64,000 nt of DNA from Asterias rubens. Taxonomy: Eukaryota. A program made the position numbers and the translations under genes. Shown one piece after another: positions 1 to 64,000 of the stretch. The notes below the pieces were generated by a model. The model was not told the DNA's origin. It saw only the letters and a program-made list of their open reading frames with translations, and did no database searches. Each line of letters begins with the position of its first letter. Positions within the stretch are counted from its first letter, which is position 1. The DNA lies in contig NC_047071.1 in the NCBI RefSeq assembly GCF_902459465.1, positions 4,464,001 to 4,528,000 on the forward strand, given 5' to 3'.

Positions 1-311
1 TTTTTGGAACCGTTTGATTTTGTTAATCCTAGATATGTCGATTTTGTACAATAGAACTTTCTTGGCAAGATTTTCGTTCAAAAGGGGGTCCCGACTTTGA
101 GATGTATCGCCAAAATCTGTAGTGGTTATATCCACGCAGGAAGAATAATCCCTAAAATAGGAATTTTGACAATTTTAGATTAAAACTTTAGCCCATAAAA
201 AGTGAGAGTCTTTTGACATTACCACATTACTTTGAAATGAAATGTTTCTCAAAATGCTTTATACTGTCCAAAGCTGCTGTAGGCTTCTCACAGTAAGTAT
301 ATAGTATTATA
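1..311. mobile_element. Fragment of an old TTAA-MITE family (family K), distant relative of family A
   Basis: Shares gcaggaagaataat with 8791-8804 and a cattactttgaa(a/g)tgaa...tttctcaa...tatact block with 12843-12895. No intact ends. Confidence 0.5.
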
Positions 312-504
312 GATTTCGAGACCTCAAAATCTAATTCTGAAGTCTCAAATTTGTGGAAAATTCTTTCACGAAAACTACGTTACTTCAGAGGGAGATGTTT
401 TTCACAATGTTTTATACTATCAACAGCTCTCCATTACTCTTTACCAAGTAAGGTTTTATGCCAATAATTATTTTGAGTAATAACCAATAGTGTCCACTTC
501 CTTT
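312..504. mobile_element. Family A MITE, right half only
   Basis: gatttcgagacctca...gaaaactacgttacttcagagggag...ttttgagtaataaccaatagtgtccac matches the hairpin-to-TIR half of the full copies. Confidence 0.85.
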
Positions 505-1239
505 TATGGCTTTATAAAATTGAACAGAGAAAGGATATATTACCAATGTGAACTGACATTCAACCTGATGACCCTTATCCAATAACATATTTTTTTAACC
601 GGTTTTATTTCCTTCAGTCAACAAAAGGGCAAAACAATATTTACTGCAATGAAGTAGAGAAGATACCCTTGCCTGATGGAAATAGTTGGACTGTATCAAG
701 AGAAGGTCCTTGATCTATGGACTTAGCATTACGGATTAGAAGAGACAGTTATTTACAAAATGTCCTTGGGTCTTGTTTGTGGAAGAGAAGTGTTAACATT
801 TCACGGAGCTGTTGTTAGTGGATCCTTATTATTTAATTATAACCATTCTTCCTCTCTGACGATGGCCTATGCCCAGCCCCAATCTAATCACAAGAATAAT
901 TAAACTGAACTGTCTTTTGAACAGATTTTCTTTTTAAATGGAAGGTATATGTTTGGTAATCAGTCTTAAAATTTATGGCAACAAGAAATATTGGTTAGAA
1001 GCCTACATCAGCTTTTGATAGTGCAAAGCATTTTGAGAAACATTTCAAAGGGATGTGGTTATTATGTAAAAAGAGATCAGTTTTTATGCCCCAAAATGTT
1101 AATCTAGATTGCGTATTTCTGTTAGAGATTACTCCTCCCATTTTCTGCGATATCTCATAACGCGACCACATTTTGAAATGAAAAATTCAGATGTTACTTC
1201 ATTGTAAACATCTACATTTATACATAACTATTAAATACG

Positions 1240-1520
1240 GTTCCAAAATACAAAGGTATTCTTTGCCTTTAATGGACATATTCCATTTTTTAATGGAGTA
1301 AAAATTAAGAGTTCTACAGTAATGTTCATACAAAAGCGAATCAATACAAGCGTAATATTTCGCCTTTTTTTGTATGAAAGCTCATTTACAAAGAAAGACA
1401 GCCTGTTTAAACAGCTGTTTGTGCAAAGCATCGGTTCGTAAACCATACAAGAGGGAGAAACTGTCCGGGACTCCAATCACAAGGATCCTGTCTGAATGAA
1501 GCAGGATTTGTACATGACGA
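1240..1520 (-). mobile_element. Possible degenerate L1/Tx1-like LINE ORF2 C-terminal remnant
   Basis: A minus frame reads AETIRHV...SFSLLYGL...KQLFKQAVFLCK*AFIQKK, loosely like the ET..H / LLG / N..LL.K..I pattern at L1-clade C-termini. It contains stops and the similarity was judged by eye only. Confidence 0.3.
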
Positions 1521-2904
1521 ATGGTCTCAGCTTATGATTATAACGGCTCTCAGTACAAATACAGCCAGCGCTAGATTACACAAGTTCCTCTCCTAGTGTT
1601 GGAGGCGGAAATGAACACAGCCCATGAGGTTGGCGGATAAAATGGCGCTAGGCGATGGTGGGTGAGATGTCGATTAAGTATTGCAACAACAAATAACGAG
1701 GAGCGTTCGTTATTGATAATCGTAGTACAGTTTTTCCAGCTCTGTAGTTTTTCTACCTTCATGAAAAAAGGGTGCTATTGTGATGTTGTTGTTGTTGTTT
1801 TGGGGTTTTTTTTCGTGTTTTTTTCCCCCCCTTTTTTGAGTGGGGAGTTATGCAAAAAAAAAAAAAACAATTATCATGTCCATATGGTCAATTTATCACT
1901 AAAGAAACGACGCTTGAAAGGGTTAAACCCTATGCAAGGGACTTAGGTTAAGAGTAAAGTAACTCGACTCTTTTAATTTTTGGTGAAGTACACCAGAGGC
2001 TAGAGTTTCAGCTTTAATTTCAGCTGAGGTTGTATCCTTTCCTTTAATGCACCGCTGGTTGATGGTCAACTGGTGTTGTTTGACCAGATATAATAATATG
2101 GAGGTGCGTAGGATTGATTGAGAGACCACAGCTGTCCGCTGACCAACCCTGTATTGATTACACAGTATGACTTGTTTGTTATCAAGCAATATGTTATGTG
2201 TTAATTTTTAGCTGCTGAACAACTTTTATTTAGCGATGCGGATACAAAATTGAAGTAGGGTTTCGCTATTTGATAGCTCCATGGTAACTAGAAATCACAG
2301 AGGCAGTTTGTTGGACGGAGCACTTGATTAAGTTATTGTGTGGGGAAGGTGAAGGTATTTATCTGATTTTGGTGAATTCAAAGTACGTTTTATTCTGTTT
2401 GCTCTAATAGATTGTCAGATTTATTTTATTTATTTATTGATAACCAACAGCAGTAATCGCTACTAACAGGTTTCTAAGAAATAAGAAAGCATTGGAGCCA
2501 TTCAATGAAGTGAATGTATAAATATTTAAGAAAATCATGAAAATAAGAAAATAAATTATGTACAAATTATTTAGAATTACAATCAATATTTTTTTAATTA
2601 TTAATAACGGTGTAAGAAATTCAACAACGTGCAAATTAACCTCAACATTTCCGATAAACAAGAAGATCCACAGCATAAACTAGAAGGGGAAACAAATAAA
2701 TCATTAGATAGAATAAAAATGTAGACTACCCTAGCATAGGCCTATGATTAATGGAATATTTTTAGATGGATTCCTAGCGTATGACCAGAAACCGATGCCT
2801 TGAAGCGTGTTTTATTAGATCTTCTTCCGTGAAAGTACAGTCCACCATCTGGTGTATTGCGATAAGTTGGTAAGGTCTTATTGTTACGTAATCTTGGTGA
2901 TGGA

Positions 2905-2950
2905 AGATGATATAAGATGAATAAGATAGATAAGATATGATATAAGATAA
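2905..2950. repeat. Degenerate (ATAAG/ATATG)n microsatellite
   Basis: gatgatataagatgaataagatagataagatatgatataagataa. Confidence 0.8.
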
Positions 2951-3160
2951 TGGAGGAAGGAGTTCTTGATATAAGAAGCAATTTTCATGTGTCTTTTCTG
3001 TATGCTGTCCTTTCTTCAGTCTGCTTTTCTTCATTGTTTTTGTCTCAAGGTTTTGTAAATTGTTGGAGTCTAGCTCTGTCTGTTTAACTCTCTTTTTTAT
3101 TTTCTCATCTTTAATAACTGTATCCTGTTTTGATCTGTTAAATCATAACAATTGTTTTAA

Positions 3161-3496
3161 GAGATCTATTTTTCTATGGACTTTATGCATTTTTTTTAAA
3201 CATGATTTTAGTGGTCCAGCATAAATTTCCAGTTTGTCATTCTTGATGTGCGTTGTGCAAACCTTGATTTGCCATCATCGGTGCGTTTCAATCCATCCCT
3301 TCATCTATCTCTACCCAACTCAAACTGATCTAGATCACAACAATTTTATCTGGAGATGTATTTTTCCCATGGACTCTCTGCATTTTTTTATAGGATTTTA
3401 GTGGCAGCATAAATTTTGTCAGCCTTGATGTGCGTTGTGCAAACCTTGATTTGCCATCATCTGTGCATTCCAATCCATCCCTTCATCTATCTCTAC
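3161..3496. repeat. Diverged tandem duplication, unit ~180-190 bp
   Basis: cttgatgtgcgttgtgcaaaccttgatttgccatcatc occurs at 3242 and 3424. caatccatcccttcatctatctctac also occurs twice. Confidence 0.9.
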
Positions 3497-5998
3497 TCGA
3501 CACAAAGCGACTTAGCTAGGAACCACACTGAGCCAATCTCCTCAAACGCCATCCATCCTGCTCAGCGCTGCTATTGATGTCAAACCCATAGCATCAAGCC
3601 TTAATTGTAACGTAACCAATACTCGCTGAGCTGTGGCAAGCTCAAACTCATTTCAGACGAGGCATTGTCGATAGCTGGCTGGCGGAGCCTCGGCTGAATT
3701 CAGTGAGTGGTTCTCATTAAGGCGATATAAATAGTTCTCTCATGGCCACTCGTATACTTTGGATATTTGGTTTGGCAAACAGGACGCGGGAGAATCATGG
3801 AGGTTTGGTTTAGAGCGGTAGGCTCATCATAGCTTAGATATTTTGAATCATCAAAAGACATTTTCTGAAGTTTAGATTCATTTGTTTTTAAAAACTAGAC
3901 AGCAGTATTCTTTAACCCAGTCAACCTCCTAAAACTGGAATGATAAATAGAAGTCTAAATGTTAAATTTCCATTTGGGATAGAGAATTTGTTTTTTTGGG
4001 GGGTGGGGGGGTTTACCTTTACATCGATGTGTGTTAGAACTGTATACTTATTATTTATCACAGTGTTTACACACATCCACGTGAGAGTAAAACTAAAAAA
4101 AACAAAGTCTAGAGTTTAATAAGACTGTTAAATTGCACAGTTACAGAAAATTGTTGGCATTTTGGAAAGATCTCTTTTGAGCTGTGTCACAGAACACCAC
4201 TTTAGAGAAGGGGGCCTAATAAAGAAGGGTCTTGTTCCTCAAGTTTCAAATTCAACTTATTAAAATAAAATCTTAGTAGTTAGTAGTTTTTTGATTTTGT
4301 ATGTCATTTCCATGCAAGAAAAAGAGATTTGAGGTAATCTTAACCCTTGTATTTTTGAGGAGCGTCTTTGTATTTGAACAAGACCCCAGTTCTTAGTTGA
4401 GAGGCTTTACCCCCCTTTGTGTTCTCCTGTGCCCTGGTGTGGTCTCCTGCGCACCTGGGTGTTTAAATGACATGGCAGGTCATTTAGTCTGCGCACAATG
4501 CCCTGGTTTACCGGGCAATATTAAAGCAAGCCTTGGGTATCACATGACATGAGGTAAAGGAAGAGCAGGTAATGAAAGGAGGAGGGTGATTAATGGAGGC
4601 CTTTGGTCATCAATTGCCGCGTGTGCGTCTGCAAGATAAAACCTACACCCAAGCAGGCATCTTATTTATCATTCTACTTAGAGATTGCCAAGCAATGAAG
4701 AGGAGCAAGAAATAGAGCAGAGTGCTCGGCATTCTTGCAAATTGTATAGTCTGTGAGGATACTTTTAAGGTGCATTGAAGCATTTGGTAATGCTCTGATT
4801 TATCTAAGCCTTTGATCTGTTTTATTATCGGGAGAATTGAAGGAGAATTGGGCTCGGAATATGCAGATATATGACCAGTTATCTTTCTCATAAGCCGAGA
4901 ATAAAAATGAATCTTAAAGTCAAACAAAATGCTCTCTTTCCGTTTGTTAGCCATGGACCATTCTACTTTTATAAGATTTTTTATTTTATTGAATGTTTTA
5001 TTGTCAAGTAAATTAGTATTCTAGAGCTACACCAGTCACGTGGTATTGTATAAAGCAAGTAATGATGAATATTTGACAAGTTTGTGTAACAGCTTATAAT
5101 TTCTTTCCCTTTTTTTCCCTTTCATTTATGAAGCTAAATTATATTTAGGCAGTCAATACATCAATGAAAAAAAGAAATTTATGAAAATCTCAACTCCGAG
5201 ACTTATAAAACACCATATAACATCGGTTACTGGGAACACTTTCTGTTTGTTAACTCTTGCTTCATGCTGACTCGCTTTTATAATCTTTTAAGGACTACTT
5301 TTGGTTCATAACCAGTAGTTTCAGTGAGGATGCTTATTATGTTCTTTCATCCCCGCAAGCACTTTTCTTAAGAAACAACCTTTAAAACGCAATTTAAATT
5401 CATGAAAACCACTTACAAATCGTTCTATTCAAAACCCCCCTTCAAATGAATTACCTGCTACAAACTGATTACCAACCCAAATGGCTTGTAATGTAAATGC
5501 TGAAGAGGCAATTGCCTCCTGTTTTGACATTAGAATCTTTCTCAAAGGCTAAAAGTGTTTACTAATTATTTATTTAGTTTTCAGTGTGTATTTTGTCTTT
5601 ATCCACATTATAAATGTAAACATCAGTGGTTTGTAAATTTTGTGCAGTTTATGTTGTTTAAAAAGTGGAACTGGTGGAGAAAGTGGAGTTCACCCTCAAA
5701 GATGAAACAATAAAAAAGTATATTCACAAATAGAAATAAGCAAAATCACTCCCTGCATCAAGGTAAAAGAATGGTTAGGTGACTTTAGTTAGCATTCATC
5801 GTCGTTACACTATTTTGAATTAGGGAATAAGACATGAGATGAGTTACTGAAGGGTAGCATTGACGACGTCGGCACTGACCGTGTCTGACTTGCCCGTAGG
5901 CCCAGGGAGCCCCAGAACGACATCTTGGGGGAATCTTACCCTCTTGTCGCCAGCATACAACCATCCTCGCGATCACTCAACACTCGTAGCTTCTTTCC

Positions 5999-6022
5999 GG
6001 GGGGGGGGGGGGGGGGGGGGGG
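5999..6022 (+). repeat. Poly-G tract (24 nt)
   Basis: Direct reading. Confidence 0.95.
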
Positions 6023-8228
6023 TCTTGTAGACCTCTAGCTCTTCTAGCAATGAAGACAGCATCTGATGTTGAAGTGGACAAGACCTCAAGAACCCAAGTT
6101 ACCCTTGTTGTGTGCTGCGCATAAATGTTTTAGCAAGTGGGGAAATATGTTTAGATTTTTTTTTATAAATAATGGTTAGTTCAGGAGGGTTATTTGTTTT
6201 GACAAGTGGGAAAACAGAGTTAATTAAAAAGGTGATTAATAATTGTCAGTTTTATTGTCTGTAGGTTCACTGGATCAATATCTGAGGCTTTATCAATCAT
6301 GAATTTTTTTCAAGACAGTCAGTGTTCAACATAAAAAACAGTTTGTTTAAATTGATGGGAGTGAAATCTCCTAAATGCTTATAAAAGGGTATTTGGTATT
6401 TTTTAAAGAAGATGTATTAACTGTGCTTACTGTATGAGAAATCATTATGTCGATTGTACTAAATATTTTAAGAAATATGTAAGAAATCAGACTAGAATAT
6501 CATCAAAACTTGCTTATTCAAACATGCCCTCTTTTCAAAATAGAATATAAAACATTTATTCTAAACAGTTTTGAACTGCTTTAAGTCTTTTGATATTATT
6601 AAGAAAGGGGTACTCAAGTCTTTACCCAAACAGATGCATTGGAAATTCCCAGTTGTTTCAAATAAATCAACTCGATCCAATTTGATTTCCAGGAAATTAA
6701 AAACAGTAAGGATTAACCTCAACTTCATTTTACTTTCAAATTCATCCAGTGTTTGTCCTGATCCTTAAGTTGTTGTTTGCAAGTACTGACTTGTTTTTAT
6801 GAAGCGGCGACAAGTGGAATAGATTTAAAGAACTGCATAGATTTAAACCAAACCGAATCAAGAGTTGTTTTTTTAATGTCCAGTAAGTTAATCATTCAAT
6901 GCAGCATGTGTGTATTTGTACAGATGCTTTGTGTAACCAGCCCAACTACTCTCTCTACATGTGTAATACACATTTGTTAAAGCATGCACTAGCCGCGCAA
7001 GTGCCACCCTAAACTGCTTATAAATGGCTACAGTGCATTTTCAGTCCAAAGCAAGCAAGCGAGGTCCCGTCGTTAAGACTAGCTCAGGGCTACCCAACCC
7101 GTATTGATATGTATCGGGAATATTTGCATACACACAAGACTTGGCGGATGTGTCCAGACTCCAGGAAAAGAAAGAGAAGGGGGGGTCGGAGCGAGGCAAA
7201 ACGGGACATGTAGTCCTTTCAATAATGCATGGAGCAACTCATTTCCAATCGGTGGCTCTTTGCTGGGAAATTAAAGCTGAAGCAAGGGATCTTGCATTTC
7301 CTGTGTGCTAGGCATAATGTGTTGGCTCTTGGCTAATTCTACAAAGACACAAGAGAGAGATTGCACTGAGAATTGGGGACCATCAACAGTAACTGCAAAA
7401 CGTTTTGTGTTTTTTTTTTCTTTTTCTTTCTTCCCCTGGTTTTTTTTCTTCTTGTCCGTTATTAAGAGTGGATGTAAAATCACACTGTTATGCCTGAGGA
7501 TTCAGAAAGGAAAAGTGTATGTGGGGAAACTACAAGTGAAATTCAAAAGCTTGGATTTCAAGATATTTTATATTGCTGAAAAGGAAGTGTTATTATATTA
7601 TATATTATTTTTAATCAATTAGTGTGTTCATTTATATATTGTTTTTGTTTATTTATGTACTTGGTTTTTTATTGGATATTCATTTTATAATTTTTATTTT
7701 ATTTTATTTTTTACTGGTATATCTCTTTTTCCCCTCTTTTTTTTGCGGGGGGGGGATGCCTGGTAATTAGGATCAACTCCCAAGGAGACGTCCAAGATGA
7801 ACAATTTGCAAATGACTTTTTTGTTGCGTCACTCTGTTTTTTGCCTTAAGAGGCAGGAACTGCTGAGAGGGTTGTTTGCGAAAAATCAGGTGGAAATTTA
7901 CAAGCTGAAATATCAGGAATGGAGGCAGTTTAGAAAAAAAACAGTCCAAAATGAGTGAATGACCTTTTGATCATAACTTCTTCTTCAAAGTTGCTAATGT
8001 TTTTTTCTCCATATTAAAGTATCACAATGACCTGATTGACGAACAGGCACTTGAATATTTGTCACAGTAAACTCAAATCATGCTTCAATTTTTGTCCAAA
8101 CACCCTTGTCCTTGTGAGGTTTATGCATTTTCTTTTTGTGGACGCAAACCTTTGAGATCACAGCTTTGCACATTTGGGTATCAATCCAAGGATTGTATTT
8201 CTTTCATACTTATGTTGTGGTGTGTAAT

Positions 8229-8617
8229 TTAAAGACACTGGACACTATTGGTAATTGTCAAATACCAGTCTTCTCTCTCAGTGTATCTCAACATATGCAT
8301 AAAATAACAAACCTGTGAAAATTTGAGCTCAATCGGTCATCGAAGTTGCGAGATACCAATGAAAGAAAAAACACCCTTGTCACACGAGGTTGTGTGCGTT
8401 CAGATGCTTGATTTTGAGACCTCAAATTCTAAATCTGAGGTCTCGAAATCAAATTCATGGAAAATTACTTCTTTCTCAAAAACTGCTTTACTTCAGAGGG
8501 AGCCGTTTCTAACACCGTTTTTTTTTACTACCAACAGCTCCCCATTGCTTGTTAACAAGTAAGGTTTTGTGCTAATATATATTTTGAGTAATTACCAATA
8601 GTGTCCACTACCTTTAA
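8229..8617. mobile_element. Family A MITE, full length (Kolobok/T2-like, TTAA-flanked)
   Basis: TTAA-agacactggacactattggtaatt ... aattaccaatagtgtccactacct-TTAA. Coordinates include both TTAA. Confidence 0.9.
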
Positions 8618-8689
8618 AGCCAGGAAGTGCAGATGGTGTCATTATACATTCTTGACGTTGATGTTATTTGCCCCCTCAGATTTACGCCT

Positions 8690-9389
8690 GTGAATCATTG
8701 TGAATGATTGATAGGTTTCAGTCAGTACATTTCTCACATTCGTGTTGTCAAAAAATCAACTTGTGATAGTTCTAAAGCGGTGATGTCCATGCAGGAAGAA
8801 TAATCCTTAAAGCCATTGGACCCTTTCGGTACAGAAAACAAAATAAAAGTTTACAGATTTACAAATAACTTTTACAGGGTTTAAAGAAGGTAGCAATGAA
8901 AGACTTCTCTTGAAATATAAGTCCATGAAATGCTTTACATTTTGAGAAAACAATAAAACAATATCAATTCTCGATAGCGAGAATTACGGATTTATTTTAA
9001 ACACATGTCATGACACGGCGAAACGTGCGGATACAAGGATGGGTTTTCCCATTATTTTCTCCTGACTCCGATGACCGATTGAGCCTAAATTTCCATAGGT
9101 TTGTTATGCTATATAGAAGTTGTAATACACGAAGTGTGGGCCTTGGAAAATGCTGTTTACCGAAAGGGTCCAATGGCTTTAATTGGAATACATAGTCTGA
9201 GAAACATGTCTGACAGTAACACTTCTCAGATTCCAATGTTTGGGCAATCAAAACCGATATCTTTTACCATGAACACATTATCTCAAAATGAAATTTGTAC
9301 ACTATCCAAAGATGCTCTACTTCTAACCAATTAAGGTTTTTTGCCATTTTTTTCAAGAGTGAAAATCAAACGTATACATTTCCCTTTAA
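8690..9389. mobile_element. Old family K MITE interrupted by a family B insertion
   Basis: Right end cgtatacatttccct-TTAA is the reverse complement of the K start TTAA-agggaaagtatacg (12596). The left boundary is uncertain. Confidence 0.5.
8807..9182. mobile_element. Family B MITE, full length, TTAA-flanked
   Basis: TTAA-agccattggaccctttcggta ... taccgaaagggtccaatggct-TTAA (21-bp TIR). Confidence 0.9.
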
Positions 9390-10284
9390 GGCTACAAAGT
9401 GTTTAGTAACTCATTAACACTGTGCTTCAGTAATATTTTCCTGTTGATCTGTTAAAAAAAAAAGAAGTTGTTTAAGCGTTATTTCTAAATAGTCTGCACA
9501 GATGTAAACTTCCAAATACCTCCTTGATAGAATTGAGAAATATTCAGTGCAATAGTTAGATCACCTGATATCAACTAATGACATATTATTAACAGTTTAC
9601 ACACAGAAAAAAAATACATAATTGGGTCAACTTAAAAAAAAATTTGGGGGTTAGTTGATAGTTATCTAACGCTGATCTATCCAGGCTCGAAGGTTTTTTG
9701 TCATTTTGCACGAGTATTTCCAGAGATTATACTGTAAGGGTATTTCTGCTTAATCAAGCATGATTTATGTAACTTAATCTTCTTATGCATTTTGCCAACT
9801 GAATCATTGAAGTGTTTTTGTTGTGCACAGCTGTGATGTTTTAGCCTGCGTCAAATCTGATGAAAGGAGCGCACACTAACAGTTTGGTTGATTTATCAAT
9901 GTTGATTTGTATCATTGAAGCGTTTTTGTTCTTCTTCATCAAATGAATCGGCAATTTTATAGTTGAGGTTTTGCTTAGATGCGATACTTGTTGTGGGTGA
10001 GGCTCTGTGATGCAGCTCTTGAATGCAATCTGTTCGTTACATTTCAAAGCACGTCCAGTTGAAAAGGGCACAGTGTGCAAACTTGCTGGTTGCTTTTGTA
10101 GTGAACGAGGGCTGACACAATCATTCAAATTCACAGTGAAACATTTTGACTTCAGCTTATTGGATTTGTGGCTGCAATGTTTCACAGCATTATTCTGCTT
10201 CATGCACATGAAGCATCATATCTGCTTCTCACCGAATTGTAAAGTTTAAATTGGTTAAAATTCAGTTCAATGTATCTAGTGGCA

Positions 10285-10334
10285 ACCAATCCTCCTGAAG
10301 ACGATCAGAGCATACTGATTGAAACATCAAGTTG
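10285..10334 (+). ncRNA. Degenerate minimal type I hammerhead-ribozyme-like motif (Penelope-like terminal repeat relic)
   Basis: cctc-CTGAAGA-c-gatcag/agcata/ctgatt-GAAAC-ATC-aagttg: CUGANGA and GAAA core flanking a stem II. A second, more decayed copy lies at 25212-25245. Confidence 0.4.
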
Positions 10335-10404
10335 TCAAATAGCGGTTACTATTCCACAAACTTCACCTGATTAAACTCCCACCATGCGAAGTTTTAAATC
10401 CTAC

Positions 10405-10737
10405 TTAAAGGCAAGGGACACTATTGGTAATTACTCAAAATAATTGTCATCTGTGAGAAACAGCTCCCTCTGAAGTGACGTCGTTTTCGAGAAAGAAGTA
10501 ATTTTCCACGAATTTGATTTCGAGACCTCAAGTTTAGAAGTTGAGGTCTCGAAATCAAGCATCAGAAAGCACACAACTTCGTGTGACAAGGGTGTTTTTT
10601 CTTTCATTATTATCTCGCAACTTCTATGACCGATTGAGCTCAAATTTTCACAGGTTTGTTATTTTATGCATATGTTGAGATACACCAAGTGAGAAGACTG
10701 GTCTTTGACATTTACCAATAGTGTCCACTGCCTTTAA
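10405..10737. mobile_element. Family A MITE with an internal deletion of roughly 50 bp
   Basis: TTAA-aggcaagggacactattggtaatt ... accaatagtgtccactgcct-TTAA. It lacks the gcataaaacc...gtataaaac block. Confidence 0.9.
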
Positions 10738-11065
10738 CCAAACAAGTGTGTTTTGGTTGAAACTGTGAAATCGAACCCCAATGACTTGCTCTAAGGCCAG
10801 AGTTCAAATCTAGAAATCTAGCCACAGCCCTTGCTCTGAGAGCCGCATTGAAACCTAGCAATCTAGGCTTAACCACTCTGTGTTTCCTTTAAAAAAAAAA
10901 ACCGACCTGACTAATATAATCCCTTTATTTTGCTAAGATCTCCTGTGAACACATTCTGACATCAAAACCTTCTACCTCGTATTAAAACAGCTCAAAGTTT
11001 TCTCATTATTGAAATGGATAATTGTCCATTTCCTTGGATGCAGCTAGATGTGTTTTCCCATTAGC

Positions 11066-11565
11066 NNNNNNNNNNNNNNNNNNNNNNNNNNNNNNNNNNN
11101 NNNNNNNNNNNNNNNNNNNNNNNNNNNNNNNNNNNNNNNNNNNNNNNNNNNNNNNNNNNNNNNNNNNNNNNNNNNNNNNNNNNNNNNNNNNNNNNNNNNN
11201 NNNNNNNNNNNNNNNNNNNNNNNNNNNNNNNNNNNNNNNNNNNNNNNNNNNNNNNNNNNNNNNNNNNNNNNNNNNNNNNNNNNNNNNNNNNNNNNNNNNN
11301 NNNNNNNNNNNNNNNNNNNNNNNNNNNNNNNNNNNNNNNNNNNNNNNNNNNNNNNNNNNNNNNNNNNNNNNNNNNNNNNNNNNNNNNNNNNNNNNNNNNN
11401 NNNNNNNNNNNNNNNNNNNNNNNNNNNNNNNNNNNNNNNNNNNNNNNNNNNNNNNNNNNNNNNNNNNNNNNNNNNNNNNNNNNNNNNNNNNNNNNNNNNN
11501 NNNNNNNNNNNNNNNNNNNNNNNNNNNNNNNNNNNNNNNNNNNNNNNNNNNNNNNNNNNNNNNNN
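11066..11565. other. Assembly/scaffolding gap of exactly 500 N
   Basis: A round fixed-size N run, typical of scaffolder-inserted gaps of unknown true length. Confidence 0.97.
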
Positions 11566-12595
11566 ATGAAGGGCCGGGTGCGATGCTAATCAACAAAAGC
11601 TAGTACCTAAATAATCAAGTGATTATGAATGCAAAAGGTGCTCTCCAGTCTGTAGAGTCTGTAACCATTATTGCCCATATGGTGATCAGGGAGCTCTTCA
11701 AAGAGCAGACAACAGAAACAAAATCTTCGCTGTTTGTGTTTGTCGATTGTTCAACAAGCCCAAGGGACAATCATGGCTCAATATGGTGATTAAAAATTGG
11801 TTAGCAATTAACAACCTCTTTAAGTAAATAAAAAAAAAATGCAAATATGGCATAAATATATTCAATTTTGTGGTATATTCCAGGTTGTATTGCTACCCTA
11901 CAATTTACCTTAGATATTCCTATGTGACAATCTGCACAGCTTAGAAAAAAAAAAAAATTTAAATTTAACCAAAAAATGCAACAATGTGAGTTAAAAGTGA
12001 GGAACAAACTCTGTAGTATCGTAAGAAACACCAGGATTGTTATCCAGTTTCCGGTGAGAAAATTGTGAAACAAGCAGACATCAAGCTTAGCTGGGATGAT
12101 CTACACATTAGGCCAAATAAAAAATAAAAACATGTTTAGCATCCTGCCTTGTTGAAGACGAAAAAGCAAAGAGGACCTCTTTTTCTCTTTCTTAAAAATG
12201 GTCGTCCCACAATTCATAAAGACAACCAGCTGGGCTACTTAGCAATTTTTCTTAAATCTGAGATCGTTAAAATATATCACATTTTTTTCGTTAAAAAAAA
12301 GAAAAAGAAAAAAAGAAGAGAAGGCAGCCTCTAAAAAGGAAGCTTGCGGGGACGCTAAACATGTTTTACAATTTATTTGGACTTATTGAAAGACACCTGG
12401 TGTTTAGAATCCTCTCCAGGTAAGTGTTACAATGGCTACAATAAGAGGACTCTGGTGAGTGGTATATCCTGCACCGGATGGCCAACGCGTGTGGAAAGAA
12501 GAGACAAAAAACACAATTGAATTATCACAAGTCATTCTGGATAACATTGTCATCCTGTGTCACTGAGATGTCTCATTATTGTTTCTGGGTAGTCG

Positions 12596-12977
12596 TTAAA
12601 GGGAAAGTATACGTTTTGGGAACTGTCTGATTGTTTTAATCCTTTATAAATATAGATAGATACAATAAACTAACCTGTGAAAATTTCTTTCATAAGGTGG
12701 TCGTGTTGCCGAAAATCTGAGGCGGTTCGGCTTTGCAGGAAAAATAATATTGCAATTGGAAACACAATCTGAGAAGCGTTTAAGTACGATTCTCAGATTC
12801 AAGATTTTAGGGCATAAAAACTGTCATCTTTTTGCATAACATCATTACTTTGAAGTGAAGTAATTAGTTTCTCAAGAGGCCTTATTATACTATCAAAAAC
12901 TGTTGTGTACTTCAATCAAAGGTTTACATTTTGTCATTAATTTTAAGAGTGATTACATATTGTATACCCTCCCTTAA
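12596..12977. mobile_element. Family K MITE (old), TTAA-flanked; mirror copy ~40975-41359
   Basis: TTAA-agggaaagtatac ... gtataccctccc-TTAA. The right half aligns by eye to the right half of family A. Confidence 0.65.
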
Positions 12978-13271
12978 AGGTGACTGCACCACCTCTACAA
13001 GGTGAAAAAAAGAAGTTAGGAACACTTTTCCATTCGTCTTTTACTCTCTTTAAAGTTAAAGAGAACACAAAATAACCAAGAAATGACGAGAATTCCAAAT
13101 TATCAGATTAGTATTCAAAAGCTGACTTGGAGTACATGCTATGACTCCAAGGGGCATGCTTATGAATATTTACCCAAGATTCGTTCTCTGTGCTGCTTCA
13201 ATTTGTAAGTCCTATCCCCTGGTCATGAAATTTCATCAATCTTTCTTAAGGAAGGGTACCCGTTTATACTT

Positions 13272-13390
13272 TTAAAGGGAAGGTACACGTTTGGTAATTG
13301 TCAAAGACCAGTCTTCTCACTTGGTGTAGCCCAACATAAGCATAAATACAAGGCTGTGAAAATTTGAGCTAAGTTGGTCATCAAGTTGCC
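13272..13390. mobile_element. Family A-like MITE left-end fragment; mirror ~40555-40678
   Basis: TTAA-agggaaggtacacgtttggtaattgtcaaagaccagtcttctcacttggtgta...tgtgaaaatttgagct. Confidence 0.75.
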
Positions 13391-13518
13391 TCTTTTATAT
13401 GATAATTGACTGTTCTATTTCATAAACAAACAAAAATCTTTTCCTCCACTACTCCGAAAGGGGGAGAGGACAACAAACAAATAGATAAATCAAATAAAAA
13501 TAAGAAATGAAAGCATAA

Positions 13519-13706
13519 AGCCCAGTTCATACTTCATGCGAACGCGAAGCGAATTTGACGTGAATTTGACGTCACACCCTCCTTTCGCAGCAATTATTCG
13601 CAAGGGAGTAGGAGCAGAGCTGAACTGCTGCGAATTGTTCGTTGCGAATTTGTGACGTCAAGATTCGCTTCGCATTCGCATATCGCAAGAAGTAATGAAC
13701 CGGGCT
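13519..13706. mobile_element. PIF/Harbinger-like MITE with TAA target duplication; mirror ~40240-40425
   Basis: TAA-agcccagttcatacttc ... gaagtaatgaaccgggct-TAA, with internal gcgaa repeats. A 3-bp TWA TSD is the PIF/Harbinger hallmark. Confidence 0.7.
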
Positions 13707-14608
13707 TAAGACAACATGCCTACAGAGAAGTCAAGCAATGACAACTTACATACGAGTCGCGCAATTCAGGAATACTTTTTAAAAACTGTTTATGTCTGTG
13801 TATCAACTTTAACAAAGATAACAAAAAAACTATTGGCTAATTTCAGTTAGTACACTGTACTTTAAATCTCATGAAAATGAGGAACAACACTGATTGGAAT
13901 TTGATAACCAAGTCTCGATAATAAGTCTTGAAAAAAAAAATAACAACATGTCAGTCGGACTAATTTATCAGGATATAGGCTTTCCGATAAAAAGAGTTTT
14001 TATTTTGGGTCCGTTGGTAATGATGGAGATCGGCTCTTAAAGAGAATTGAATTAGGGTGAGTTACTTGTGATAACTCTTTCATCCTCTGACAGTCATCAC
14101 GGATGGTGTCTTGTGCTATCCTGAGTGCAGGGTTTCACATCCCGTAGACTTTAATTACTTAAGTGCTTCATCACTCTCTTAATTTATTTATTTGCGAAGT
14201 GAAAGGAGGAGGATATATGTGATGATTACTGGCTCATCACAAGGAAGCAGAAGAGGAGACAAGAAATCTTCCTCATCATCATTATGAAATTGTTTTTGAA
14301 GTATAACAAAAATACTTAATGCCCTGATGTTTTGACCATAGCAAAGTCTTTCTCCATGGCTAAACAAGAATTCTCTTCTCATTTTGTCTGGATTTGATTG
14401 ATTCAGCGACAAACAAACCAGCTTGGTACAGACAGTCTACAAGAAATGTCCAAAAGTGTTTTGGAGATCAAGTTACGGCAAGGATTTCAACAGGATATGA
14501 CCCAGTTGTTCACAAAGCCAAAATATCGACGTAGTTAGTGGAATAATAGCGACCCTAGTGACATTTACCTGAAGCTGTTTTTAAAATCCCCTATTGAAAC
14601 TCTTTCTC

Positions 14609-15185
14609 ACAATCAAAACAACGACTACAGACTGACAAACATGAAACAAGTTAGCATAGCACTAGCGCACAGCAATAAGAATGCTTTAAAGCAAACCTTT
14701 CTTAGCTTCCACGAAGGACAACAAAACACGTGTGTAAGGGGAAAAGCGAAATCATACATGTAGCCCTGTGCAAAAAGACTAAGAGATGAGAACATTGTGA
14801 CCCCAAAAGACTTTCTGATGTTAACATACAAATAAATGTGCGTCATGTTGAGACTTTTTCGATGACAAGCACAACAAAATAGTAGGACCGGAACGCATTC
14901 AAAATGCAGCTTTAGTAAAATGTTACAGAGATGTTGAGTTTCTCTGAATGCTCACAGTCACAGGAAACTCTCTTGAGTATGAACCCTCCTTTCCTATGCA
15001 ACATCAAAGAATGGAAATGACAATCAAAACAACGACCACAAACGGACAGACATATTAAACAAGTTAGCACAGCAGCACAGCAATAAGAATGCTTTACAGC
15101 AAACCTTGCTTCCTGAAAGGACAACATTGCACACCTTGTGTGAACCCTCCCTTCCTATGCAACATAAAAGAATGGAAATAACAAT
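14609..15185. repeat. Diverged direct repeats, unit ~160 bp; mirror ~38760-39335
   Basis: acaatcaaaacaacgac...cacagcaataagaatgcttta...gcaaacctt at 14609 and 15020. tgaaccctcc(t/c)ttcctatgcaacat...agaatggaaat at 14981 and 15141. Confidence 0.85.
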
Positions 15186-15884
15186 GCTCTTTGACCAGCT
15201 GCTAGATGCATGCATTGTATATGATTACACCACTCAACCAATATACATATCATGTCTGAAACACATGGAACAGAATATCAGTGTATTATCTCAACAAGAA
15301 AAACTAGGACAACTGCAATATATCATCCATGGTGATCAATCTGGGCCCTGAATTATGATAATTTGCAACAAAAATATGAATACATTCAAACCATATCATA
15401 TCTGTATACTCAACGAGTAATAACAAACAGATGGGTGGGGTCAATGGAAGACAAGACCTAGTAAGTTTGAACTCAACCCGAAAGTCAACGCAAATACAAT
15501 ACTGGTGAAGAGAAAGATCAGCAACAAGTAAAATTATTATGCAGTAATTTCTTCACTTCCATAAACTTCCTATGATCAAGTATTCACCAGCGTCCCAATT
15601 CATAAAGTTATTAAAGCATTATTTTTCTGTGCTTAGCAGTAATGCTTACAGGTTTTATGAAATAAGACCCATGCCTTCCTTCCTTCCTGAAAGTTTGGAT
15701 TCAACAAAAGAGAAAAGAACTCAAAACCAACCTTCTTATAATCAAAGTTACAATTGACCTTCCATAACCACCAGGAGTCTGGATTATCTCATGTCTCTTC
15801 CAGCCACCCCCCCCCTAACACGTCAGTGAGAATAACTAGTAAGGTTGGCTGGCAATAAGTATTCTAAATATTTAATCATGGTCA

Positions 15885-16479
15885 CCCAGGTCGAAATTCC
15901 AGTTGAACCTAGTTAAACTGGGTTTAACTGGATTTAGTTGAAACCAGTTCACAGATTTACAAATAACTTACAGAAGGTTTACAGAAGGTTTACAGAAGGT
16001 AGTGGTGAAAGACTTCTCTTGAAATATTATTCCATGAAATGCTTCACTTTTTGAGAAAACAGTAAAACAATATAAATTCTCGATAGCGAGAATTACGGAT
16101 TTATTTTAAACACATTTCATGACACGGCCAAAGGCGCGAATACAAGGGTGGATTTTCCCGTTATTTTCTCCCGACTCCAATGACCGATTGAGCTTAAATT
16201 TTCACAGGTTTGTTATTTGATATAGAAGTTGTGATACACGAAGTGTGGACCTTGGACAATACTATTTACCGAAAGGGTCCAATGGCTTTAAACACAGTTA
16301 AAACCAGTTGGTTTAATATGGAAAATGGACAGAGACCAACTGGTTTATAATTTCAACCTAGTTGAACACAGTTAAACTTAGTCCAAACCAGTTGGTTAAT
16401 ATGGAAAATGGACGAGTTTGATCACTATCCAGTTGAACCAGTTGACCCCAGTTAACTAGGTTCAACTGGAATTTTGACC
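15885..16479. mobile_element. Family E MITE (aactgg/ccagtt-rich) carrying a nested, truncated family B MITE (15951-16291); mirror ~37475-38056
   Basis: TIR cccaggtcgaaattccagttgaacctag ... ctaggttcaactggaattttgacc. An uninterrupted paralog lies at 53835-54105. Confidence 0.85.
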
Positions 16480-16599
16480 ATATGCATATGGTTTGATAGA
16501 CATGGCACTTATACTCTTGTCATATTCTTGCATACTGCACATAGCATTCAAGTGGCAAACTCAGGCTGCACTTGAACCGCCCCATAGTCAGGGTTGAGC

Positions 16600-16878
16600 T
16601 AGTCTTGGTACAAGACGCTCAATGCTGAGTTGGTTAACAACCTCTATGGTAATATCGTATAGGCCCCATACACTCAACGCTACACACAGCTTGACTATTC
16701 CACCGATAGAGGGCGATTCTGTAAGCCGCACTCGCGCCAGTTGAGTGTTGTGTGATGATCTAGAAGTTTTCCAACAGCGTCCGCTGACATTCAATAGTAA
16801 TGTGCATGGCGAGGAGAAAGGGAACATTTATCGCGATAGATGACTGATAGTGAATAACAACATCTTGCACAAAGACTA
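16600..16878. mobile_element. Non-autonomous element with a 9-bp TSD (Mutator/MULE-like); mirror ~37074-37350
   Basis: gggttgagc|tagtcttggtaca ... tgcacaaagacta|gggttgagc (TSD at 16591-16599 and 16879-16887, imperfect 13-bp TIR). Confidence 0.65.
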
Positions 16879-18555
16879 GGGTTGAGCTAGATCCAGCACT
16901 ATGGTTCTAGTCCGCGAGGAAGAAACAAAGTATTTTTCTTTAAATTATGATTTAGCCTTGAGAAAGATTCTGCTAGGTAAAAAAAAAAAATTTTGTTTGC
17001 ATTTATACCATAGGTCCTTTTTGACAGCAAGCAGTTTGCAACAGCTAATACTTTTTTCAAATGATAAAACAGGTAGAGTCTTAAATCACTGATTCTGCCT
17101 ATAGTAGCTTGTGCTGCAGCCAATAACTAGAGGGAACACAAGCTCAATTTAAATAGAGTACAACGAGGATGTCAAAGTTTCCTGAGCTTGATGTTTTACA
17201 AACGCTCAAAAACAAATCACACAGCAGTTCAAAGCTGTCTGTAGATTATGAGAAAAACATGTGACATTCTGGTGATTTTGCACAGTATCAAAACGATCAT
17301 TACTAAAGCTGCAGTTCTCCATCTAAGAAATGATACTTCATAAAATTGCATTAGTAGAGGGCATATTGATTTCATGAAAAAAATATTTCAGACTTCATTG
17401 AAATAAAATGAACAATCCATACGGGAAAATTCTATAAAGGAGACCAGTGACCCCTAAACTGTTAAATAGATAATATTTATTTTAAGAACATTTTTGGCAA
17501 TCCAAGCAAGGCACCGTGAAACCGCAGTTCGGCTTTAATTGGATGTTGGCTTTAAATTGTCCAGCACCTGGAATTGAAACTAACGCCCTGAAAGAAAAGA
17601 ACCATGTAGCTGTCAAGCAAGGGGATAAGTTTCCAGTGTGAGTTTCAGAACTTATGCTCCACAGGGAAAGGCAGGTTCGCCTGAAATTATTCCACTAATT
17701 TGGTTGCCATGGCATTGCCTACATGGAATTGAATATGTTTTGTGGATAGTAACTGTCTAAATAAAAAACTTTTGTGCAAGGTTCAAGTGAAGAATAACAA
17801 CTTTTTTTTGAAATGTTAGTTTGGTTTTGAAAGAAATGTGTAGAAATTTCCGCTTCTTTTAAAGGAAATAATTATCATGAACTTTCCCATATTATCAAAA
17901 CAAGTGATTGATGACTGATGTACCTTTTTGTTTTGTGTTTATATAACTGTACATTATGTTTTCTCAAAATACTACAAACTAAAAAGCGAAACCTACCACT
18001 GGTTTTGCTTCTATCCAAAGTGAACTTGATTTCTTTAATAAGACTGAATCATTGGAACTACATTTTCATCTGTGACTTCTGTTTTATATGACTGTTCCCA
18101 TTCCCGTAACCTTAATCCCCAACCCCTTGATCCCCACCAGTCCTAAACTGGGCTGCAAGTAATTGCCTTCTTACACTTGTTTGTATATTTATAGCTGTTA
18201 GTAATTGCCCTAGCTCTTTAACCTAGCTTTCTATGGGCTCTAAGCATTGGAGAGTGCAAGTCCCCTTTCCTTCTGATTAAGGCACACTCCCTTACCAAAC
18301 CAACCCCCGGGGATGTACCCCTTGGGTCTCAGGTAGTTGCCCTTTTAGTGTAACTCTTGTTTCCTTGTTTAGACTTTAGATTCTTTGGCTCCACACATAA
18401 GAAGTGCTGGATTAGCGGCCATTAGTCAGCCCTATCACCTGTGGGGCGGAGACACGGAACCTGACATCACTCCAACCTAAAGGTTAAGGTCACAGTGAGA
18501 AAAACAAACAGGGGGGCAACCTACTCAGTTTCTTTATGACGTCAGTAGTCATACT

Positions 18556-18929
18556 TTAAAGGCAGTGGACACTATTGGTAATTACTCAAAATAATTATTG
18601 GCATAAAACCTTTCTTCGTGACGAGTAATGGGGAGAGGTAGATGGTATAAAACTTTGTGGGAAACAGCTCCCTCTGAAGTGACGTAGTTTTCGAGAAAGA
18701 AGTAATTTTCCACAAATTTGATTTCGAGACCTCAGGTTTAGAACTTGAGGTCTCGAAATCAACCATCTAAACGCACACAACTTCGTGTGACAATGGTTAT
18801 TTTTCTTTTATTATTATCTCGCAACTTCGATGACCGATTGAGCTCAAATTTTCGTAGGTTTGTTATTTTATGCATATGATCAGAAAATAACAGTCTTTGA
18901 CAATTACCAATAGTGTCCACTGTCTTTAA
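18556..18929. mobile_element. Family A MITE, full length; mirror 35025-35398
   Basis: TTAA-aggcagtggacactattggtaatt ... aattaccaatagtgtccactgtct-TTAA. Confidence 0.92.
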
Positions 18930-20171
18930 AACATGGGTGAAAAGAAGACAGATGTCCCTACGTGTAGGTTTGGGCCTCTTCACAGAAGAAGCAGCAGTTC
19001 ATCACATAACAAGGGCTGGAAAATCACGAAGGTCATGGCCTCTGATGCCCTGGTCTTGGCCTTTGTGCCCCTTCAAAAGTTTCCCATAGACTTAAAGATT
19101 TTCCAATGGAACTGCCAATGCAAAATGATGAAATTCCAGGCCTGCATGACTTATAACTGTTTTTCTAAACTGAATATACAAAGCTTTCTTGACAGTAGAC
19201 TGGTGAACAAGTCATTAAATGTTTGTCGATGATATAGCGTTCCGACTCTGCGAGACTGCTAGCCCCTGCGAGACATCGGTTTTATATAATTAAGAGTAAC
19301 AGTCGTGACTCGGGAGCTCGTTGCCTCGCGCAGAGCAGCAATGATCTCGCACGAGCATTCTTTAAATCCAGAGAGCTACTTAGTGTATTACACTTTCCCG
19401 ATATTAACGACTTTTCCAAAGGTCTATCTTGGTAGCAGAGTCACCAAAAACAAAACATTAACAATTATTTTCCGTACATGCTTTCAAACAAAGATATGGA
19501 CCAGGAATGTAAGAGCCCATTTCATAAATGCTTGCATTTCCCATCAGATTGTCAGAGATGCCTGTAAGATGTTACAAGATTTCACACATTGCTTGTAAAG
19601 CTACTCCTCCTATATCAAGAACCTCCTCAAATATTCCAATCTAATTTGTCACTTTTGCTAGGGGAGGCTACAGATCTAAATGTGTTTGAGTGACGAGTTT
19701 TTGTTTTGATAACTTAACTTCTTATTTTTAGCGTCTAGATTACTGCAGGGGTTGACTGTGACTCACGTCATGGCCACCCTATCATCTTTAGACTGGTCAG
19801 TTTTGTGTTTGTAGGCGGGAGTAAATGGTTGAAGCACTTAATAACTCATCAATCAATGGGTGGATCTACCTCGGGGTACCTTAGGGAAATGGCAAAACCA
19901 TTTAGTCTAATTTTAAGTCATAAACCACAAGGGTCTAAATTTAATAACATGTACAGAGATGAAAAAACAGGCCTAGGTACTTTGCTTTTTAGTCAAAGTG
20001 AAGTTGTGATGTTAAATTCAATAATAAATGAGCAATTTAAAAATGGCTGCTATTTACTGAAGAAATTTTAATTGCTTGGAGCAAAGAGCGTTTAGTGCTA
20101 ACCAGGAAACAAGTAGAGCATAACCCGTTTACAAACAGCGCACAACCTGAACACACAAGTTATTGTAACAC

Positions 20172-20468
20172 CATAGAGTTATATATAAGAATTAGAGGGC
20201 GCACTGGTGATGCTTCTTGCACAAACGCAACGGGACCGCAAGGAGACACGCGCGCTCCATTCTGTCTGCGCGTTGAATATGAATTACACGTTGGAGTTTG
20301 TGTTTATTGACCGCTACGCGACGCTGTTTTTTTTTTCAACTTACAAAATGGCCGCACAAACACCACTAAGCAATGCCTGTTTTGTCAACTTAGAAAATGG
20401 CCGCCTACGCGCATGCCGGGTCGCGTATATAGGCCAGTGCGCCCTCTAGTTCTTATATATAACTCTAT
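20172..20468. mobile_element. MITE with 35-bp TIRs (catagag termini); mirror ~33486-33782
   Basis: atagagttatatataagaattagagggcgcactgg matches the reverse complement of 20434-20468 at 34/35 positions. Possible 4-bp TSD acac. Confidence 0.85.
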
Positions 20469-22543
20469 ACACTCTAAGTATTATAGCTTTGTGCTTTTCA
20501 TTAAATTTAAGTAATGTTTGCCTTACAAACATGATATTGTTAATACTATTTTCTTATTATTCTGGTGCAAACTATTCTAGCAGCGAACACTTTGCTTGAG
20601 TTTTATCATCCATCTTAGAGAACAAGTAGCTTCATTTTCCTTGAGTTTTTGTTCTTTGTATTGTTGTTATTATTATTTACTCATATTGAGCTGTTTTGTC
20701 CAATAAAATATGAAGAAGAAAAATACTGCCTAAAGCCACCCTTGTGCAAACAAGACATCACTCTCATGACAAACCAGAGTTTTTTCATTTTACAATGCAC
20801 ATGGCTAAAGTGAGTAAGCATCGATTCCATGCCTCTACCCACTCGTTATCCAAAACCTCAATTTATTATATCGGTAAATACACACGCAGAAAACCATCCA
20901 ACATTAGTTTACAAAATCTACCCCAGATAATAACCACACATGCATATGATATGCGCATTTATTTAAGGTAGCTGATGTTCCATACATGCTCGCACTCTCT
21001 GCGCCGACAAGCAGCCACACTCGTCCATGATTATCCCGCGCTGCAGATGTCAATATGCTAACATTCAAAATTGGACAGGCCGCGGCAATGTCTATGTATA
21101 TGCATATATTTTAGGCTTCTACACACGGGTAGTGTGTAGCATGGCATAAGTGACAATCAATAATAATTGACTGGGTAACTCACTCATGCAGAGACACAGA
21201 ATAGAGGGAAACGAGATCGGGCGGGAGGGACAGAGATAGCGGGGGAGAGGGGAGAGTGTGTCGACGAGGTGGGGGGGGGGTACAAACAAGACAAGACAGA
21301 GGGAGAGAGAAAAGGGGAAAAAGGTAGCCTGGCTTGCTTGGAATCACTCGCTAGGGGTTAATGCAAACATCGTCGGCGGTAATACCGATTGTTGACGACC
21401 CTCCAAATAGACAATTTATTTTCATTTTGGGATTTCACTGCAGTGAGTGTAAAGTGCACTCTCTCAATTATATTGTATGCCTTTTTCCAGGGGAAGTAAA
21501 TTTAATTAATATACACGTTGACATTTATGTATGTTGTTACGGAAAGTGCTGAGAAATGTGTGTGCATTATTCACACCTTGAGTGAAGATAGTTCGTACAT
21601 AATGTTTGCAAAGATTCCAGTTAAGGGTTCTTGTGCATTGACAGATTTTGCTTCGATTGTTTGTGTCGAATTCATGAGCAGTGGCGTTGCTAAGTAAATT
21701 AGTAGAAACCCATTTTAGGAAAAACAAAGAGAAGCTCTGAGGCACAAAGTTACAAGAGAAAAAAAAAACAAAAAAAAACTCCCCGTCATTAATCCAGATA
21801 ATTTATAGCCCTGAAAAGTGTAGTGTGAATGCTCCATCATTATCCTTGTATCATGTGTTTCTCATTCTAAACTGAACAAACATCATAACTTGAAGAAATT
21901 AGCTAATCAAAATTGTCCACATGGAAGCAGTTAATCATATTTACCTGTAAGGTGAAGAGTTTCCATACACTATAATTTACTCTTTTAAAAAAAAAAGAAA
22001 TCTTCACATTAACTCACCGCTCCTAAATCATGTAACTATTAGCAAATAACAGACATTACCTCCCCAAACAAAGTGTCAATTAATGATTACAAGCCAGCCC
22101 TTTCCTGTCAGGAAACAACAGTGTCATAAAATGCATCATTCCTGCGAGAATTCAGTGTCTGCTTTGTAACAAAGTTAAGAGAGAGATTAGGGAGTAAAGA
22201 TCCTGACAGGAGAAACCCAACTTTCCCCATCAGTGAATGTATAGATGCTTCATCATATCCTGTTATTTCACTGTGCACAAGGGGATCAATAGGCAGCTGT
22301 GAATTAAAGGTCAGTTGCAGCTGGGCGTAAACTGGGTTAATGCTGGGTAAACTGTAAGGTAACTGTTGGGTGGAGATTGGGTGATCATGGGTACCGGTAT
22401 GTCATACCCAGATAGCACAAAGATTGATGTACAGTAGAGGAAGGTTGGGAATTATAAAAAGTAGACAAACATAAGGGAATATTCATTACAATTTGAGAAA
22501 AGAAAACAATTAGGTGCATTTTTGAAAATTATCGCATATACAG

Positions 22544-22695
22544 GATGCGTTCGTTTAGCTTCCCTGGGTCGACCCCGGTGTGTGGTTGTTTTTTTTTTTC
22601 CCAGGATGAACGTGGGCCATATCTGCACACGTTCGTCCTGGAAAAAGAAAACGCCACACACCGAGGTCGTCCCGGGGAAGCTAAACGAACGCACC
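22544..22695. mobile_element. Fold-back MITE (~150 bp, almost entirely self-complementary); mirror ~31267-31422
   Basis: tgcgttcgtttagcttccc...ccggtgtgtgg pairs with ccacacaccg...gggaagctaaacgaacgca. Inner arms ccaggatgaacgtg / cacgttcgtcctgg. Confidence 0.85.
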
Positions 22696-23394
22696 CACTG
22701 GTAAAGGAGGGCAAAAGTGGGAATAGGCAGCCAAATACTTGGTACAAACTCTTGGTACAACTAGGGTAAATTAGTGTACTCATAGGTGAATATATCGCAC
22801 AAGTTAATAACAGCAATGAACCCTTCAAAGTAAAAGCATATTTAATTTAAAATTTATCCTCCGGACTGTACCCTTAAAGCATAGGTTTTAAAGAAGATTT
22901 GTTGTCCGTATTCTGTCTATCTAGTTTTGTCTTGGTAATAATCAAAGAATAAAGCATCTGTTGCAAGAAATGGGCCTTTATTTGGCCAACAATGGGATTT
23001 GTAAACAAGCTAGTTAACATTGATTGATCAATTGGGTGATAAATATCAAAGCTGTGTAATTCAAGTTATGTAAAATACAGAATGAGCGATTAACACTCAC
23101 AGGGGAATAAACCTGACAAACTAAATATCCCCTAAAACAACTTTCATGTTGACCCTCAGCTGGCCATAAAACAAGGTTGCATCAATCACTGCCAACTTGG
23201 TCTTCATTAACGAAACAAAAACTCCACATGAAAAAACAAACTTAAGAAAGTGAAAACAACACCAACTTCATCCCAAAAAGATGTTAGACGCTGAAACAGT
23301 CAGTAATTATCTACAAGTTTTGTTGTTTTGACACGACTGTCAGTAAAGTCCTTATGGTACATGTTGTTTGTCTTGTTTGTCCAACAACACACCT

Positions 23395-23597
23395 TTAAAG
23401 GGAAACACGTCACAAAAAAATATTTTAGCATGTAAAACGTATTTTTGTGATGCACTCATTTCTCAACAACTACAGCACCTCAGCAAGTAATATTTTCAGG
23501 GAAGCTTTCTACTATCATTATCTTCAAACTGTGTACGTTTAATGTAAATCTGTGGACATTGTGTTTTGTGTCCTACAAAAGTACCCAGACCCTTTAA
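23395..23597. mobile_element. Family C MITE, deleted derivative, TTAA-flanked; mirror ~30374-30573
   Basis: actacagcacctcagca(a/c)gtaatattttcagggaagctttctactatcattatcttcaaactgtg is shared with 45667-45730. It ends gtacccagaccct-TTAA. Confidence 0.8.
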
Positions 23598-24084
23598 GCA
23601 TCGCTATGAAATTGGGCCCTGCAACGGGTAGGAGCTGTTTAAATGTCAAGGAGGGACATACAAACTCAAGAAGCAGTTATTCTATTGATCTCTCTGGTGG
23701 ATGCAAACCACCGTCTGCAAGAAACACGGCCCGTCGTCCGCTGCCGTCCCAGCTATAAAGAAATGACACAAGAGCCTAAAGCCGTTACCTTACCGATGTA
23801 CTGGACTTCCATACGTAATGAAATGATACCTCTCAATGCAATTTGAAGCCCACACTCAAATTGGATGTTAAGAAATAGCTGTTGGAAAATTTCCTTTTTC
23901 GAAGATCTTTTGAAAGTAGGATGAAATTGTGACTCTATGGATCTAATGTAAGATCTGAGAGCTATGAAAACAACTTCAAATGTTCTGAGAAGACACTGCC
24001 TCATAAAAGACCTTTACATATTTCTCGCTAATAAACATCTCACTGATCACTGTGACTTTTGTATCTTTTTCATTTTGTTCCATT

Positions 24085-24750
24085 ATTTTTTAAAGGGAAG
24101 GTTACCACAAAAAAGGCTAAAAGCCACTTTTGGGATAAGGGGATATAAGAAGAACACATTCAAGATGAACAAAACTCAGGGGAGCTGAAGGTAGGAACTG
24201 ATACTCCTCTTAAAACAGTCTAGATTGTAGGATGAAGGGAAACATGCACCGGGCAAGGAGTTCCGAAGAGAGAAACTCAGGAGAGTTGAAGGCAGGAACT
24301 GATATTCCTCTTAAAACAGTTCAGATTTTAGGTAGGAGGGAAACATGCACCAGGCAAGGAGTTCCAAAGAGATGCAGTTGTGTTAAAGCTGTTGGAATGG
24401 CTCTTTGGTCATCATCTCAGAAACATGATGAGTGTATGGGTGAGAAAAAGCAGGAAAAAAAGACTGGTTTCACGTTCCAACATCCTAATAGGAGGAATCA
24501 GGTTCATACACTTGAGGCACATTACCACGAACACGTCTGTAGAAAAAGACAGAGGCTGGCTACAGACCTATACGATGGGAAAGAGGTTGTAGCGTATATC
24601 CCAACCCTTTCACCAACAAGATTAACAAAACGCTTCTGCACTCTATCTAATAAAGATAAATGACAGGCTGAGACCCAAATGTGACAACAGTACTCCATTA
24701 GGGGATATGCAGTTGTCTTTATACAGGTGAATCTATACACCAAGATCATT
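24085..24750 (-). mobile_element. 5'-truncated CR1/L2-type LINE (RT-downstream C-terminal region and 3' end); mirror ~29220-29885 on +
   Basis: Translation PLMEYCCHIW..LSLLDRVQKRFVNLVGE..SVASLCLF..LWNSLPGACFP..YNLDCFKR, the LYK/EY..W/QKR/LWNSLP motif series of CR1/L2/Jockey-group ORF2 C-termini. Frameshifted. Confidence 0.85.
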
Positions 24751-25211
24751 TTAATCAATGCATAATAATAAAAACAGGAAACCTACAAAGATAATGTTTT
24801 CATTTCCGATGTCGTGCCGTGTTTCTCTCTGCGCCTTTTTTTTATTGGATGTCTCCATAGATTGCATTATCGAGTTTTCAATCAACTTCATTATTTATTT
24901 AGGTTAATATTGATCTTGGAATTATTTGAGGCGGGGGAAAAACACACAGTGAAGGACAATGACAAAGCAATTTATAATGCAAGAATAAACAAGCACTAAG
25001 CCGAGCTGAACAGTGTGATCCTAGACAGCTGAATACAAATGTGACAATGACATGAAATAAACAAAATGTATTTACAAAGAAAATGGCGGGTAATAGCCTG
25101 TAATGGAAATGCTGGGGAAGTTACTGGACTGTCTGTATTGTTTACTCTCTTTGAATCAAGATAAGGTACAACATCAATAATATTAAGTACAATAAAGTCT
25201 GATCATCTTTT

Positions 25212-25245
25212 CCTGGAGACGGTCAGAGCATACTGATTGAAATAA
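25212..25245 (+). repeat. Second, more decayed copy of the hammerhead-like repeat; mirror ~28722-28752
   Basis: cctggagacggtcagagcatactgattgaaat versus cctgaagacgatcagagcatactgattgaaac at 10294. Confidence 0.6.
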
Positions 25246-25286
25246 TGATTGTCAATAACTGGTTGGTTTAGAACCACCACAACCCA

Positions 25287-25590
25287 TTAAAGGCAGTGGA
25301 CACTATTGGTAACTGTCAACTGCCTTCACAGTTGGTGTATCTCAACATATGCATAAATAACAAACCTGTGGAAATTTGAGCTCAATCGGTCATCAAAGTT
25401 GCGAGATACAATGAAAGAAGAAAACACCCTTGTCACACGAAGTTGTGTGCGTTTAGATGGTTGATTTTGAGACCTCAAGTTCTAAATCTGAGGTCTCAAA
25501 TACAAATTTGTGGAAAAATTACTTCTTTCTCAAAAACTATGGCACTTCAGAGCGAGCCGTTTCTCACAATGTTTTATACCATCAACCTCT
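25287..25590. mobile_element. Family A MITE, right end missing; mirror ~28372-28678
   Basis: TTAA-aggcagtggacactattggtaa ... stops at catcaacctct. Confidence 0.9.
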
Positions 25591-26154
25591 CAAACCACAA
25601 GAAAAACTGACTGGGTAGAATTAAAATAATTTGTGATTGAACAAAAACAAATGACTAGAGTGATATGGACCAAGGAAGTCCGGTTTAAAACGACACTTGA
25701 TATTGCACAGGCATTGTTGCCAACAAAAGGTAATATTTTTGTAAACTGTTTAAAAAAACAAGGAATATTGTATACAAATTCCCTTTAAACCACAAAAAAC
25801 TTAAAACCCATCAGTCATGATGAAATCTACAAATGACAGATCTTCACACTATTTGAACCGAATCCACTATGCAAGGGTTTGTCAACAATTATCTTTTCAC
25901 TAGGTTGCAAACGGAAAAATAAAATAATATAACTTCCTGAAAATTCATTCCGGCGTGCTGTGATAAACGTGTGAAGAATCCTAAATGGATCAGCAGTAAT
26001 TGCCTAGCCATTTCCGCAGTGCATTGGAGACTTAGACATTGAGAATGCTGCAATGAATTTAGCTGTTAGCTAATTGTTTATCCCTTTCTCAATTCAAAAA
26101 CAGTGGATTCATTGACGCTAGACAAAGATAGCCAATCAGCACTTCCATCAGTTT

Positions 26155-26539
26155 ATAAAGGCAGTGGACACTTTTGGTAATTACTCAAAATAATTATTGG
26201 CATAAAACCTTTATTGGTGACGAGTAATGGGGAGAGGTTGATAGTATAAAACATTGTGAGAAACGGCTCCCTCTGAAGTGCCATAGTTTTCGAGAAAGAA
26301 GTAATTTTCCACGGATTTGATTTCAAGACCTCAGATTTAGAACTTGAGGTCTCGAAATCAACCATCTAAATGCACACGACTTCGTGTGACAAGGGTTATT
26401 TTCTTTCATTATTATCTCGCAACTTCGATGACCGATTGAGCTCAAATTTTCACAGGTTTGTTATTTTATGCATATGTTGAGATACACCAACTCTGAAGGC
26501 TAGTCTTTGACAATTACCAATAGTGTCCACTGCCTTTAA
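26155..26539. mobile_element. Family A MITE, full length; mirror ~27426-27811
   Basis: ATAA-aggcagtggacac ... gtgtccactgcct-TTAA. Confidence 0.9.
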
Positions 26540-26781
26540 CTAAATAATTCGTGATTAGCAATACTCCAGAGGTATAATCTGAAAAATTTGATATTTAAAT
26601 CGCCTGAAAAGTCTCTTAAAGCAAGGTCCTTTCTCCAAAGCGACAAATGCAGAAAATTAGAAAATGGAAATTGGGCGTCAGGCAGGCCAACAGAGGCAAC
26701 TGCCACCTAGCTTTGGTCATTGCCTTGGGGCCCCTTAAAGTGTTCCAGTAAAAAATAAATTGTTCTTATCCAGAGGTGCCC

Positions 26782-27187
26782 TTAAAGGCAGTGGACACTA
26801 CTGGTAATTGTCAAAGACTAGCCTTTACAGTTGGTGTATCTCAACATATGCCTAAAATAACAAACCTGTGAAAATTTAAGCTCAATCGGTCATCAAAGTT
26901 GGGAGATAATAATGAAAGAAAAAAACACCCTTGTCACACGAAGTTGTGTGCGTTTAGATGGTTGATTTCGAGACCTCAAGTTCTAAACTTGAGGTCTCGA
27001 AATCAACCATCTAAACGCACACAACTTCGTGTGACAAGGGTGTTTTCTTCTTTTCATTATTATCTCCCAACTTTGATGACCGATTGAGCTTAAATTTTCA
27101 CAGGTTTGTTATTTTAGGCATATGTTGAGATACACCAACTGTAAAGGCTAGTCTTTGACAATTACCAGTAGTGTCCACTGCCTTTAA
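26782..27187. mobile_element. Family A MITE converted to a head-to-head palindrome of its left half (palindrome axis)
   Basis: The left half is present twice, inverted about ttgatttcgagacctcaag-ttctaaa-cttgaggtctcgaaatcaa (26962-27006). The normal right half (attcgtggaaaattac...) is absent. Confidence 0.95.
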
Positions 27188-30100
27188 GGGCACCTCTGGA
27201 TAAGAACAATTTTTTTTTACTGGAACACTTTAAGGGGCCCCAAGGCAATGACCAAAAGCTAGGTGGCAGTTGCCTCTGTTGGCCTGCTGACGCCCAATTT
27301 CCATTTTCTAATTTTCTGCATTTGTCGCTTTGGAGAAAGGACCTTGCTTTAAGAGACTTTTCAGGCGATTTAAATATCAAATTTTTCAGATTTACCTCTG
27401 GAGTATGCTAATCACGAATTATTTAGTTAAAGGCAGTGGACACTATTGGTAATTGTCAAAGACTAGCCTTCAGAGTTGGTGTATCTCAACATATGCATAA
27501 AATAACAAACCTGTGAAAATTTGAGCTCAATCGGTCATCGAAGTTGCGAGATAATAATGAAAGAAAAATAACCCTTGTCACACGAAGTCGTGTGCATTTA
27601 GATGGTTGATTTCGAGACCTCAAGTTCTAAATCTGAGGTCTTGAAATCAAATCCGTGGAAAATTACTTCTTTCTCGAAAACTATGGCACTTCAGAGGGAG
27701 CCGTTTCTCACAATGTTTTATACTATCAACCTCTCCCCATTACTCGTCACCAATAAAGTTTTATGCCAATAATTATTTTGAGTAATTACCAAAAGTGTCC
27801 ACTGCCTTTATAAACTGATGGAAGTGCTGATTGGCTATCTTTGTCTAGCGTCAATGAATCCACTGTTTTTGAATGAGAAAGGGATAACAATTAGCTAAAC
27901 AGCTAAATTCATTGCAGCCATTCTCAATGTCTAAGTCTCCAATGCACTGCGGAAATGGCTAGGCAATTACTGCTGATCCATTTAGGATTCTTCACACGTT
28001 TATCACGCACGCCGGAATGAATTTTCAGGACGTTATATTATTTTATTTTTCCGTTTGCAACCTAGTGAAAAGATAATTGTTGACAAACCCTTGCATATTG
28101 GATTCGGTTCAAATAGTGTGAAGATCTGTCATTGTAGATTTCATCATGACTGATGGGTTTAAGTTTTTGTGGGTTTAAAGGGAATTTGTATACAATATTC
28201 CTTGTTTTTTTAAAACAGTTTACAAAAATATTACCTTTTGTTGGCAACAATGCCTGTGCAATATCAAGTGTCGTTTTAAAAACCGGACTTCCTTGGTCCA
28301 TATCACTCTAGTCATTTGTTTTTGGTTCAATCACAAATTATTTTAATTCTACCCAGTCAGTTTTTCTTGTGGTTTGAGAGGTTGATGGTATAAAACATTG
28401 TGAGAAACGGCTCGCTCTGAAGTGCCATAGTTTTGAGAAAGAAGTAATTTTCCACAAATTTGTATTTGAGACCTCAGATTTAGAACTTGAGGTCTCAAAA
28501 TCAACCATCTAAACGCACACAACTTCGTGTGACAAGGGTGTTTTCTTCTTTCATTGTTATCTCGCAACTTTGATGACCGATTGAGCTCAAATTTCCACAG
28601 GTTTGTTATTTTATGCATATGTTGAGATACACCAACTGTGAAGGCAGTTGACAGTTACCATAGGTCACTGCCTTTAATGGGTTGTGGTGGTTCTAAACCA
28701 AACCAGTTATTGACAAATCATTATTTCAATCAGTATGCTCTGACCGTCTCCAGGAAAAGATGATCAGACTTTATTGTACTTAATATTATTGATGTTGTAC
28801 CTTATCTTGATTCAAAGAGAGTAAACAATACAGACAGTCCAGTAACTTCCCCAGCATTTCCATTACAGGCTATTACCCGCCATTTTCTTTGTAAATACAT
28901 TTTGTTTATTTCATGTCATTGTCACATTTGTATTCAGCTGTCTAGGATCACACTGTTCAGCTCGGCTTAGTGCTTGTTTATTCTTGCATTATAAATTGCT
29001 TTGTCATTGTCCTTCACTGTGTGTTTTTCCCCCGCCTCAAATAATTCCAAGATCAATATTAACCTAAATAAATAATGAAGTTGATTGAAAACTCGATAAT
29101 GCAATCTATGGAGACATCCAATAAAAAAAAAGGCGCAGAGAGAAACACGGCACGACATCGAAATGAAAACATTATCTTTGTAGGTTTTCCTGTTTTTATT
29201 ATTATGCATTGATTAAAATGATCTTGGTGTATAGATTCACCTGTATAAAGACAACTGCATATCCCCTAATGGAGTACTGTTGTCACATTTGGGTCTCAGC
29301 CTGTCATTTATCTTTATTAGATAGAGTGCAGAAGCGTTTTGTTAATCTTGTTGGTGAAAGGGTTGGGAGATACGCTACAACCTCTTTTCCCATCGTATAG
29401 GTCTGTAGCCAGCCCTGTCTTTTTTCTACAGACGTGTTCGTGGTAATGTGCCTCAAGTGTATGAACCTGATTCCTCCTATTAGGATGTTGGAACGTGAAA
29501 CCAGTCTTTTTTTCCTGCTTTTCTCACCCATACACTCATCATGTTTCTGAGATGATGACCAAAGAGCCATTCCAACAGCTTTAACCACAACTGCATCTCT
29601 TTGGAACTCCTTGCCTGGTGCATTGTTTCCCTCCTACCTAAATCTGAACTGTTTTAAGAGGAATATCAGTTCCTGCCTTCAACTCTCCTGAGTTTCTCTC
29701 TGTCGGAACTCCTTGCCCGGTGCATGTTTCCCTTCATCCTACAATCTAGACTGTTTTAAGAGGAGTATCAGTTCCTACCTTCAGCTCCCCTGAGTTTTGT
29801 TCATCTTGAATGTTGTCTTCTTATATCCCCTTATCCCAAAAGTGGCTTTTAGCCTTTTTTGTGGTAACCTTCCCTTTAAAAAATAATGGAACAAAATGAA
29901 AAAGATACAAAAGTCACAGTGATCAGTGAGATGTTTATTAGCGAGAAATATGTAAAGGTCTTTTATGAGGCAGTGTCTTCTCAGAACATTTGAAGTTGTT
30001 TTCATAGCTCTCAGATCTTACATTAGATCCATAGAGTCACAATTTTCATCCTACTTTCAAAAAGATCTTCGAAAAAGGAAATTTTCCAACAGCTATTTTC

Positions 30101-33100
30101 TTAACATCCAATTTGAGTGTGGGCTTCAAATTGCATTGAGAGGTATCATTTCATTACGTATGGAAGTCCAGTACATCGGTAAGGTAACGGCTTTAGGCTC
30201 TTGTGTCATTTCTTTATAGCTGGGACGGCAGCGGACGACGGGCCGTGTTTCTTGCAGACGGTGGTTTGCATCCACCAGAGAGATCAATAGAATAACTGCT
30301 TCTTGAGTTTGTATGTCCCTCCTTGACATTAAACAGCTCCTACCCGTTGCAGGGCCCAATTTCATAGCGATGCTTAAAGGGTCTGGGTACTTTTGTAGGA
30401 CACAAAAACACATGTCCACAGATTTACATTAAACTTACACAGTTTGAAGATAATGATAGTAGAAGCTTCCCTGAAAATATTACTTGCTGAGGTGCTGTAG
30501 TTGTTGAGAAATGAGTGCATCACAAAATACGTTTACATGCTAAAATATTTTTTTGTGACGTGTTTCCCTTTAAAGGTGTGTTGTTGGACAAACAAGACAA
30601 ACAACATGTACCATAAGGACTTTACTGACAGTCGTGTCAAAACAACAAAACTTGTAGATAATTACTGACTGTTTCAGCGTCTAACATCTTTTTGGGATGA
30701 AGTTGGTGTTGTTTTCACTTTCTTAAGTTTGTTTTTTCATGTGGAGTTTTTGTTTCGTTAATGAAGACCAAGTTGGCAGTGATTGATGCAACCTTGTTTT
30801 ATGGCCAGCTGAGGGTCAACATGAAAGTTGTTTTAGGGGATATTTAGTTTGTCAGGTTTATTCCCCTGTGAGTGTTAATCGCTCATTCTGTATTTTACAT
30901 AACTTGAATTACACAGCTTTGATATTATCACCCAATTGATCAATCAATGTTAACTAGCTTGTTTACAATCCCATTGTTGGCCAAATAAAGGCCCATTTCT
31001 TGCAACAGATGCTTTATTCTTTGATTATTACCAAGACAAAACTAGATAGACAGAATACGGACAACAAATCTTCTTTAAAACCTATGCTTTAAGGGTACAG
31101 TCCGGAGGATAAATTTTAAATTAAATATGCTTTTACTTTGAAGGGTTCATTGCTGTTATTAACTTGTGCGATATATTCACCTATGAGTACACTAATTACC
31201 CTAGTTGTACCAAGAGTTTGTACCAAGTATTTGGCTGCCTATTCCCACTTTTGCCCTCCTTACCAGTGGGTGCGTTCGTTAGCTTCCCCGGGACGACCTC
31301 GGTGTGTGGCGTTTTCTTTTTCCAGGACGAACGTGTGCAGATATGGCCCACGTTCATCCTGGGAAAAAAAAAAAACAACCACACACCGGGGTCGACCCAG
31401 GGAAGCTAAACGAACGCATCCTGTATATGCGATAATTTTCAAAAATGCACCTAATTGTTTTCTTTTCTCAAATTGTAATGAATATTCCCTTATGTTGTCT
31501 ACTTTTTATAATTCCCAACCTTCCTCTACTGTACAATCAATCTTTGTGCTATCTGGGTATGACATACCGTACCCATGATCACCCAATCTCCACCCAACAG
31601 TTACCTTACAGTTTACCCAGCATTAACCCAGTTTACGCCCAGCTGCAACTGACCTTTAATTCACAGCTGCCGATTGATCCCCTTGTGCACAGTGAAATAC
31701 AGGATATGATGAAGCATCTATACATTCACTGATGGGGAAAGTTGGGTTTCTCCTGTCAGGATCTTTACTCCCTAATCTCTCTCTTAACTTTGTTACAAAG
31801 CAGACACTGAATTCTCGCAGGAATGATGCATTTTATGACACTGTTGTTTCCTGACAGGAAAGGGCTGGCTTGTAATCATTAATTGACACTTTGTTTGGGG
31901 AGGTAATGTCTGTTATTTGCTAATAGTTACATGATTTAGGAGCGGTGAGTTAATGTGAAGATTCTTTTTTTTTTAAAAGAGTAAATTATAGTGTATGGAA
32001 ACTCTTCACCTTACAGGTAAATATGATTAACTGCTTCCATGTGGACAATTTTGATTAGCTAATTTCTTCAAGTTATGATGTTTGTTCAGTTTAGAATGAG
32101 AAACACATGATACAAGGATTAATGATGGAGCATTCACACTACACTTTTCAGGGCTATAAATTATCTGGATTAATGACGGGGAGTTTTTTTTGTTTTTTTT
32201 TTCTCTTGTAACTTTGTGCCTCAGAGCTTCTCTTTGTTTTTTCCTAAATGGGTTTCTACTAATTTACTTAGCAACGCCACTGCTCATGAATTCGACACAA
32301 ACAATCGAAGCAAAATCTGTCAATGCACAAGAACCCTAACTGGAATCTTTGCAAACATTATGTACGAACTATCTTCACTCAAGGTGTGAATAATGCACAC
32401 ACATTTCTCAGCACTTTCCGTAACAACATACATAAATGTCAACGTGTATATTAATTAAATTTACTTCCCTGGAAAAAAGGCATACAATATAATTGAGAGA
32501 GTGCACTTTACACTCACTGCAGTGAATCCAAAATGAAAATAAATTGTCTATTTGGAGGGTCGTGCAACAATCGGTATTACCGCCGACGATGTTTGCATTA
32601 ACCCTAGCGAGTGATTCCAAGCAAGCCAGGCTACCTTTTTCCCCTTTTCTCTCTCCCTCTGTCTTGTCTTGTTGTACCCCCCCCCCACCTCGTCGACACA
32701 CTCTCCCCTCTCCCCCGCTATCTCTGTCCCTCCCGCCCGATCTCGTTTCCCTCTATTCTGTGTCTCTGCATGAGTGGTTACCCAGTCAATTATTATGATT
32801 GTCACTTATGCCATGCTACACACTACCCGTGTGTAGAAGCCTAAAATATATGCATATACATAGACATTGCGCGGCCGGTCCAATTTTGAATGTTAGCATA
32901 TTGACATCTGCAGCGCGGGATAATCCATGGACGAGTGTGGCTGCTTGTCGGCGCAGAGAGTGCGAGCATGTATGGAACATCAGCTACCTTAAATAAATGC
33001 GCATATCATATGCATGTGTGGTTATTATCTGGGGTAGATTTTGTAAACTAATGTTGGATGGTTTCTGCGTGTGTATTTACCGATATAATAAATTGAGGTT

Positions 33101-36100
33101 TTTGGATAACGAGGGGTAGAGGCATGGAATCGATGCTTACTCACTTTAGCCATGTGCATTGTAAAATGAAAAAACTCTGGTTTGTCATGAGAGTGATGTC
33201 TTGTTTGCACAAGGGTGGCTTTAGGCAGTATTTTTCTTCTTCATATTTTATTGGACAAAACAGCTCAATATGAGTAAATAATAATAACAACAATACAAGA
33301 ACAAAAACTCAAGGAAAATGAAGCTACTTGGTCTCTAAGAGGGATGATAAAACTCAAGCAAAGTGTTCGCTGCTAGAATAGTTTGCACCAGAATAATAAG
33401 AAAAAGTATTAACCAATATCATGTTTGTAAGGCAAACATTACTTAAATTTAATGAAAAGCACAAAGCTATAATACTTAGAGTGTATAGAGTTATATATAA
33501 GAACTAGAGGGCGCACTGGCCTATATACGCGACCCGGCATGCGCGTAGGCGGCCATTTTCTAAGTTGACAAAACAGGCATTGCTTAGTGTGTTTGTGCGG
33601 CCATTTTGTAAGTTGAAAAAAAAAAACAGCGTCGCGTAGCGGTCAATAAACACAAACTCCAACGTGTAATTCATATTCAACGGCGCAGACAGAATGGAGC
33701 GCGCGTGTCTCCTTGCGGTCCCGTTGCGTTTGTGCAAGAAGCATCACCAGTGCGCCCTCTAATTCTTATATATAACTCTATGGGTGTTAACAATAACTTG
33801 TGTGTTTCAGGTTGTGCGCTGTTTGTAAACGGGTTTATGCTCTACTTGTTTCCTGGTTAGCACTAACGCTCTTTGCTCCAAGCAATTAAAATTTCTTCAG
33901 TAAATAGCAGCCATTTTAAATTGCTCATTTATTATTGAATTTAACATCACCAACTTCACTTGACTAAAAAGCAAAGTACCTAGGCCTGTTTTTTCATCTC
34001 TGTACATGTTATTAAATTTAGACCCTTGTGGTTTATGACTTAAAATTAGACTAAATGGTTTTGCCATTTCCCTAAGGTACCCCGAGGTAGATCCACCCAT
34101 TGATTGATGAGTTATTAAGTGCTTCAACCATTTACTCCCGCCTACAAACACAAACTGACCAGTCTAAGATGATAGGGTGGCCATGACGTGAGTCACAGTC
34201 AACCCCTGCAGTAATCTAGACGCTAAAAATAAGAAGTTAAGTTATCAAAACAAAAACTCGTCACTCAAACACATTTAGATCTGTAGCCTCCCCTAGCAAA
34301 AGGGACAAATTAGATTGGAATATTTGAGGAGGGTTCTTGATATAGGAGGAGTAGCTTTACAAGCAATGTGTGAAATCTTGTAACATCTTACAGGCATCTC
34401 TGACAATCTGATGGAAATGCAAGCATTTATGAAATGGGCTCTTACATTCCTGGTCCATATCTTTGTTTGAAAGCATGTACGGAAAATAATTGTTAATGTT
34501 TTGTTTTTGGTGACTCTGCTACCAAGATAGACCTTTGGAAAAGTCGTTAATATCGGGAAAGTGTAATACACTAAGTAGCTCTCTGGATTTAAAGAATGCT
34601 CGTGCGAGATCATTGCTGCTCTGCGCGAGGCAACGAGCTCCCGAGTCACGACTGTTACTCTTAATTATATAAAACCGATGTCTCGCAGGGGCTAGCAGTC
34701 TCGCAGAGTCGGAACGCTATATCATCGACAAACATTTAATGACTTGTTCACCAGTCTACTGTCAAGAAAGCTTTGTATATTCAGTTTAGAAAAACAGTTA
34801 TAAGTCATGCAGGCCTGGAATTTCATCATTTTGCATTGGCAGTTCCATTGGAAAATCTTTAAGTCTATGGGAAACTTTTGAAGGGGCACAAAGGCCAAGA
34901 CCAGGGCATCAGAGGCCATGACCTTCGTGATTTTCCAGCCCTTGTTATGTGATGAACTGCTGCTTCTTCTGTGAAGAGGCCCAAACCTACACGTAGGGAC
35001 ATCTGTCTTCTTTTCACCCATGTTTTAAAGACAGTGGACACTATTGGTAATTGTCAAAGACTGTTATTTTCTGATCATATGCATAAAATAACAAACCTAC
35101 GAAAATTTGAGCTCAATCGGTCATCGAAGTTGCGAGATAATAATAAAAGAAAAATAACCATTGTCACACGAAGTTGTGTGCGTTTAGATGGTTGATTTCG
35201 AGACCTCAAGTTCTAAACCTGAGGTCTCGAAATCAAATTTGTGGAAAATTACTTCTTTCTCGAAAACTACGTCACTTCAGAGGGAGCTGTTTCCCACAAA
35301 GTTTTATACCATCTACCTCTCCCCATTACTCGTCACGAAGAAAGGTTTTATGCCAATAAATTATTTGAGTAATTACCAATAGTGTCCACTGCCTTTAAAG
35401 TATGACTACTGACGTCATAAAGAAACTGAGTAGGTTGCCCCCCTGTTTGTTTTTCTCACTGTGACCTTAACCTTTAGGTTGGAGTGATGTCAGGTTCCGT
35501 GTCTCCGCCCCACAGGTGATAGGGCTGACTAATGGCCGCTAATCCAGCACTTCTTATGTGTGGAGCCAAAGAATCTAAAGTCTAAACAAGGAAACAAGAG
35601 TTACACTAAAAGGGCAACTACCTGAGACCCAAGGGGTACATCCCGGGGGTTGGTTTGGTAAGGGAGTGTGCCTTAATCAGAAGGAAAGGGGACTTGCACT
35701 CTCCAATGCTTAGAGCCCATAGAAAGCTAGGTTAAAGAGCTAGGGCAATTACTAACAGCTATAAATATACAAACAAGTGTAAGAAGGCAATTACTTGCAG
35801 CCCAGTTTAGGACTGGTGGGGATCAAGGGGTTGGGGATTAAGGTTACGGGAAATGGGAACAGTCATATAAAACAGAAGTCACAGATGAAAATGTAGTTCC
35901 AATGATTCAGTCTTATTAAAGAAAATCAAGTTCACTTTGGATAGAAGCAAAACCAGTGGTAGGTTTCGCTTTTTTAGTTTGTAGTATTTTGAGAAAACAT
36001 AATGTACAGTTATATAAACACAAACAAAAAGGTACATCAGTCATCAATCACTTGTTTTGATAATAGGGGAAAGTTCATGATAATTATTTCCTTTAAAAGA

Positions 36101-39100
36101 AGCGGAAATTTCTACACATTTCTTTCAAAACCAAAACTAACATTTCAAAAAAAAGTTGTTATTCTTCACTTGAACCTTGCACAAAAGTTTTTTATTTAGA
36201 CAGTTACTATCCACAAAACATATTCAATTCCATGTAGGCAATGCCATGGCAACCAAATTAGTGGAATAATTTCAGGCGAACCTGCCTTTCCCTGTGGAGC
36301 ATAAGTTCTGAAACTCACACTGGAACTTATCCCCTTGCTTGACAGCTACATGGTTCTTTTCTTTCAGGGCGTTAGTTTCAATTCCAGGTGCTGGACAATT
36401 TAAAGCCAACATCCAATTAAAGCCGAACTGCGGTTTCACGGTGCCTTGCTTGGATTGCCAAAAATGTTCTTAAAATAAATATTATCTATTTAACAGTTTA
36501 GGGGTCACTGGTCTCCTTTATAGAATTTTCCCGTATGGATTGTTCATTTTATTTCAATGAAGTCTGAAATATTTTTTTCATGAAATCAATATGCCCTCTA
36601 CTAATGCAATTTTATGAAGTATCATTTCTTAGATGGAGAACTGCAGCTTTAGTAATGATCGTTTTGATACTGTGCAAAATCACCAGAATGTCACATGTTT
36701 TTCTCATAATCTACAGACAGCTTTGAACTGCTGTGTGATTTGTTTTGAGCGTTTGTAAAACATCAAGCTCAGGAAACTTTGACATCCTCGTTGTACTCTA
36801 TTTAAATTGAGCTTGTGTTCCCTCTAGTTATTGGCTGCAGCACAAGCTACTATAGGCAGAATCAGTGATTAAGACTCTACCTGTTTATCATTTGAAAAAA
36901 GTATTAGCTGTTGCAAACTGCTTGCTGTCAAAAAGGACCTATGGTATAAATGCAAACAAAATTTTTTTTTTTTACCTAGCAGAATCTTTCTCAAGGCTAA
37001 ATCATAATTTAAAGAAAAATACTTTGTTTCTTCCTCGCGGACTAGAACCATAGTGCTGGATCTAGCTCAACCCTAGTCTTTGTGCAAGATGTTGTTATCA
37101 CTATCAGTCATCTATCGCGATAAATGTTCCCTTTCTCCTCGCCATGCACATTACTATTGAATGTCAGCGGACGCTGTTGGAAAACTTCTAGATCATCACA
37201 CAACACTCAACTGGCGCGAGTGCGGCTTACAGAATCGCCCTCTATCGGTGGAATAGTCAAGCTGTGTGTAGCGTTGAGTGTATGGGGCCTATACGATATT
37301 ACCATAGAGGTTGTTAACCAACTCAGCATTGAGCGTCTTGTACCAAGACTAGCTCAACCCTGACTATGGGGCGGTTCAAGTGCAGCCTGAGTTTGCCACT
37401 TGAATGCTATGTGCAGTATGCAAGAATATGACAAGAGTATAAGTGCCATGTCTATCAAACCATATGCATATGGTCAAAATTCCAGTTGAACCTAGTTAAC
37501 TGGGGTCAACTGGTTCAACTGGATAGTGATCAAACTCGTCCATTTTCCATATTAACCAACTGGTTTGGACTAAGTTTAACTGTGTTCAACTAGGTTGAAA
37601 TTATAAACCAGTTGGTCTCTGTCCATTTTCCATATTAAACCAACTGGTTTTAACTGTGTTTAAAGCCATTGGACCCTTTCGGTAAATAGTATTGTCCAAG
37701 GTCCACACTTCGTGTATCACAACTTCTATATCAAATAACAAACCTGTGAAAATTTAAGCTCAATCGGTCATTGGAGTCGGGAGAAAATAACGGGAAAATC
37801 CACCCTTGTATTCGCGCCTTTGGCCGTGTCATGAAATGTGTTTAAAATAAATCCGTAATTCTCGCTATCGAGAATTTATATTGTTTTACTGTTTTCTCAA
37901 AAAGTGAAGCATTTCATGGAATAATATTTCAAGAGAAGTCTTTCACCACTACCTTCTGTAAACCTTCTGTAAGTTATTTGTAAATCTGTGAACTGGTTTC
38001 AACTAGTTCCAGTTAAACCCAGTTTAACTAGGTTCAACTGGAATTTCGACCTGGGTGACCATGATTAAATATTTAGAATACTTATTGCCAGCCAACCTTA
38101 CTAGTTATTCTCACTGACGTGTTAGGGGGGGGGGGGGTGGCTGGAAGAGACATGAGATAATCCAGACTCCTGGTGGTTATGGAAGGTCAATTGTAACTTT
38201 GATTATAAGAAGGTTGGTTTTGAGTTCTTTTCTCTTTTGTTGAATCCAAACTTTCAGGAAGGAAGGAAGGCATGGGTCTTATTTCATAAAACCTGTAAGC
38301 ATTACTGCTAAGCACAGAAAAATAATGCTTTAATAACTTTATGAATTGGGACGCTGGTGAATACTTGATCATAGGAAGTTTATGGAAGTGAAGAAATTAC
38401 TGCATAATAATTTTACTTGTTGCTGATCTTTCTCTTCACCAGTATTGTATTTGCGTTGACTTTCGGGTTGAGTTCAAACTTACTAGGTCTTGTCTTCCAT
38501 TGACCCCACCCATCTGTTTGTTATTACTCGTTGAGTATACAGATATGATATGGTTTGAATGTATTCATATTTTTGTTGCAAATTATCATAATTCAGGGCC
38601 CAGATTGATCACCATGGATGATATATTGCAGTTGTCCTAGTTTTTCTTGTTGAGATAATACACTGATATTCTGTTCCATGTGTTTCAGACATGATATGTA
38701 TATTGGTTGAGTGGTGTAATCATATACAATGCATGCATCTAGCAGCTGGTCAAAGAGCATTGTTATTTCCATTCTTTTATGTTGCATAGGAAGGGAGGGT
38801 TCACACAAGGTGTGCAATGTTGTCCTTTCAGGAAGCAAGGTTGCTGTAAAGCATTCTTATTGCTGTGCTGCTGTGCTAACTTGTTTAATATGTCTGTCCG
38901 TTTGTGGTCGTTGTTTTGATTGTCATTTCCATTCTTTGATGTTGCATAGGAAAGGAGGGTTCATACTCAAGAGAGTTTCCTGTGACTGTGAGCATTCAGA
39001 GAAAACTCAACATCTCTGTAACATTTTACTAAAGCTGCATTTTGAATGCGTTCCGGTCCTACTATTTTGTTGTGCTTGTCATCGAAAAAGTCTCAACATG

Positions 39101-42100
39101 ACGCACATTTATTTGTATGTTAACATCAGAAAGTCTTTTGGGGTCACAATGTTCTCATCTCTTAGTCTTTTTGCACAGGGCTGCATGTATGATTTCGCTT
39201 TTCCCCTTACACACGTGTTTTGTTGTCCTTTGTGGAAGCTAAGAAAGGTTTGCTTTAAAGCATTCTTATTGCTGTGCGCTAGTGCTATGCTAACTTGTTT
39301 CATGTTTGTCAGTCTGTAGTCGTTGTTTTGATTGTGAGAAAGAGTTTCAATAGGGGATTTTAAAAACAGCTTCAGGTAAATGTCACTAGGGTCGCTATTA
39401 TTCCACTAACTACGTCGATATTTTGGCTTTGTGAACAACTGGGTCATATCCTGTTGAAATCCTTGCCGTAACTTGATCTCCAAAACACTTTTGGACATTT
39501 CTTGTAGACTGTCTGTACCAAGCTGGTTTGTTTGTCGCTGAATCAATCAAATCCAGACAAAATGAGAAGAGAATTCTTGTTTAGCCATGGAGAAAGACTT
39601 TGCTAGGGTCAATACATCAGGGCATTAAGTTTTTTTTTTATACTCTTCAAAAACAATTTCATAATGATGATGAGGAAGATTTCTTGTCTCCTCTTCTGCT
39701 TCCTTGTTATGAGCCAGTAATCATCACATATATCCTCCTCCTTTCACTTCGCAAATAAATAAATTAAGAGAGTGATGAAGCACTTAAGTAATTAAAGTCT
39801 ACGGGATGTGAAACCCTGCACTCATGATAGCACAAGACACCGTCCGTGATGACTGTCAGAGGATGAAAGAGTTATCACAAGTAACTCACCCTAATTCAAT
39901 TCTCTTTAAGAGCCGATCTCCATCATTACCAACGGACCCAAAATAAAAACTCTTTTTATCGGAAAGCCTATATCCTGATGAATTAGTCCGACTGACATGT
40001 TGTTATTTTTTTTTCAAGACTTATTATCGAGACTTGGTTATCAACTTCCAATCAGTGTTGTTCCTCATTTTCATGAGATTTAAAGTACAGTGTACTAACT
40101 GAAATTAGCCAATAGTTTTTTTTGTTATCTTTGTTAAAGTTGATACACAGACATAAACAGTTTTTAAAAAGTATTCCTGAATTGCGCGACTCTGTATGTA
40201 AGTTGTCATTGCTTGACTTCTCTGTAGGAATGTTGTCTTAAGCCCGGTTCATACTTCTTGCGAATGCGAATGCGAAGCGAATCTTGACGTCACAAATTCG
40301 CAACGAACAATTCGCAGCAGTTCAGCTCTGCTCTACTCCCTTGCGAATAATTGCTGCGAAAGGAGGGTGTGACGTCAAATTCACGTCAAATTCGCTTCGC
40401 GTTCGCATGAAGTATGAACTGGGCTTTATGCTTTCATTTCTTATTTATTTATTTATTTATTTATTTGTTTGTTGTCCTCTCCCCCTTTCAGGATTAGTGG
40501 AGGAAAAGATTTTTGTTTGTTTATGAAATAGAACAGTCAATTATCATATAAAAGAGGCAACTTTGATGACCAACTTAGCTCAAATTTTCACAGCCTTGTT
40601 ATTTTATGCTTATGTTGGGCTACACCAAGTGAGAAGACTGGTCTTTGACAATTACCAAACGTGTACCTTCCCTTTAAAAGTATAAACGGGTACCCTTCCT
40701 TTAAGAAAGATTGATGAAATTTCATGACCAGGGGATAGGACTTACAAATTGAAGCAGCACAGAGAACGAATCTTGGGTAAATATTCATAAGCATGCCCCT
40801 TGGAGTCATAAGCATGTACTCCAAGTCAGCTTTTGAATACTAATCTGATAATTTGGAATTCTCGTCATTTCTTGGTTATTTTGTGTTCTCTTTAACTTTA
40901 AAGAGAGTAAAAGACGAATGGAAAAAGTGTTCCTAACTTCTTTTTTTCCACTTTGTAGAGGTGGTGCAGTCACCTTTAAGGGAGGGTATACAATATGTAA
41001 TCACTCTTAAAATTAATGACAAAATGTAAACCTTTTGATTGAAGTACACAACAGTTTTTGATAGTATAAATAAGGCCTCTTGAGAAACTAATTACTTCAC
41101 TTCAAAGTAATGATGTTATGCAAAAAGATGACAGTTTTTATGCCCTAAAATCTTGAATCTGAGAATCGTACTTAAACGCTTCTCAGATTGTGTTTTCCAA
41201 TTGCAAATTATTTTTCCTGCAAAGCCGAACCGCTCCAGATTTTCGGCAACACGACCACCTTATGAAAGAAATTTTCACAGGTTAGTTTTATTGTATCTAT
41301 CTATATTTATAAAAGATTAAAACAATCAGACAGTTCCCAAAACGTGTACTTTCCCTTTAACGACTACCCAGAAACAATAATGAGACATCTCAGTGACACA
41401 GGATGACAATGTTATCCAGAATGACTTGTGATAATTCAATTGTGTTTTTTGTCTCTTCTTTCCCACCACGCGTTGGCCATCCGGTGCAGGATATACACTC
41501 ACCAGAGTCCTCTTATTTGTTAGCCATTGTTAACACTTACCTGGAGAGGATTCTAAACACCAGGTGTCTTTCAATAAGTCCAAATAAATTGTAAAACATG
41601 TTTAGCGTCCCCGCAAGCTTCCTTTTTAGAGGCTGCCTTCTCTTCTTTTTTTCTTTTTATTTTTTTAATGAAAAAAATGTGATATATTTTAACAATCTCA
41701 GATTTAAGAAAAATTGCTAAGTAGCCCAGCTGGTTGTCTTTATGAATTGTGGGACGACCATTTTTAAGAAAGAGAAAAAGAGGTCCTCTTTGCTTTTTCG
41801 TCTTCAACAAGGCAGGATGCTAAACATGTTTTTATTTTTTATTTGGCCTAATGTGTAGATCATCCCAGCTAAGCTTGATGTCTGCTTGTTTCACAATTTT
41901 CTCACCGGAAACTGGATAACAATCCTGGTGTTTCTTACGATACTACGGAGTTTGTTCCTCACTTTTAACTCACATTGTTGCATTTTTTGGTTAAATTTAA
42001 TTTTTTTTTTTTCTAAGCTGTGCAGATTGTCACATAGGAATATCTAAGGTAAATTGTAGGGTAGCAATACAACCTGGAATATACCACAAAATTGAATACA

Positions 42101-44752
42101 TTAATGCCATATTTGCATTTTTTTTTTTATTTACTTAAAGAGGTTGTTAATTGCTAACCAATTTTTAATCACCATATTGAGCCATGATTGTCCCTTGGGC
42201 TTGTTGAACAATCGACAAACACAAACAGTGAAGATTTTGTTTCTGTTGTCTGCTCTTTGAAGAGCTCTGCGGAGAGCTCTCTGATCACCATATGGGCAAT
42301 AATGGTTACAGACTCTACAGACTGGAGAGCACCTTTTGCATTCATAATCACTTGATTATTTAGGTACTAGCTTTTGTTGATTAGCATCGCACCCGGCCCT
42401 TCATGGCTGAATAGATTATGCAGAATCTAATGCAGGTTCTGACCACCAGCTCTTCATTTTGCTCCTCAAACAAAAATACCCGATGGTTGCATAAATACCC
42501 AGATCATTGTTGATTTTTTTATTTAACAGAAAAAATAGTTCACCTCATATAATTTATTTATTTATTTATTTATTTCAACAAAACCTCAAAATTGGAGAAG
42601 ATGTACATACATTATATTTACAATAAAAGGTACAAATGGTATTAACATTGTGACAAAAGTGATATTTTGATTGCATTTGTAACAGAGAAAAGCTCAAATT
42701 TGCTTTGAATAACTAAATTGTTGGTTAAGTCATCATTATCAGCAGAGATATTTACTATTAGAGAGTTTTTTTTAGGTAATTTGTTGGGAGATTGGATGGG
42801 CAATTGAGGGAAGCTTTTGAAAAGCATAATCAAAAGACAGAAATTATTGTATTGAAATATAAATTTATATATAATTCTCAAAAGAACTTAATCTACCCAG
42901 CAAGTAGATATGATATATACACACTTATGACTGCAAACGAAACATTGATACCTCACCATGCAACGCCTTAAGTCCGAGAAGGTTTTCAAATCAGTTTCAT
43001 TCAGAGTGGATTTATTTTATATATAAAAAAAATAATAATCAAATCATGATGTGGTGATGTGGTTAAACTTCTAGTGTATTCCAAGTCCAATTCCAATCCC
43101 ATGATTTATTCCGATTCAACCTCAATCTGACAGACCCCCTTTATAAGCCATTCCTGTATCAAAATTGTAAATCACCGAATACAGTCCGGAAGCAAAGTCA
43201 AAACAGAATTGATGGGGAAAAAATCAAGCCTGATCACTTCGGATCCAAAGCATAAGCCCTAGTCTCGCAAATATCATTAGAGCAGCATGCAGTCCTGAAG
43301 CAAAGGTTAGTTATTAGGAGAGAGAGAGAGAGAGCAAGACAAAAAAAAATGCCAGCCCGTTTTAGCTGCAGTGGATAGAGTAGATGCTATTGATAAGGCG
43401 ATTGTGCACGCATGATGGTCAGCTGAAGAGATCATTATCCACCTAGCATAGGATCTTATTATCTACTTATAAAGCGGCAGTTTTTTTATTTTTGATGTAC
43501 ACGTTTCTAATGACACGTACGGAGCGTGATTCACTCACTAGATACCGGGCTAACTGAACAATTGAAGTCTTCAGTCTTCACCACGTCAATGTTTAGCATA
43601 GCGCAGGGGTGTCCTTGCCTCTAGATGTCTGTGGTCACACTGCAAGCTGTTCATATTTTTTTAAAGAAGTAATCGGTAATTGTATGTGTTGAAGAAAACT
43701 TAAATTTGTTTTTGCCAGTCAATTTGAGTCAAAATATCTCCCCCACGTTAATCTGTGTATTTTGTTCCTTTAAAAGGCAAGATACATACACCTTATATTT
43801 CCTCCTTTGTTTATCTGTGATGTGATGATTTATTTGCCATTATCTTCAGTGAGTAAAGTTCTTTGTAAACAACCTTTTGGTTATATTCATAATAACTATT
43901 ATTAAAAGATACACAAGCAATAGCTACTTCTCAATATATATTTTTTTTCTTAAATCTTAAATCTCATATAGTCCTGGTTAAACAAATATTTTGAAAATTA
44001 TTTTAAAAAAATAGTCTGTATGAATTGAGTCACTGCTTTGACTACACATCACTGTTGGTTTCAGATAGAAATATTCATATTTTTTAATGAACCAGTTGGT
44101 TATTATTACATGTTGGTTATTATTGAGACTTAAAATAAACAAAATTTCAAATCAATTTCAGATTATACTTTTCCGATTGTCGCCAGATATTAACATTACG
44201 TGTAATACCCTCTAAAGGTCCAATATTTTGTAATAATGAGCACGGTTTCCATGCAGATGGCGAGCATTGTTCCGTGACAAACGGCTCGTTCCAAACCAAA
44301 TAAAGGTTTACAATATGAACAGCCTTAACGCTTATTGTGCCGAGGTCGAGCGCTCCATTGTGTGGTTAAAAAAAAAACAGCTGAAGACTGCCGGCACAAA
44401 ACTCTCACAAGAGTAACCCTTTTTCCCACTTTAAGTGGCTTCCGCTTGCATTTATATCACATTATATATATTTTTGTGTTTATCTGTGGTGTTTGCTGGC
44501 AGTGGGCGTGTAGCAAGTGCACAAGGGGGGAAATTATTGGTTTACAGTTATATGCCAGAGTGCGTCACAAGTATTGACGTTGTGTTGTTACAAAAGCAAC
44601 CTTTTAAAGTCCTCGCTGTGTTCATCCGATGACCTTCTCAAGCATGTTTTTGTAAAACATTTATTTGCGTCTGGATTATTTAGTGCAAATCCTGTACCAA
44701 AATATATCAAGTTTTCACTTTAAAATGTGGCTTTTGAAAAAATGAAGGCACT

Positions 44753-45139
44753 TTAAAGGCAGTGGACAGTATTGGTAATTGTCAAAGACCTGTCTTCTCA
44801 CTTGGTGTATCTCAACATATGCATAAAATAACAAACCTGTGAAAGTTTGAGCTCAATCGGTCATCGAACTTGCGAGATAATAATGAAAGAAAAAACCACC
44901 CTTGTCACCTGAAGTTGTGTGCGTTTAGATGGTTGATTTTGAGACCTCAAGTTCTAACTCTGAGGTCTCAAAATCAAATTCGTGGAAAATTACTTCTCTC
45001 TCAAAAACTATGGCACTTCAGAGGGAGCCATTTCTCACAATGCTTTATACCATCAACCTCTACCCATTACTCATATTCAAGAAAGGTTTTATGCTAATAA
45101 TTATTTCGAGTAATTACCGATAGTGTCCACTGCCTTTAA
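44753..45139. mobile_element. Family A MITE, full length
   Basis: TTAA-aggcagtggac ... gtgtccactgcct-TTAA. Confidence 0.92.
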
Positions 45140-45433
45140 TACATGTGGTCTATCAGCAGTGTTGTGTTTTTGTTTACAGGACATTTAACACAGTAACTGG
45201 GATTGTTTAATGATTGATAGATTATCGAAGTAAATTGGTCAACTAAATACATCTGACCTTAAAGTCTGTTTATTTCGCTGTAGTGGAACACTGACCTTAA
45301 AATGTGTTTATTATGGTGTAGTGGAAGACTGGTAGGCTTTTGAAGATTTAACTCATTATATTTTATTAAAAGCCTGGTATCATTTAGGTTGAAGGTGAAC
45401 TGTGACTAATAAGAATATCTGATTCTACGAATT

Positions 45434-45795
45434 TTAATGAATTTGGGTACTTTTTCAAAATGTCCATAGATTTACATTAAACTTACAGGGTTTGAAGATA
45501 ATGATAGTGGAAAGCTTCCCTTCAAATATTACTTACTGAGGTGCTGTAGTTTGAGAGAAATGAGTAAAACAATGTCACGAAAATACGTTTGTAAATGCTT
45601 AAAATAATTTTGGTCTCATGAGACCAAAATTATTTTCATTACATTGTTTTACTCATTTCCCAAAAACTACAGCACCTCAGCACGTAATATTTTCAGGGAA
45701 GCTTTCTACTATCATTATCTTCAAACTGTGTAAGTTTAGTGTAAATCTGTGGACATTGTGTTTTTTGTCCTACAAAAAGTACATACACCCTTTAA
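45434..45795. mobile_element. Family C long-TIR MITE with a central 36-bp perfect palindrome
   Basis: Arms pair over ~150 bp (tttgaagataatgatagtggaaagcttccc / gggaagctttctactatcattatcttcaaa). Centre aaaataattttggtctca|tgagaccaaaattatttt at 45601-45636. Confidence 0.85.
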
Positions 45796-46005
45796 AGCAA
45801 CTGTTTCCAACATTTTGTAAATCAATGATTGCCATCAAACTTTAATTTGACAGTTTTAGTTAAAAGGGTTTTTGACTTGTCAATAACATGGTGCTTAATG
45901 GTTTGATTAGCTTTCCATTTTGTAATCATTGCCCTTATTTTAATATTTACAGCAATTACTGTTGCACTACCAACCCACACAATTTACCAACAGAGTACAA
46001 TGACT

Positions 46006-46391
46006 TTAAAGACACTGGACACTATTGGTAATTGTCAAAGACCCGTCTTCTCATTAGGTGTATATCAACATATGCGTAAAATAACAAACCTGTGAAAATT
46101 TGAGCTCAATTGGTCGTCGAAGTTGCGAGATAATAATGAAAGAAAAAACACCCTTGTCACACGAAGTTGTGTGAGTTTAGATGGTTGATTTCGAGACCTC
46201 AAATTCTAAATCTGAGGTCTCGAAATCAAATTCGTGAAAAATTACTTCTTTTTCGAAAACTTGGTCACTTCAGAGGGAGCCGTTTCTCACAATGTTTTAT
46301 ACTACCAACCTCTCCTCATTACTCGTCACCAAGTAAGGTTTTATGCCAATAATTATTTTGAGTAATTACCAATAGTGTCCACTGCCTTTAA
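46006..46391. mobile_element. Family A MITE, full length
   Basis: TTAA-agacactggacactattggtaatt ... aattaccaatagtgtccactgcct-TTAA. Confidence 0.92.
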
Positions 46392-49013
46392 GTGTTGTAA
46401 TAAAAAGGTGCCTTTTGTGAATGAGTGAAAATTAACATAAAAGGGCAACACTTTTTTTCTAAATAGAGTATTACACGATTCATGTGACAGGCCATGTGAC
46501 AGCTGCTCCCCTGTGACACTCTACTCCAGTCAGAAGATATTAGCTCGATTTCCCCCCAACTGAATTTCCAGCGAGTGAATTCATTACGTGAAATGTTGAT
46601 CAGCGTTTGACGACAGTGTGTGGCATGGTCTCCATCTCCGCATGATAGGAAGGGAAAGAAATGCGTGTTGAGATCGTATATATGCAGTCAGATAGACAGC
46701 GCTTGATCCCGAGTCTGTGAGAAAATATCTCCCAATTATTAAAGATGCTGTTTTAAAGATGCACACTTCAGAAAACCTGCCAGTTTTTCAAGATGTATAC
46801 ATATATTTTTTAATAAAAAGAACACTTTTGAATTATTGAAGATGGTTGTTGAGGCAGATTTATCAAACAAACTACCCTTGTTATTAAAGGTGCATTTTCA
46901 CATTATTCCTTTTTTCTTTCTTACTTTATAACACCTCATCTATAATGATTCAAATTTAGCATGTTCACAGATTATTTGTTCACATGCTGAGTAACACTTA
47001 CCTGAGCAAATACTACCAATAATTATCAGAGATTTATGTTTAGCATTGTTGCTTGTGGAGGTGTGTTTTGTGATGTCAGTGTTTAAGAAGTTGTTACAAA
47101 TATTCCAACTGCTTTGATCTATATTACTGATCATTTGAAAGTATGGTGCATTCGCCTCCCAGAAACTATAGTTGCACTTTTTTCCTTTTGGATGACCATC
47201 TCTTCTGAGCTTTAGGCACTTGTCAACTGTTTTTGAATTCACAACCTTCATCCTTTATGTCCATGCCCTTGGGGACTTTATGGCTAAAAGTCTTCGGATG
47301 CAATTGGAAAACAGCCAAAGTGTGATATTTTCTCAATTTGGGACTCACTCCGTTCTAATAATTGCTGAGCAATTTCATTTGTGAAGCAGAAATTTATACA
47401 ACAAATCAAGCACTTCTTTTTAGTCACTGTTTTGCATCTTTTGGGAATTGTCAACTCTCAGCCTGCCCAATATTATGATAGAACTTTCAACTTGCGATCT
47501 TCATTGTCAATTTATCAATATCTGGATTACACACAAAATGTAATCTTGGAAGATTAATCTTTAAGACGGATCCATCATTTATAGAATGTTAGGAATGTTG
47601 AAGTAGGAGTGGATTCCTGTCTAGCCATAGATTGATATGTGGCAGTGATGGGCTCTCTCGTGGTCAAGACATGGCTGGGGTTGTTCGGCTCGACTGGCTC
47701 CTTAGTCAGGATTTTCAGCTCCAATTTCCTTTTGAAATGTCTACAATGTTGGGTGATTGCAAAACGTGTATTTTCATATAAAATGAATACCTGTCTGATT
47801 CTCATGAGACAAATTAAGTCTGCTCTTTTTTCTTTACATGTATTTGAATTTGTCAAGAAAGGTACTTAACAATATTTGGTGCAAAGTTTTTCTCACTGTT
47901 TGTCAATAATTTTATTTATTTCCCTCCTTTATTTAAAACGCCCCTTATATGATGTGGATGAATTACATGTAGTTTGCTGTATTTAACTATTTTTGACCTG
48001 CTCGTGTTAAATGCTATGTTGCACTTTTCTGCAAAAAGAAACACTTTTAAGCATCGAAAAATTGAATATTATCCTTTTTTCCCTGCAAAAGAATTGTTAT
48101 GGCTACTTAGCAAAATATGATCAACCTACTAGATGAGTTTAATGATAAAAGAGGCACATTTTTGTTTGGAAATAATTTTGTACATTGCATATTTTTCAAT
48201 AAAACTGAGAATGTTACTGTTAGAGAGAACTCCTGTACACTCCACTCAGCTCATTGGGCACATCACGGCCATTAAATCCCCGACCTCAAGCCAATTAAAC
48301 CCACCACGGTTAAATTGATTGAAGCGTTAAATTGACTTTTTTTTTGTCAAAGGAAAGTGATATTTTTCATTATGCGCTGATCAGAGATAAAAACTCATAA
48401 TATTTAATGAAAAATTGATGAGTAGAAATTCCTTTCAATATCATAAATTTTGCAGGTAATGACAAACTTAAAGAGGCTCAACTCCATTTAGTAATTACAG
48501 ATTCATAAATGCATACATGTAAAAGCGCTGTCATTAACAAAACAGCGTCAGATGCTCTTTAGCACATGTAATTGTCAGCGCTCTTTAATTAAAAATGTAT
48601 GGTCTGTCAATCACCTTATTAGAAAAGCAATTATCTATACATCCTAAAAAAGTATAAAGCGTTATTCTTTAATGACTGTATTTTAAAAACATGGGTAAAG
48701 AGCGATGTAATCCTCTGCTCAGTGGAAGTGGATTTCAGTTTAAAAGCTTTATGATGCAAATTGTGGAGCAAAATAATTGTTTTCATTTAAATTTTAGCAG
48801 AGCAAATATGTTTCTAAATGTCAAGAATCTAGAATATGTCGACCTGGGTGATTTTCAGCAGCACTAATTCCCACAAAACATATTTTAGTCACATGGTTGT
48901 TACCTGTCAATCTCTTCAGTTAAACTTCTGGGAACTTTTCAGGGCTGAAAGTTAACACTGAACCTGAGGCAAGTGATTTTAGCGTCTGGGCAGTAAGCTT
49001 ACGACCGGTACTG

Positions 49014-49601
49014 GGGCGGATTGCAATAAACGGTCTTAGTCAGCAGTATAAGACCAGTCAGTTATAGCAGGCTATCTGCCTTAGACGGTCTTAGCTTAGT
49101 CAGTCATTATGCCTGTTGCAATAAGCCGGTCTTAAATAAGTCGGTGAAAAGTAATGAAATACGAACAAATGTCCCATAATACTTAGCACTCTGCAGGCAC
49201 TGGCGGTATGGCTTTGTTCTTATTGCTTTGGTTTAAATCATCGGATATCAAATCTGTGAGTTGTATCATTTTTACTTTTGGGAACACACATTTACGATAC
49301 AGTCAACTTGATCATCATCATAATGCCTCCCATGGGTGTAATCTATTTAAAAATAAAATACAATCTCATCCTAGAGCTCTTTTTATCAAATCATCTACAA
49401 CTAACAAATGCAGCGCCATCTTTAAAAACCAAAACAAAGACAGATTATAGCCAGCTCAGAGCAGGCTTAAGATTTAAGACTGGCTATAATTATAGACCGC
49501 GTTATTGCAATCGGTCTATAATTAAAGACTGTCTAAGCGCGTCTCAAGTTAGCCGGCTATAGCGCATAGACTGGTTTAAGACCGCTTGGTGCAATCCGCC
49601 C
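49014..49601. mobile_element. PIF/Harbinger-like MITE (gggcggattgca termini)
   Basis: ggggcggattgcaataaacggtctta matches the reverse complement of 49577-49602 at 23/26 positions. Flanks ctg/ccg, with subterminal ggtctta/taagac repeats. Confidence 0.7.
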
Positions 49602-51251
49602 CCGGTCTTGTGTTTTTTAATAATAACACCTTACTGCATTTTTAATTTTAACTGATAAATACAAATAATATCTTTCAACTCTGAAATAGTATTGAAGTGT
49701 TAACCACAAGAAATTATAGATAAATATTCTCTAACTGCTTGTTCCAAAAACATCTCAAATATGAAACTGTATAAACCGCGTTCTTCTCATTTTGATTGGG
49801 TCTTGCAACAAATTCTCTGGTCCAGTAAAAGGTTTGAGCTAACCCCGACAGTCTTGTGGAATCTTCCCACAGATTCGAGCCCTGCTTTTGTATACTGTTG
49901 TATATATCGGAAGGACTTAATAAATAGTAGAAATATTAAGAAAAACAGTAACGACTTGAAGAATGGAGAAAGTTTTACTGCAATCAAGGAAAATAAAAGC
50001 TGTGTCTAATCTGTCTTGATAAAACCCAATGTCCTGTTGGAATTTGTCGGCGGTAAATATATTACCAATGTAAAAACCTGACAACCACATCCTTATTATC
50101 ATGAGGATTATTTTCCTCTAAAGGTTGTTTTTTTAACGGGTTGAGTTTAAAAACAGATTTTTTATTTATTTTAGTGGTCTGTGGGATCTGTATTTTAGTT
50201 TCCTTTTCTTCTCACTTGAAATGTCTTTGCGAAAGTCATCGTTGTCAATACATGTACTTCGGTAAATAAATTCCGTTGATTATTTGCTGTATTCCTAAAC
50301 AAATGATTAACTACCCATTGCTCATCCTTCATAACATGACATTTTAAACCTAGTTTATTTTTCACAATAATCCTTGGTTTAGTTTCCTTTTCTTCTCACT
50401 CAAACTATTTTCGTATAAATCATCACCAGCAGTCAAAATACATAACGCAAACCTGTTTGCTGTCTTTAAACAAACCAAACATTGTTACATGAAACCTTCA
50501 CAACATTCCATTTAAAACCCATTTTACTTTTTTTCGCAAGAATCCTTGGTTTAGTTAGGAATACTTAACTTCCCAGCCAGACCTATCCACCTATTCACCC
50601 CAAGAAAAAAAAGCTTACAGAAACTACACCTATAAATAACACTTTCTTGTCTGACCCTGTCAGTTATGGATTGACCCCTGGGGGTCAGCAGGGGATGTTA
50701 CCATTCCTTCAATTGCTTGGTATTGAATACAATGTCAGTCAATGCAGACACTTTTGTTATGTGAGCCAGTAAGTGTAGTGAGTCAAAACACCTTTCAGAC
50801 ACCCCCCCCCCCCCTTGCAACCACCAAACAGCATGCTGTGCTCGCAGCTGTAGAACAGGCGTGAAAGTCTCCTGTACCTCTTTTGGGGATATTTCCTCTA
50901 TTGAAACGGAGTATTGACTGCTCCAATCTGTTTACCAACTATCGGAACCAGCAGCGTAAATACTGAAATGGTAGGTGGCCTCATGCATCAACTCCACAGG
51001 GTCCTTTTCCCCAAAATCTGTGCCAGAATTAAATTCTCACCAGAGTTCTGAATATGACGCCAAATCCAAAACTTTGTCAAGTTTCTCTGATTCGGTTTCC
51101 TACATGCAATGAGATGTTGTTCGAGGCCATTTGTTTTTATGGATGTGGTTTTTGAAAACGCTCAATTCCACACACCCACTTCTTTTTATTGGTTTCTGAG
51201 GTGATCATTTATATCCAAGGATGAAGTTTTCTTCTCATAAGACCACAATGA

Positions 51252-51638
51252 TTAAAGGCAGTGGACACTATTGGTAATTACTCAAAATAATTGTTAGCAT
51301 AAAACCTTTCTTGGTAACGAGCAATGGGGAGAGGTTGATGGTATAAAACACTGTGAGAAACGGCTCCCTCTGAAGTGCCATAGTTTTCGAGAAAGAAGTA
51401 ACTTTCCACGAATTTGATTTCGAGACCTCAAGTTTAGAACTTGAGGTCTCGAAATCAACCATCTAAGCGCACACAACTTCGTGTGACTAGGGTGTTTTCT
51501 TCTTTCATTATTATCTCGCAACTTTGATGACCGATTGAGCTCAAATTTTCACAGGTTTGTTATTTTATGAATATGTTGAGATACACCAACTATGAAGGCT
51601 AGTCTTTGACAATGACCAATAGTGTACACTGCCTTTAA
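51252..51638. mobile_element. Family A MITE, full length, with a perfect native 19-bp/7-nt hairpin (51414-51458)
   Basis: TTAA-flanked TIRs. Its hairpin is identical (reverse complement) to the palindrome axis. Confidence 0.93.
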
Positions 51639-53292
51639 ATACCAAGCATCAATGAATAACAGATATTCATATTACTGAAAGAAAAAGTAAAAAATGTTTA
51701 TCTTTCTTTCTTGTGGTCGAACTCTTTGATGTGGTAAAAAGGATTAAATTTGGCTCTGAAAAGACACCAGCTCTTTCCAGAGCGGACACTCAAAAGAGAT
51801 TTACACAATGGTTGTTCCCACAATATTACTTGTTAGTTACTTCTTATTTTCCATACCATGCAAAGCTTCAAGCATCACTGTTTTTTATAGATCATATCCC
51901 TTTATTAGTTGTTGTATTCTATGTACAATTATTGGAACAATTAGGAAACCAACATTCTGTAACAATAACTTGCTTTTAAATCCTTCAGAATGGCTTAACT
52001 TTCACTCACTCCCACCCGCTGCTTTCTTCTCTTATTTAATTTTTTGTCCAACTCAACTCCATTCATCTTGTTATCCATGTTTTGATATCCACACACAAAC
52101 CTGTGTCTGTTTATTCAAAAAACATTTGTCATGTGAAGGATAAGATTTATTTTGTTCACAAGAGGCACAAGGTCAGTAGAGATTACTGAGGTCTACGCCC
52201 CATTCCACTCCCCCAAATCCTGGAGGTCCTGACTGGTGGCAGAGTGCATAATCCAGAAGGAAAAGGCTGTTGTGTGGTAAGGTATGACACACAACCTGTC
52301 CTGGTATGAGTCTCGCTGATTGAATTTGACGTGTTGGGTTCCTTGGGTGTAGACTACCACCCCATGCACTGGTTTTCCCAGATCACTGTCATGATTAAAT
52401 TGAAAGCGTTTTTAATTTTGGCTTGCATTATGGATACGCTAAATTCTTCATTTTAAGAGATGGATTAATTGATTTGATACATTCCAACTGATTGATTTTA
52501 GGAAATGTCTTAACCATAAAGACAGAAAAAGAAAGTAATTTCATCTTCTGACAAAACACCTTCTAATATTGGTTGAGCCTAAACTCAAGATAGCTACATC
52601 ATGAAATGGGTCAACGAGAAACTTGAAGACCTAGAGTTGCCAATTATAAAGAAATAACTCCACAAATAGCTTTAAAGATGTTTTAGGGGATCAGTAATGA
52701 ACACCATTGACGTCAAACAACCATACATCATTTTGTAGTAATTCAGTGTGGTTTCTGTTCACACAAAAGCATAGCTGATGATATTTCCTACAGCAGAGTC
52801 AGTGATGGTGCAATATACAATTTTGGCCAGTATCTGTCTAAGCCGAGTACACTTTGGCTAAATTCTGTGCTTAGGAACTTTGTGTCCTTTTTTTTGACTG
52901 AACTGAAACGCTAACCATAAATATTTCATGATCAGCATAAGTTAAGTGGATACAAGTTTCCTATAATTTATGTTACAATTAGTCCAGTGACCAGTTTCTG
53001 CATCACGGAACATTGAACTGCCCATATTTGTGGTTGGTGGTATATTTCCTTTAAAGCCTTGTGGATGTACCAGTACGGCAGACATACCTTTGGCCACACT
53101 CAATCACCATACATGCCTGCTCTCTGACCTTGCGCTCATTGCAATACCATATTTATTTAATAGGTGCTACACTTTCCTATGTCAGCATGAATCAAGCTGG
53201 TTAGATAGATTATTATCTCGCTTAAAGGGGAAAAACATTGGTGCCAATATTAGAATCACAAAATCTATGTGTACTACTTCCTCCATTCTACC

Positions 53293-53330
53293 ATAGAGCT
53301 AGGACCCAGCTCTACGGTCCTAGCTCGATG
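53293..53330. mobile_element. 38-bp hairpin micro-element flanked by an 8-bp direct repeat
   Basis: attctacc|atagagctaggacc-cagctctac-ggtcctagctcgatg|attctacc (53285-53292 and 53331-53338). Confidence 0.6.
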
Positions 53331-53384
53331 ATTCTACCAAGTCATCTAACTGCAGTTGAATAGTTGTGAAAAAGCATGGGAAAC

Positions 53385-53779
53385 TTAAAGACAGTGGACA
53401 CTTTTGGTAATTCCTCAAAATAATTATTGCATTAAATCTATTCTTGGTGACGAGTAATGGGGAGAGGTTGATGGTATAAAACATTGCGAGAAACGGCTCC
53501 CTCTGAAGTGCCATAGTTTTTTTTTTTTTTAGAAAGAAGTAATTTTCCACGAATTTGATTTCGAGACCTCAGATTTAGAACTTGAGGTCTCAAAATCAAC
53601 CATCTAAACGTACACAACTTCGTGTGACAAGGGTGTTTTTTTTCTCCATTAATATCTCGCAACTTCGACAACCGATTCGCAACTTCGACGACCAGGTTTG
53701 TTATGTTATGCTTATGTTGAGATACACCAACTGTGAAGGCTAGTCTTTGACAATTAACAAAAGTGTCCACTGCCTTTAA
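53385..53779. mobile_element. Family A MITE with a poly-T expansion and a small internal duplication/deletion
   Basis: TTAA-agacagtggacac ... gtgtccactgcct-TTAA. cgcaacttcgac occurs twice at ~53657-53690. Confidence 0.9.
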
Positions 53780-53834
53780 TAAGAACAACACGAAAACTGA
53801 TTGAAATGCTTTGTTGCTGAATAAATTATGGTAT

Positions 53835-54105
53835 CCCAGGTCAAAATTCCAGTTGAACCTAGTTAACTGGGGTCAACTGGTTCAACTGGATAGTGATCAA
53901 ACTCGTCCATTTTCCATATTAACAAACTGGTTTGGACTAGGTTTAACTGTGTTCAACTAGGTTTAAATTATAAACCAGTTGGTCTCTGTCCATTTTCCAT
54001 ATTAAACCAACTGGTTTTAACTGTGTTTAACTAGTTTATCAACTGGTTTCAACTAGTTCCAGTTAAACCCAGTTTAACTAGGTTCAACTGGAATTTCGAC
54101 CTGGG
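53835..54105. mobile_element. Family E MITE, uninterrupted
   Basis: at|cccaggtcaaaattccagttgaacctagtt ... aactaggttcaactggaatttcgacctggg|at. Confidence 0.88.
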
Positions 54106-54811
54106 ATGTTTACCAAAATAGTATATGACTGGTGTCAAAAAGTGTGGTGTCGACAAACCAAAAGGTTGAATAATTTTGATACAACTTGTGCTCCAGTCTT
54201 GAATTTAATTGTATGCCACACCGACAGCAATGTTGGTATGCCCTTTAAAGTCAGTCTACATATTTTCTGCTTGAAATCTATATTGGCCCTTATCACAAAG
54301 GAATTTGTTGGGTCAAAAATGATATGGAAAGTCTGTGAGGTTCCCAGAGTATCTAAGAAAGAGACTGAGAGATACTCCGAAGTGCAGGGCTGGAATTTCA
54401 AGGGGCGAGGACATTTATTGGAAATAGTACATCCATCAGAAACTGATTATAGTAAATGGGGCATAAGAAGGGTGAATAGGGTCATTCTCAGAGTACATCA
54501 AGATCTAGGAAGGAAGTCAACCACGATCGCTGTCAATCATCAGCTCCTTCATGTTGTTCTAATTCTTTCTTTATCACAAATGAGAGATGTTTAGAGTTGG
54601 AATTAAAATGGTCAACATTTATTAAGTTTATTGTTTTAGAAAAAAATAAAATATATATATTGATTTAGTTTTCATTGACCTAATAAATTTACTAGACAGC
54701 AAGTTACAAATTTAATCTTGTAATATTTGCCTCATTTCATTGGGCATACCATGGAACTCCATGCTCATACATTTATATTAGGTAATAAGCATAAAAAAAG
54801 CTAGTTTATAT

Positions 54812-55186
54812 TTAAAGCCATTATACACTTTCGGAACAGAAAAAAAATAAAAGTTCACAGATTTACAAATTACTTACAGGGTTTAAAGAAGGTAATGGTA
54901 AAAGACTTCTCTTTAAACATTATTCCATGAAATGCTTTACTTTTTGAGAAAGCATTGAAACAATTATCAATTGTCGACATTGAGAATTACGCATTTATAG
55001 TAAACACATGTCATGACATGGCGAAACGTGTGAAAACAAGAGTGGGTTTTCCCGCTATTTTCTCCCGACTCCGATGACCGATTGAGCCTAAATTTTCACA
55101 GGTTTGTTGTTTTATATATAAGTTGTGATACACGAAGTGTGGGCCTTTGGACAATATTGTTTACCGAAAGTGACCAATGGCTTTAA
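54812..55186. mobile_element. Family B MITE, full length
   Basis: TTAA-agccatt...ctttcgg ... ccgaaagtgaccaatggct-TTAA. The internal sequence aligns to 8807-9182. Confidence 0.88.
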
Positions 55187-55625
55187 AGCGGATGGGAGTC
55201 AAAGTAAATTTACAAGTTGACATTGTTTTCCAATTGTGGCGCAAAAATAAATTGCTTCACTTTCGCAATTTGCATGATGTTGAACCAAGCTCTAGAAGAA
55301 TAAAAAGGACGTCTTCTTCAAATTAATTTTCTTTTGGTTTTTACAAACATAATACTCTTTACTGAAGGAAGGAAACTACAGTTCCCCTTCTTTAATGGCT
55401 ATACCATACAAAACTCTTTTATCTGGTTAGAGGTTATTTCAACAAATTAACTCACCATAAATATTTCCCAATCGATCTTTGTCCTGTGAAACATGATGTG
55501 GTTGTTTGTTTAATGATGATGGAAAATGTAATAGCAACCATTCTTGATAAGGAACCAGAAATAACTTTAAAGTTCATGTAGAAATTCAGCTTATTGCATT
55601 CGCTTAATATTATTACATACATCTG

Positions 55626-55873
55626 GGCCCAATTTCATAGAGCTGCTTAAGAGCAAAATTTTGCTTAAGCAAAAAAATACTTGCTTAGTAAAATCAGATT
55701 ACCTGCCAAGACTCCACTCAATTGTTATGTTTAGTAAACAACAGCTAAATACCAGTCACAAGCAATGTATATGGCATGGAATTTGGGCTAGTAACAATAA
55801 CATGTGTAAAATAAGCGAGCTATTTTCGTGCTTAGGCAATTTGTTTGCTTAAGCAGCTCTATGAAATTGGCCC
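55626..55873. mobile_element. PIF/Harbinger-like MITE with CTG target duplication
   Basis: ctg|ggcccaatttcatagagctgcttaag ... cttaagcagctctatgaaattggccc|ctg. A solo TIR relic also lies at ~23594-23621. Confidence 0.8.
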
Positions 55874-56109
55874 CTGGTAATGAAACCCACATGATGGTAG
55901 AAATCTATTTCAATACCTCCATGATGAAACCAAATGCCTTGTAAGTGAACTTGATCACTGTAGTAACCTGTAAACAAGGGTGCTTGCTATGTAAACCAGA
56001 ATCACAGGGGTTGACCCCTACACTCTTCAAGGATTATGTGTTCTGGGTTGTTCCTAAGGCCACATACAAAAATTAAAAATTGTTGATTGTCCCCGCCCGA
56101 CCGTGCAAA

Positions 56110-56129
56110 CCCCCCCCCCCCCCCCCCCC
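56110..56129 (+). repeat. Poly-C tract (20 nt)
   Basis: Direct reading. A shorter C13 tract lies at 50802-50814. Confidence 0.95.
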
Positions 56130-56546
56130 GAACCCATTTTATTTATTTTATTTTATTTATTTATTTTTTTTTTTTTTTGCCCCCATCAAAATGCACAGGT
56201 TTGAAAAGATGTTTAAAGAAGGTTTTTATTCATGTTGGCAAAGCAAGAACAATTCTTCAAATATTTACTTGGGCTACACTGTGCTTAGTTGTTTGAAAAA
56301 GTTTACAGAAAATGTCATCTAGGAGTTAAATTTGTTTGACAAAACTATTGAAAAAAATCAAAAACACAAAAACCCTCTGTTTTAAAGTGATTGTGATGAT
56401 TTCTTTATTCTTGATTTCATATTTGGCATGTCAACAAAAACAAACCTCCCTCCCTTCCCCATCCGCAAAAAAAGAACGATCACCATTTTTATTTATTTAT
56501 GTGGCCTAATGCAAACTACTAATCCTAGTTCGAGGGGACCTATGGC

Positions 56547-56914
56547 TTAAAGGAACACGTTGCCTTGGATCGGTCTTTGAAATGCGTTTGTAACCGTTTT
56601 TTATAAAATGCATATGTGTAGAAAGATGTTGTAAAAGTAGAATAAAATGATCCAGACAAACATGCCTCGAAATTGCACAGTTTGCCTTTTACCTCGACGA
56701 CTAACACGGTCGGCCATTTATGGACTCCCATAAATGGCCGACCGTGTTAGTTCGCACAGTAAAAGGAAAACCACGTAATTTCGAGGCAAACTTGTGTGGA
56801 TCATTGTATTCTACTTTTAAAACATCTTTCCAACTATATGCAATTTATAAAAAAGCGGTTACAAACACTTTTTATAGACCAACTCGTCCGATGCAAGGCA
56901 ACGTTTTCCTTTAA
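56547..56914. mobile_element. Family J long-TIR MITE, TTAA-flanked, with a central 23-bp perfect stem
   Basis: TTAA-aggaacacgttgccttg ... caaggcaacgttttcct-TTAA. Centre ctaacacggtcggccatttatgg-actc-ccataaatggccgaccgtgttag at 56701-56750. Confidence 0.88.
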
Positions 56915-57059
56915 TGTCCCTTCAAAGGACAAAACAGCTACGGTAAAGTATATTGCTGAAGGACACAAGTGCCATGACCAGGGCTTGAACCAGAACCCTG
57001 CTGATCGGAAACACCCGAACTTGTGTTCAAAAGCAACTTCTTAACCAATTCAGTCACAG
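56915..57059 (-). mobile_element. tRNA-derived SINE (5' head and start of body), split by the family J MITE
   Basis: The minus strand reads tgactgaattggttaagaag (A-box-like)...ggttcaagccc (B-box-like) followed by tggtcatggcacttgtgtccttcagcaa, a non-tRNA SINE body. There is no intact cloverleaf. Confidence 0.65.
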
Positions 57060-57387
57060 TTTAAAAATCAACACATGTTAGTCATTACCCAATATCTGAC
57101 ATGTTTTGGTGGGTTTTTTTTTCCTTTTTTTTTTTTTCCTTATAACCAAAAACGTTTTGTGCAAATTAAACTTTTGCACAATATTCTTAACCCCACAAAT
57201 CTATCACAAAGTGCTGAAAGTCATAAACATCAGCGGACTTTGAACAGGAAATTAATTTTTCTCATTTCTATCAACATGGGATTCAATATGCCATCACATG
57301 AGGTTTAGTCTCTCGATAAGTGTTTGAATCACGCAGGAATTCAAGGAATATATCGTTTTCAATGACTACTGGCTATTGGCCAATGCT

Positions 57388-57774
57388 TTAAAGGAACGTT
57401 ACAGAATTGGTAAGAAACAAAAATCGTGAAGATCACAGATTTACATAAAACTTACACAGTCTAATGATGATGATAGTTGAAAACATCCCTTGCAATATTT
57501 TTGTCTGAAATGTCATATTTGATGAGAGATAAATAATCTAACTTTGCGTTTGGAGGTTATCGCTCAGTGAGCGTTTTATTTATTTTTATTTTGGCATCGA
57601 TGCAATGCAAAATTTGTAATCGGTTTTTCACTATTCTCTCGTGACCCAGACGGCCGATCGATCTTAAACTTCTACAGGTTTGTCAGTTTATGTATGTATG
57701 GTGGATTACATAAAGTGCTTACACTGCAAGCAACTGTTTTGTTAGCAAAAACCAATTCAGTAATGTTCCTTTAA
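57388..57774. mobile_element. Family D MITE, TTAA-flanked
   Basis: TTAA-aggaacgttacagaattggt ... accaattcagtaatgttcct-TTAA. It carries a diverged copy of the ccgat..taaa..tacaggtttgt module of families A and B. Confidence 0.82.
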
Positions 57775-58540
57775 AGAAAATCATTTGATGTTGGAGGGAA
57801 TGACCAGATCGTTCAGTAGATATCCTTTTTAAATAACGACTCATTTATTTTTACCCCCATCAATAGATTATTCACAAAAGTACAAATGTAAAAAATCATA
57901 GTGGATTATTAAATGATATTAATGACAAAAGGTGTTTTAACAAATCAAGTAATTAAGAAAGTCTCTGTTCATGTCAAAGTGATCAATCATGTCACTATTA
58001 ACAGGACGAATCAACTGTTTACAATTACGATCTTGTACTTAAATTTTTAATGACAATTGTTCTAAGCTTTCCTTTACCAGCCATACACTGAGTCTAGATC
58101 CACTTTATTACATTTCAAACGAGCTTCCCGTTAAATGAATTTAAAGGAAGTAACATTGTGTGAAAGACGGAAATACAATCAAACATCTGGATTTAATGTT
58201 GTGGTACTGACCCTAACCGCATACCAATCTCTCTCAACAAAAATCTCCCGACAGATATTGAAGAGGAAAGATGTCAGAAGAGATTTAAGTTGTTCAGGAG
58301 GAAGATAGTTCGGGTGTTTAGTGCTTGATCAGGGTTTAACTTAAAGGGCAAGATATTCCTGCTTCTTTCGTCTGATTTCAGATTTTTTTCATTTTTTGCC
58401 CTTGGGAAAATCAGAAAAACTGTGATCAAAATGGTCTGAAAAGTTAATTAAAGCGTATACCACATGTACTTGTAGGTCAGCCGGTGTACAAAATGCAATG
58501 TTTCTACTTTTCTCCGAGGATCTCATGCCTGTTTAAATGT

Positions 58541-58929
58541 TTAAAGGCAGTGGACACTATTGGTAATTACTCAAAATAATTATTAGCATAAAACCGTGAC
58601 GAGTAATGGGGAGAGGTTGTTAGTATAAAACATTGTGAGAAACGGCTCCCTCTGAAATGCCATAGTTTTCGAGAAAGAAGTAATTTTCCACGGATTTTGA
58701 TTTCGAGACCTCAGATTGAGAACTTGAGGTCCCGAAATCAACCATCTGAACGCACACAACTTCGTATGACAAGGGTTTTTTTTTTTTCTTTCATTGTTAT
58801 CTCACAACTTCGATGACCGATTGAGCTCAAACTTTCACAGGTTTGTTATTTTATGCATATGTTGAGATACACCAACTGCGAAGGCTAGTCTTTGACAATT
58901 ACATTACCAGTAGTGTCCACTGCCTTTAA
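58541..58929. mobile_element. Family A MITE, full length
   Basis: TTAA-aggcagtggacactattggtaatt ... gtagtgtccactgcct-TTAA. Confidence 0.92.
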
Positions 58930-61297
58930 ATGATTTAAAGTAGGAAGTTGGTATTGAGTGGAATGCTACATTTCAATTTGTTGCCAATTTTACAGACAAT
59001 AGATTTGTTTTAAGGCTGGTAGAAGGATCTGAATTTCTTTTTAAACTTCTACAATTATTGGAGTGGTTATATATTTCCTGTTTGCAACAAGAAATATTTG
59101 TTATTCCAAGAGTAATACTAATAGTTTAAGATTTATATTGCCCCCTCCCCTCCATACAATTGAAAGTGACTGGTCAGTTACAAATTCTCTTATGTGGAAG
59201 AGATCAGATTTAAGAAAGCAATGCAAACAACTTACAATTGACGTATAAATAATAATATATATGTGTCAATTGTAATGAACTCTGCTTGTAACTAGAGAGA
59301 GTCTAAACTAGTTCAAATATAGAAATATTTCCCTGGTGTATTCTTCAATACACCAGATTTCAGATTATAAACTAATATTTTATAACCTTGGCAAAATTTA
59401 CTTAAAATGTGAAGCGGAACATTCGTGGTTGCCAGTTATGATTACTACTAATTGGGCACTGGTTACAAGGGGGGGCTTTTTGACATTAGCTCCGATCTTT
59501 GCCTTCAGCAAATTTGTAACATTTGGCCGAAGTTGTTAACTCTGCTTCCTGAAATCTGAACTGTGTTACGTAAGAGAATTTTTTATTGACTGGATGTTAC
59601 TTTAATTTAAGAATCCAACTTGTAGCCTATAATATTACCATTCAATTTAATTGTGATAATTACCCTATTTCCTTGTCCATAAAGAATTCCATCAATCTTT
59701 CAATATCTCAGCTGGGAGTGATTCACTTCCTGGATAAATAAAAAAAAAATCAGCTGTTTTTGTTGATGTTATCTTTTTTTTTCCTGGATAAAGTTGTTGA
59801 GAGGTTGCAGAAACCTCTAATTCAATTATGATGATGGGTTCTTCTGGTCGAGATTGAGGGGGACTTTTTTTGCGAAGGAAGCATTTTAAAATATTTATGT
59901 TTTTGTTATCCCCTGATGTCATTTAGAAGTTATTTTATCAAATCATGTGAGGTTCATGTATGTTATTGTTTAGATATTGTTTCTGTGATTAACTTATCTG
60001 TGATGTGATACTATATTTTAAAGGTGAGGTCATACTTTGGTAATGACCCCAGAAAAAAAAAACCAGTGGAGTTATTTTTTCAGTAGTATGCATCTTGCCA
60101 AATTATTCTGTCTGATGTGTCCTCATTGCTTAGAAATTAATAAAAGCATGTCGTCAAATTTAAATCTCAAAAGATTGATGCAGTTGACTTGGGGAAATTT
60201 CAATGGTGTCCATTTAAATGCTGCCCTCAATACAGCCAGAGATGCGGTTGATACCCATTGTCACTTTACTTCACTCCGATGGAATTGACATTTTTATTTT
60301 TTTATATTTTTTGGGGGCAGTTTTCTCAATTAATAGTCAGCACTGTTTTTATTAAACTTTAACTTTCACATGTGACTATATTTTATGGTATCTTTCTAGA
60401 TCATTTTGCCTGTAAATCAGAATTACATTGAACAAAAAAAACGATGACTACCTTTAAACAAATTTATGCTAGGATAGGAAATATTCTAGATAAATAAATG
60501 GAACACTTAGTGGGACAATTTATTTTCACGCTCGGATGCCGTACAAGGAAATGAAATAGTTTATTTCAAATTGACATTAGGATTGATGTCAAATGAACAG
60601 TTACATTTTCCTTTGTTAGCTTTTTGTTTCGTGGAGGGCAGCAGCTGTTTTAATTTTGTAAATAAACAAAGGAAATTAACTTCACTGCAGCGGAGCGAGT
60701 TCTTAATTGGTCTTAATGTTTCAACTAGCTTGCTCTAGTCATCGTCAGGTAGAATACTATAGTGAGACAAGTTCTCAAAAGAACATAATATACGGCATGG
60801 TGTTTATACCGCAAACCGAAGATAAATTGATACCTCACCATGCAACGCCTCAAATCCCATAAACAAAGGAAATGGTGTAAAATTTGTTCATTGTGTGATA
60901 ATAAACCTGTGAAATTATTGTAATTACAAAGTGACAAACAGTGCTTTTAATTGCACAAAGATAGGCAGTAGTTTTAATCATCAAGGTTTTTAACACAACT
61001 GAATTGCAACAGCAGTAGTCAGTGTAGCATGGCTTGTTATTACAAGCTGAAGCACTTTGCACTGCTGTCTTGCAGCACAGAAATGACCTGGGTTGGGTCC
61101 AGCGTGTAACAATCATTGTTGATCAGGCAAGACTTAGGGTGTCACATACCCTACTTTGTGTTGGTGTGAATGGCCATTATGTGGACAATAGTGTAAGAAG
61201 CTCCTTTGCATGGGGCCCTACCCTGTCTACTTTGCATTCACACACACTGTATGCTTTAGTAGTGCAACACAACCCCATATCGAGAGCTCTAAGCCGA

Positions 61298-61342
61298 GGT
61301 TGTGATTGGCCAGCTAGCCATGCAAAGCTGGGTTGTGATTGG
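61298..61342. promoter_or_regulatory. Candidate tandem CCAAT (NF-Y) boxes, 33 bp apart
   Basis: ggttgtgattgg occurs at 61298-61309 and 61331-61342, in a locally GC-richer, repeat-free segment. Confidence 0.3.
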
Positions 61343-64000
61343 TGGATACAGGGCCTGGGATGTAGGCAGTGTATAGCCACACAGTGCAGAGTGCCTCTCT
61401 CTAGAGTGATTATGTGCAGTGCATGTGTTTGCTATGCCCATTGTGAGAAAGGCTTCTCTACTCTGTACACATGGTACACTGTGAAGCACATCAGCCAGTG
61501 AGGGATTATACAGTAACCTGCGTAGTGTGTTGCATCGCATATGGACTGAATTCGATTCACATTGTGTGATACCGTAGAGATCTTTGTATTATGCACAGGT
61601 AGCGAATGACTAAGGGAGCTAGTAGCTAGGCCGGGCTGCGGAGTGAGTTGAAGCAGAGAGTTATCACCCAGTCTCTAGTTAACAATGCCAACGTACTGAT
61701 CATGTGGATAAGCTTTACAATCAGATCGCCAGTTGAAGAGGAATGACTTTCTAAATTCTCTTGTTGAAGTCTTTCTCGGCACATCTGAATCTCATGGAAT
61801 ATTACAACCGTGGATTTTATAGTTGCGTGGCGCACTGCCTGGCAGTGAGTTGGCCCTTTATTTCAAGGGGAGTGGAACATAACCCAGACAGGACTAACAG
61901 CGTGTAGGCCAGTGTTTTTTGTCATGAACCACTGACCCCCTGCATGTAAGTATTATTGTTTTGATGGACAGGAGCCAGTGGCTGGCAGTGCAGTCACTGT
62001 GCCTTGAACTCCGAGAGACTTCTGGCTCTGGGGGAGCTGTGTACAGTACACTAAACAAAGGGTCTCTCTGTACATGATCTTGTGTGACTGGCAGCAGGGC
62101 ACGGTATGAACACACGGGGCAAAGATTTGCTGTTTTCTTTAGCTCCTGGAGTGTGCTAGCACCATATAATCTTTGTCTTCATTCATATAAATAGTCTTCT
62201 CTTTTTCTTTTTTCTTTAGAGCAGGAGGTGTACGTGGAGTGGTGTCCTTTGTTGAAAGAGATGATGCAAATCATTTAAACTTAATAGTGTGAATTTTCTT
62301 GAGACTTTGTTTATCACCTCATGAAATTTTTTGTCACAGCTTGATTTGTTGAGTGACGAATCGTCACTGATTCGGGCATGTGATTTTTTTTTGGTTTTTT
62401 TTTTATAGAAACTGCTATGCTGCCGGTTACCTTTGTTCTGTATTTTGTCATTTTAACTCCCAGTAATTTTGTATTTTGAATCTGACTCTGTAATATAATT
62501 TGTTTTATATTTTTCATTTTAGTTGATTTCGAATGAAGAAATGTTTCCCAAATGTTGACAATATAAAACATTGTACTTATCCGCTTCCTACTGTACAGAC
62601 AAACACACTTCACTGCTTATTATAAACGCCAATCAAGCGCGCACTTCCCTCTCCAATTTATTAACAAAACCGACACGGTCTACATGACAACATTTTTAAC
62701 ACTCTTTTTAATTTCCCTTTTAATAAAAATGAAGCCAGTCACATATTTCATGTTATTCATGCTTCGGTACAGGCGAGAGAGAATCCTCTATCTAAAAAAA
62801 ATCATTGTCGATAGCCTTGACGGGCAATAGGGAATTGAAATTGTCCGGTAACTTGATCACCTATTGATATTTATTTTTCCTTCAGTTTACTTTCTTTGTT
62901 TTCATTCCTAAAAAATCTTGTTTTAAAAACAAAACATTTGGTATACTGTCAATGAAAAAATGTAACAACTCGGATTTTATGAGATAAAAAAAATTAGCTG
63001 TTGCAAACGATTACCAACCAAAAGAACTGATAGTATAAATGCAAAAGCAAAACAGATTTTATGTTAACTTCTAACAGTATCAAACGTCTTTTGTTGATTC
63101 GGAGGTTCGTTTGTTACCCAATAAACCACACTGCGCCTGAAATCAATCACATTTTACTAACAGGTTTTAGACCACTGAGGTAGAATGGTAAAACCCTGCG
63201 CTAATACTGTAAATCAATCATGCTTTCAGCAAGAGCACAAGGACTACCAGTTAGGCTTAGATCATTGTGAAACTGGATTAAGTGTCCTACATTTATTAGA
63301 TTCTAAAAGATAAAAACATTAGTTAAAACATATAGGAGAAGGTTTTAAGGGTCAAAGGTTAAGATACCATCCCTCTTTATCATCTTAATCTGCATTCCCA
63401 AATCCATCCAAACACATTTTTTACACCAACCATAAAAAAAACCTGTTTCTTTTTAGGTGTCAGTCAAAGCATTCAAAATTGTTCAGACCAAACAAAGCTT
63501 ACTGCTTTGTGAGAACTCCCCCACAACAAAATGGTACTTATCCAAAAGTCTTGTTCAAATTAGTAACAGTAACAATGTACTGTACATGACTATTAAAAAA
63601 GGAAAGGGGAAAAACAGCATTAATTCATGTGTATTTTTCCCACCAATAGTTTGTTTTCTCGGTTGAATCTAGTAAATCTAACTTCAGAAACATCAACATT
63701 TTTACAGTTTTTAATTTTTAAGAGTGGGCAGGAAAAATCAGAAATTGACCTGACCTATATTTGTTCTAATCTCATCATTATTGCTTGATATCCCCTGTCA
63801 CTATAAATTACCTGAGCTGTGTTTAAACAAGATGTAACCATGGCTTGTTTCCCCACAGTGAAAGGGGGGAGGAACAACCCACCCCCCTTCCCCCAAATGT
63901 GGACTTGACCTTAAGCTATGCTAAAGTTTGAATCTTCATAATTAAATTAGCACCACTATTTGGATTTTTACAAATTGGAACTCCTTCTCTGGGTCTTAGA

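What the first reader, a model, noticed from the sequence alone, without database searches (positions are those of the whole stretch)
11566..42404. 30.8-kb near-perfect palindrome with only a 7-nt spacer, starting exactly at a contig edge
Seen: 11566-26980 is the reverse complement of 26988-42404. The left arm begins at the first base after a 500-N gap, and the right arm runs on into unique sequence at 42405. Established: palindromes with such short spacers extrude cruciforms and are very unstable in vivo, and fold-back chimeric long or amplified reads produce exactly this contig-end structure. Inference: the left arm is most likely a spurious copy, so gene or TE counts here would be doubled. 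If the structure is real, it is a remarkable giant palindrome (breakage-fusion-bridge or Y-palindrome-like).
Basis: partly seen in the sequence, partly recalled or inferred. Interest (0 to 1): 0.8.

Follow-up and report, generated by a model that had tools for sequence, protein, structure and literature searches.

The report
Fold-back assembly artefact at contig end
The 30.8-kb palindrome exists in the assembled sequence, but short-read data show its arms at the same copy number as the neighbouring unique DNA, so the left arm is most likely a false inverted copy made by a fold-back long read at a transposon's hairpin.

Summary
Window 11566-26982 is the reverse complement of 26986-42404, and the left arm starts at the first base after a 500-N gap. 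It is not near-perfect: the arms are 98.6% identical, with 41 substitutions and 151 indels, 145 of them one base long and 129 in homopolymer context. The spacer is 3 nt (CTA), not 7.

The central 45 nt is letter for letter a native hairpin (21-bp stem) of a ~385-nt TTAA-flanked MITE. An intact copy at 51414-51458 has the same 45-mer. Only what follows the hairpin is abnormal.

I laid short-read contigs of four public runs (three samples) on 39400-45399. Their word depth in the arm equals the depth in the unique flank (X1 125-157 against 134-146; X2 about 117 in both). Contigs cross 42404/42405 without a break. A true palindrome ending there would give 2:1, and a heterozygous one 1.5:1.

Where tested, the one-base differences are errors and the substitutions are alleles of one locus.

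Verdict: a hairpin-mediated fold-back chimeric long read built into the contig end, probability about 0.87. The residual rival is a real palindrome with arms longer than the assembled left arm, which this depth test cannot see. Interest is low.

The parts
11066..11565 (.). 500-N scaffold gap; the contig that carries the palindrome starts at 11566
11566..26961 (+). Left arm outside the hairpin. Judged a spurious inverted copy of 27007-42404.
11566..14566 (+). Outer zone of the left arm (the contig end). It holds 24 of the 41 substitutions and many 1-bp deletions. Short-read contigs support the right-arm form at 15 or more of 16 one-base indels tested. Substitutions at the mirror sites 39708, 39825, 39842 and 39980, and the 12-nt indel at 42269-42280, are allelic.
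19566..26980 (+). Inner zone: 7-16 one-base indels per kb (10-16 in all but the short last bin) and few substitutions. Both arms are noisy here, the right arm rather more, by shares of sampled words held in run X1.
26784..27006 (+). Left half of a ~385-nt TTAA-flanked MITE, from its terminal inverted repeat at 26784 to the end of its internal hairpin. The normal right half (ATTCGTGGAAAATTAC...) is missing and is replaced by the reverse complement of the left half.
26962..27006 (.). Native MITE hairpin with a 21-bp stem and 3-nt loop (CTA, 26983-26985), which is the axis of the palindrome. The same 45-mer occurs in the intact copy at 51414-51458. DNA fold -22.7 kcal/mol.
27007..42404 (-). Right arm: the arm that is contiguous with the unique flank. 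With that flank it represents the single-copy locus.
42405..45399 (.). Unique flank used as the depth reference. Its per-contig word depth equals that of the arm, and contigs of X1, X2 and X3 bridge 42404/42405.

Best explanation
The palindrome is an assembly artefact. The genome holds one copy of the 15.4-kb segment, represented here by the right arm and its flank. One long-read library molecule, or very few, was closed at one end by the 45-nt internal hairpin of a MITE. That could happen in two ways: a 3' end snapped back on the 21-bp stem and was extended, or the folded end was ligated to the opposite strand. Either way the read ran down one strand, round the native hairpin and back up the other strand. 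The assembler used this fold-back read at the end of a contig, so the second pass dangles as the left arm and ends at the contig edge, 11566, where a Hi-C-type 500-N join follows. Two near-identical copies then competed for reads during polishing, which left single-base indel noise in the arms. What is shown: the structure, the native hairpin at the axis, the equal depth of arm and flank, the lack of a branch at 42404/42405, and the error and allele nature of the differences tested. What is inferred: the molecular route to the hairpin-capped molecule, the sequencing platform, and the small number of reads involved.
For: (1) Copy number (table 8). Word depth of long, nearly identical short-read contigs: X1 arm 151.8, 131.3, 125.4, 156.8, boundary contig 144.1, flank 142.4, 146.1, 133.6. 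X2 arm 120.7, 115.1, 116.4 (half-level 66.9, 78.9), flank 117.5 (half-level 67.1). X4 arm 177.6, 171.9, 145.7, flank 199.1, 197.8. X3 arm 2.2-7.3, flank 3.9-8.9. The ratio is about 1.0, not 2.0 or 1.5. In a k-mer graph the two arms of a real palindrome collapse into one contig of double depth.
(2) X1 (42230-42543), X2 (42283-42543) and X3 (42067-42543) contigs cross 42404/42405, so there is no repeat-boundary branch there.
(3) The differences are not evolutionary: 151 indels against 41 substitutions, 145 indels of 1 bp, 129 in homopolymer context, ts:tv 17:24.
(4) In 40653-41204 the arms differ at 7 one-base indels and 1 substitution. The X1 contig matches the right arm with 0 differences, and at the sites listed in 40767-40925 it is the only X1 contig laid (all_depth 156.8), so the left-arm forms are absent from those short reads there.
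(5) At 39708, 39825, 39842 and 39980 the left-arm letter is carried by short-read contigs; the right-arm letter also occurs among X1/X2 (one sample) at 39708 and 39980, and in X3 only at 39825 and 39842. For the 12-nt indel at 42269-42280, X1 appears to carry the left-arm form and X3 the right-arm form. These are alleles of one locus at normal total depth.
(6) The left arm starts at the first base of a contig.
(7) The axis is the exact centre of one of 11 non-redundant MITE hairpins in about 48 kb. The chance of that is about 7e-4. No foreign or adapter letters are present.
(8) Fold-back and palindromic long reads are a documented artefact. They make up about 0.55-0.6% of ONT genomic reads and are thought to arise in library preparation (PMC12870357). 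Missed or missing SMRTbell adaptors and amplification give palindromic reads and inverted duplications in assemblies (PMC6218980; PMC6304105).
(9) Lead only, not tested: an earlier scan note reports another palindrome, 25 kb long, that also starts exactly at a scaffold gap elsewhere in this genome.
Against: No read or contig could be followed across the axis, so the native continuation (the MITE right half plus another flank) was not seen. The depth test compares the arm only with the next 3 kb. A real palindrome whose arms reach beyond 45399, with the left arm merely truncated by the contig end, would also give 1:1. It is not proven that X1/X2 come from the assembled individual. The tool itself warns that summed contig depth is not a copy number; I used per-contig depths of unique contigs instead. 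Near the axis the right arm is at least as noisy as the left, so poor quality of the left arm is shown only for the outer 3 kb, where a contig-end effect could explain it under either model.
Confidence: 0.87

Rival explanations
1. It is a real germline palindrome, seeded by the MITE hairpin (a hairpin-capped break replicated into an inverted duplication). Its arms are longer than the assembled 15.4 kb. The left arm is cut short by the contig end, and the rest is hidden in the gap.
For: The axis at a 21-bp-stem inverted repeat is also what in-vivo palindrome formation from short inverted repeats predicts (Tanaka et al. 2002, cited in PMC12870357). A depth ratio of 1:1 between the arm and the next 3 kb is compatible if both are duplicated. 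Noise in both arms near the axis fits failed polishing of a true repeat.
Against: It needs at least 3 kb more of hidden arm. The contig left of the gap shows no mirror of 42405-64000. From established knowledge, long palindromes with spacers of a few bases are highly unstable in eukaryotic cells, and known large genomic palindromes have kb-scale spacers. No quarter-level depth class is seen among the listed contigs. Runs labelled organism B and a metagenome also show arm depth equal to or below flank depth.
Confidence: 0.06
2. The fold-back molecule was real DNA in the animal but rare, for example a somatic or transient hairpin-capped break or replication template switch at the MITE hairpin. 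It was not made in the library. It was sampled once and assembled.
For: The junction is identical to that of the artefact model, with a native hairpin and no foreign letters. Single-copy depth fits a rare molecule.
Against: It cannot be told from a library artefact with the data available, and nothing requires an in-vivo origin. For the reference sequence the consequence is the same: the left arm is not part of the germline genome.
Confidence: 0.05
3. The left arm is an uncollapsed alternative-haplotype contig joined in the wrong orientation by the assembler, with no fold-back molecule involved.
For: The substitutions in the outer 3 kb are allelic, so part of the left arm carries the other haplotype's letters.
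Against: The join has no gap and sits to the base at the centre of a 45-nt native hairpin. A haplotig misjoin has no reason to do that. The allele-like letters are confined to the outer zone and can come from a fold-back read of the other haplotype or from polishing.
Confidence: 0.02

Closest known systems
Fold-back (palindromic) chimeric long reads and the inverted duplications they cause in assemblies (PMC12870357; PMC6218980; 'missed adapters' in PMC6304105)
   Same: An inverted duplicate with an almost absent spacer, located at a contig end. The arms are at single-copy depth. The differences between the arms are sequencing noise.
   Different: The turn lies neither at a random molecule end nor at an adapter, but exactly in a native 21-bp-stem hairpin of a MITE. 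This points to snap-back at a natural inverted repeat and not to a missed adapter or an unsplit template/complement read.
In-vivo palindrome formation from short inverted repeats, and breakage-fusion-bridge fold-back inversions (Tanaka et al. 2002, as cited in PMC12870357)
   Same: A short inverted repeat sits at the centre of a large palindrome with a spacer of a few bases.
   Different: Those events double the copy number of the arms, and here arm depth equals flank depth. They are known from amplification in cultured or tumour cells, not from stable germline loci.
Large ampliconic palindromes of sex chromosomes (for example human Y P1-P8; own knowledge)
   Same: Arms of tens of kb with more than 98% identity.
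   Different: Those have kb-scale spacers, 2x depth, and arm differences that are substitutions erased by gene conversion. Here the spacer is 3 nt, the depth is 1x, and the differences are one-base indel noise.

Membership tests
Fold-back chimeric-read assembly artefact | The inverted duplicate abuts a contig end or gap | tested here: met
   The left arm starts at 11566, the first base after the 500-N run.
Fold-back chimeric-read assembly artefact | The duplicated segment has single-copy read depth (arm depth equals flank depth in k-mer terms) | tested here: met
   Per-contig word depth of arm against flank is about 1.0 in X1, X2, X3 and X4. Caveat: the reference is only the adjacent 3 kb.
Fold-back chimeric-read assembly artefact | Differences between the copies are sequencing errors, not divergence | tested here: met
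   145 one-base indels against 41 substitutions. At least 15 of 16 tested indels have the right-arm form in the short-read contigs; over 40767-40925 no other X1 contig is laid. The substitutions tested are alleles.
Fold-back chimeric-read assembly artefact | Only one or very few long reads span the axis, and most reads continue into different sequence | not testable with these tools
   Only k=31 contigs of older runs were on offer. The MITE core is shared by a very large number of copies (summed depth up to about 3e7), so contigs stop at it.
Genuine large genomic palindrome (ampliconic or BFB type) | Arms present twice per haplotype (2x depth against unique flank, and a graph branch at the outer arm boundary) | tested here: not met
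   The depth ratio is about 1.0, and contigs bridge 42404/42405 in three runs. This would be escaped only if the true arms extend beyond 45399.
Genuine large genomic palindrome (ampliconic or BFB type) | The structure is present in independent individuals or assemblies | tested here: inconclusive
   Other samples (X3, X4) show no excess arm depth, but the junction itself could not be examined.
TTAA-flanked MITE (the element at the axis) | Short non-coding element with terminal inverted repeats, a constant flanking target motif, and many copies | tested here: met
   11 intact paired-TIR copies about 330-390 nt long (plus the fold-back pair at the centre), a ~27-nt TIR (A)GGCAGTGGACACTATTGGTAATT, and TTAA abutting the ends of the copies inspected. 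No ORF or Pfam hit. The superfamily (piggyBac-like by TTAA only) was not tested, and no autonomous partner was sought.

The most novel reading that the evidence does not exclude
The palindrome is real. A hairpin-capped break at the 21-bp-stem hairpin of a MITE was replicated into a germline inverted duplication of more than 18 kb per arm, with a 3-nt spacer, and a sea-star genome tolerates it. The assembled left arm would be only its truncated inner part.
Probability: 0.06. Interest if true: 0.6.

Novelty: not a real feature. Interest (0 to 1): 0.1.

Why it matters
The value is practical. About 15.4 kb of this scaffold (11566-26982) is probably false sequence. It doubles the repeat counts there and inserts spurious DNA between two contigs. 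The axis also falls precisely in a MITE hairpin. That suggests fold-back library molecules can be seeded by natural inverted repeats, which would bias such artefacts towards MITE-rich genomes. No gene is affected: no ORF in the arms has a Pfam match.

Tried and rejected
(1) I did not lay reads on the axis. Only one read-laying run was allowed, all runs were k=31 contigs, and the MITE core is shared by so many copies that contigs cannot cross it.
(3) I checked whether 1-11065 mirrors the right flank, or holds the native continuation of the central MITE. It does neither. The MITE at 10408-10735 is a different copy, about 91% identical.
(4) I first read the loop (AAACT against the family's AAATC) as a product of the fold-back. 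I rejected this because an intact copy at 51414-51458 has the identical 45-mer.
(5) The idea that the left arm is the poor copy over its whole length is rejected. Shares of sampled words show both arms noisy near the axis, the right arm rather more.
(6) The Rfam scan of the window found nothing. Pfam scans of 12 ORFs found nothing. ORF intactness therefore gives no gene-based test of which arm is correct.
(7) Literature search for the assembly method of the presumed species found no primary description. The platform therefore remains inferred.

Full report
OBSERVATION

The window has one N run, 11066-11565, and sequence resumes at 11566. blastn of 11566-27000 against 26961-43000 on the opposite strand gives a single alignment of 15,524 columns at 98.6% identity, with 41 mismatches and 151 gap openings. 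The palindrome is therefore real in the assembled sequence, and it ends on the right at 42404, opposite the first base of the contig.

There are 192 differences. Of the 151 indels, 145 are one base long and 129 lie in homopolymer context. Transitions to transversions are 17:24.

The differences fall in three zones:
- An outer 3 kb (11566-14566) holds 24 of the 41 substitutions and many indels.
- A quiet middle (14566-19566) has 3-8 differences per kb.
- An inner zone runs to the axis, with 7-16 one-base indels per kb (10-16 in all but the short last bin) and few substitutions.

An excess of indels over substitutions of nearly 4:1 is the signature of long-read consensus error, not of divergence between two old copies.

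THE AXIS

The centre reads TTGATTTCGAGACCTCAAGTT-CTA-AACTTGAGGTCTCGAAATCAA (26962-27006). This is a 21-bp stem with a 3-nt loop, at -22.7 kcal/mol as DNA. The strict spacer is therefore 3 nt, not 7.

This 45-mer belongs to a repeat family with 11 intact paired-end copies in the window, besides the fold-back pair at the centre. The family is about 385 nt long, has ~27-nt terminal inverted repeats ((A)GGCAGTGGACACTATTGGTAATT), is flanked by TTAA, has no coding capacity, and carries the hairpin in its middle.

An intact copy at 51414-51458 carries exactly the same 45-mer. No letter of the axis is therefore foreign or new. Native copies continue after the hairpin with ATTCGTGGAAAATTAC.... The central copy continues with CCATCTAAACGC..., which is the reverse complement of its own left side.

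The window holds 11 non-redundant hairpins in about 48 kb of non-redundant sequence. The chance that a random fold-back point hits the centre of one is about 7e-4. The turn was therefore mediated by the hairpin. It is not a random molecule end, as with an unsplit template/complement read, and not a missed adapter, for which there is no room.

COPY NUMBER

Sequence searches found public runs that hold this DNA. X1 and X2 are one sample of 'organism A', X3 is a marine metagenome, and many runs belong to 'organism B'. All are kept as k=31 contigs.

The MITE core is far too repetitive for such contigs to cross. Summed depths reach about 3e7 at MITE copies. I therefore spent the single read-laying run on the arm/flank boundary, 39400-45399. 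In a k-mer graph the two arms of a true palindrome collapse into one contig of double depth, and the graph branches at the outer arm boundary.

Observed per-contig depths:

| Run | Arm | Boundary contig | Flank |
|---|---|---|---|
| X1 | 151.8, 131.3, 125.4, 156.8 | 144.1 | 142.4, 146.1, 133.6 |
| X2 | 120.7, 115.1, 116.4 (half-level 66.9, 78.9) | 257.6 (see below) | 117.5 (half-level 67.1) |
| X4 | 177.6, 171.9, 145.7 | none listed | 199.1, 197.8 |
| X3 | 2.2-7.3 | 3.57 | 3.9-8.9 |

The ratio is 1.0 within scatter, which excludes 2:1 and also 1.5:1 (a heterozygous palindrome). Contigs of X1, X2 and X3 bridge 42404/42405 with more than 100 letters on each side. The X2 boundary contig (42283-42543) is an unexplained exception at 257.6, about twice the X2 level.

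A palindrome whose arms end where the assembly says they end is thus refuted. The test cannot see a palindrome whose arms continue beyond 45399, with the left arm merely cut by the contig end. The contig left of the gap shows no mirror of 42405-64000, so such a structure would need at least 3 kb of arm hidden in the gap.

NATURE OF THE DIFFERENCES

In 40653-41204 the arms differ at seven one-base indels and one substitution. The X1 contig matches the right arm without a single difference. It is also the only X1 contig laid at the sites listed in 40767-40925 (all_depth 156.8), so the left-arm forms do not exist in those short reads there.

Over all X1-covered unique intervals of the arm, at least 15 of 16 one-base indels are errors of the left arm.

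The left-arm letters at 39708, 39825, 39842 and 39980 all occur in short-read contigs. At 39708 and 39980 both forms occur among X1/X2, which are one sample. At 39825 and 39842 the right-arm letter occurs only in X3. For the 12-nt indel at 42269-42280, X1 appears to carry the left-arm form and X3 the right-arm form. All are at normal total depth. They are alleles of one locus.

Near the axis the picture is symmetrical. The left arm alone (24000-26980) has 295 sampled words, of which X1 holds 0.76. Both arms together (24000-29999) have 416, of which X1 holds 0.62. By my arithmetic only about 34 of the 121 right-arm-specific words are held, against roughly 0.4-0.7 of the left-specific ones.

Both arms are therefore noisy in the inner zone. 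This fits two near-identical copies that could not be polished because reads map to both. It does not by itself distinguish artefact from reality. The poor quality of the outer left arm can also be a contig-end effect.

MECHANISM

This is the best-supported account; its steps are inferred. A library molecule broke in or beside the MITE. Its end folded on the 21-bp stem and was either extended by a repair or strand-displacing polymerase or sealed to the opposite strand. That produced a hairpin-capped duplex.

A long read then ran along one strand, round the native loop and back. The assembler overlapped one half with normal reads and left the other half dangling as a contig end. A Hi-C-style scaffolder later placed the 500-N join there.

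Fold-back reads are documented:
- About 0.55-0.6% of nanopore genomic reads are fold-backs, and they are thought to arise during library preparation (PMC12870357).
- Missed or missing SMRTbell adaptors and amplification yield palindromic reads and inverted duplications in assemblies (PMC6218980; PMC6304105).

An earlier, untested scan note reports another palindrome, 25 kb long, starting exactly at a scaffold gap elsewhere in this genome. That would fit a systematic artefact.

RIVALS

- A real germline palindrome with longer arms (0.06).
- A rare in-vivo hairpin-capped molecule sampled by chance (0.05). It cannot be distinguished here, and the consequence for the reference is the same.
- A haplotig misjoin without a fold-back read (0.02). 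This does not explain a gapless join at the exact centre of a hairpin.

CONTENT AND IDENTITY

The arms hold no ORF with a Pfam match and no Rfam family. The only doubled features are MITE copies, other repeats and a ~101-nt two-copy tandem.

Earlier scan notes call the genome a sea star, and one names Asterias rubens. I did not verify this, and I found no primary description of how the assembly was made.

VERDICT

The feature is most likely not real in the genome. Interest is low.

Noticed in passing
window 8232-8615, 10408-10735, 18557-18927, 26157-26538, 27428-27809, 35027-35397, 44755-45137, 46009-46390, 51253-51635, 53388-53776, 58542-58926: A very abundant MITE family, about 385 nt long. 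It has ~27-nt terminal inverted repeats, TTAA on both flanks and a conserved central 45-nt hairpin with a 17-21-bp stem. There is roughly one copy per 5 kb here, and summed short-read contig depth reaches about 3e7 against about 146 for single-copy DNA in run X1. The conserved internal hairpin is unexplained.
   Followed up: partly
If its axis also lies in a MITE hairpin, the artefact is systematic in this assembly.
   Followed up: no
window 24172-24372 and mirror 29596-29797: A two-copy tandem repeat of a ~101-nt unit inside the arms (86-88% match between copies).
   Followed up: no
window 42283-42543: In run X2 the contig across the arm/flank boundary has depth 257.6, about twice the X2 level of 117, and carries a GATC insertion behind 42501. 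The matching X1 contig from the same sample has a normal 144.1. Possibly a low-copy repeat or merged alleles; unexplained.
   Followed up: no
window 42405-45399: Contigs of 'organism B' (X4) differ from the flank by 61 letters and 31 gaps over about 1.8 kb, many of them one-base deletions. Contigs of X1 and X2 differ by 8-10 letters and 7 gaps over 1.9-2.0 kb. So even the unique flank carries either residual indel errors or dense heterozygous indels.
   Followed up: no

What the first reader, a model, noticed from the sequence alone, without database searches (positions are those of the whole stretch)
26962..27006. The palindrome axis is the native internal hairpin of a MITE: hairpin-primed fold-back
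Seen: the axis ttgatttcgagacctcaag-ttctaaa-cttgaggtctcgaaatcaa is the same 19-bp-stem/7-nt-loop hairpin found in an ordinary family A copy at 51414-51458. Normal copies continue after the stem with attcgtggaaaattac. Here the sequence continues ccatctaaacgcac, which is a copy back along the left half. Established: a break or stall just past a short inverted repeat lets the 3' end snap back and prime synthesis, the mechanism of short-IR-primed palindrome formation (Tetrahymena rDNA, yeast, gene amplification) and of in vitro fold-back chimeras. Inference: this very abundant MITE family seeds the genome with ready-made fold-back primers. They could drive inverted duplications in vivo and systematic assembly artefacts.
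Basis: partly seen in the sequence, partly recalled or inferred. Interest (0 to 1): 0.75.

Follow-up and report, generated by a model that had tools for sequence, protein, structure and literature searches.

The report
Contig-end fold-back at a MITE hairpin
A 31-kb mirror-image duplication in this sea-star assembly turns round exactly in the small natural hairpin of a common mobile element. It is most likely a folded-back DNA molecule built into the end of a contig, not a true part of the genome.

Summary
Positions 26962-27006 are the internal hairpin of an abundant ~389-bp TTAA-flanked MITE (really a 21-bp stem and 3-nt loop). At this site both sides of the hairpin are the MITE's right half; its left half is missing.

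The hairpin is the exact centre of a much larger palindrome. The left arm is 11566-26982 and the right arm is 26986-42404. The left arm starts at the first base after a 500-N scaffold gap, and the right arm runs on into unique DNA.

The arms differ by 148 indels against only 41 substitutions; 141 indels are 1 nt and 127 lie in homopolymers. Wherever short-read contigs of the best-holding sample contradict the right arm at an arm difference, they match the left arm (8 of 8). So the arms are two noisy long-read readings of one sequence, not diverged copies.

Best reading (about 0.75): a hairpin-capped or snapped-back molecule gave a fold-back long read that was assembled as a dead-end contig extension. 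A real germline palindrome (about 0.12) is not excluded, because I could not examine depth outside the palindrome or raw long reads across the axis.

The hairpin's causal role is well supported: chance placement is about 0.1-0.6%. In-vivo relevance and systematic behaviour are untested; the ten other independent copies in the window are ordinary. The same scan noted a 214-bp hairpin-primed palindrome elsewhere in this genome.

The parts
26962..27006 (.). Axis hairpin: a 21-bp perfect stem and 3-nt loop (CTA, 26983-26985). It is the native internal inverted repeat of the MITE family.
   Evidence: The same stems occur in the ordinary copy at 51414-51458.
26782..27190 (.). Symmetric MITE derivative: right half (reverse-complemented), hairpin, right half. 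The left half is absent.
   Evidence: reference positions 163-387 match on both strands, at 26782-27006 (minus) and 26962-27187 (plus).
11566..26982 (-). Left arm of the palindrome, 15.4 kb. It is a dead-end mirror copy that starts at the first base after the N gap, and is probably artefactual.
   Evidence: one alignment of 15,505 columns at 98.6% identity; gap edge.
26986..42404 (+). Right arm of the palindrome. It continues without a break into unique DNA from 42405 and is probably the true locus, though poorly polished.
   Evidence: In one search table 8, short-read contigs differ from it mainly by gaps.
11066..11565 (.). A 500-N scaffold gap that bounds the left arm.
51252..51640 (+). Ordinary full-length MITE copy used as the reference: left half 1-162, hairpin 163-207 (window 51414-51458), right half 208-389. 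It has TTAA at both ends.
26156..26539 (+). Ordinary full MITE copy in the left arm. Its mirror image lies at 27427-27810 in the right arm.

Best explanation
The palindrome is most likely an assembly artefact seeded by a real structure. The true locus probably carries an ordinary MITE copy (left half, hairpin, right half) followed by the sequence now seen as the right arm. In one or a few DNA molecules the duplex ended in or just beyond the MITE's 21-bp inverted repeat. The exposed strand snapped back on that repeat. It was then either sealed into a hairpin-capped end or extended along itself. This could have happened in the test tube during damage repair, end repair or ligation, or in the cell as a hairpin-capped break. 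A long-read sequencer reads such a molecule down one strand, round the native loop and back up the other, giving a fold-back read with no adapter letters at the turn. Normal reads from either orientation also align right through the 45-nt hairpin. Read coverage therefore never drops at the junction, so a coverage-based chimera filter would not cut it. That point became the contig end, and a scaffolder later placed the N gap there. Reads then mapped equally well to both arms, so polishing failed and each arm kept its own single-base deletion errors. Shown: the geometry, the gap-bounded dead-end arm, the noise-type differences between arms, and short-read agreement with one arm or the other. Inferred: the library or assembly steps, the sequencing technology, and where the molecule folded back.
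For: (1) One alignment joins 11566-26982 to 26986-42404. It begins at the first base after the N run 11066-11565, while the right arm continues into unique DNA. (2) The arm differences are 148 indels against 41 mismatches. Of the indels, 141 are 1 nt, 127 lie in homopolymer context, and they split evenly (75 missing in the right arm, 73 in the left). This is the profile of unpolished noisy long reads, not of evolutionary divergence. (3) Short-read contigs of the best-holding sample (X1 and X2) differ from the right arm mostly by gaps: 10 in 590 nt, 15 in 630 nt, 5 in 750 nt (table 8). (4) At all 8 listed places where they contradict the right arm and the arms differ, they carry the left arm's version: 28031, 28098, 29185, 29369, 29814, 29815, 31672, 31698. 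(5) Within the intervals laid, the right arm lacks a base about 23 times and the left arm about 17 times. So there is one underlying sequence, read twice with independent errors. (6) Sites 30219-31191, where the X1 and X2 contigs of one sample differ and which I read as heterozygous, carry the same allele in both arms. That fits both arms coming from one molecule or haplotype near the axis. (7) No foreign letters lie between the arms, only the native stem, loop and stem. A random axis would hit a MITE hairpin with probability of about 0.1-0.6%. (8) Raw reads of a related or the same species (organism B) cover the unique parts of the arm at about 2.4x, against about 4-4.6x expected for a single copy. 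This gives no sign of doubled copy number there (table 2). (9) Published work describes adapter-free fold-back reads in ONT and PacBio data. They arise in library preparation, recur at the same places and can tangle assembly graphs (PMC12338684). Ligation-based preparations give inverted-repeat chimeras (PMC13141652), and native inverted repeats drive library chimeras (PMC10908179).
Against: A real palindrome with arms longer than most reads would also make an assembler stop at the outer arm boundary. The gap-bounded arm is therefore expected under both readings. I laid reads only inside the palindrome (26500-32499), so I have no single-copy depth baseline from the source individual. The output at the axis was swamped by reads from thousands of other MITE copies, so I could not count reads that pass through the axis against reads that leave it into a left half. 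Contigs drop minor variants, so the '8 of 8' result does not prove that only one version exists in the genome. The outer 3 kb of the arms shows allele-like substitutions, 24 mismatches in 11566-14565. Explaining these needs an extra assumption, a haplotype switch in one arm. The sequencing platform is inferred from the error profile and from my memory of this species' public assembly, not from a tool result.
Confidence: 0.75

Rival explanations
1. The palindrome is a real germline inverted duplication of 15.4 kb or more. It would have been made in vivo by fold-back priming, by replication of a hairpin-capped break, or by a replication template switch at the MITE hairpin. It would be very young, so the arms are still identical apart from sequencing errors.
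For: The axis geometry is exactly what short-inverted-repeat fold-back produces in yeast, Tetrahymena and mammalian cells (PMC7999016). An assembler would also end a contig at the outer boundary of a real long palindrome.
Against: No divergence between the arms exceeds sequencing noise in the inner 12 kb. From established knowledge, not tested here: a perfect 31-kb palindrome with a 3-nt spacer should be highly unstable in a germ line. An interstitial version also needs a second junction that is not seen. Organism-B reads show no excess depth. The contig before the gap does not end in the missing MITE left half or in arm sequence.
Confidence: 0.12
2. It is an ordinary missed-adapter or template-plus-complement palindromic read whose turning point merely happens to lie in the MITE hairpin. 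The hairpin played no causal part.
For: Missed adapters and unsplit duplex reads are a common source of palindromic long reads (background in PMC12338684).
Against: No adapter or other foreign letters lie at the axis; the three central bases are the native loop. The chance that a random fragment end falls in a MITE hairpin is about 0.1-0.6%.
Confidence: 0.04
3. The symmetric element arose by ectopic recombination between the stem of one MITE copy and the complementary stem of another. That inversion would create right/right and left/left hybrid elements.
For: Such an exchange would give a right-half / hairpin / right-half element with an inverted loop (CTA), as observed.
Against: It predicts unrelated flanks on the two sides. 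Here the mirror symmetry continues for 15.4 kb beyond the element on both sides.
Confidence: 0.01

Closest known systems
Fold-back (palindromic) artefact reads in long-read sequencing and the contig errors they cause (Heinz, Meyerson and Li, PMC12338684; ligation-preparation inverted-repeat chimeras, PMC13141652)
   Same: [quoted passage not shown] No adapter sequence lies at the junction. The origin is in library preparation, and the reads can tangle an assembly graph.
   Different: Here the turn can be tied to a specific native 21-bp inverted repeat inside a transposable element. It is seen fixed in a published-type assembly as a 15.4-kb dead-end arm, not in individual reads.
Short-inverted-repeat fold-back priming and hairpin-capped double-strand breaks that lead to large palindromes (Tetrahymena rDNA, yeast minichromosomes with a 42-bp repeat, CHO cells; reviewed in PMC7999016)
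   Same: A pre-existing short inverted repeat next to a DNA end becomes the centre. The loop of the repeat becomes the spacer, and everything distal to the repeat is lost.
   Different: Those are demonstrated in-vivo events that yield replicated palindromic chromosomes. Nothing here shows that the product exists in germline DNA.
Library chimeras driven by native inverted repeats in short-read preparations (PDSM model, PMC10908179; strand-split artefact reads in FFPE DNA, PMC6344851)
   Same: Partly single-stranded fragments pair through native inverted repeats and are filled in, giving strand-switched chimeras.
   Different: Those artefacts span tens to hundreds of bases within short reads, not a 15-kb arm built into a contig.
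Foldback transposons and MITE dimers
   Same: The 409-bp core (26782-27190) looks like a symmetric element with long inverted arms.
   Different: The symmetry does not stop at the element ends; it continues for 15.4 kb. The unit has no target-site duplication of its own and no second copy in the window.

Membership tests
Contig-end fold-back assembly artefact | An inverted duplication with essentially no spacer, one arm of which is a dead end at a contig end or gap | tested here: met
   The arms are 11566-26982 and 26986-42404 with a 3-nt centre. The left arm starts at the first base after the N run 11066-11565.
Contig-end fold-back assembly artefact | Differences between the arms are sequencing noise, not divergence | tested here: met
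   There are 148 indels (141 of 1 nt, 127 in homopolymers) against 41 mismatches. Short-read contigs match one arm or the other at the difference sites.
Contig-end fold-back assembly artefact | Single-copy read depth over the duplicated segment in the assembled individual | tested here: inconclusive
   Reads were laid only inside the palindrome, so there is no baseline. Organism-B raw reads give about 2.4x in the unique parts against about 4-4.6x expected for one copy.
Contig-end fold-back assembly artefact | Only a few symmetric long reads support the turn, while normal reads leave the hairpin into other sequence | not testable with these tools
   No raw long reads of the source were available. 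The short-read output at the axis was swamped by other MITE copies.
Short-inverted-repeat-primed palindrome (fold-back priming or hairpin-capped end) | The centre coincides with a pre-existing short inverted repeat, and the loop of the repeat is the spacer | tested here: met
   The same 21-bp stems and 3-nt loop occur in 11 other copies of the MITE. The chance expectation is about 0.1-0.6%.
Short-inverted-repeat-primed palindrome (fold-back priming or hairpin-capped end) | Sequence distal to the repeat is lost from the product | tested here: met
   The MITE left half (reference positions 1-162) is absent on both sides of the axis.
Short-inverted-repeat-primed palindrome (fold-back priming or hairpin-capped end) | The product exists in cellular (germline) DNA, shown by independent libraries or individuals | tested here: inconclusive
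   could not resolve reads across the axis, and there is no independent assembly of the locus.
MITE | Short non-coding element with terminal inverted repeats, target-site duplication and many copies | tested here: met
   The element is about 389 bp with roughly 23-nt inverted ends. TTAA flanks both ends in 9 of 10 complete copies. There are 11 independent copies in the window. Read depth is about 23,000 at roughly 4-5x sampling, which implies thousands of close copies. No ORF or Pfam domain was found.
Foldback transposon | The symmetric unit is itself bounded by a target-site duplication and recurs as a unit | tested here: not met
   The symmetry runs 15.4 kb beyond the 409-bp core, and the window holds no second symmetric copy.

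The most novel reading that the evidence does not exclude
The 31-kb perfect palindrome is real in this sea star's germ line, or this MITE hairpin is a recurrent in-vivo site of hairpin-capped breaks. In that case a transposon family with thousands of copies would act as a genome-wide set of fold-back initiation sites, driving inverted duplications in a wild animal.
Probability: 0.1. Interest if true: 0.7.

Novelty: not a real feature. Interest (0 to 1): 0.25.

Why it matters
Practically, about 15.4 kb (11566-26982) of this assembly is probably a false inverted duplicate. Both arms are poorly polished, at roughly one indel per 100 bases, so anything annotated or mapped there is unreliable. Methodologically, it is a clean example of a native short inverted repeat making a fold-back chimera that carries no adapter. 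Normal reads align through the hairpin from both sides, so the junction shows no coverage drop and can escape the usual chimera filters. With one such MITE hairpin every few kilobases in this genome, a genome-wide tally of contig-end fold-backs against hairpin positions would be an easy and useful check. If the palindrome were real, it would be a rare natural case of transposon-seeded palindrome formation in an animal germ line.

Tried and rejected
(1) I laid reads on 26500-32499. The joint and loose-end tables were filled by reads from thousands of other MITE copies. I also failed to include unique DNA beyond 42404, so no depth baseline exists.

(2) Word depth of the X1 contigs is about 132-146 in the arm, with one contig at 73. 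This could mean diploid against haploid depth of a single-copy locus, or four against two copies. I rejected it as evidence because it has no baseline.

(3) I considered loop orientation (CTA against the family's TAG) as a way to tell which arm is native. A palindromic read can be laid either way, so it does not separate an artefact from a real palindrome.

(4) I looked for a gene within 10 kb of the axis in order to fetch the orthologous locus from another assembly. There are no ORFs with Pfam hits and no convincing exons, so I dropped this route.

(5) Eight look-ups of the scan's earlier notes for other gap-bounded or hairpin-centred giant palindromes in this genome found none in the rows shown. 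Only 8 rows are shown per look-up, so this is not evidence of absence.

(6) Inversion by recombination between the stems of two MITE copies was rejected because the flanks are mirror images for 15.4 kb.

(7) The truncated copy at 312-504, which ends at the hairpin, was rejected as the missing left half. It is only about 83% identical to the reference copy and lies 11 kb from the gap.

Full report
**What is there.** The stem can be extended by two more pairs, so the structure is a perfect 21-bp stem with a 3-nt loop, CTA, at 26983-26985. The same stems occur at 51414-51458 inside an ordinary copy of a repeat at 51252-51640. With that copy as reference (389 bp), BLAST finds 11 independent copies or fragments in the window, plus the mirror images inside the palindrome.

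The family has the marks of a MITE. Its ends are inverted repeats of about 23 nt, and TTAA flanks both ends in 9 of 10 complete copies. It has no coding capacity. The hairpin occupies reference positions 163-207, between a left half (1-162) and a right half (208-389). Every copy keeps the hairpin. The loop reads TAG in the left-to-right sense in all of them, and two copies carry paired C:G-to-T:A changes in the stem.

Read depth on an ordinary copy was about 23,000 in a sample of roughly 4-5x genome coverage. Thousands of close copies therefore exist, and "very abundant" is fair.

**The symmetric element.** At the axis, reference positions 163-387 match on both strands: 26782-27006 on the minus strand and 26962-27187 on the plus strand. 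The loop is CTA in front of the right-hand right half. That is the reverse complement of the family's usual orientation, so the loop is colinear with the left arm.

**The larger structure.** The hairpin is the centre of a 30.8-kb palindrome. A single alignment of 15,505 columns at 98.6% identity joins 11566-26982 to the reverse complement of 26986-42404. The window has one N run, 11066-11565, and the left arm begins at the very next base. The right arm continues past 42404 into unique sequence. The left arm is therefore a dead-end mirror copy at the start of a contig.

**The nature of the arm differences.** The arms differ by 41 mismatches and 148 indels. Of the indels, 141 are single bases and 127 lie next to the same base. 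They are split evenly, with 75 bases missing in the right arm and 73 in the left. This is the error profile of an unpolished noisy long-read consensus, not of sequence evolution.

The differences fall in three zones:
- Outer 3 kb (11566-14565): 24 mismatches and 34 indels.
- Middle 5 kb (14566-19565): 5 mismatches and 18 indels.
- Inner 7.4 kb (19566-26984): 12 mismatches and 96 indels.

My counts agree with that note and add a cleaner middle zone.

**Reads.** I laid two contig sets from the best-holding sample (X1 and X2, probably the assembled individual) and two raw Illumina runs of organism B on 26500-32499. Reads from other MITE copies swamped the joint and loose-end tables, so nothing can be said about reads crossing the axis.

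The unique parts were informative. Short-read contigs differ from the right arm mainly by gaps: 10 in 590 nt, 15 in 630 nt and 5 in 750 nt (table 8). The supposedly true arm is therefore also unpolished. At all 8 listed places where both the arms and the contigs disagree with the right arm, the contigs carry the left arm's version. These are 28031, 28098, 29185, 29369, 29814, 29815, 31672 and 31698. Within the intervals laid, the right arm lacks a base about 23 times and the left arm about 17 times.

At each difference, then, one arm is right and the other carries a deletion-type error. This is what two independent noisy readings of one sequence look like. Sites 30219-31191, where X1 and X2 contigs of one sample differ and which I read as heterozygous, carry the same allele in both arms. 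Near the axis, therefore, both arms represent one haplotype.

Organism-B raw reads cover the unique parts at about 2.4x, where about 4-4.6x would be expected for one copy (table 2). This gives no hint of a doubled copy number in that organism. It says nothing about a duplication private to the assembled individual.

**Is the hairpin causal?** No foreign letters lie at the turn; only the native stem, loop and stem are there. In 48 kb of non-redundant window there are 4 other perfect hairpins with stems of 10 or more and about 10 MITE hairpins. A randomly placed turn would fall on a MITE hairpin centre with a probability of about 0.1%. If any point in the distal stem or loop is counted, the figure is about 0.6%. 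The coincidence is not chance, and the hairpin mediated the fold-back. This rules out an ordinary missed-adapter read as the full explanation.

**Mechanism.** Fold-back at a short inverted repeat next to a DNA end is established. Resection exposes the repeat, the 3' end pairs within its own strand, and gap filling seals a hairpin-capped end. Cruciform cutting gives the same hairpin-capped ends, and replication of such an end yields a large palindrome (PMC7999016).

The same chemistry can occur in the tube, where repair and ligation mixes act on nicked or frayed fragments. Adapter-free fold-back reads are documented in ONT and PacBio data. They are attributed to library preparation, recur at the same places and are said to tangle assembly graphs (PMC12338684). 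Ligation-based preparations give 0.18-7.33% inverted-repeat chimeras (PMC13141652). Native inverted repeats drive chimeras in short-read libraries as well (PMC10908179).

My inference for this locus runs as follows:
- A hairpin-capped or snapped-back molecule gave a read that runs down one strand, round the native loop and back.
- Normal reads align through the 45-nt hairpin from both sides, so coverage does not drop at the junction and a filter would not cut it.
- The assembler extended the contig back on itself until the read ended.
- Later polishing failed because reads mapped equally well to both arms.

From memory, not from a tool result, the public assembly of this species was built from noisy PacBio reads with Hi-C scaffolding. 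That matches the error profile and the 500-N gap. Earlier notes of this scan call the genome the common starfish, Asterias rubens; I did not verify that.

**Why a real palindrome is not excluded.** An assembler would also stop at the outer boundary of a true palindrome whose arms exceed the read length. The gap-bounded arm is therefore expected under both readings. I have no depth baseline outside the palindrome and no raw long reads.

Several points argue against a real germline structure. The inner 12 kb shows no divergence beyond noise. Long perfect palindromes with tiny spacers are known to be unstable (established knowledge, not tested here). An interstitial version would need a second junction. 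The contig before the gap ends neither in the missing left half nor in arm sequence. I put the artefact at about 0.75, a real germline palindrome at about 0.12, and the remaining alternatives at about 0.05 together.

**The systematic claim.** None of the other 10 independent copies in the window is symmetric. One old, diverged copy at 312-504 is cut off exactly at the outer edge of the hairpin. This is suggestive but anecdotal. The look-ups of earlier notes on this genome showed no other kilobase-scale fold-back centred on this hairpin, though only eight notes are shown per look-up. They did show a 214-bp hairpin-primed palindrome that was judged real (s1-178723). The idea that this family seeds fold-backs remains a reasonable but untested hypothesis.

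**Verdict.** The geometric part of the interpretation, fold-back at the native MITE hairpin, is supported. The structure it created is most probably not part of the genome. It is a contig-end artefact of a known kind, so interest is low to moderate, mainly as a quality flag and a didactic example.

Noticed in passing
window 312-504: An old MITE copy, about 83% identical to the reference copy, consists only of the left half plus the hairpin. It is cut off at the outer edge of the hairpin (reference position about 205). This may be a deletion or truncation end-point at the same inverted repeat.
   Followed up: partly
window 44933-44977 and 25461-25505 (mirror at 28460-28504): Two MITE copies carry paired changes in the hairpin stem (C:G to T:A on both sides). 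All 11 copies keep the hairpin and the TAG loop orientation, so the hairpin looks like a maintained feature of the family and not a chance palindrome.
   Followed up: partly
ends of the copies at 8227-8617, 10405-10737, 18556-18930, 44752-45139, 46005-46391, 51252-51640, 53385-53779, 58541-58931: The family is flanked by TTAA on both sides, with ends AGGCAGTGGACAC and its complement. This suggests TTAA-targeting (piggyBac-like) insertion. No autonomous partner was sought.
   Followed up: no
window 26986-32499, and by symmetry 21470-26982: Both arms are poorly polished. Short-read contigs of the probable source sample differ from the right arm by roughly one gap per 50-150 bases. Any annotation or variant calling across 11566-42404 should be distrusted.
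   Followed up: partly
window 11566-14565 against 39405-42404: The outer 3 kb of the arms differ by 24 substitutions and by a 10-nt plus 2-nt indel near 11690 (42270-42285 in the right arm). These look allelic and suggest that the two arms represent different haplotypes there. The middle zone, 14566-19565, is much cleaner than either neighbour.
   Followed up: partly
window 27900-28299: Organism-B raw reads give almost zero depth here, while neighbouring unique bins have 2-8x. The segment may be absent from, or strongly diverged in, that organism.
   Followed up: no
window 56700-56751 and 45601-45636: Two further perfect palindromes that are not part of the MITE family. One has a 24-bp stem with a 4-nt loop; the other is an 18-bp stem with no loop.
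   Followed up: no
window 10405-10737: A MITE copy with an internal deletion of reference positions 44-99 lies 330 bp before the contig end at the gap.
   Followed up: no
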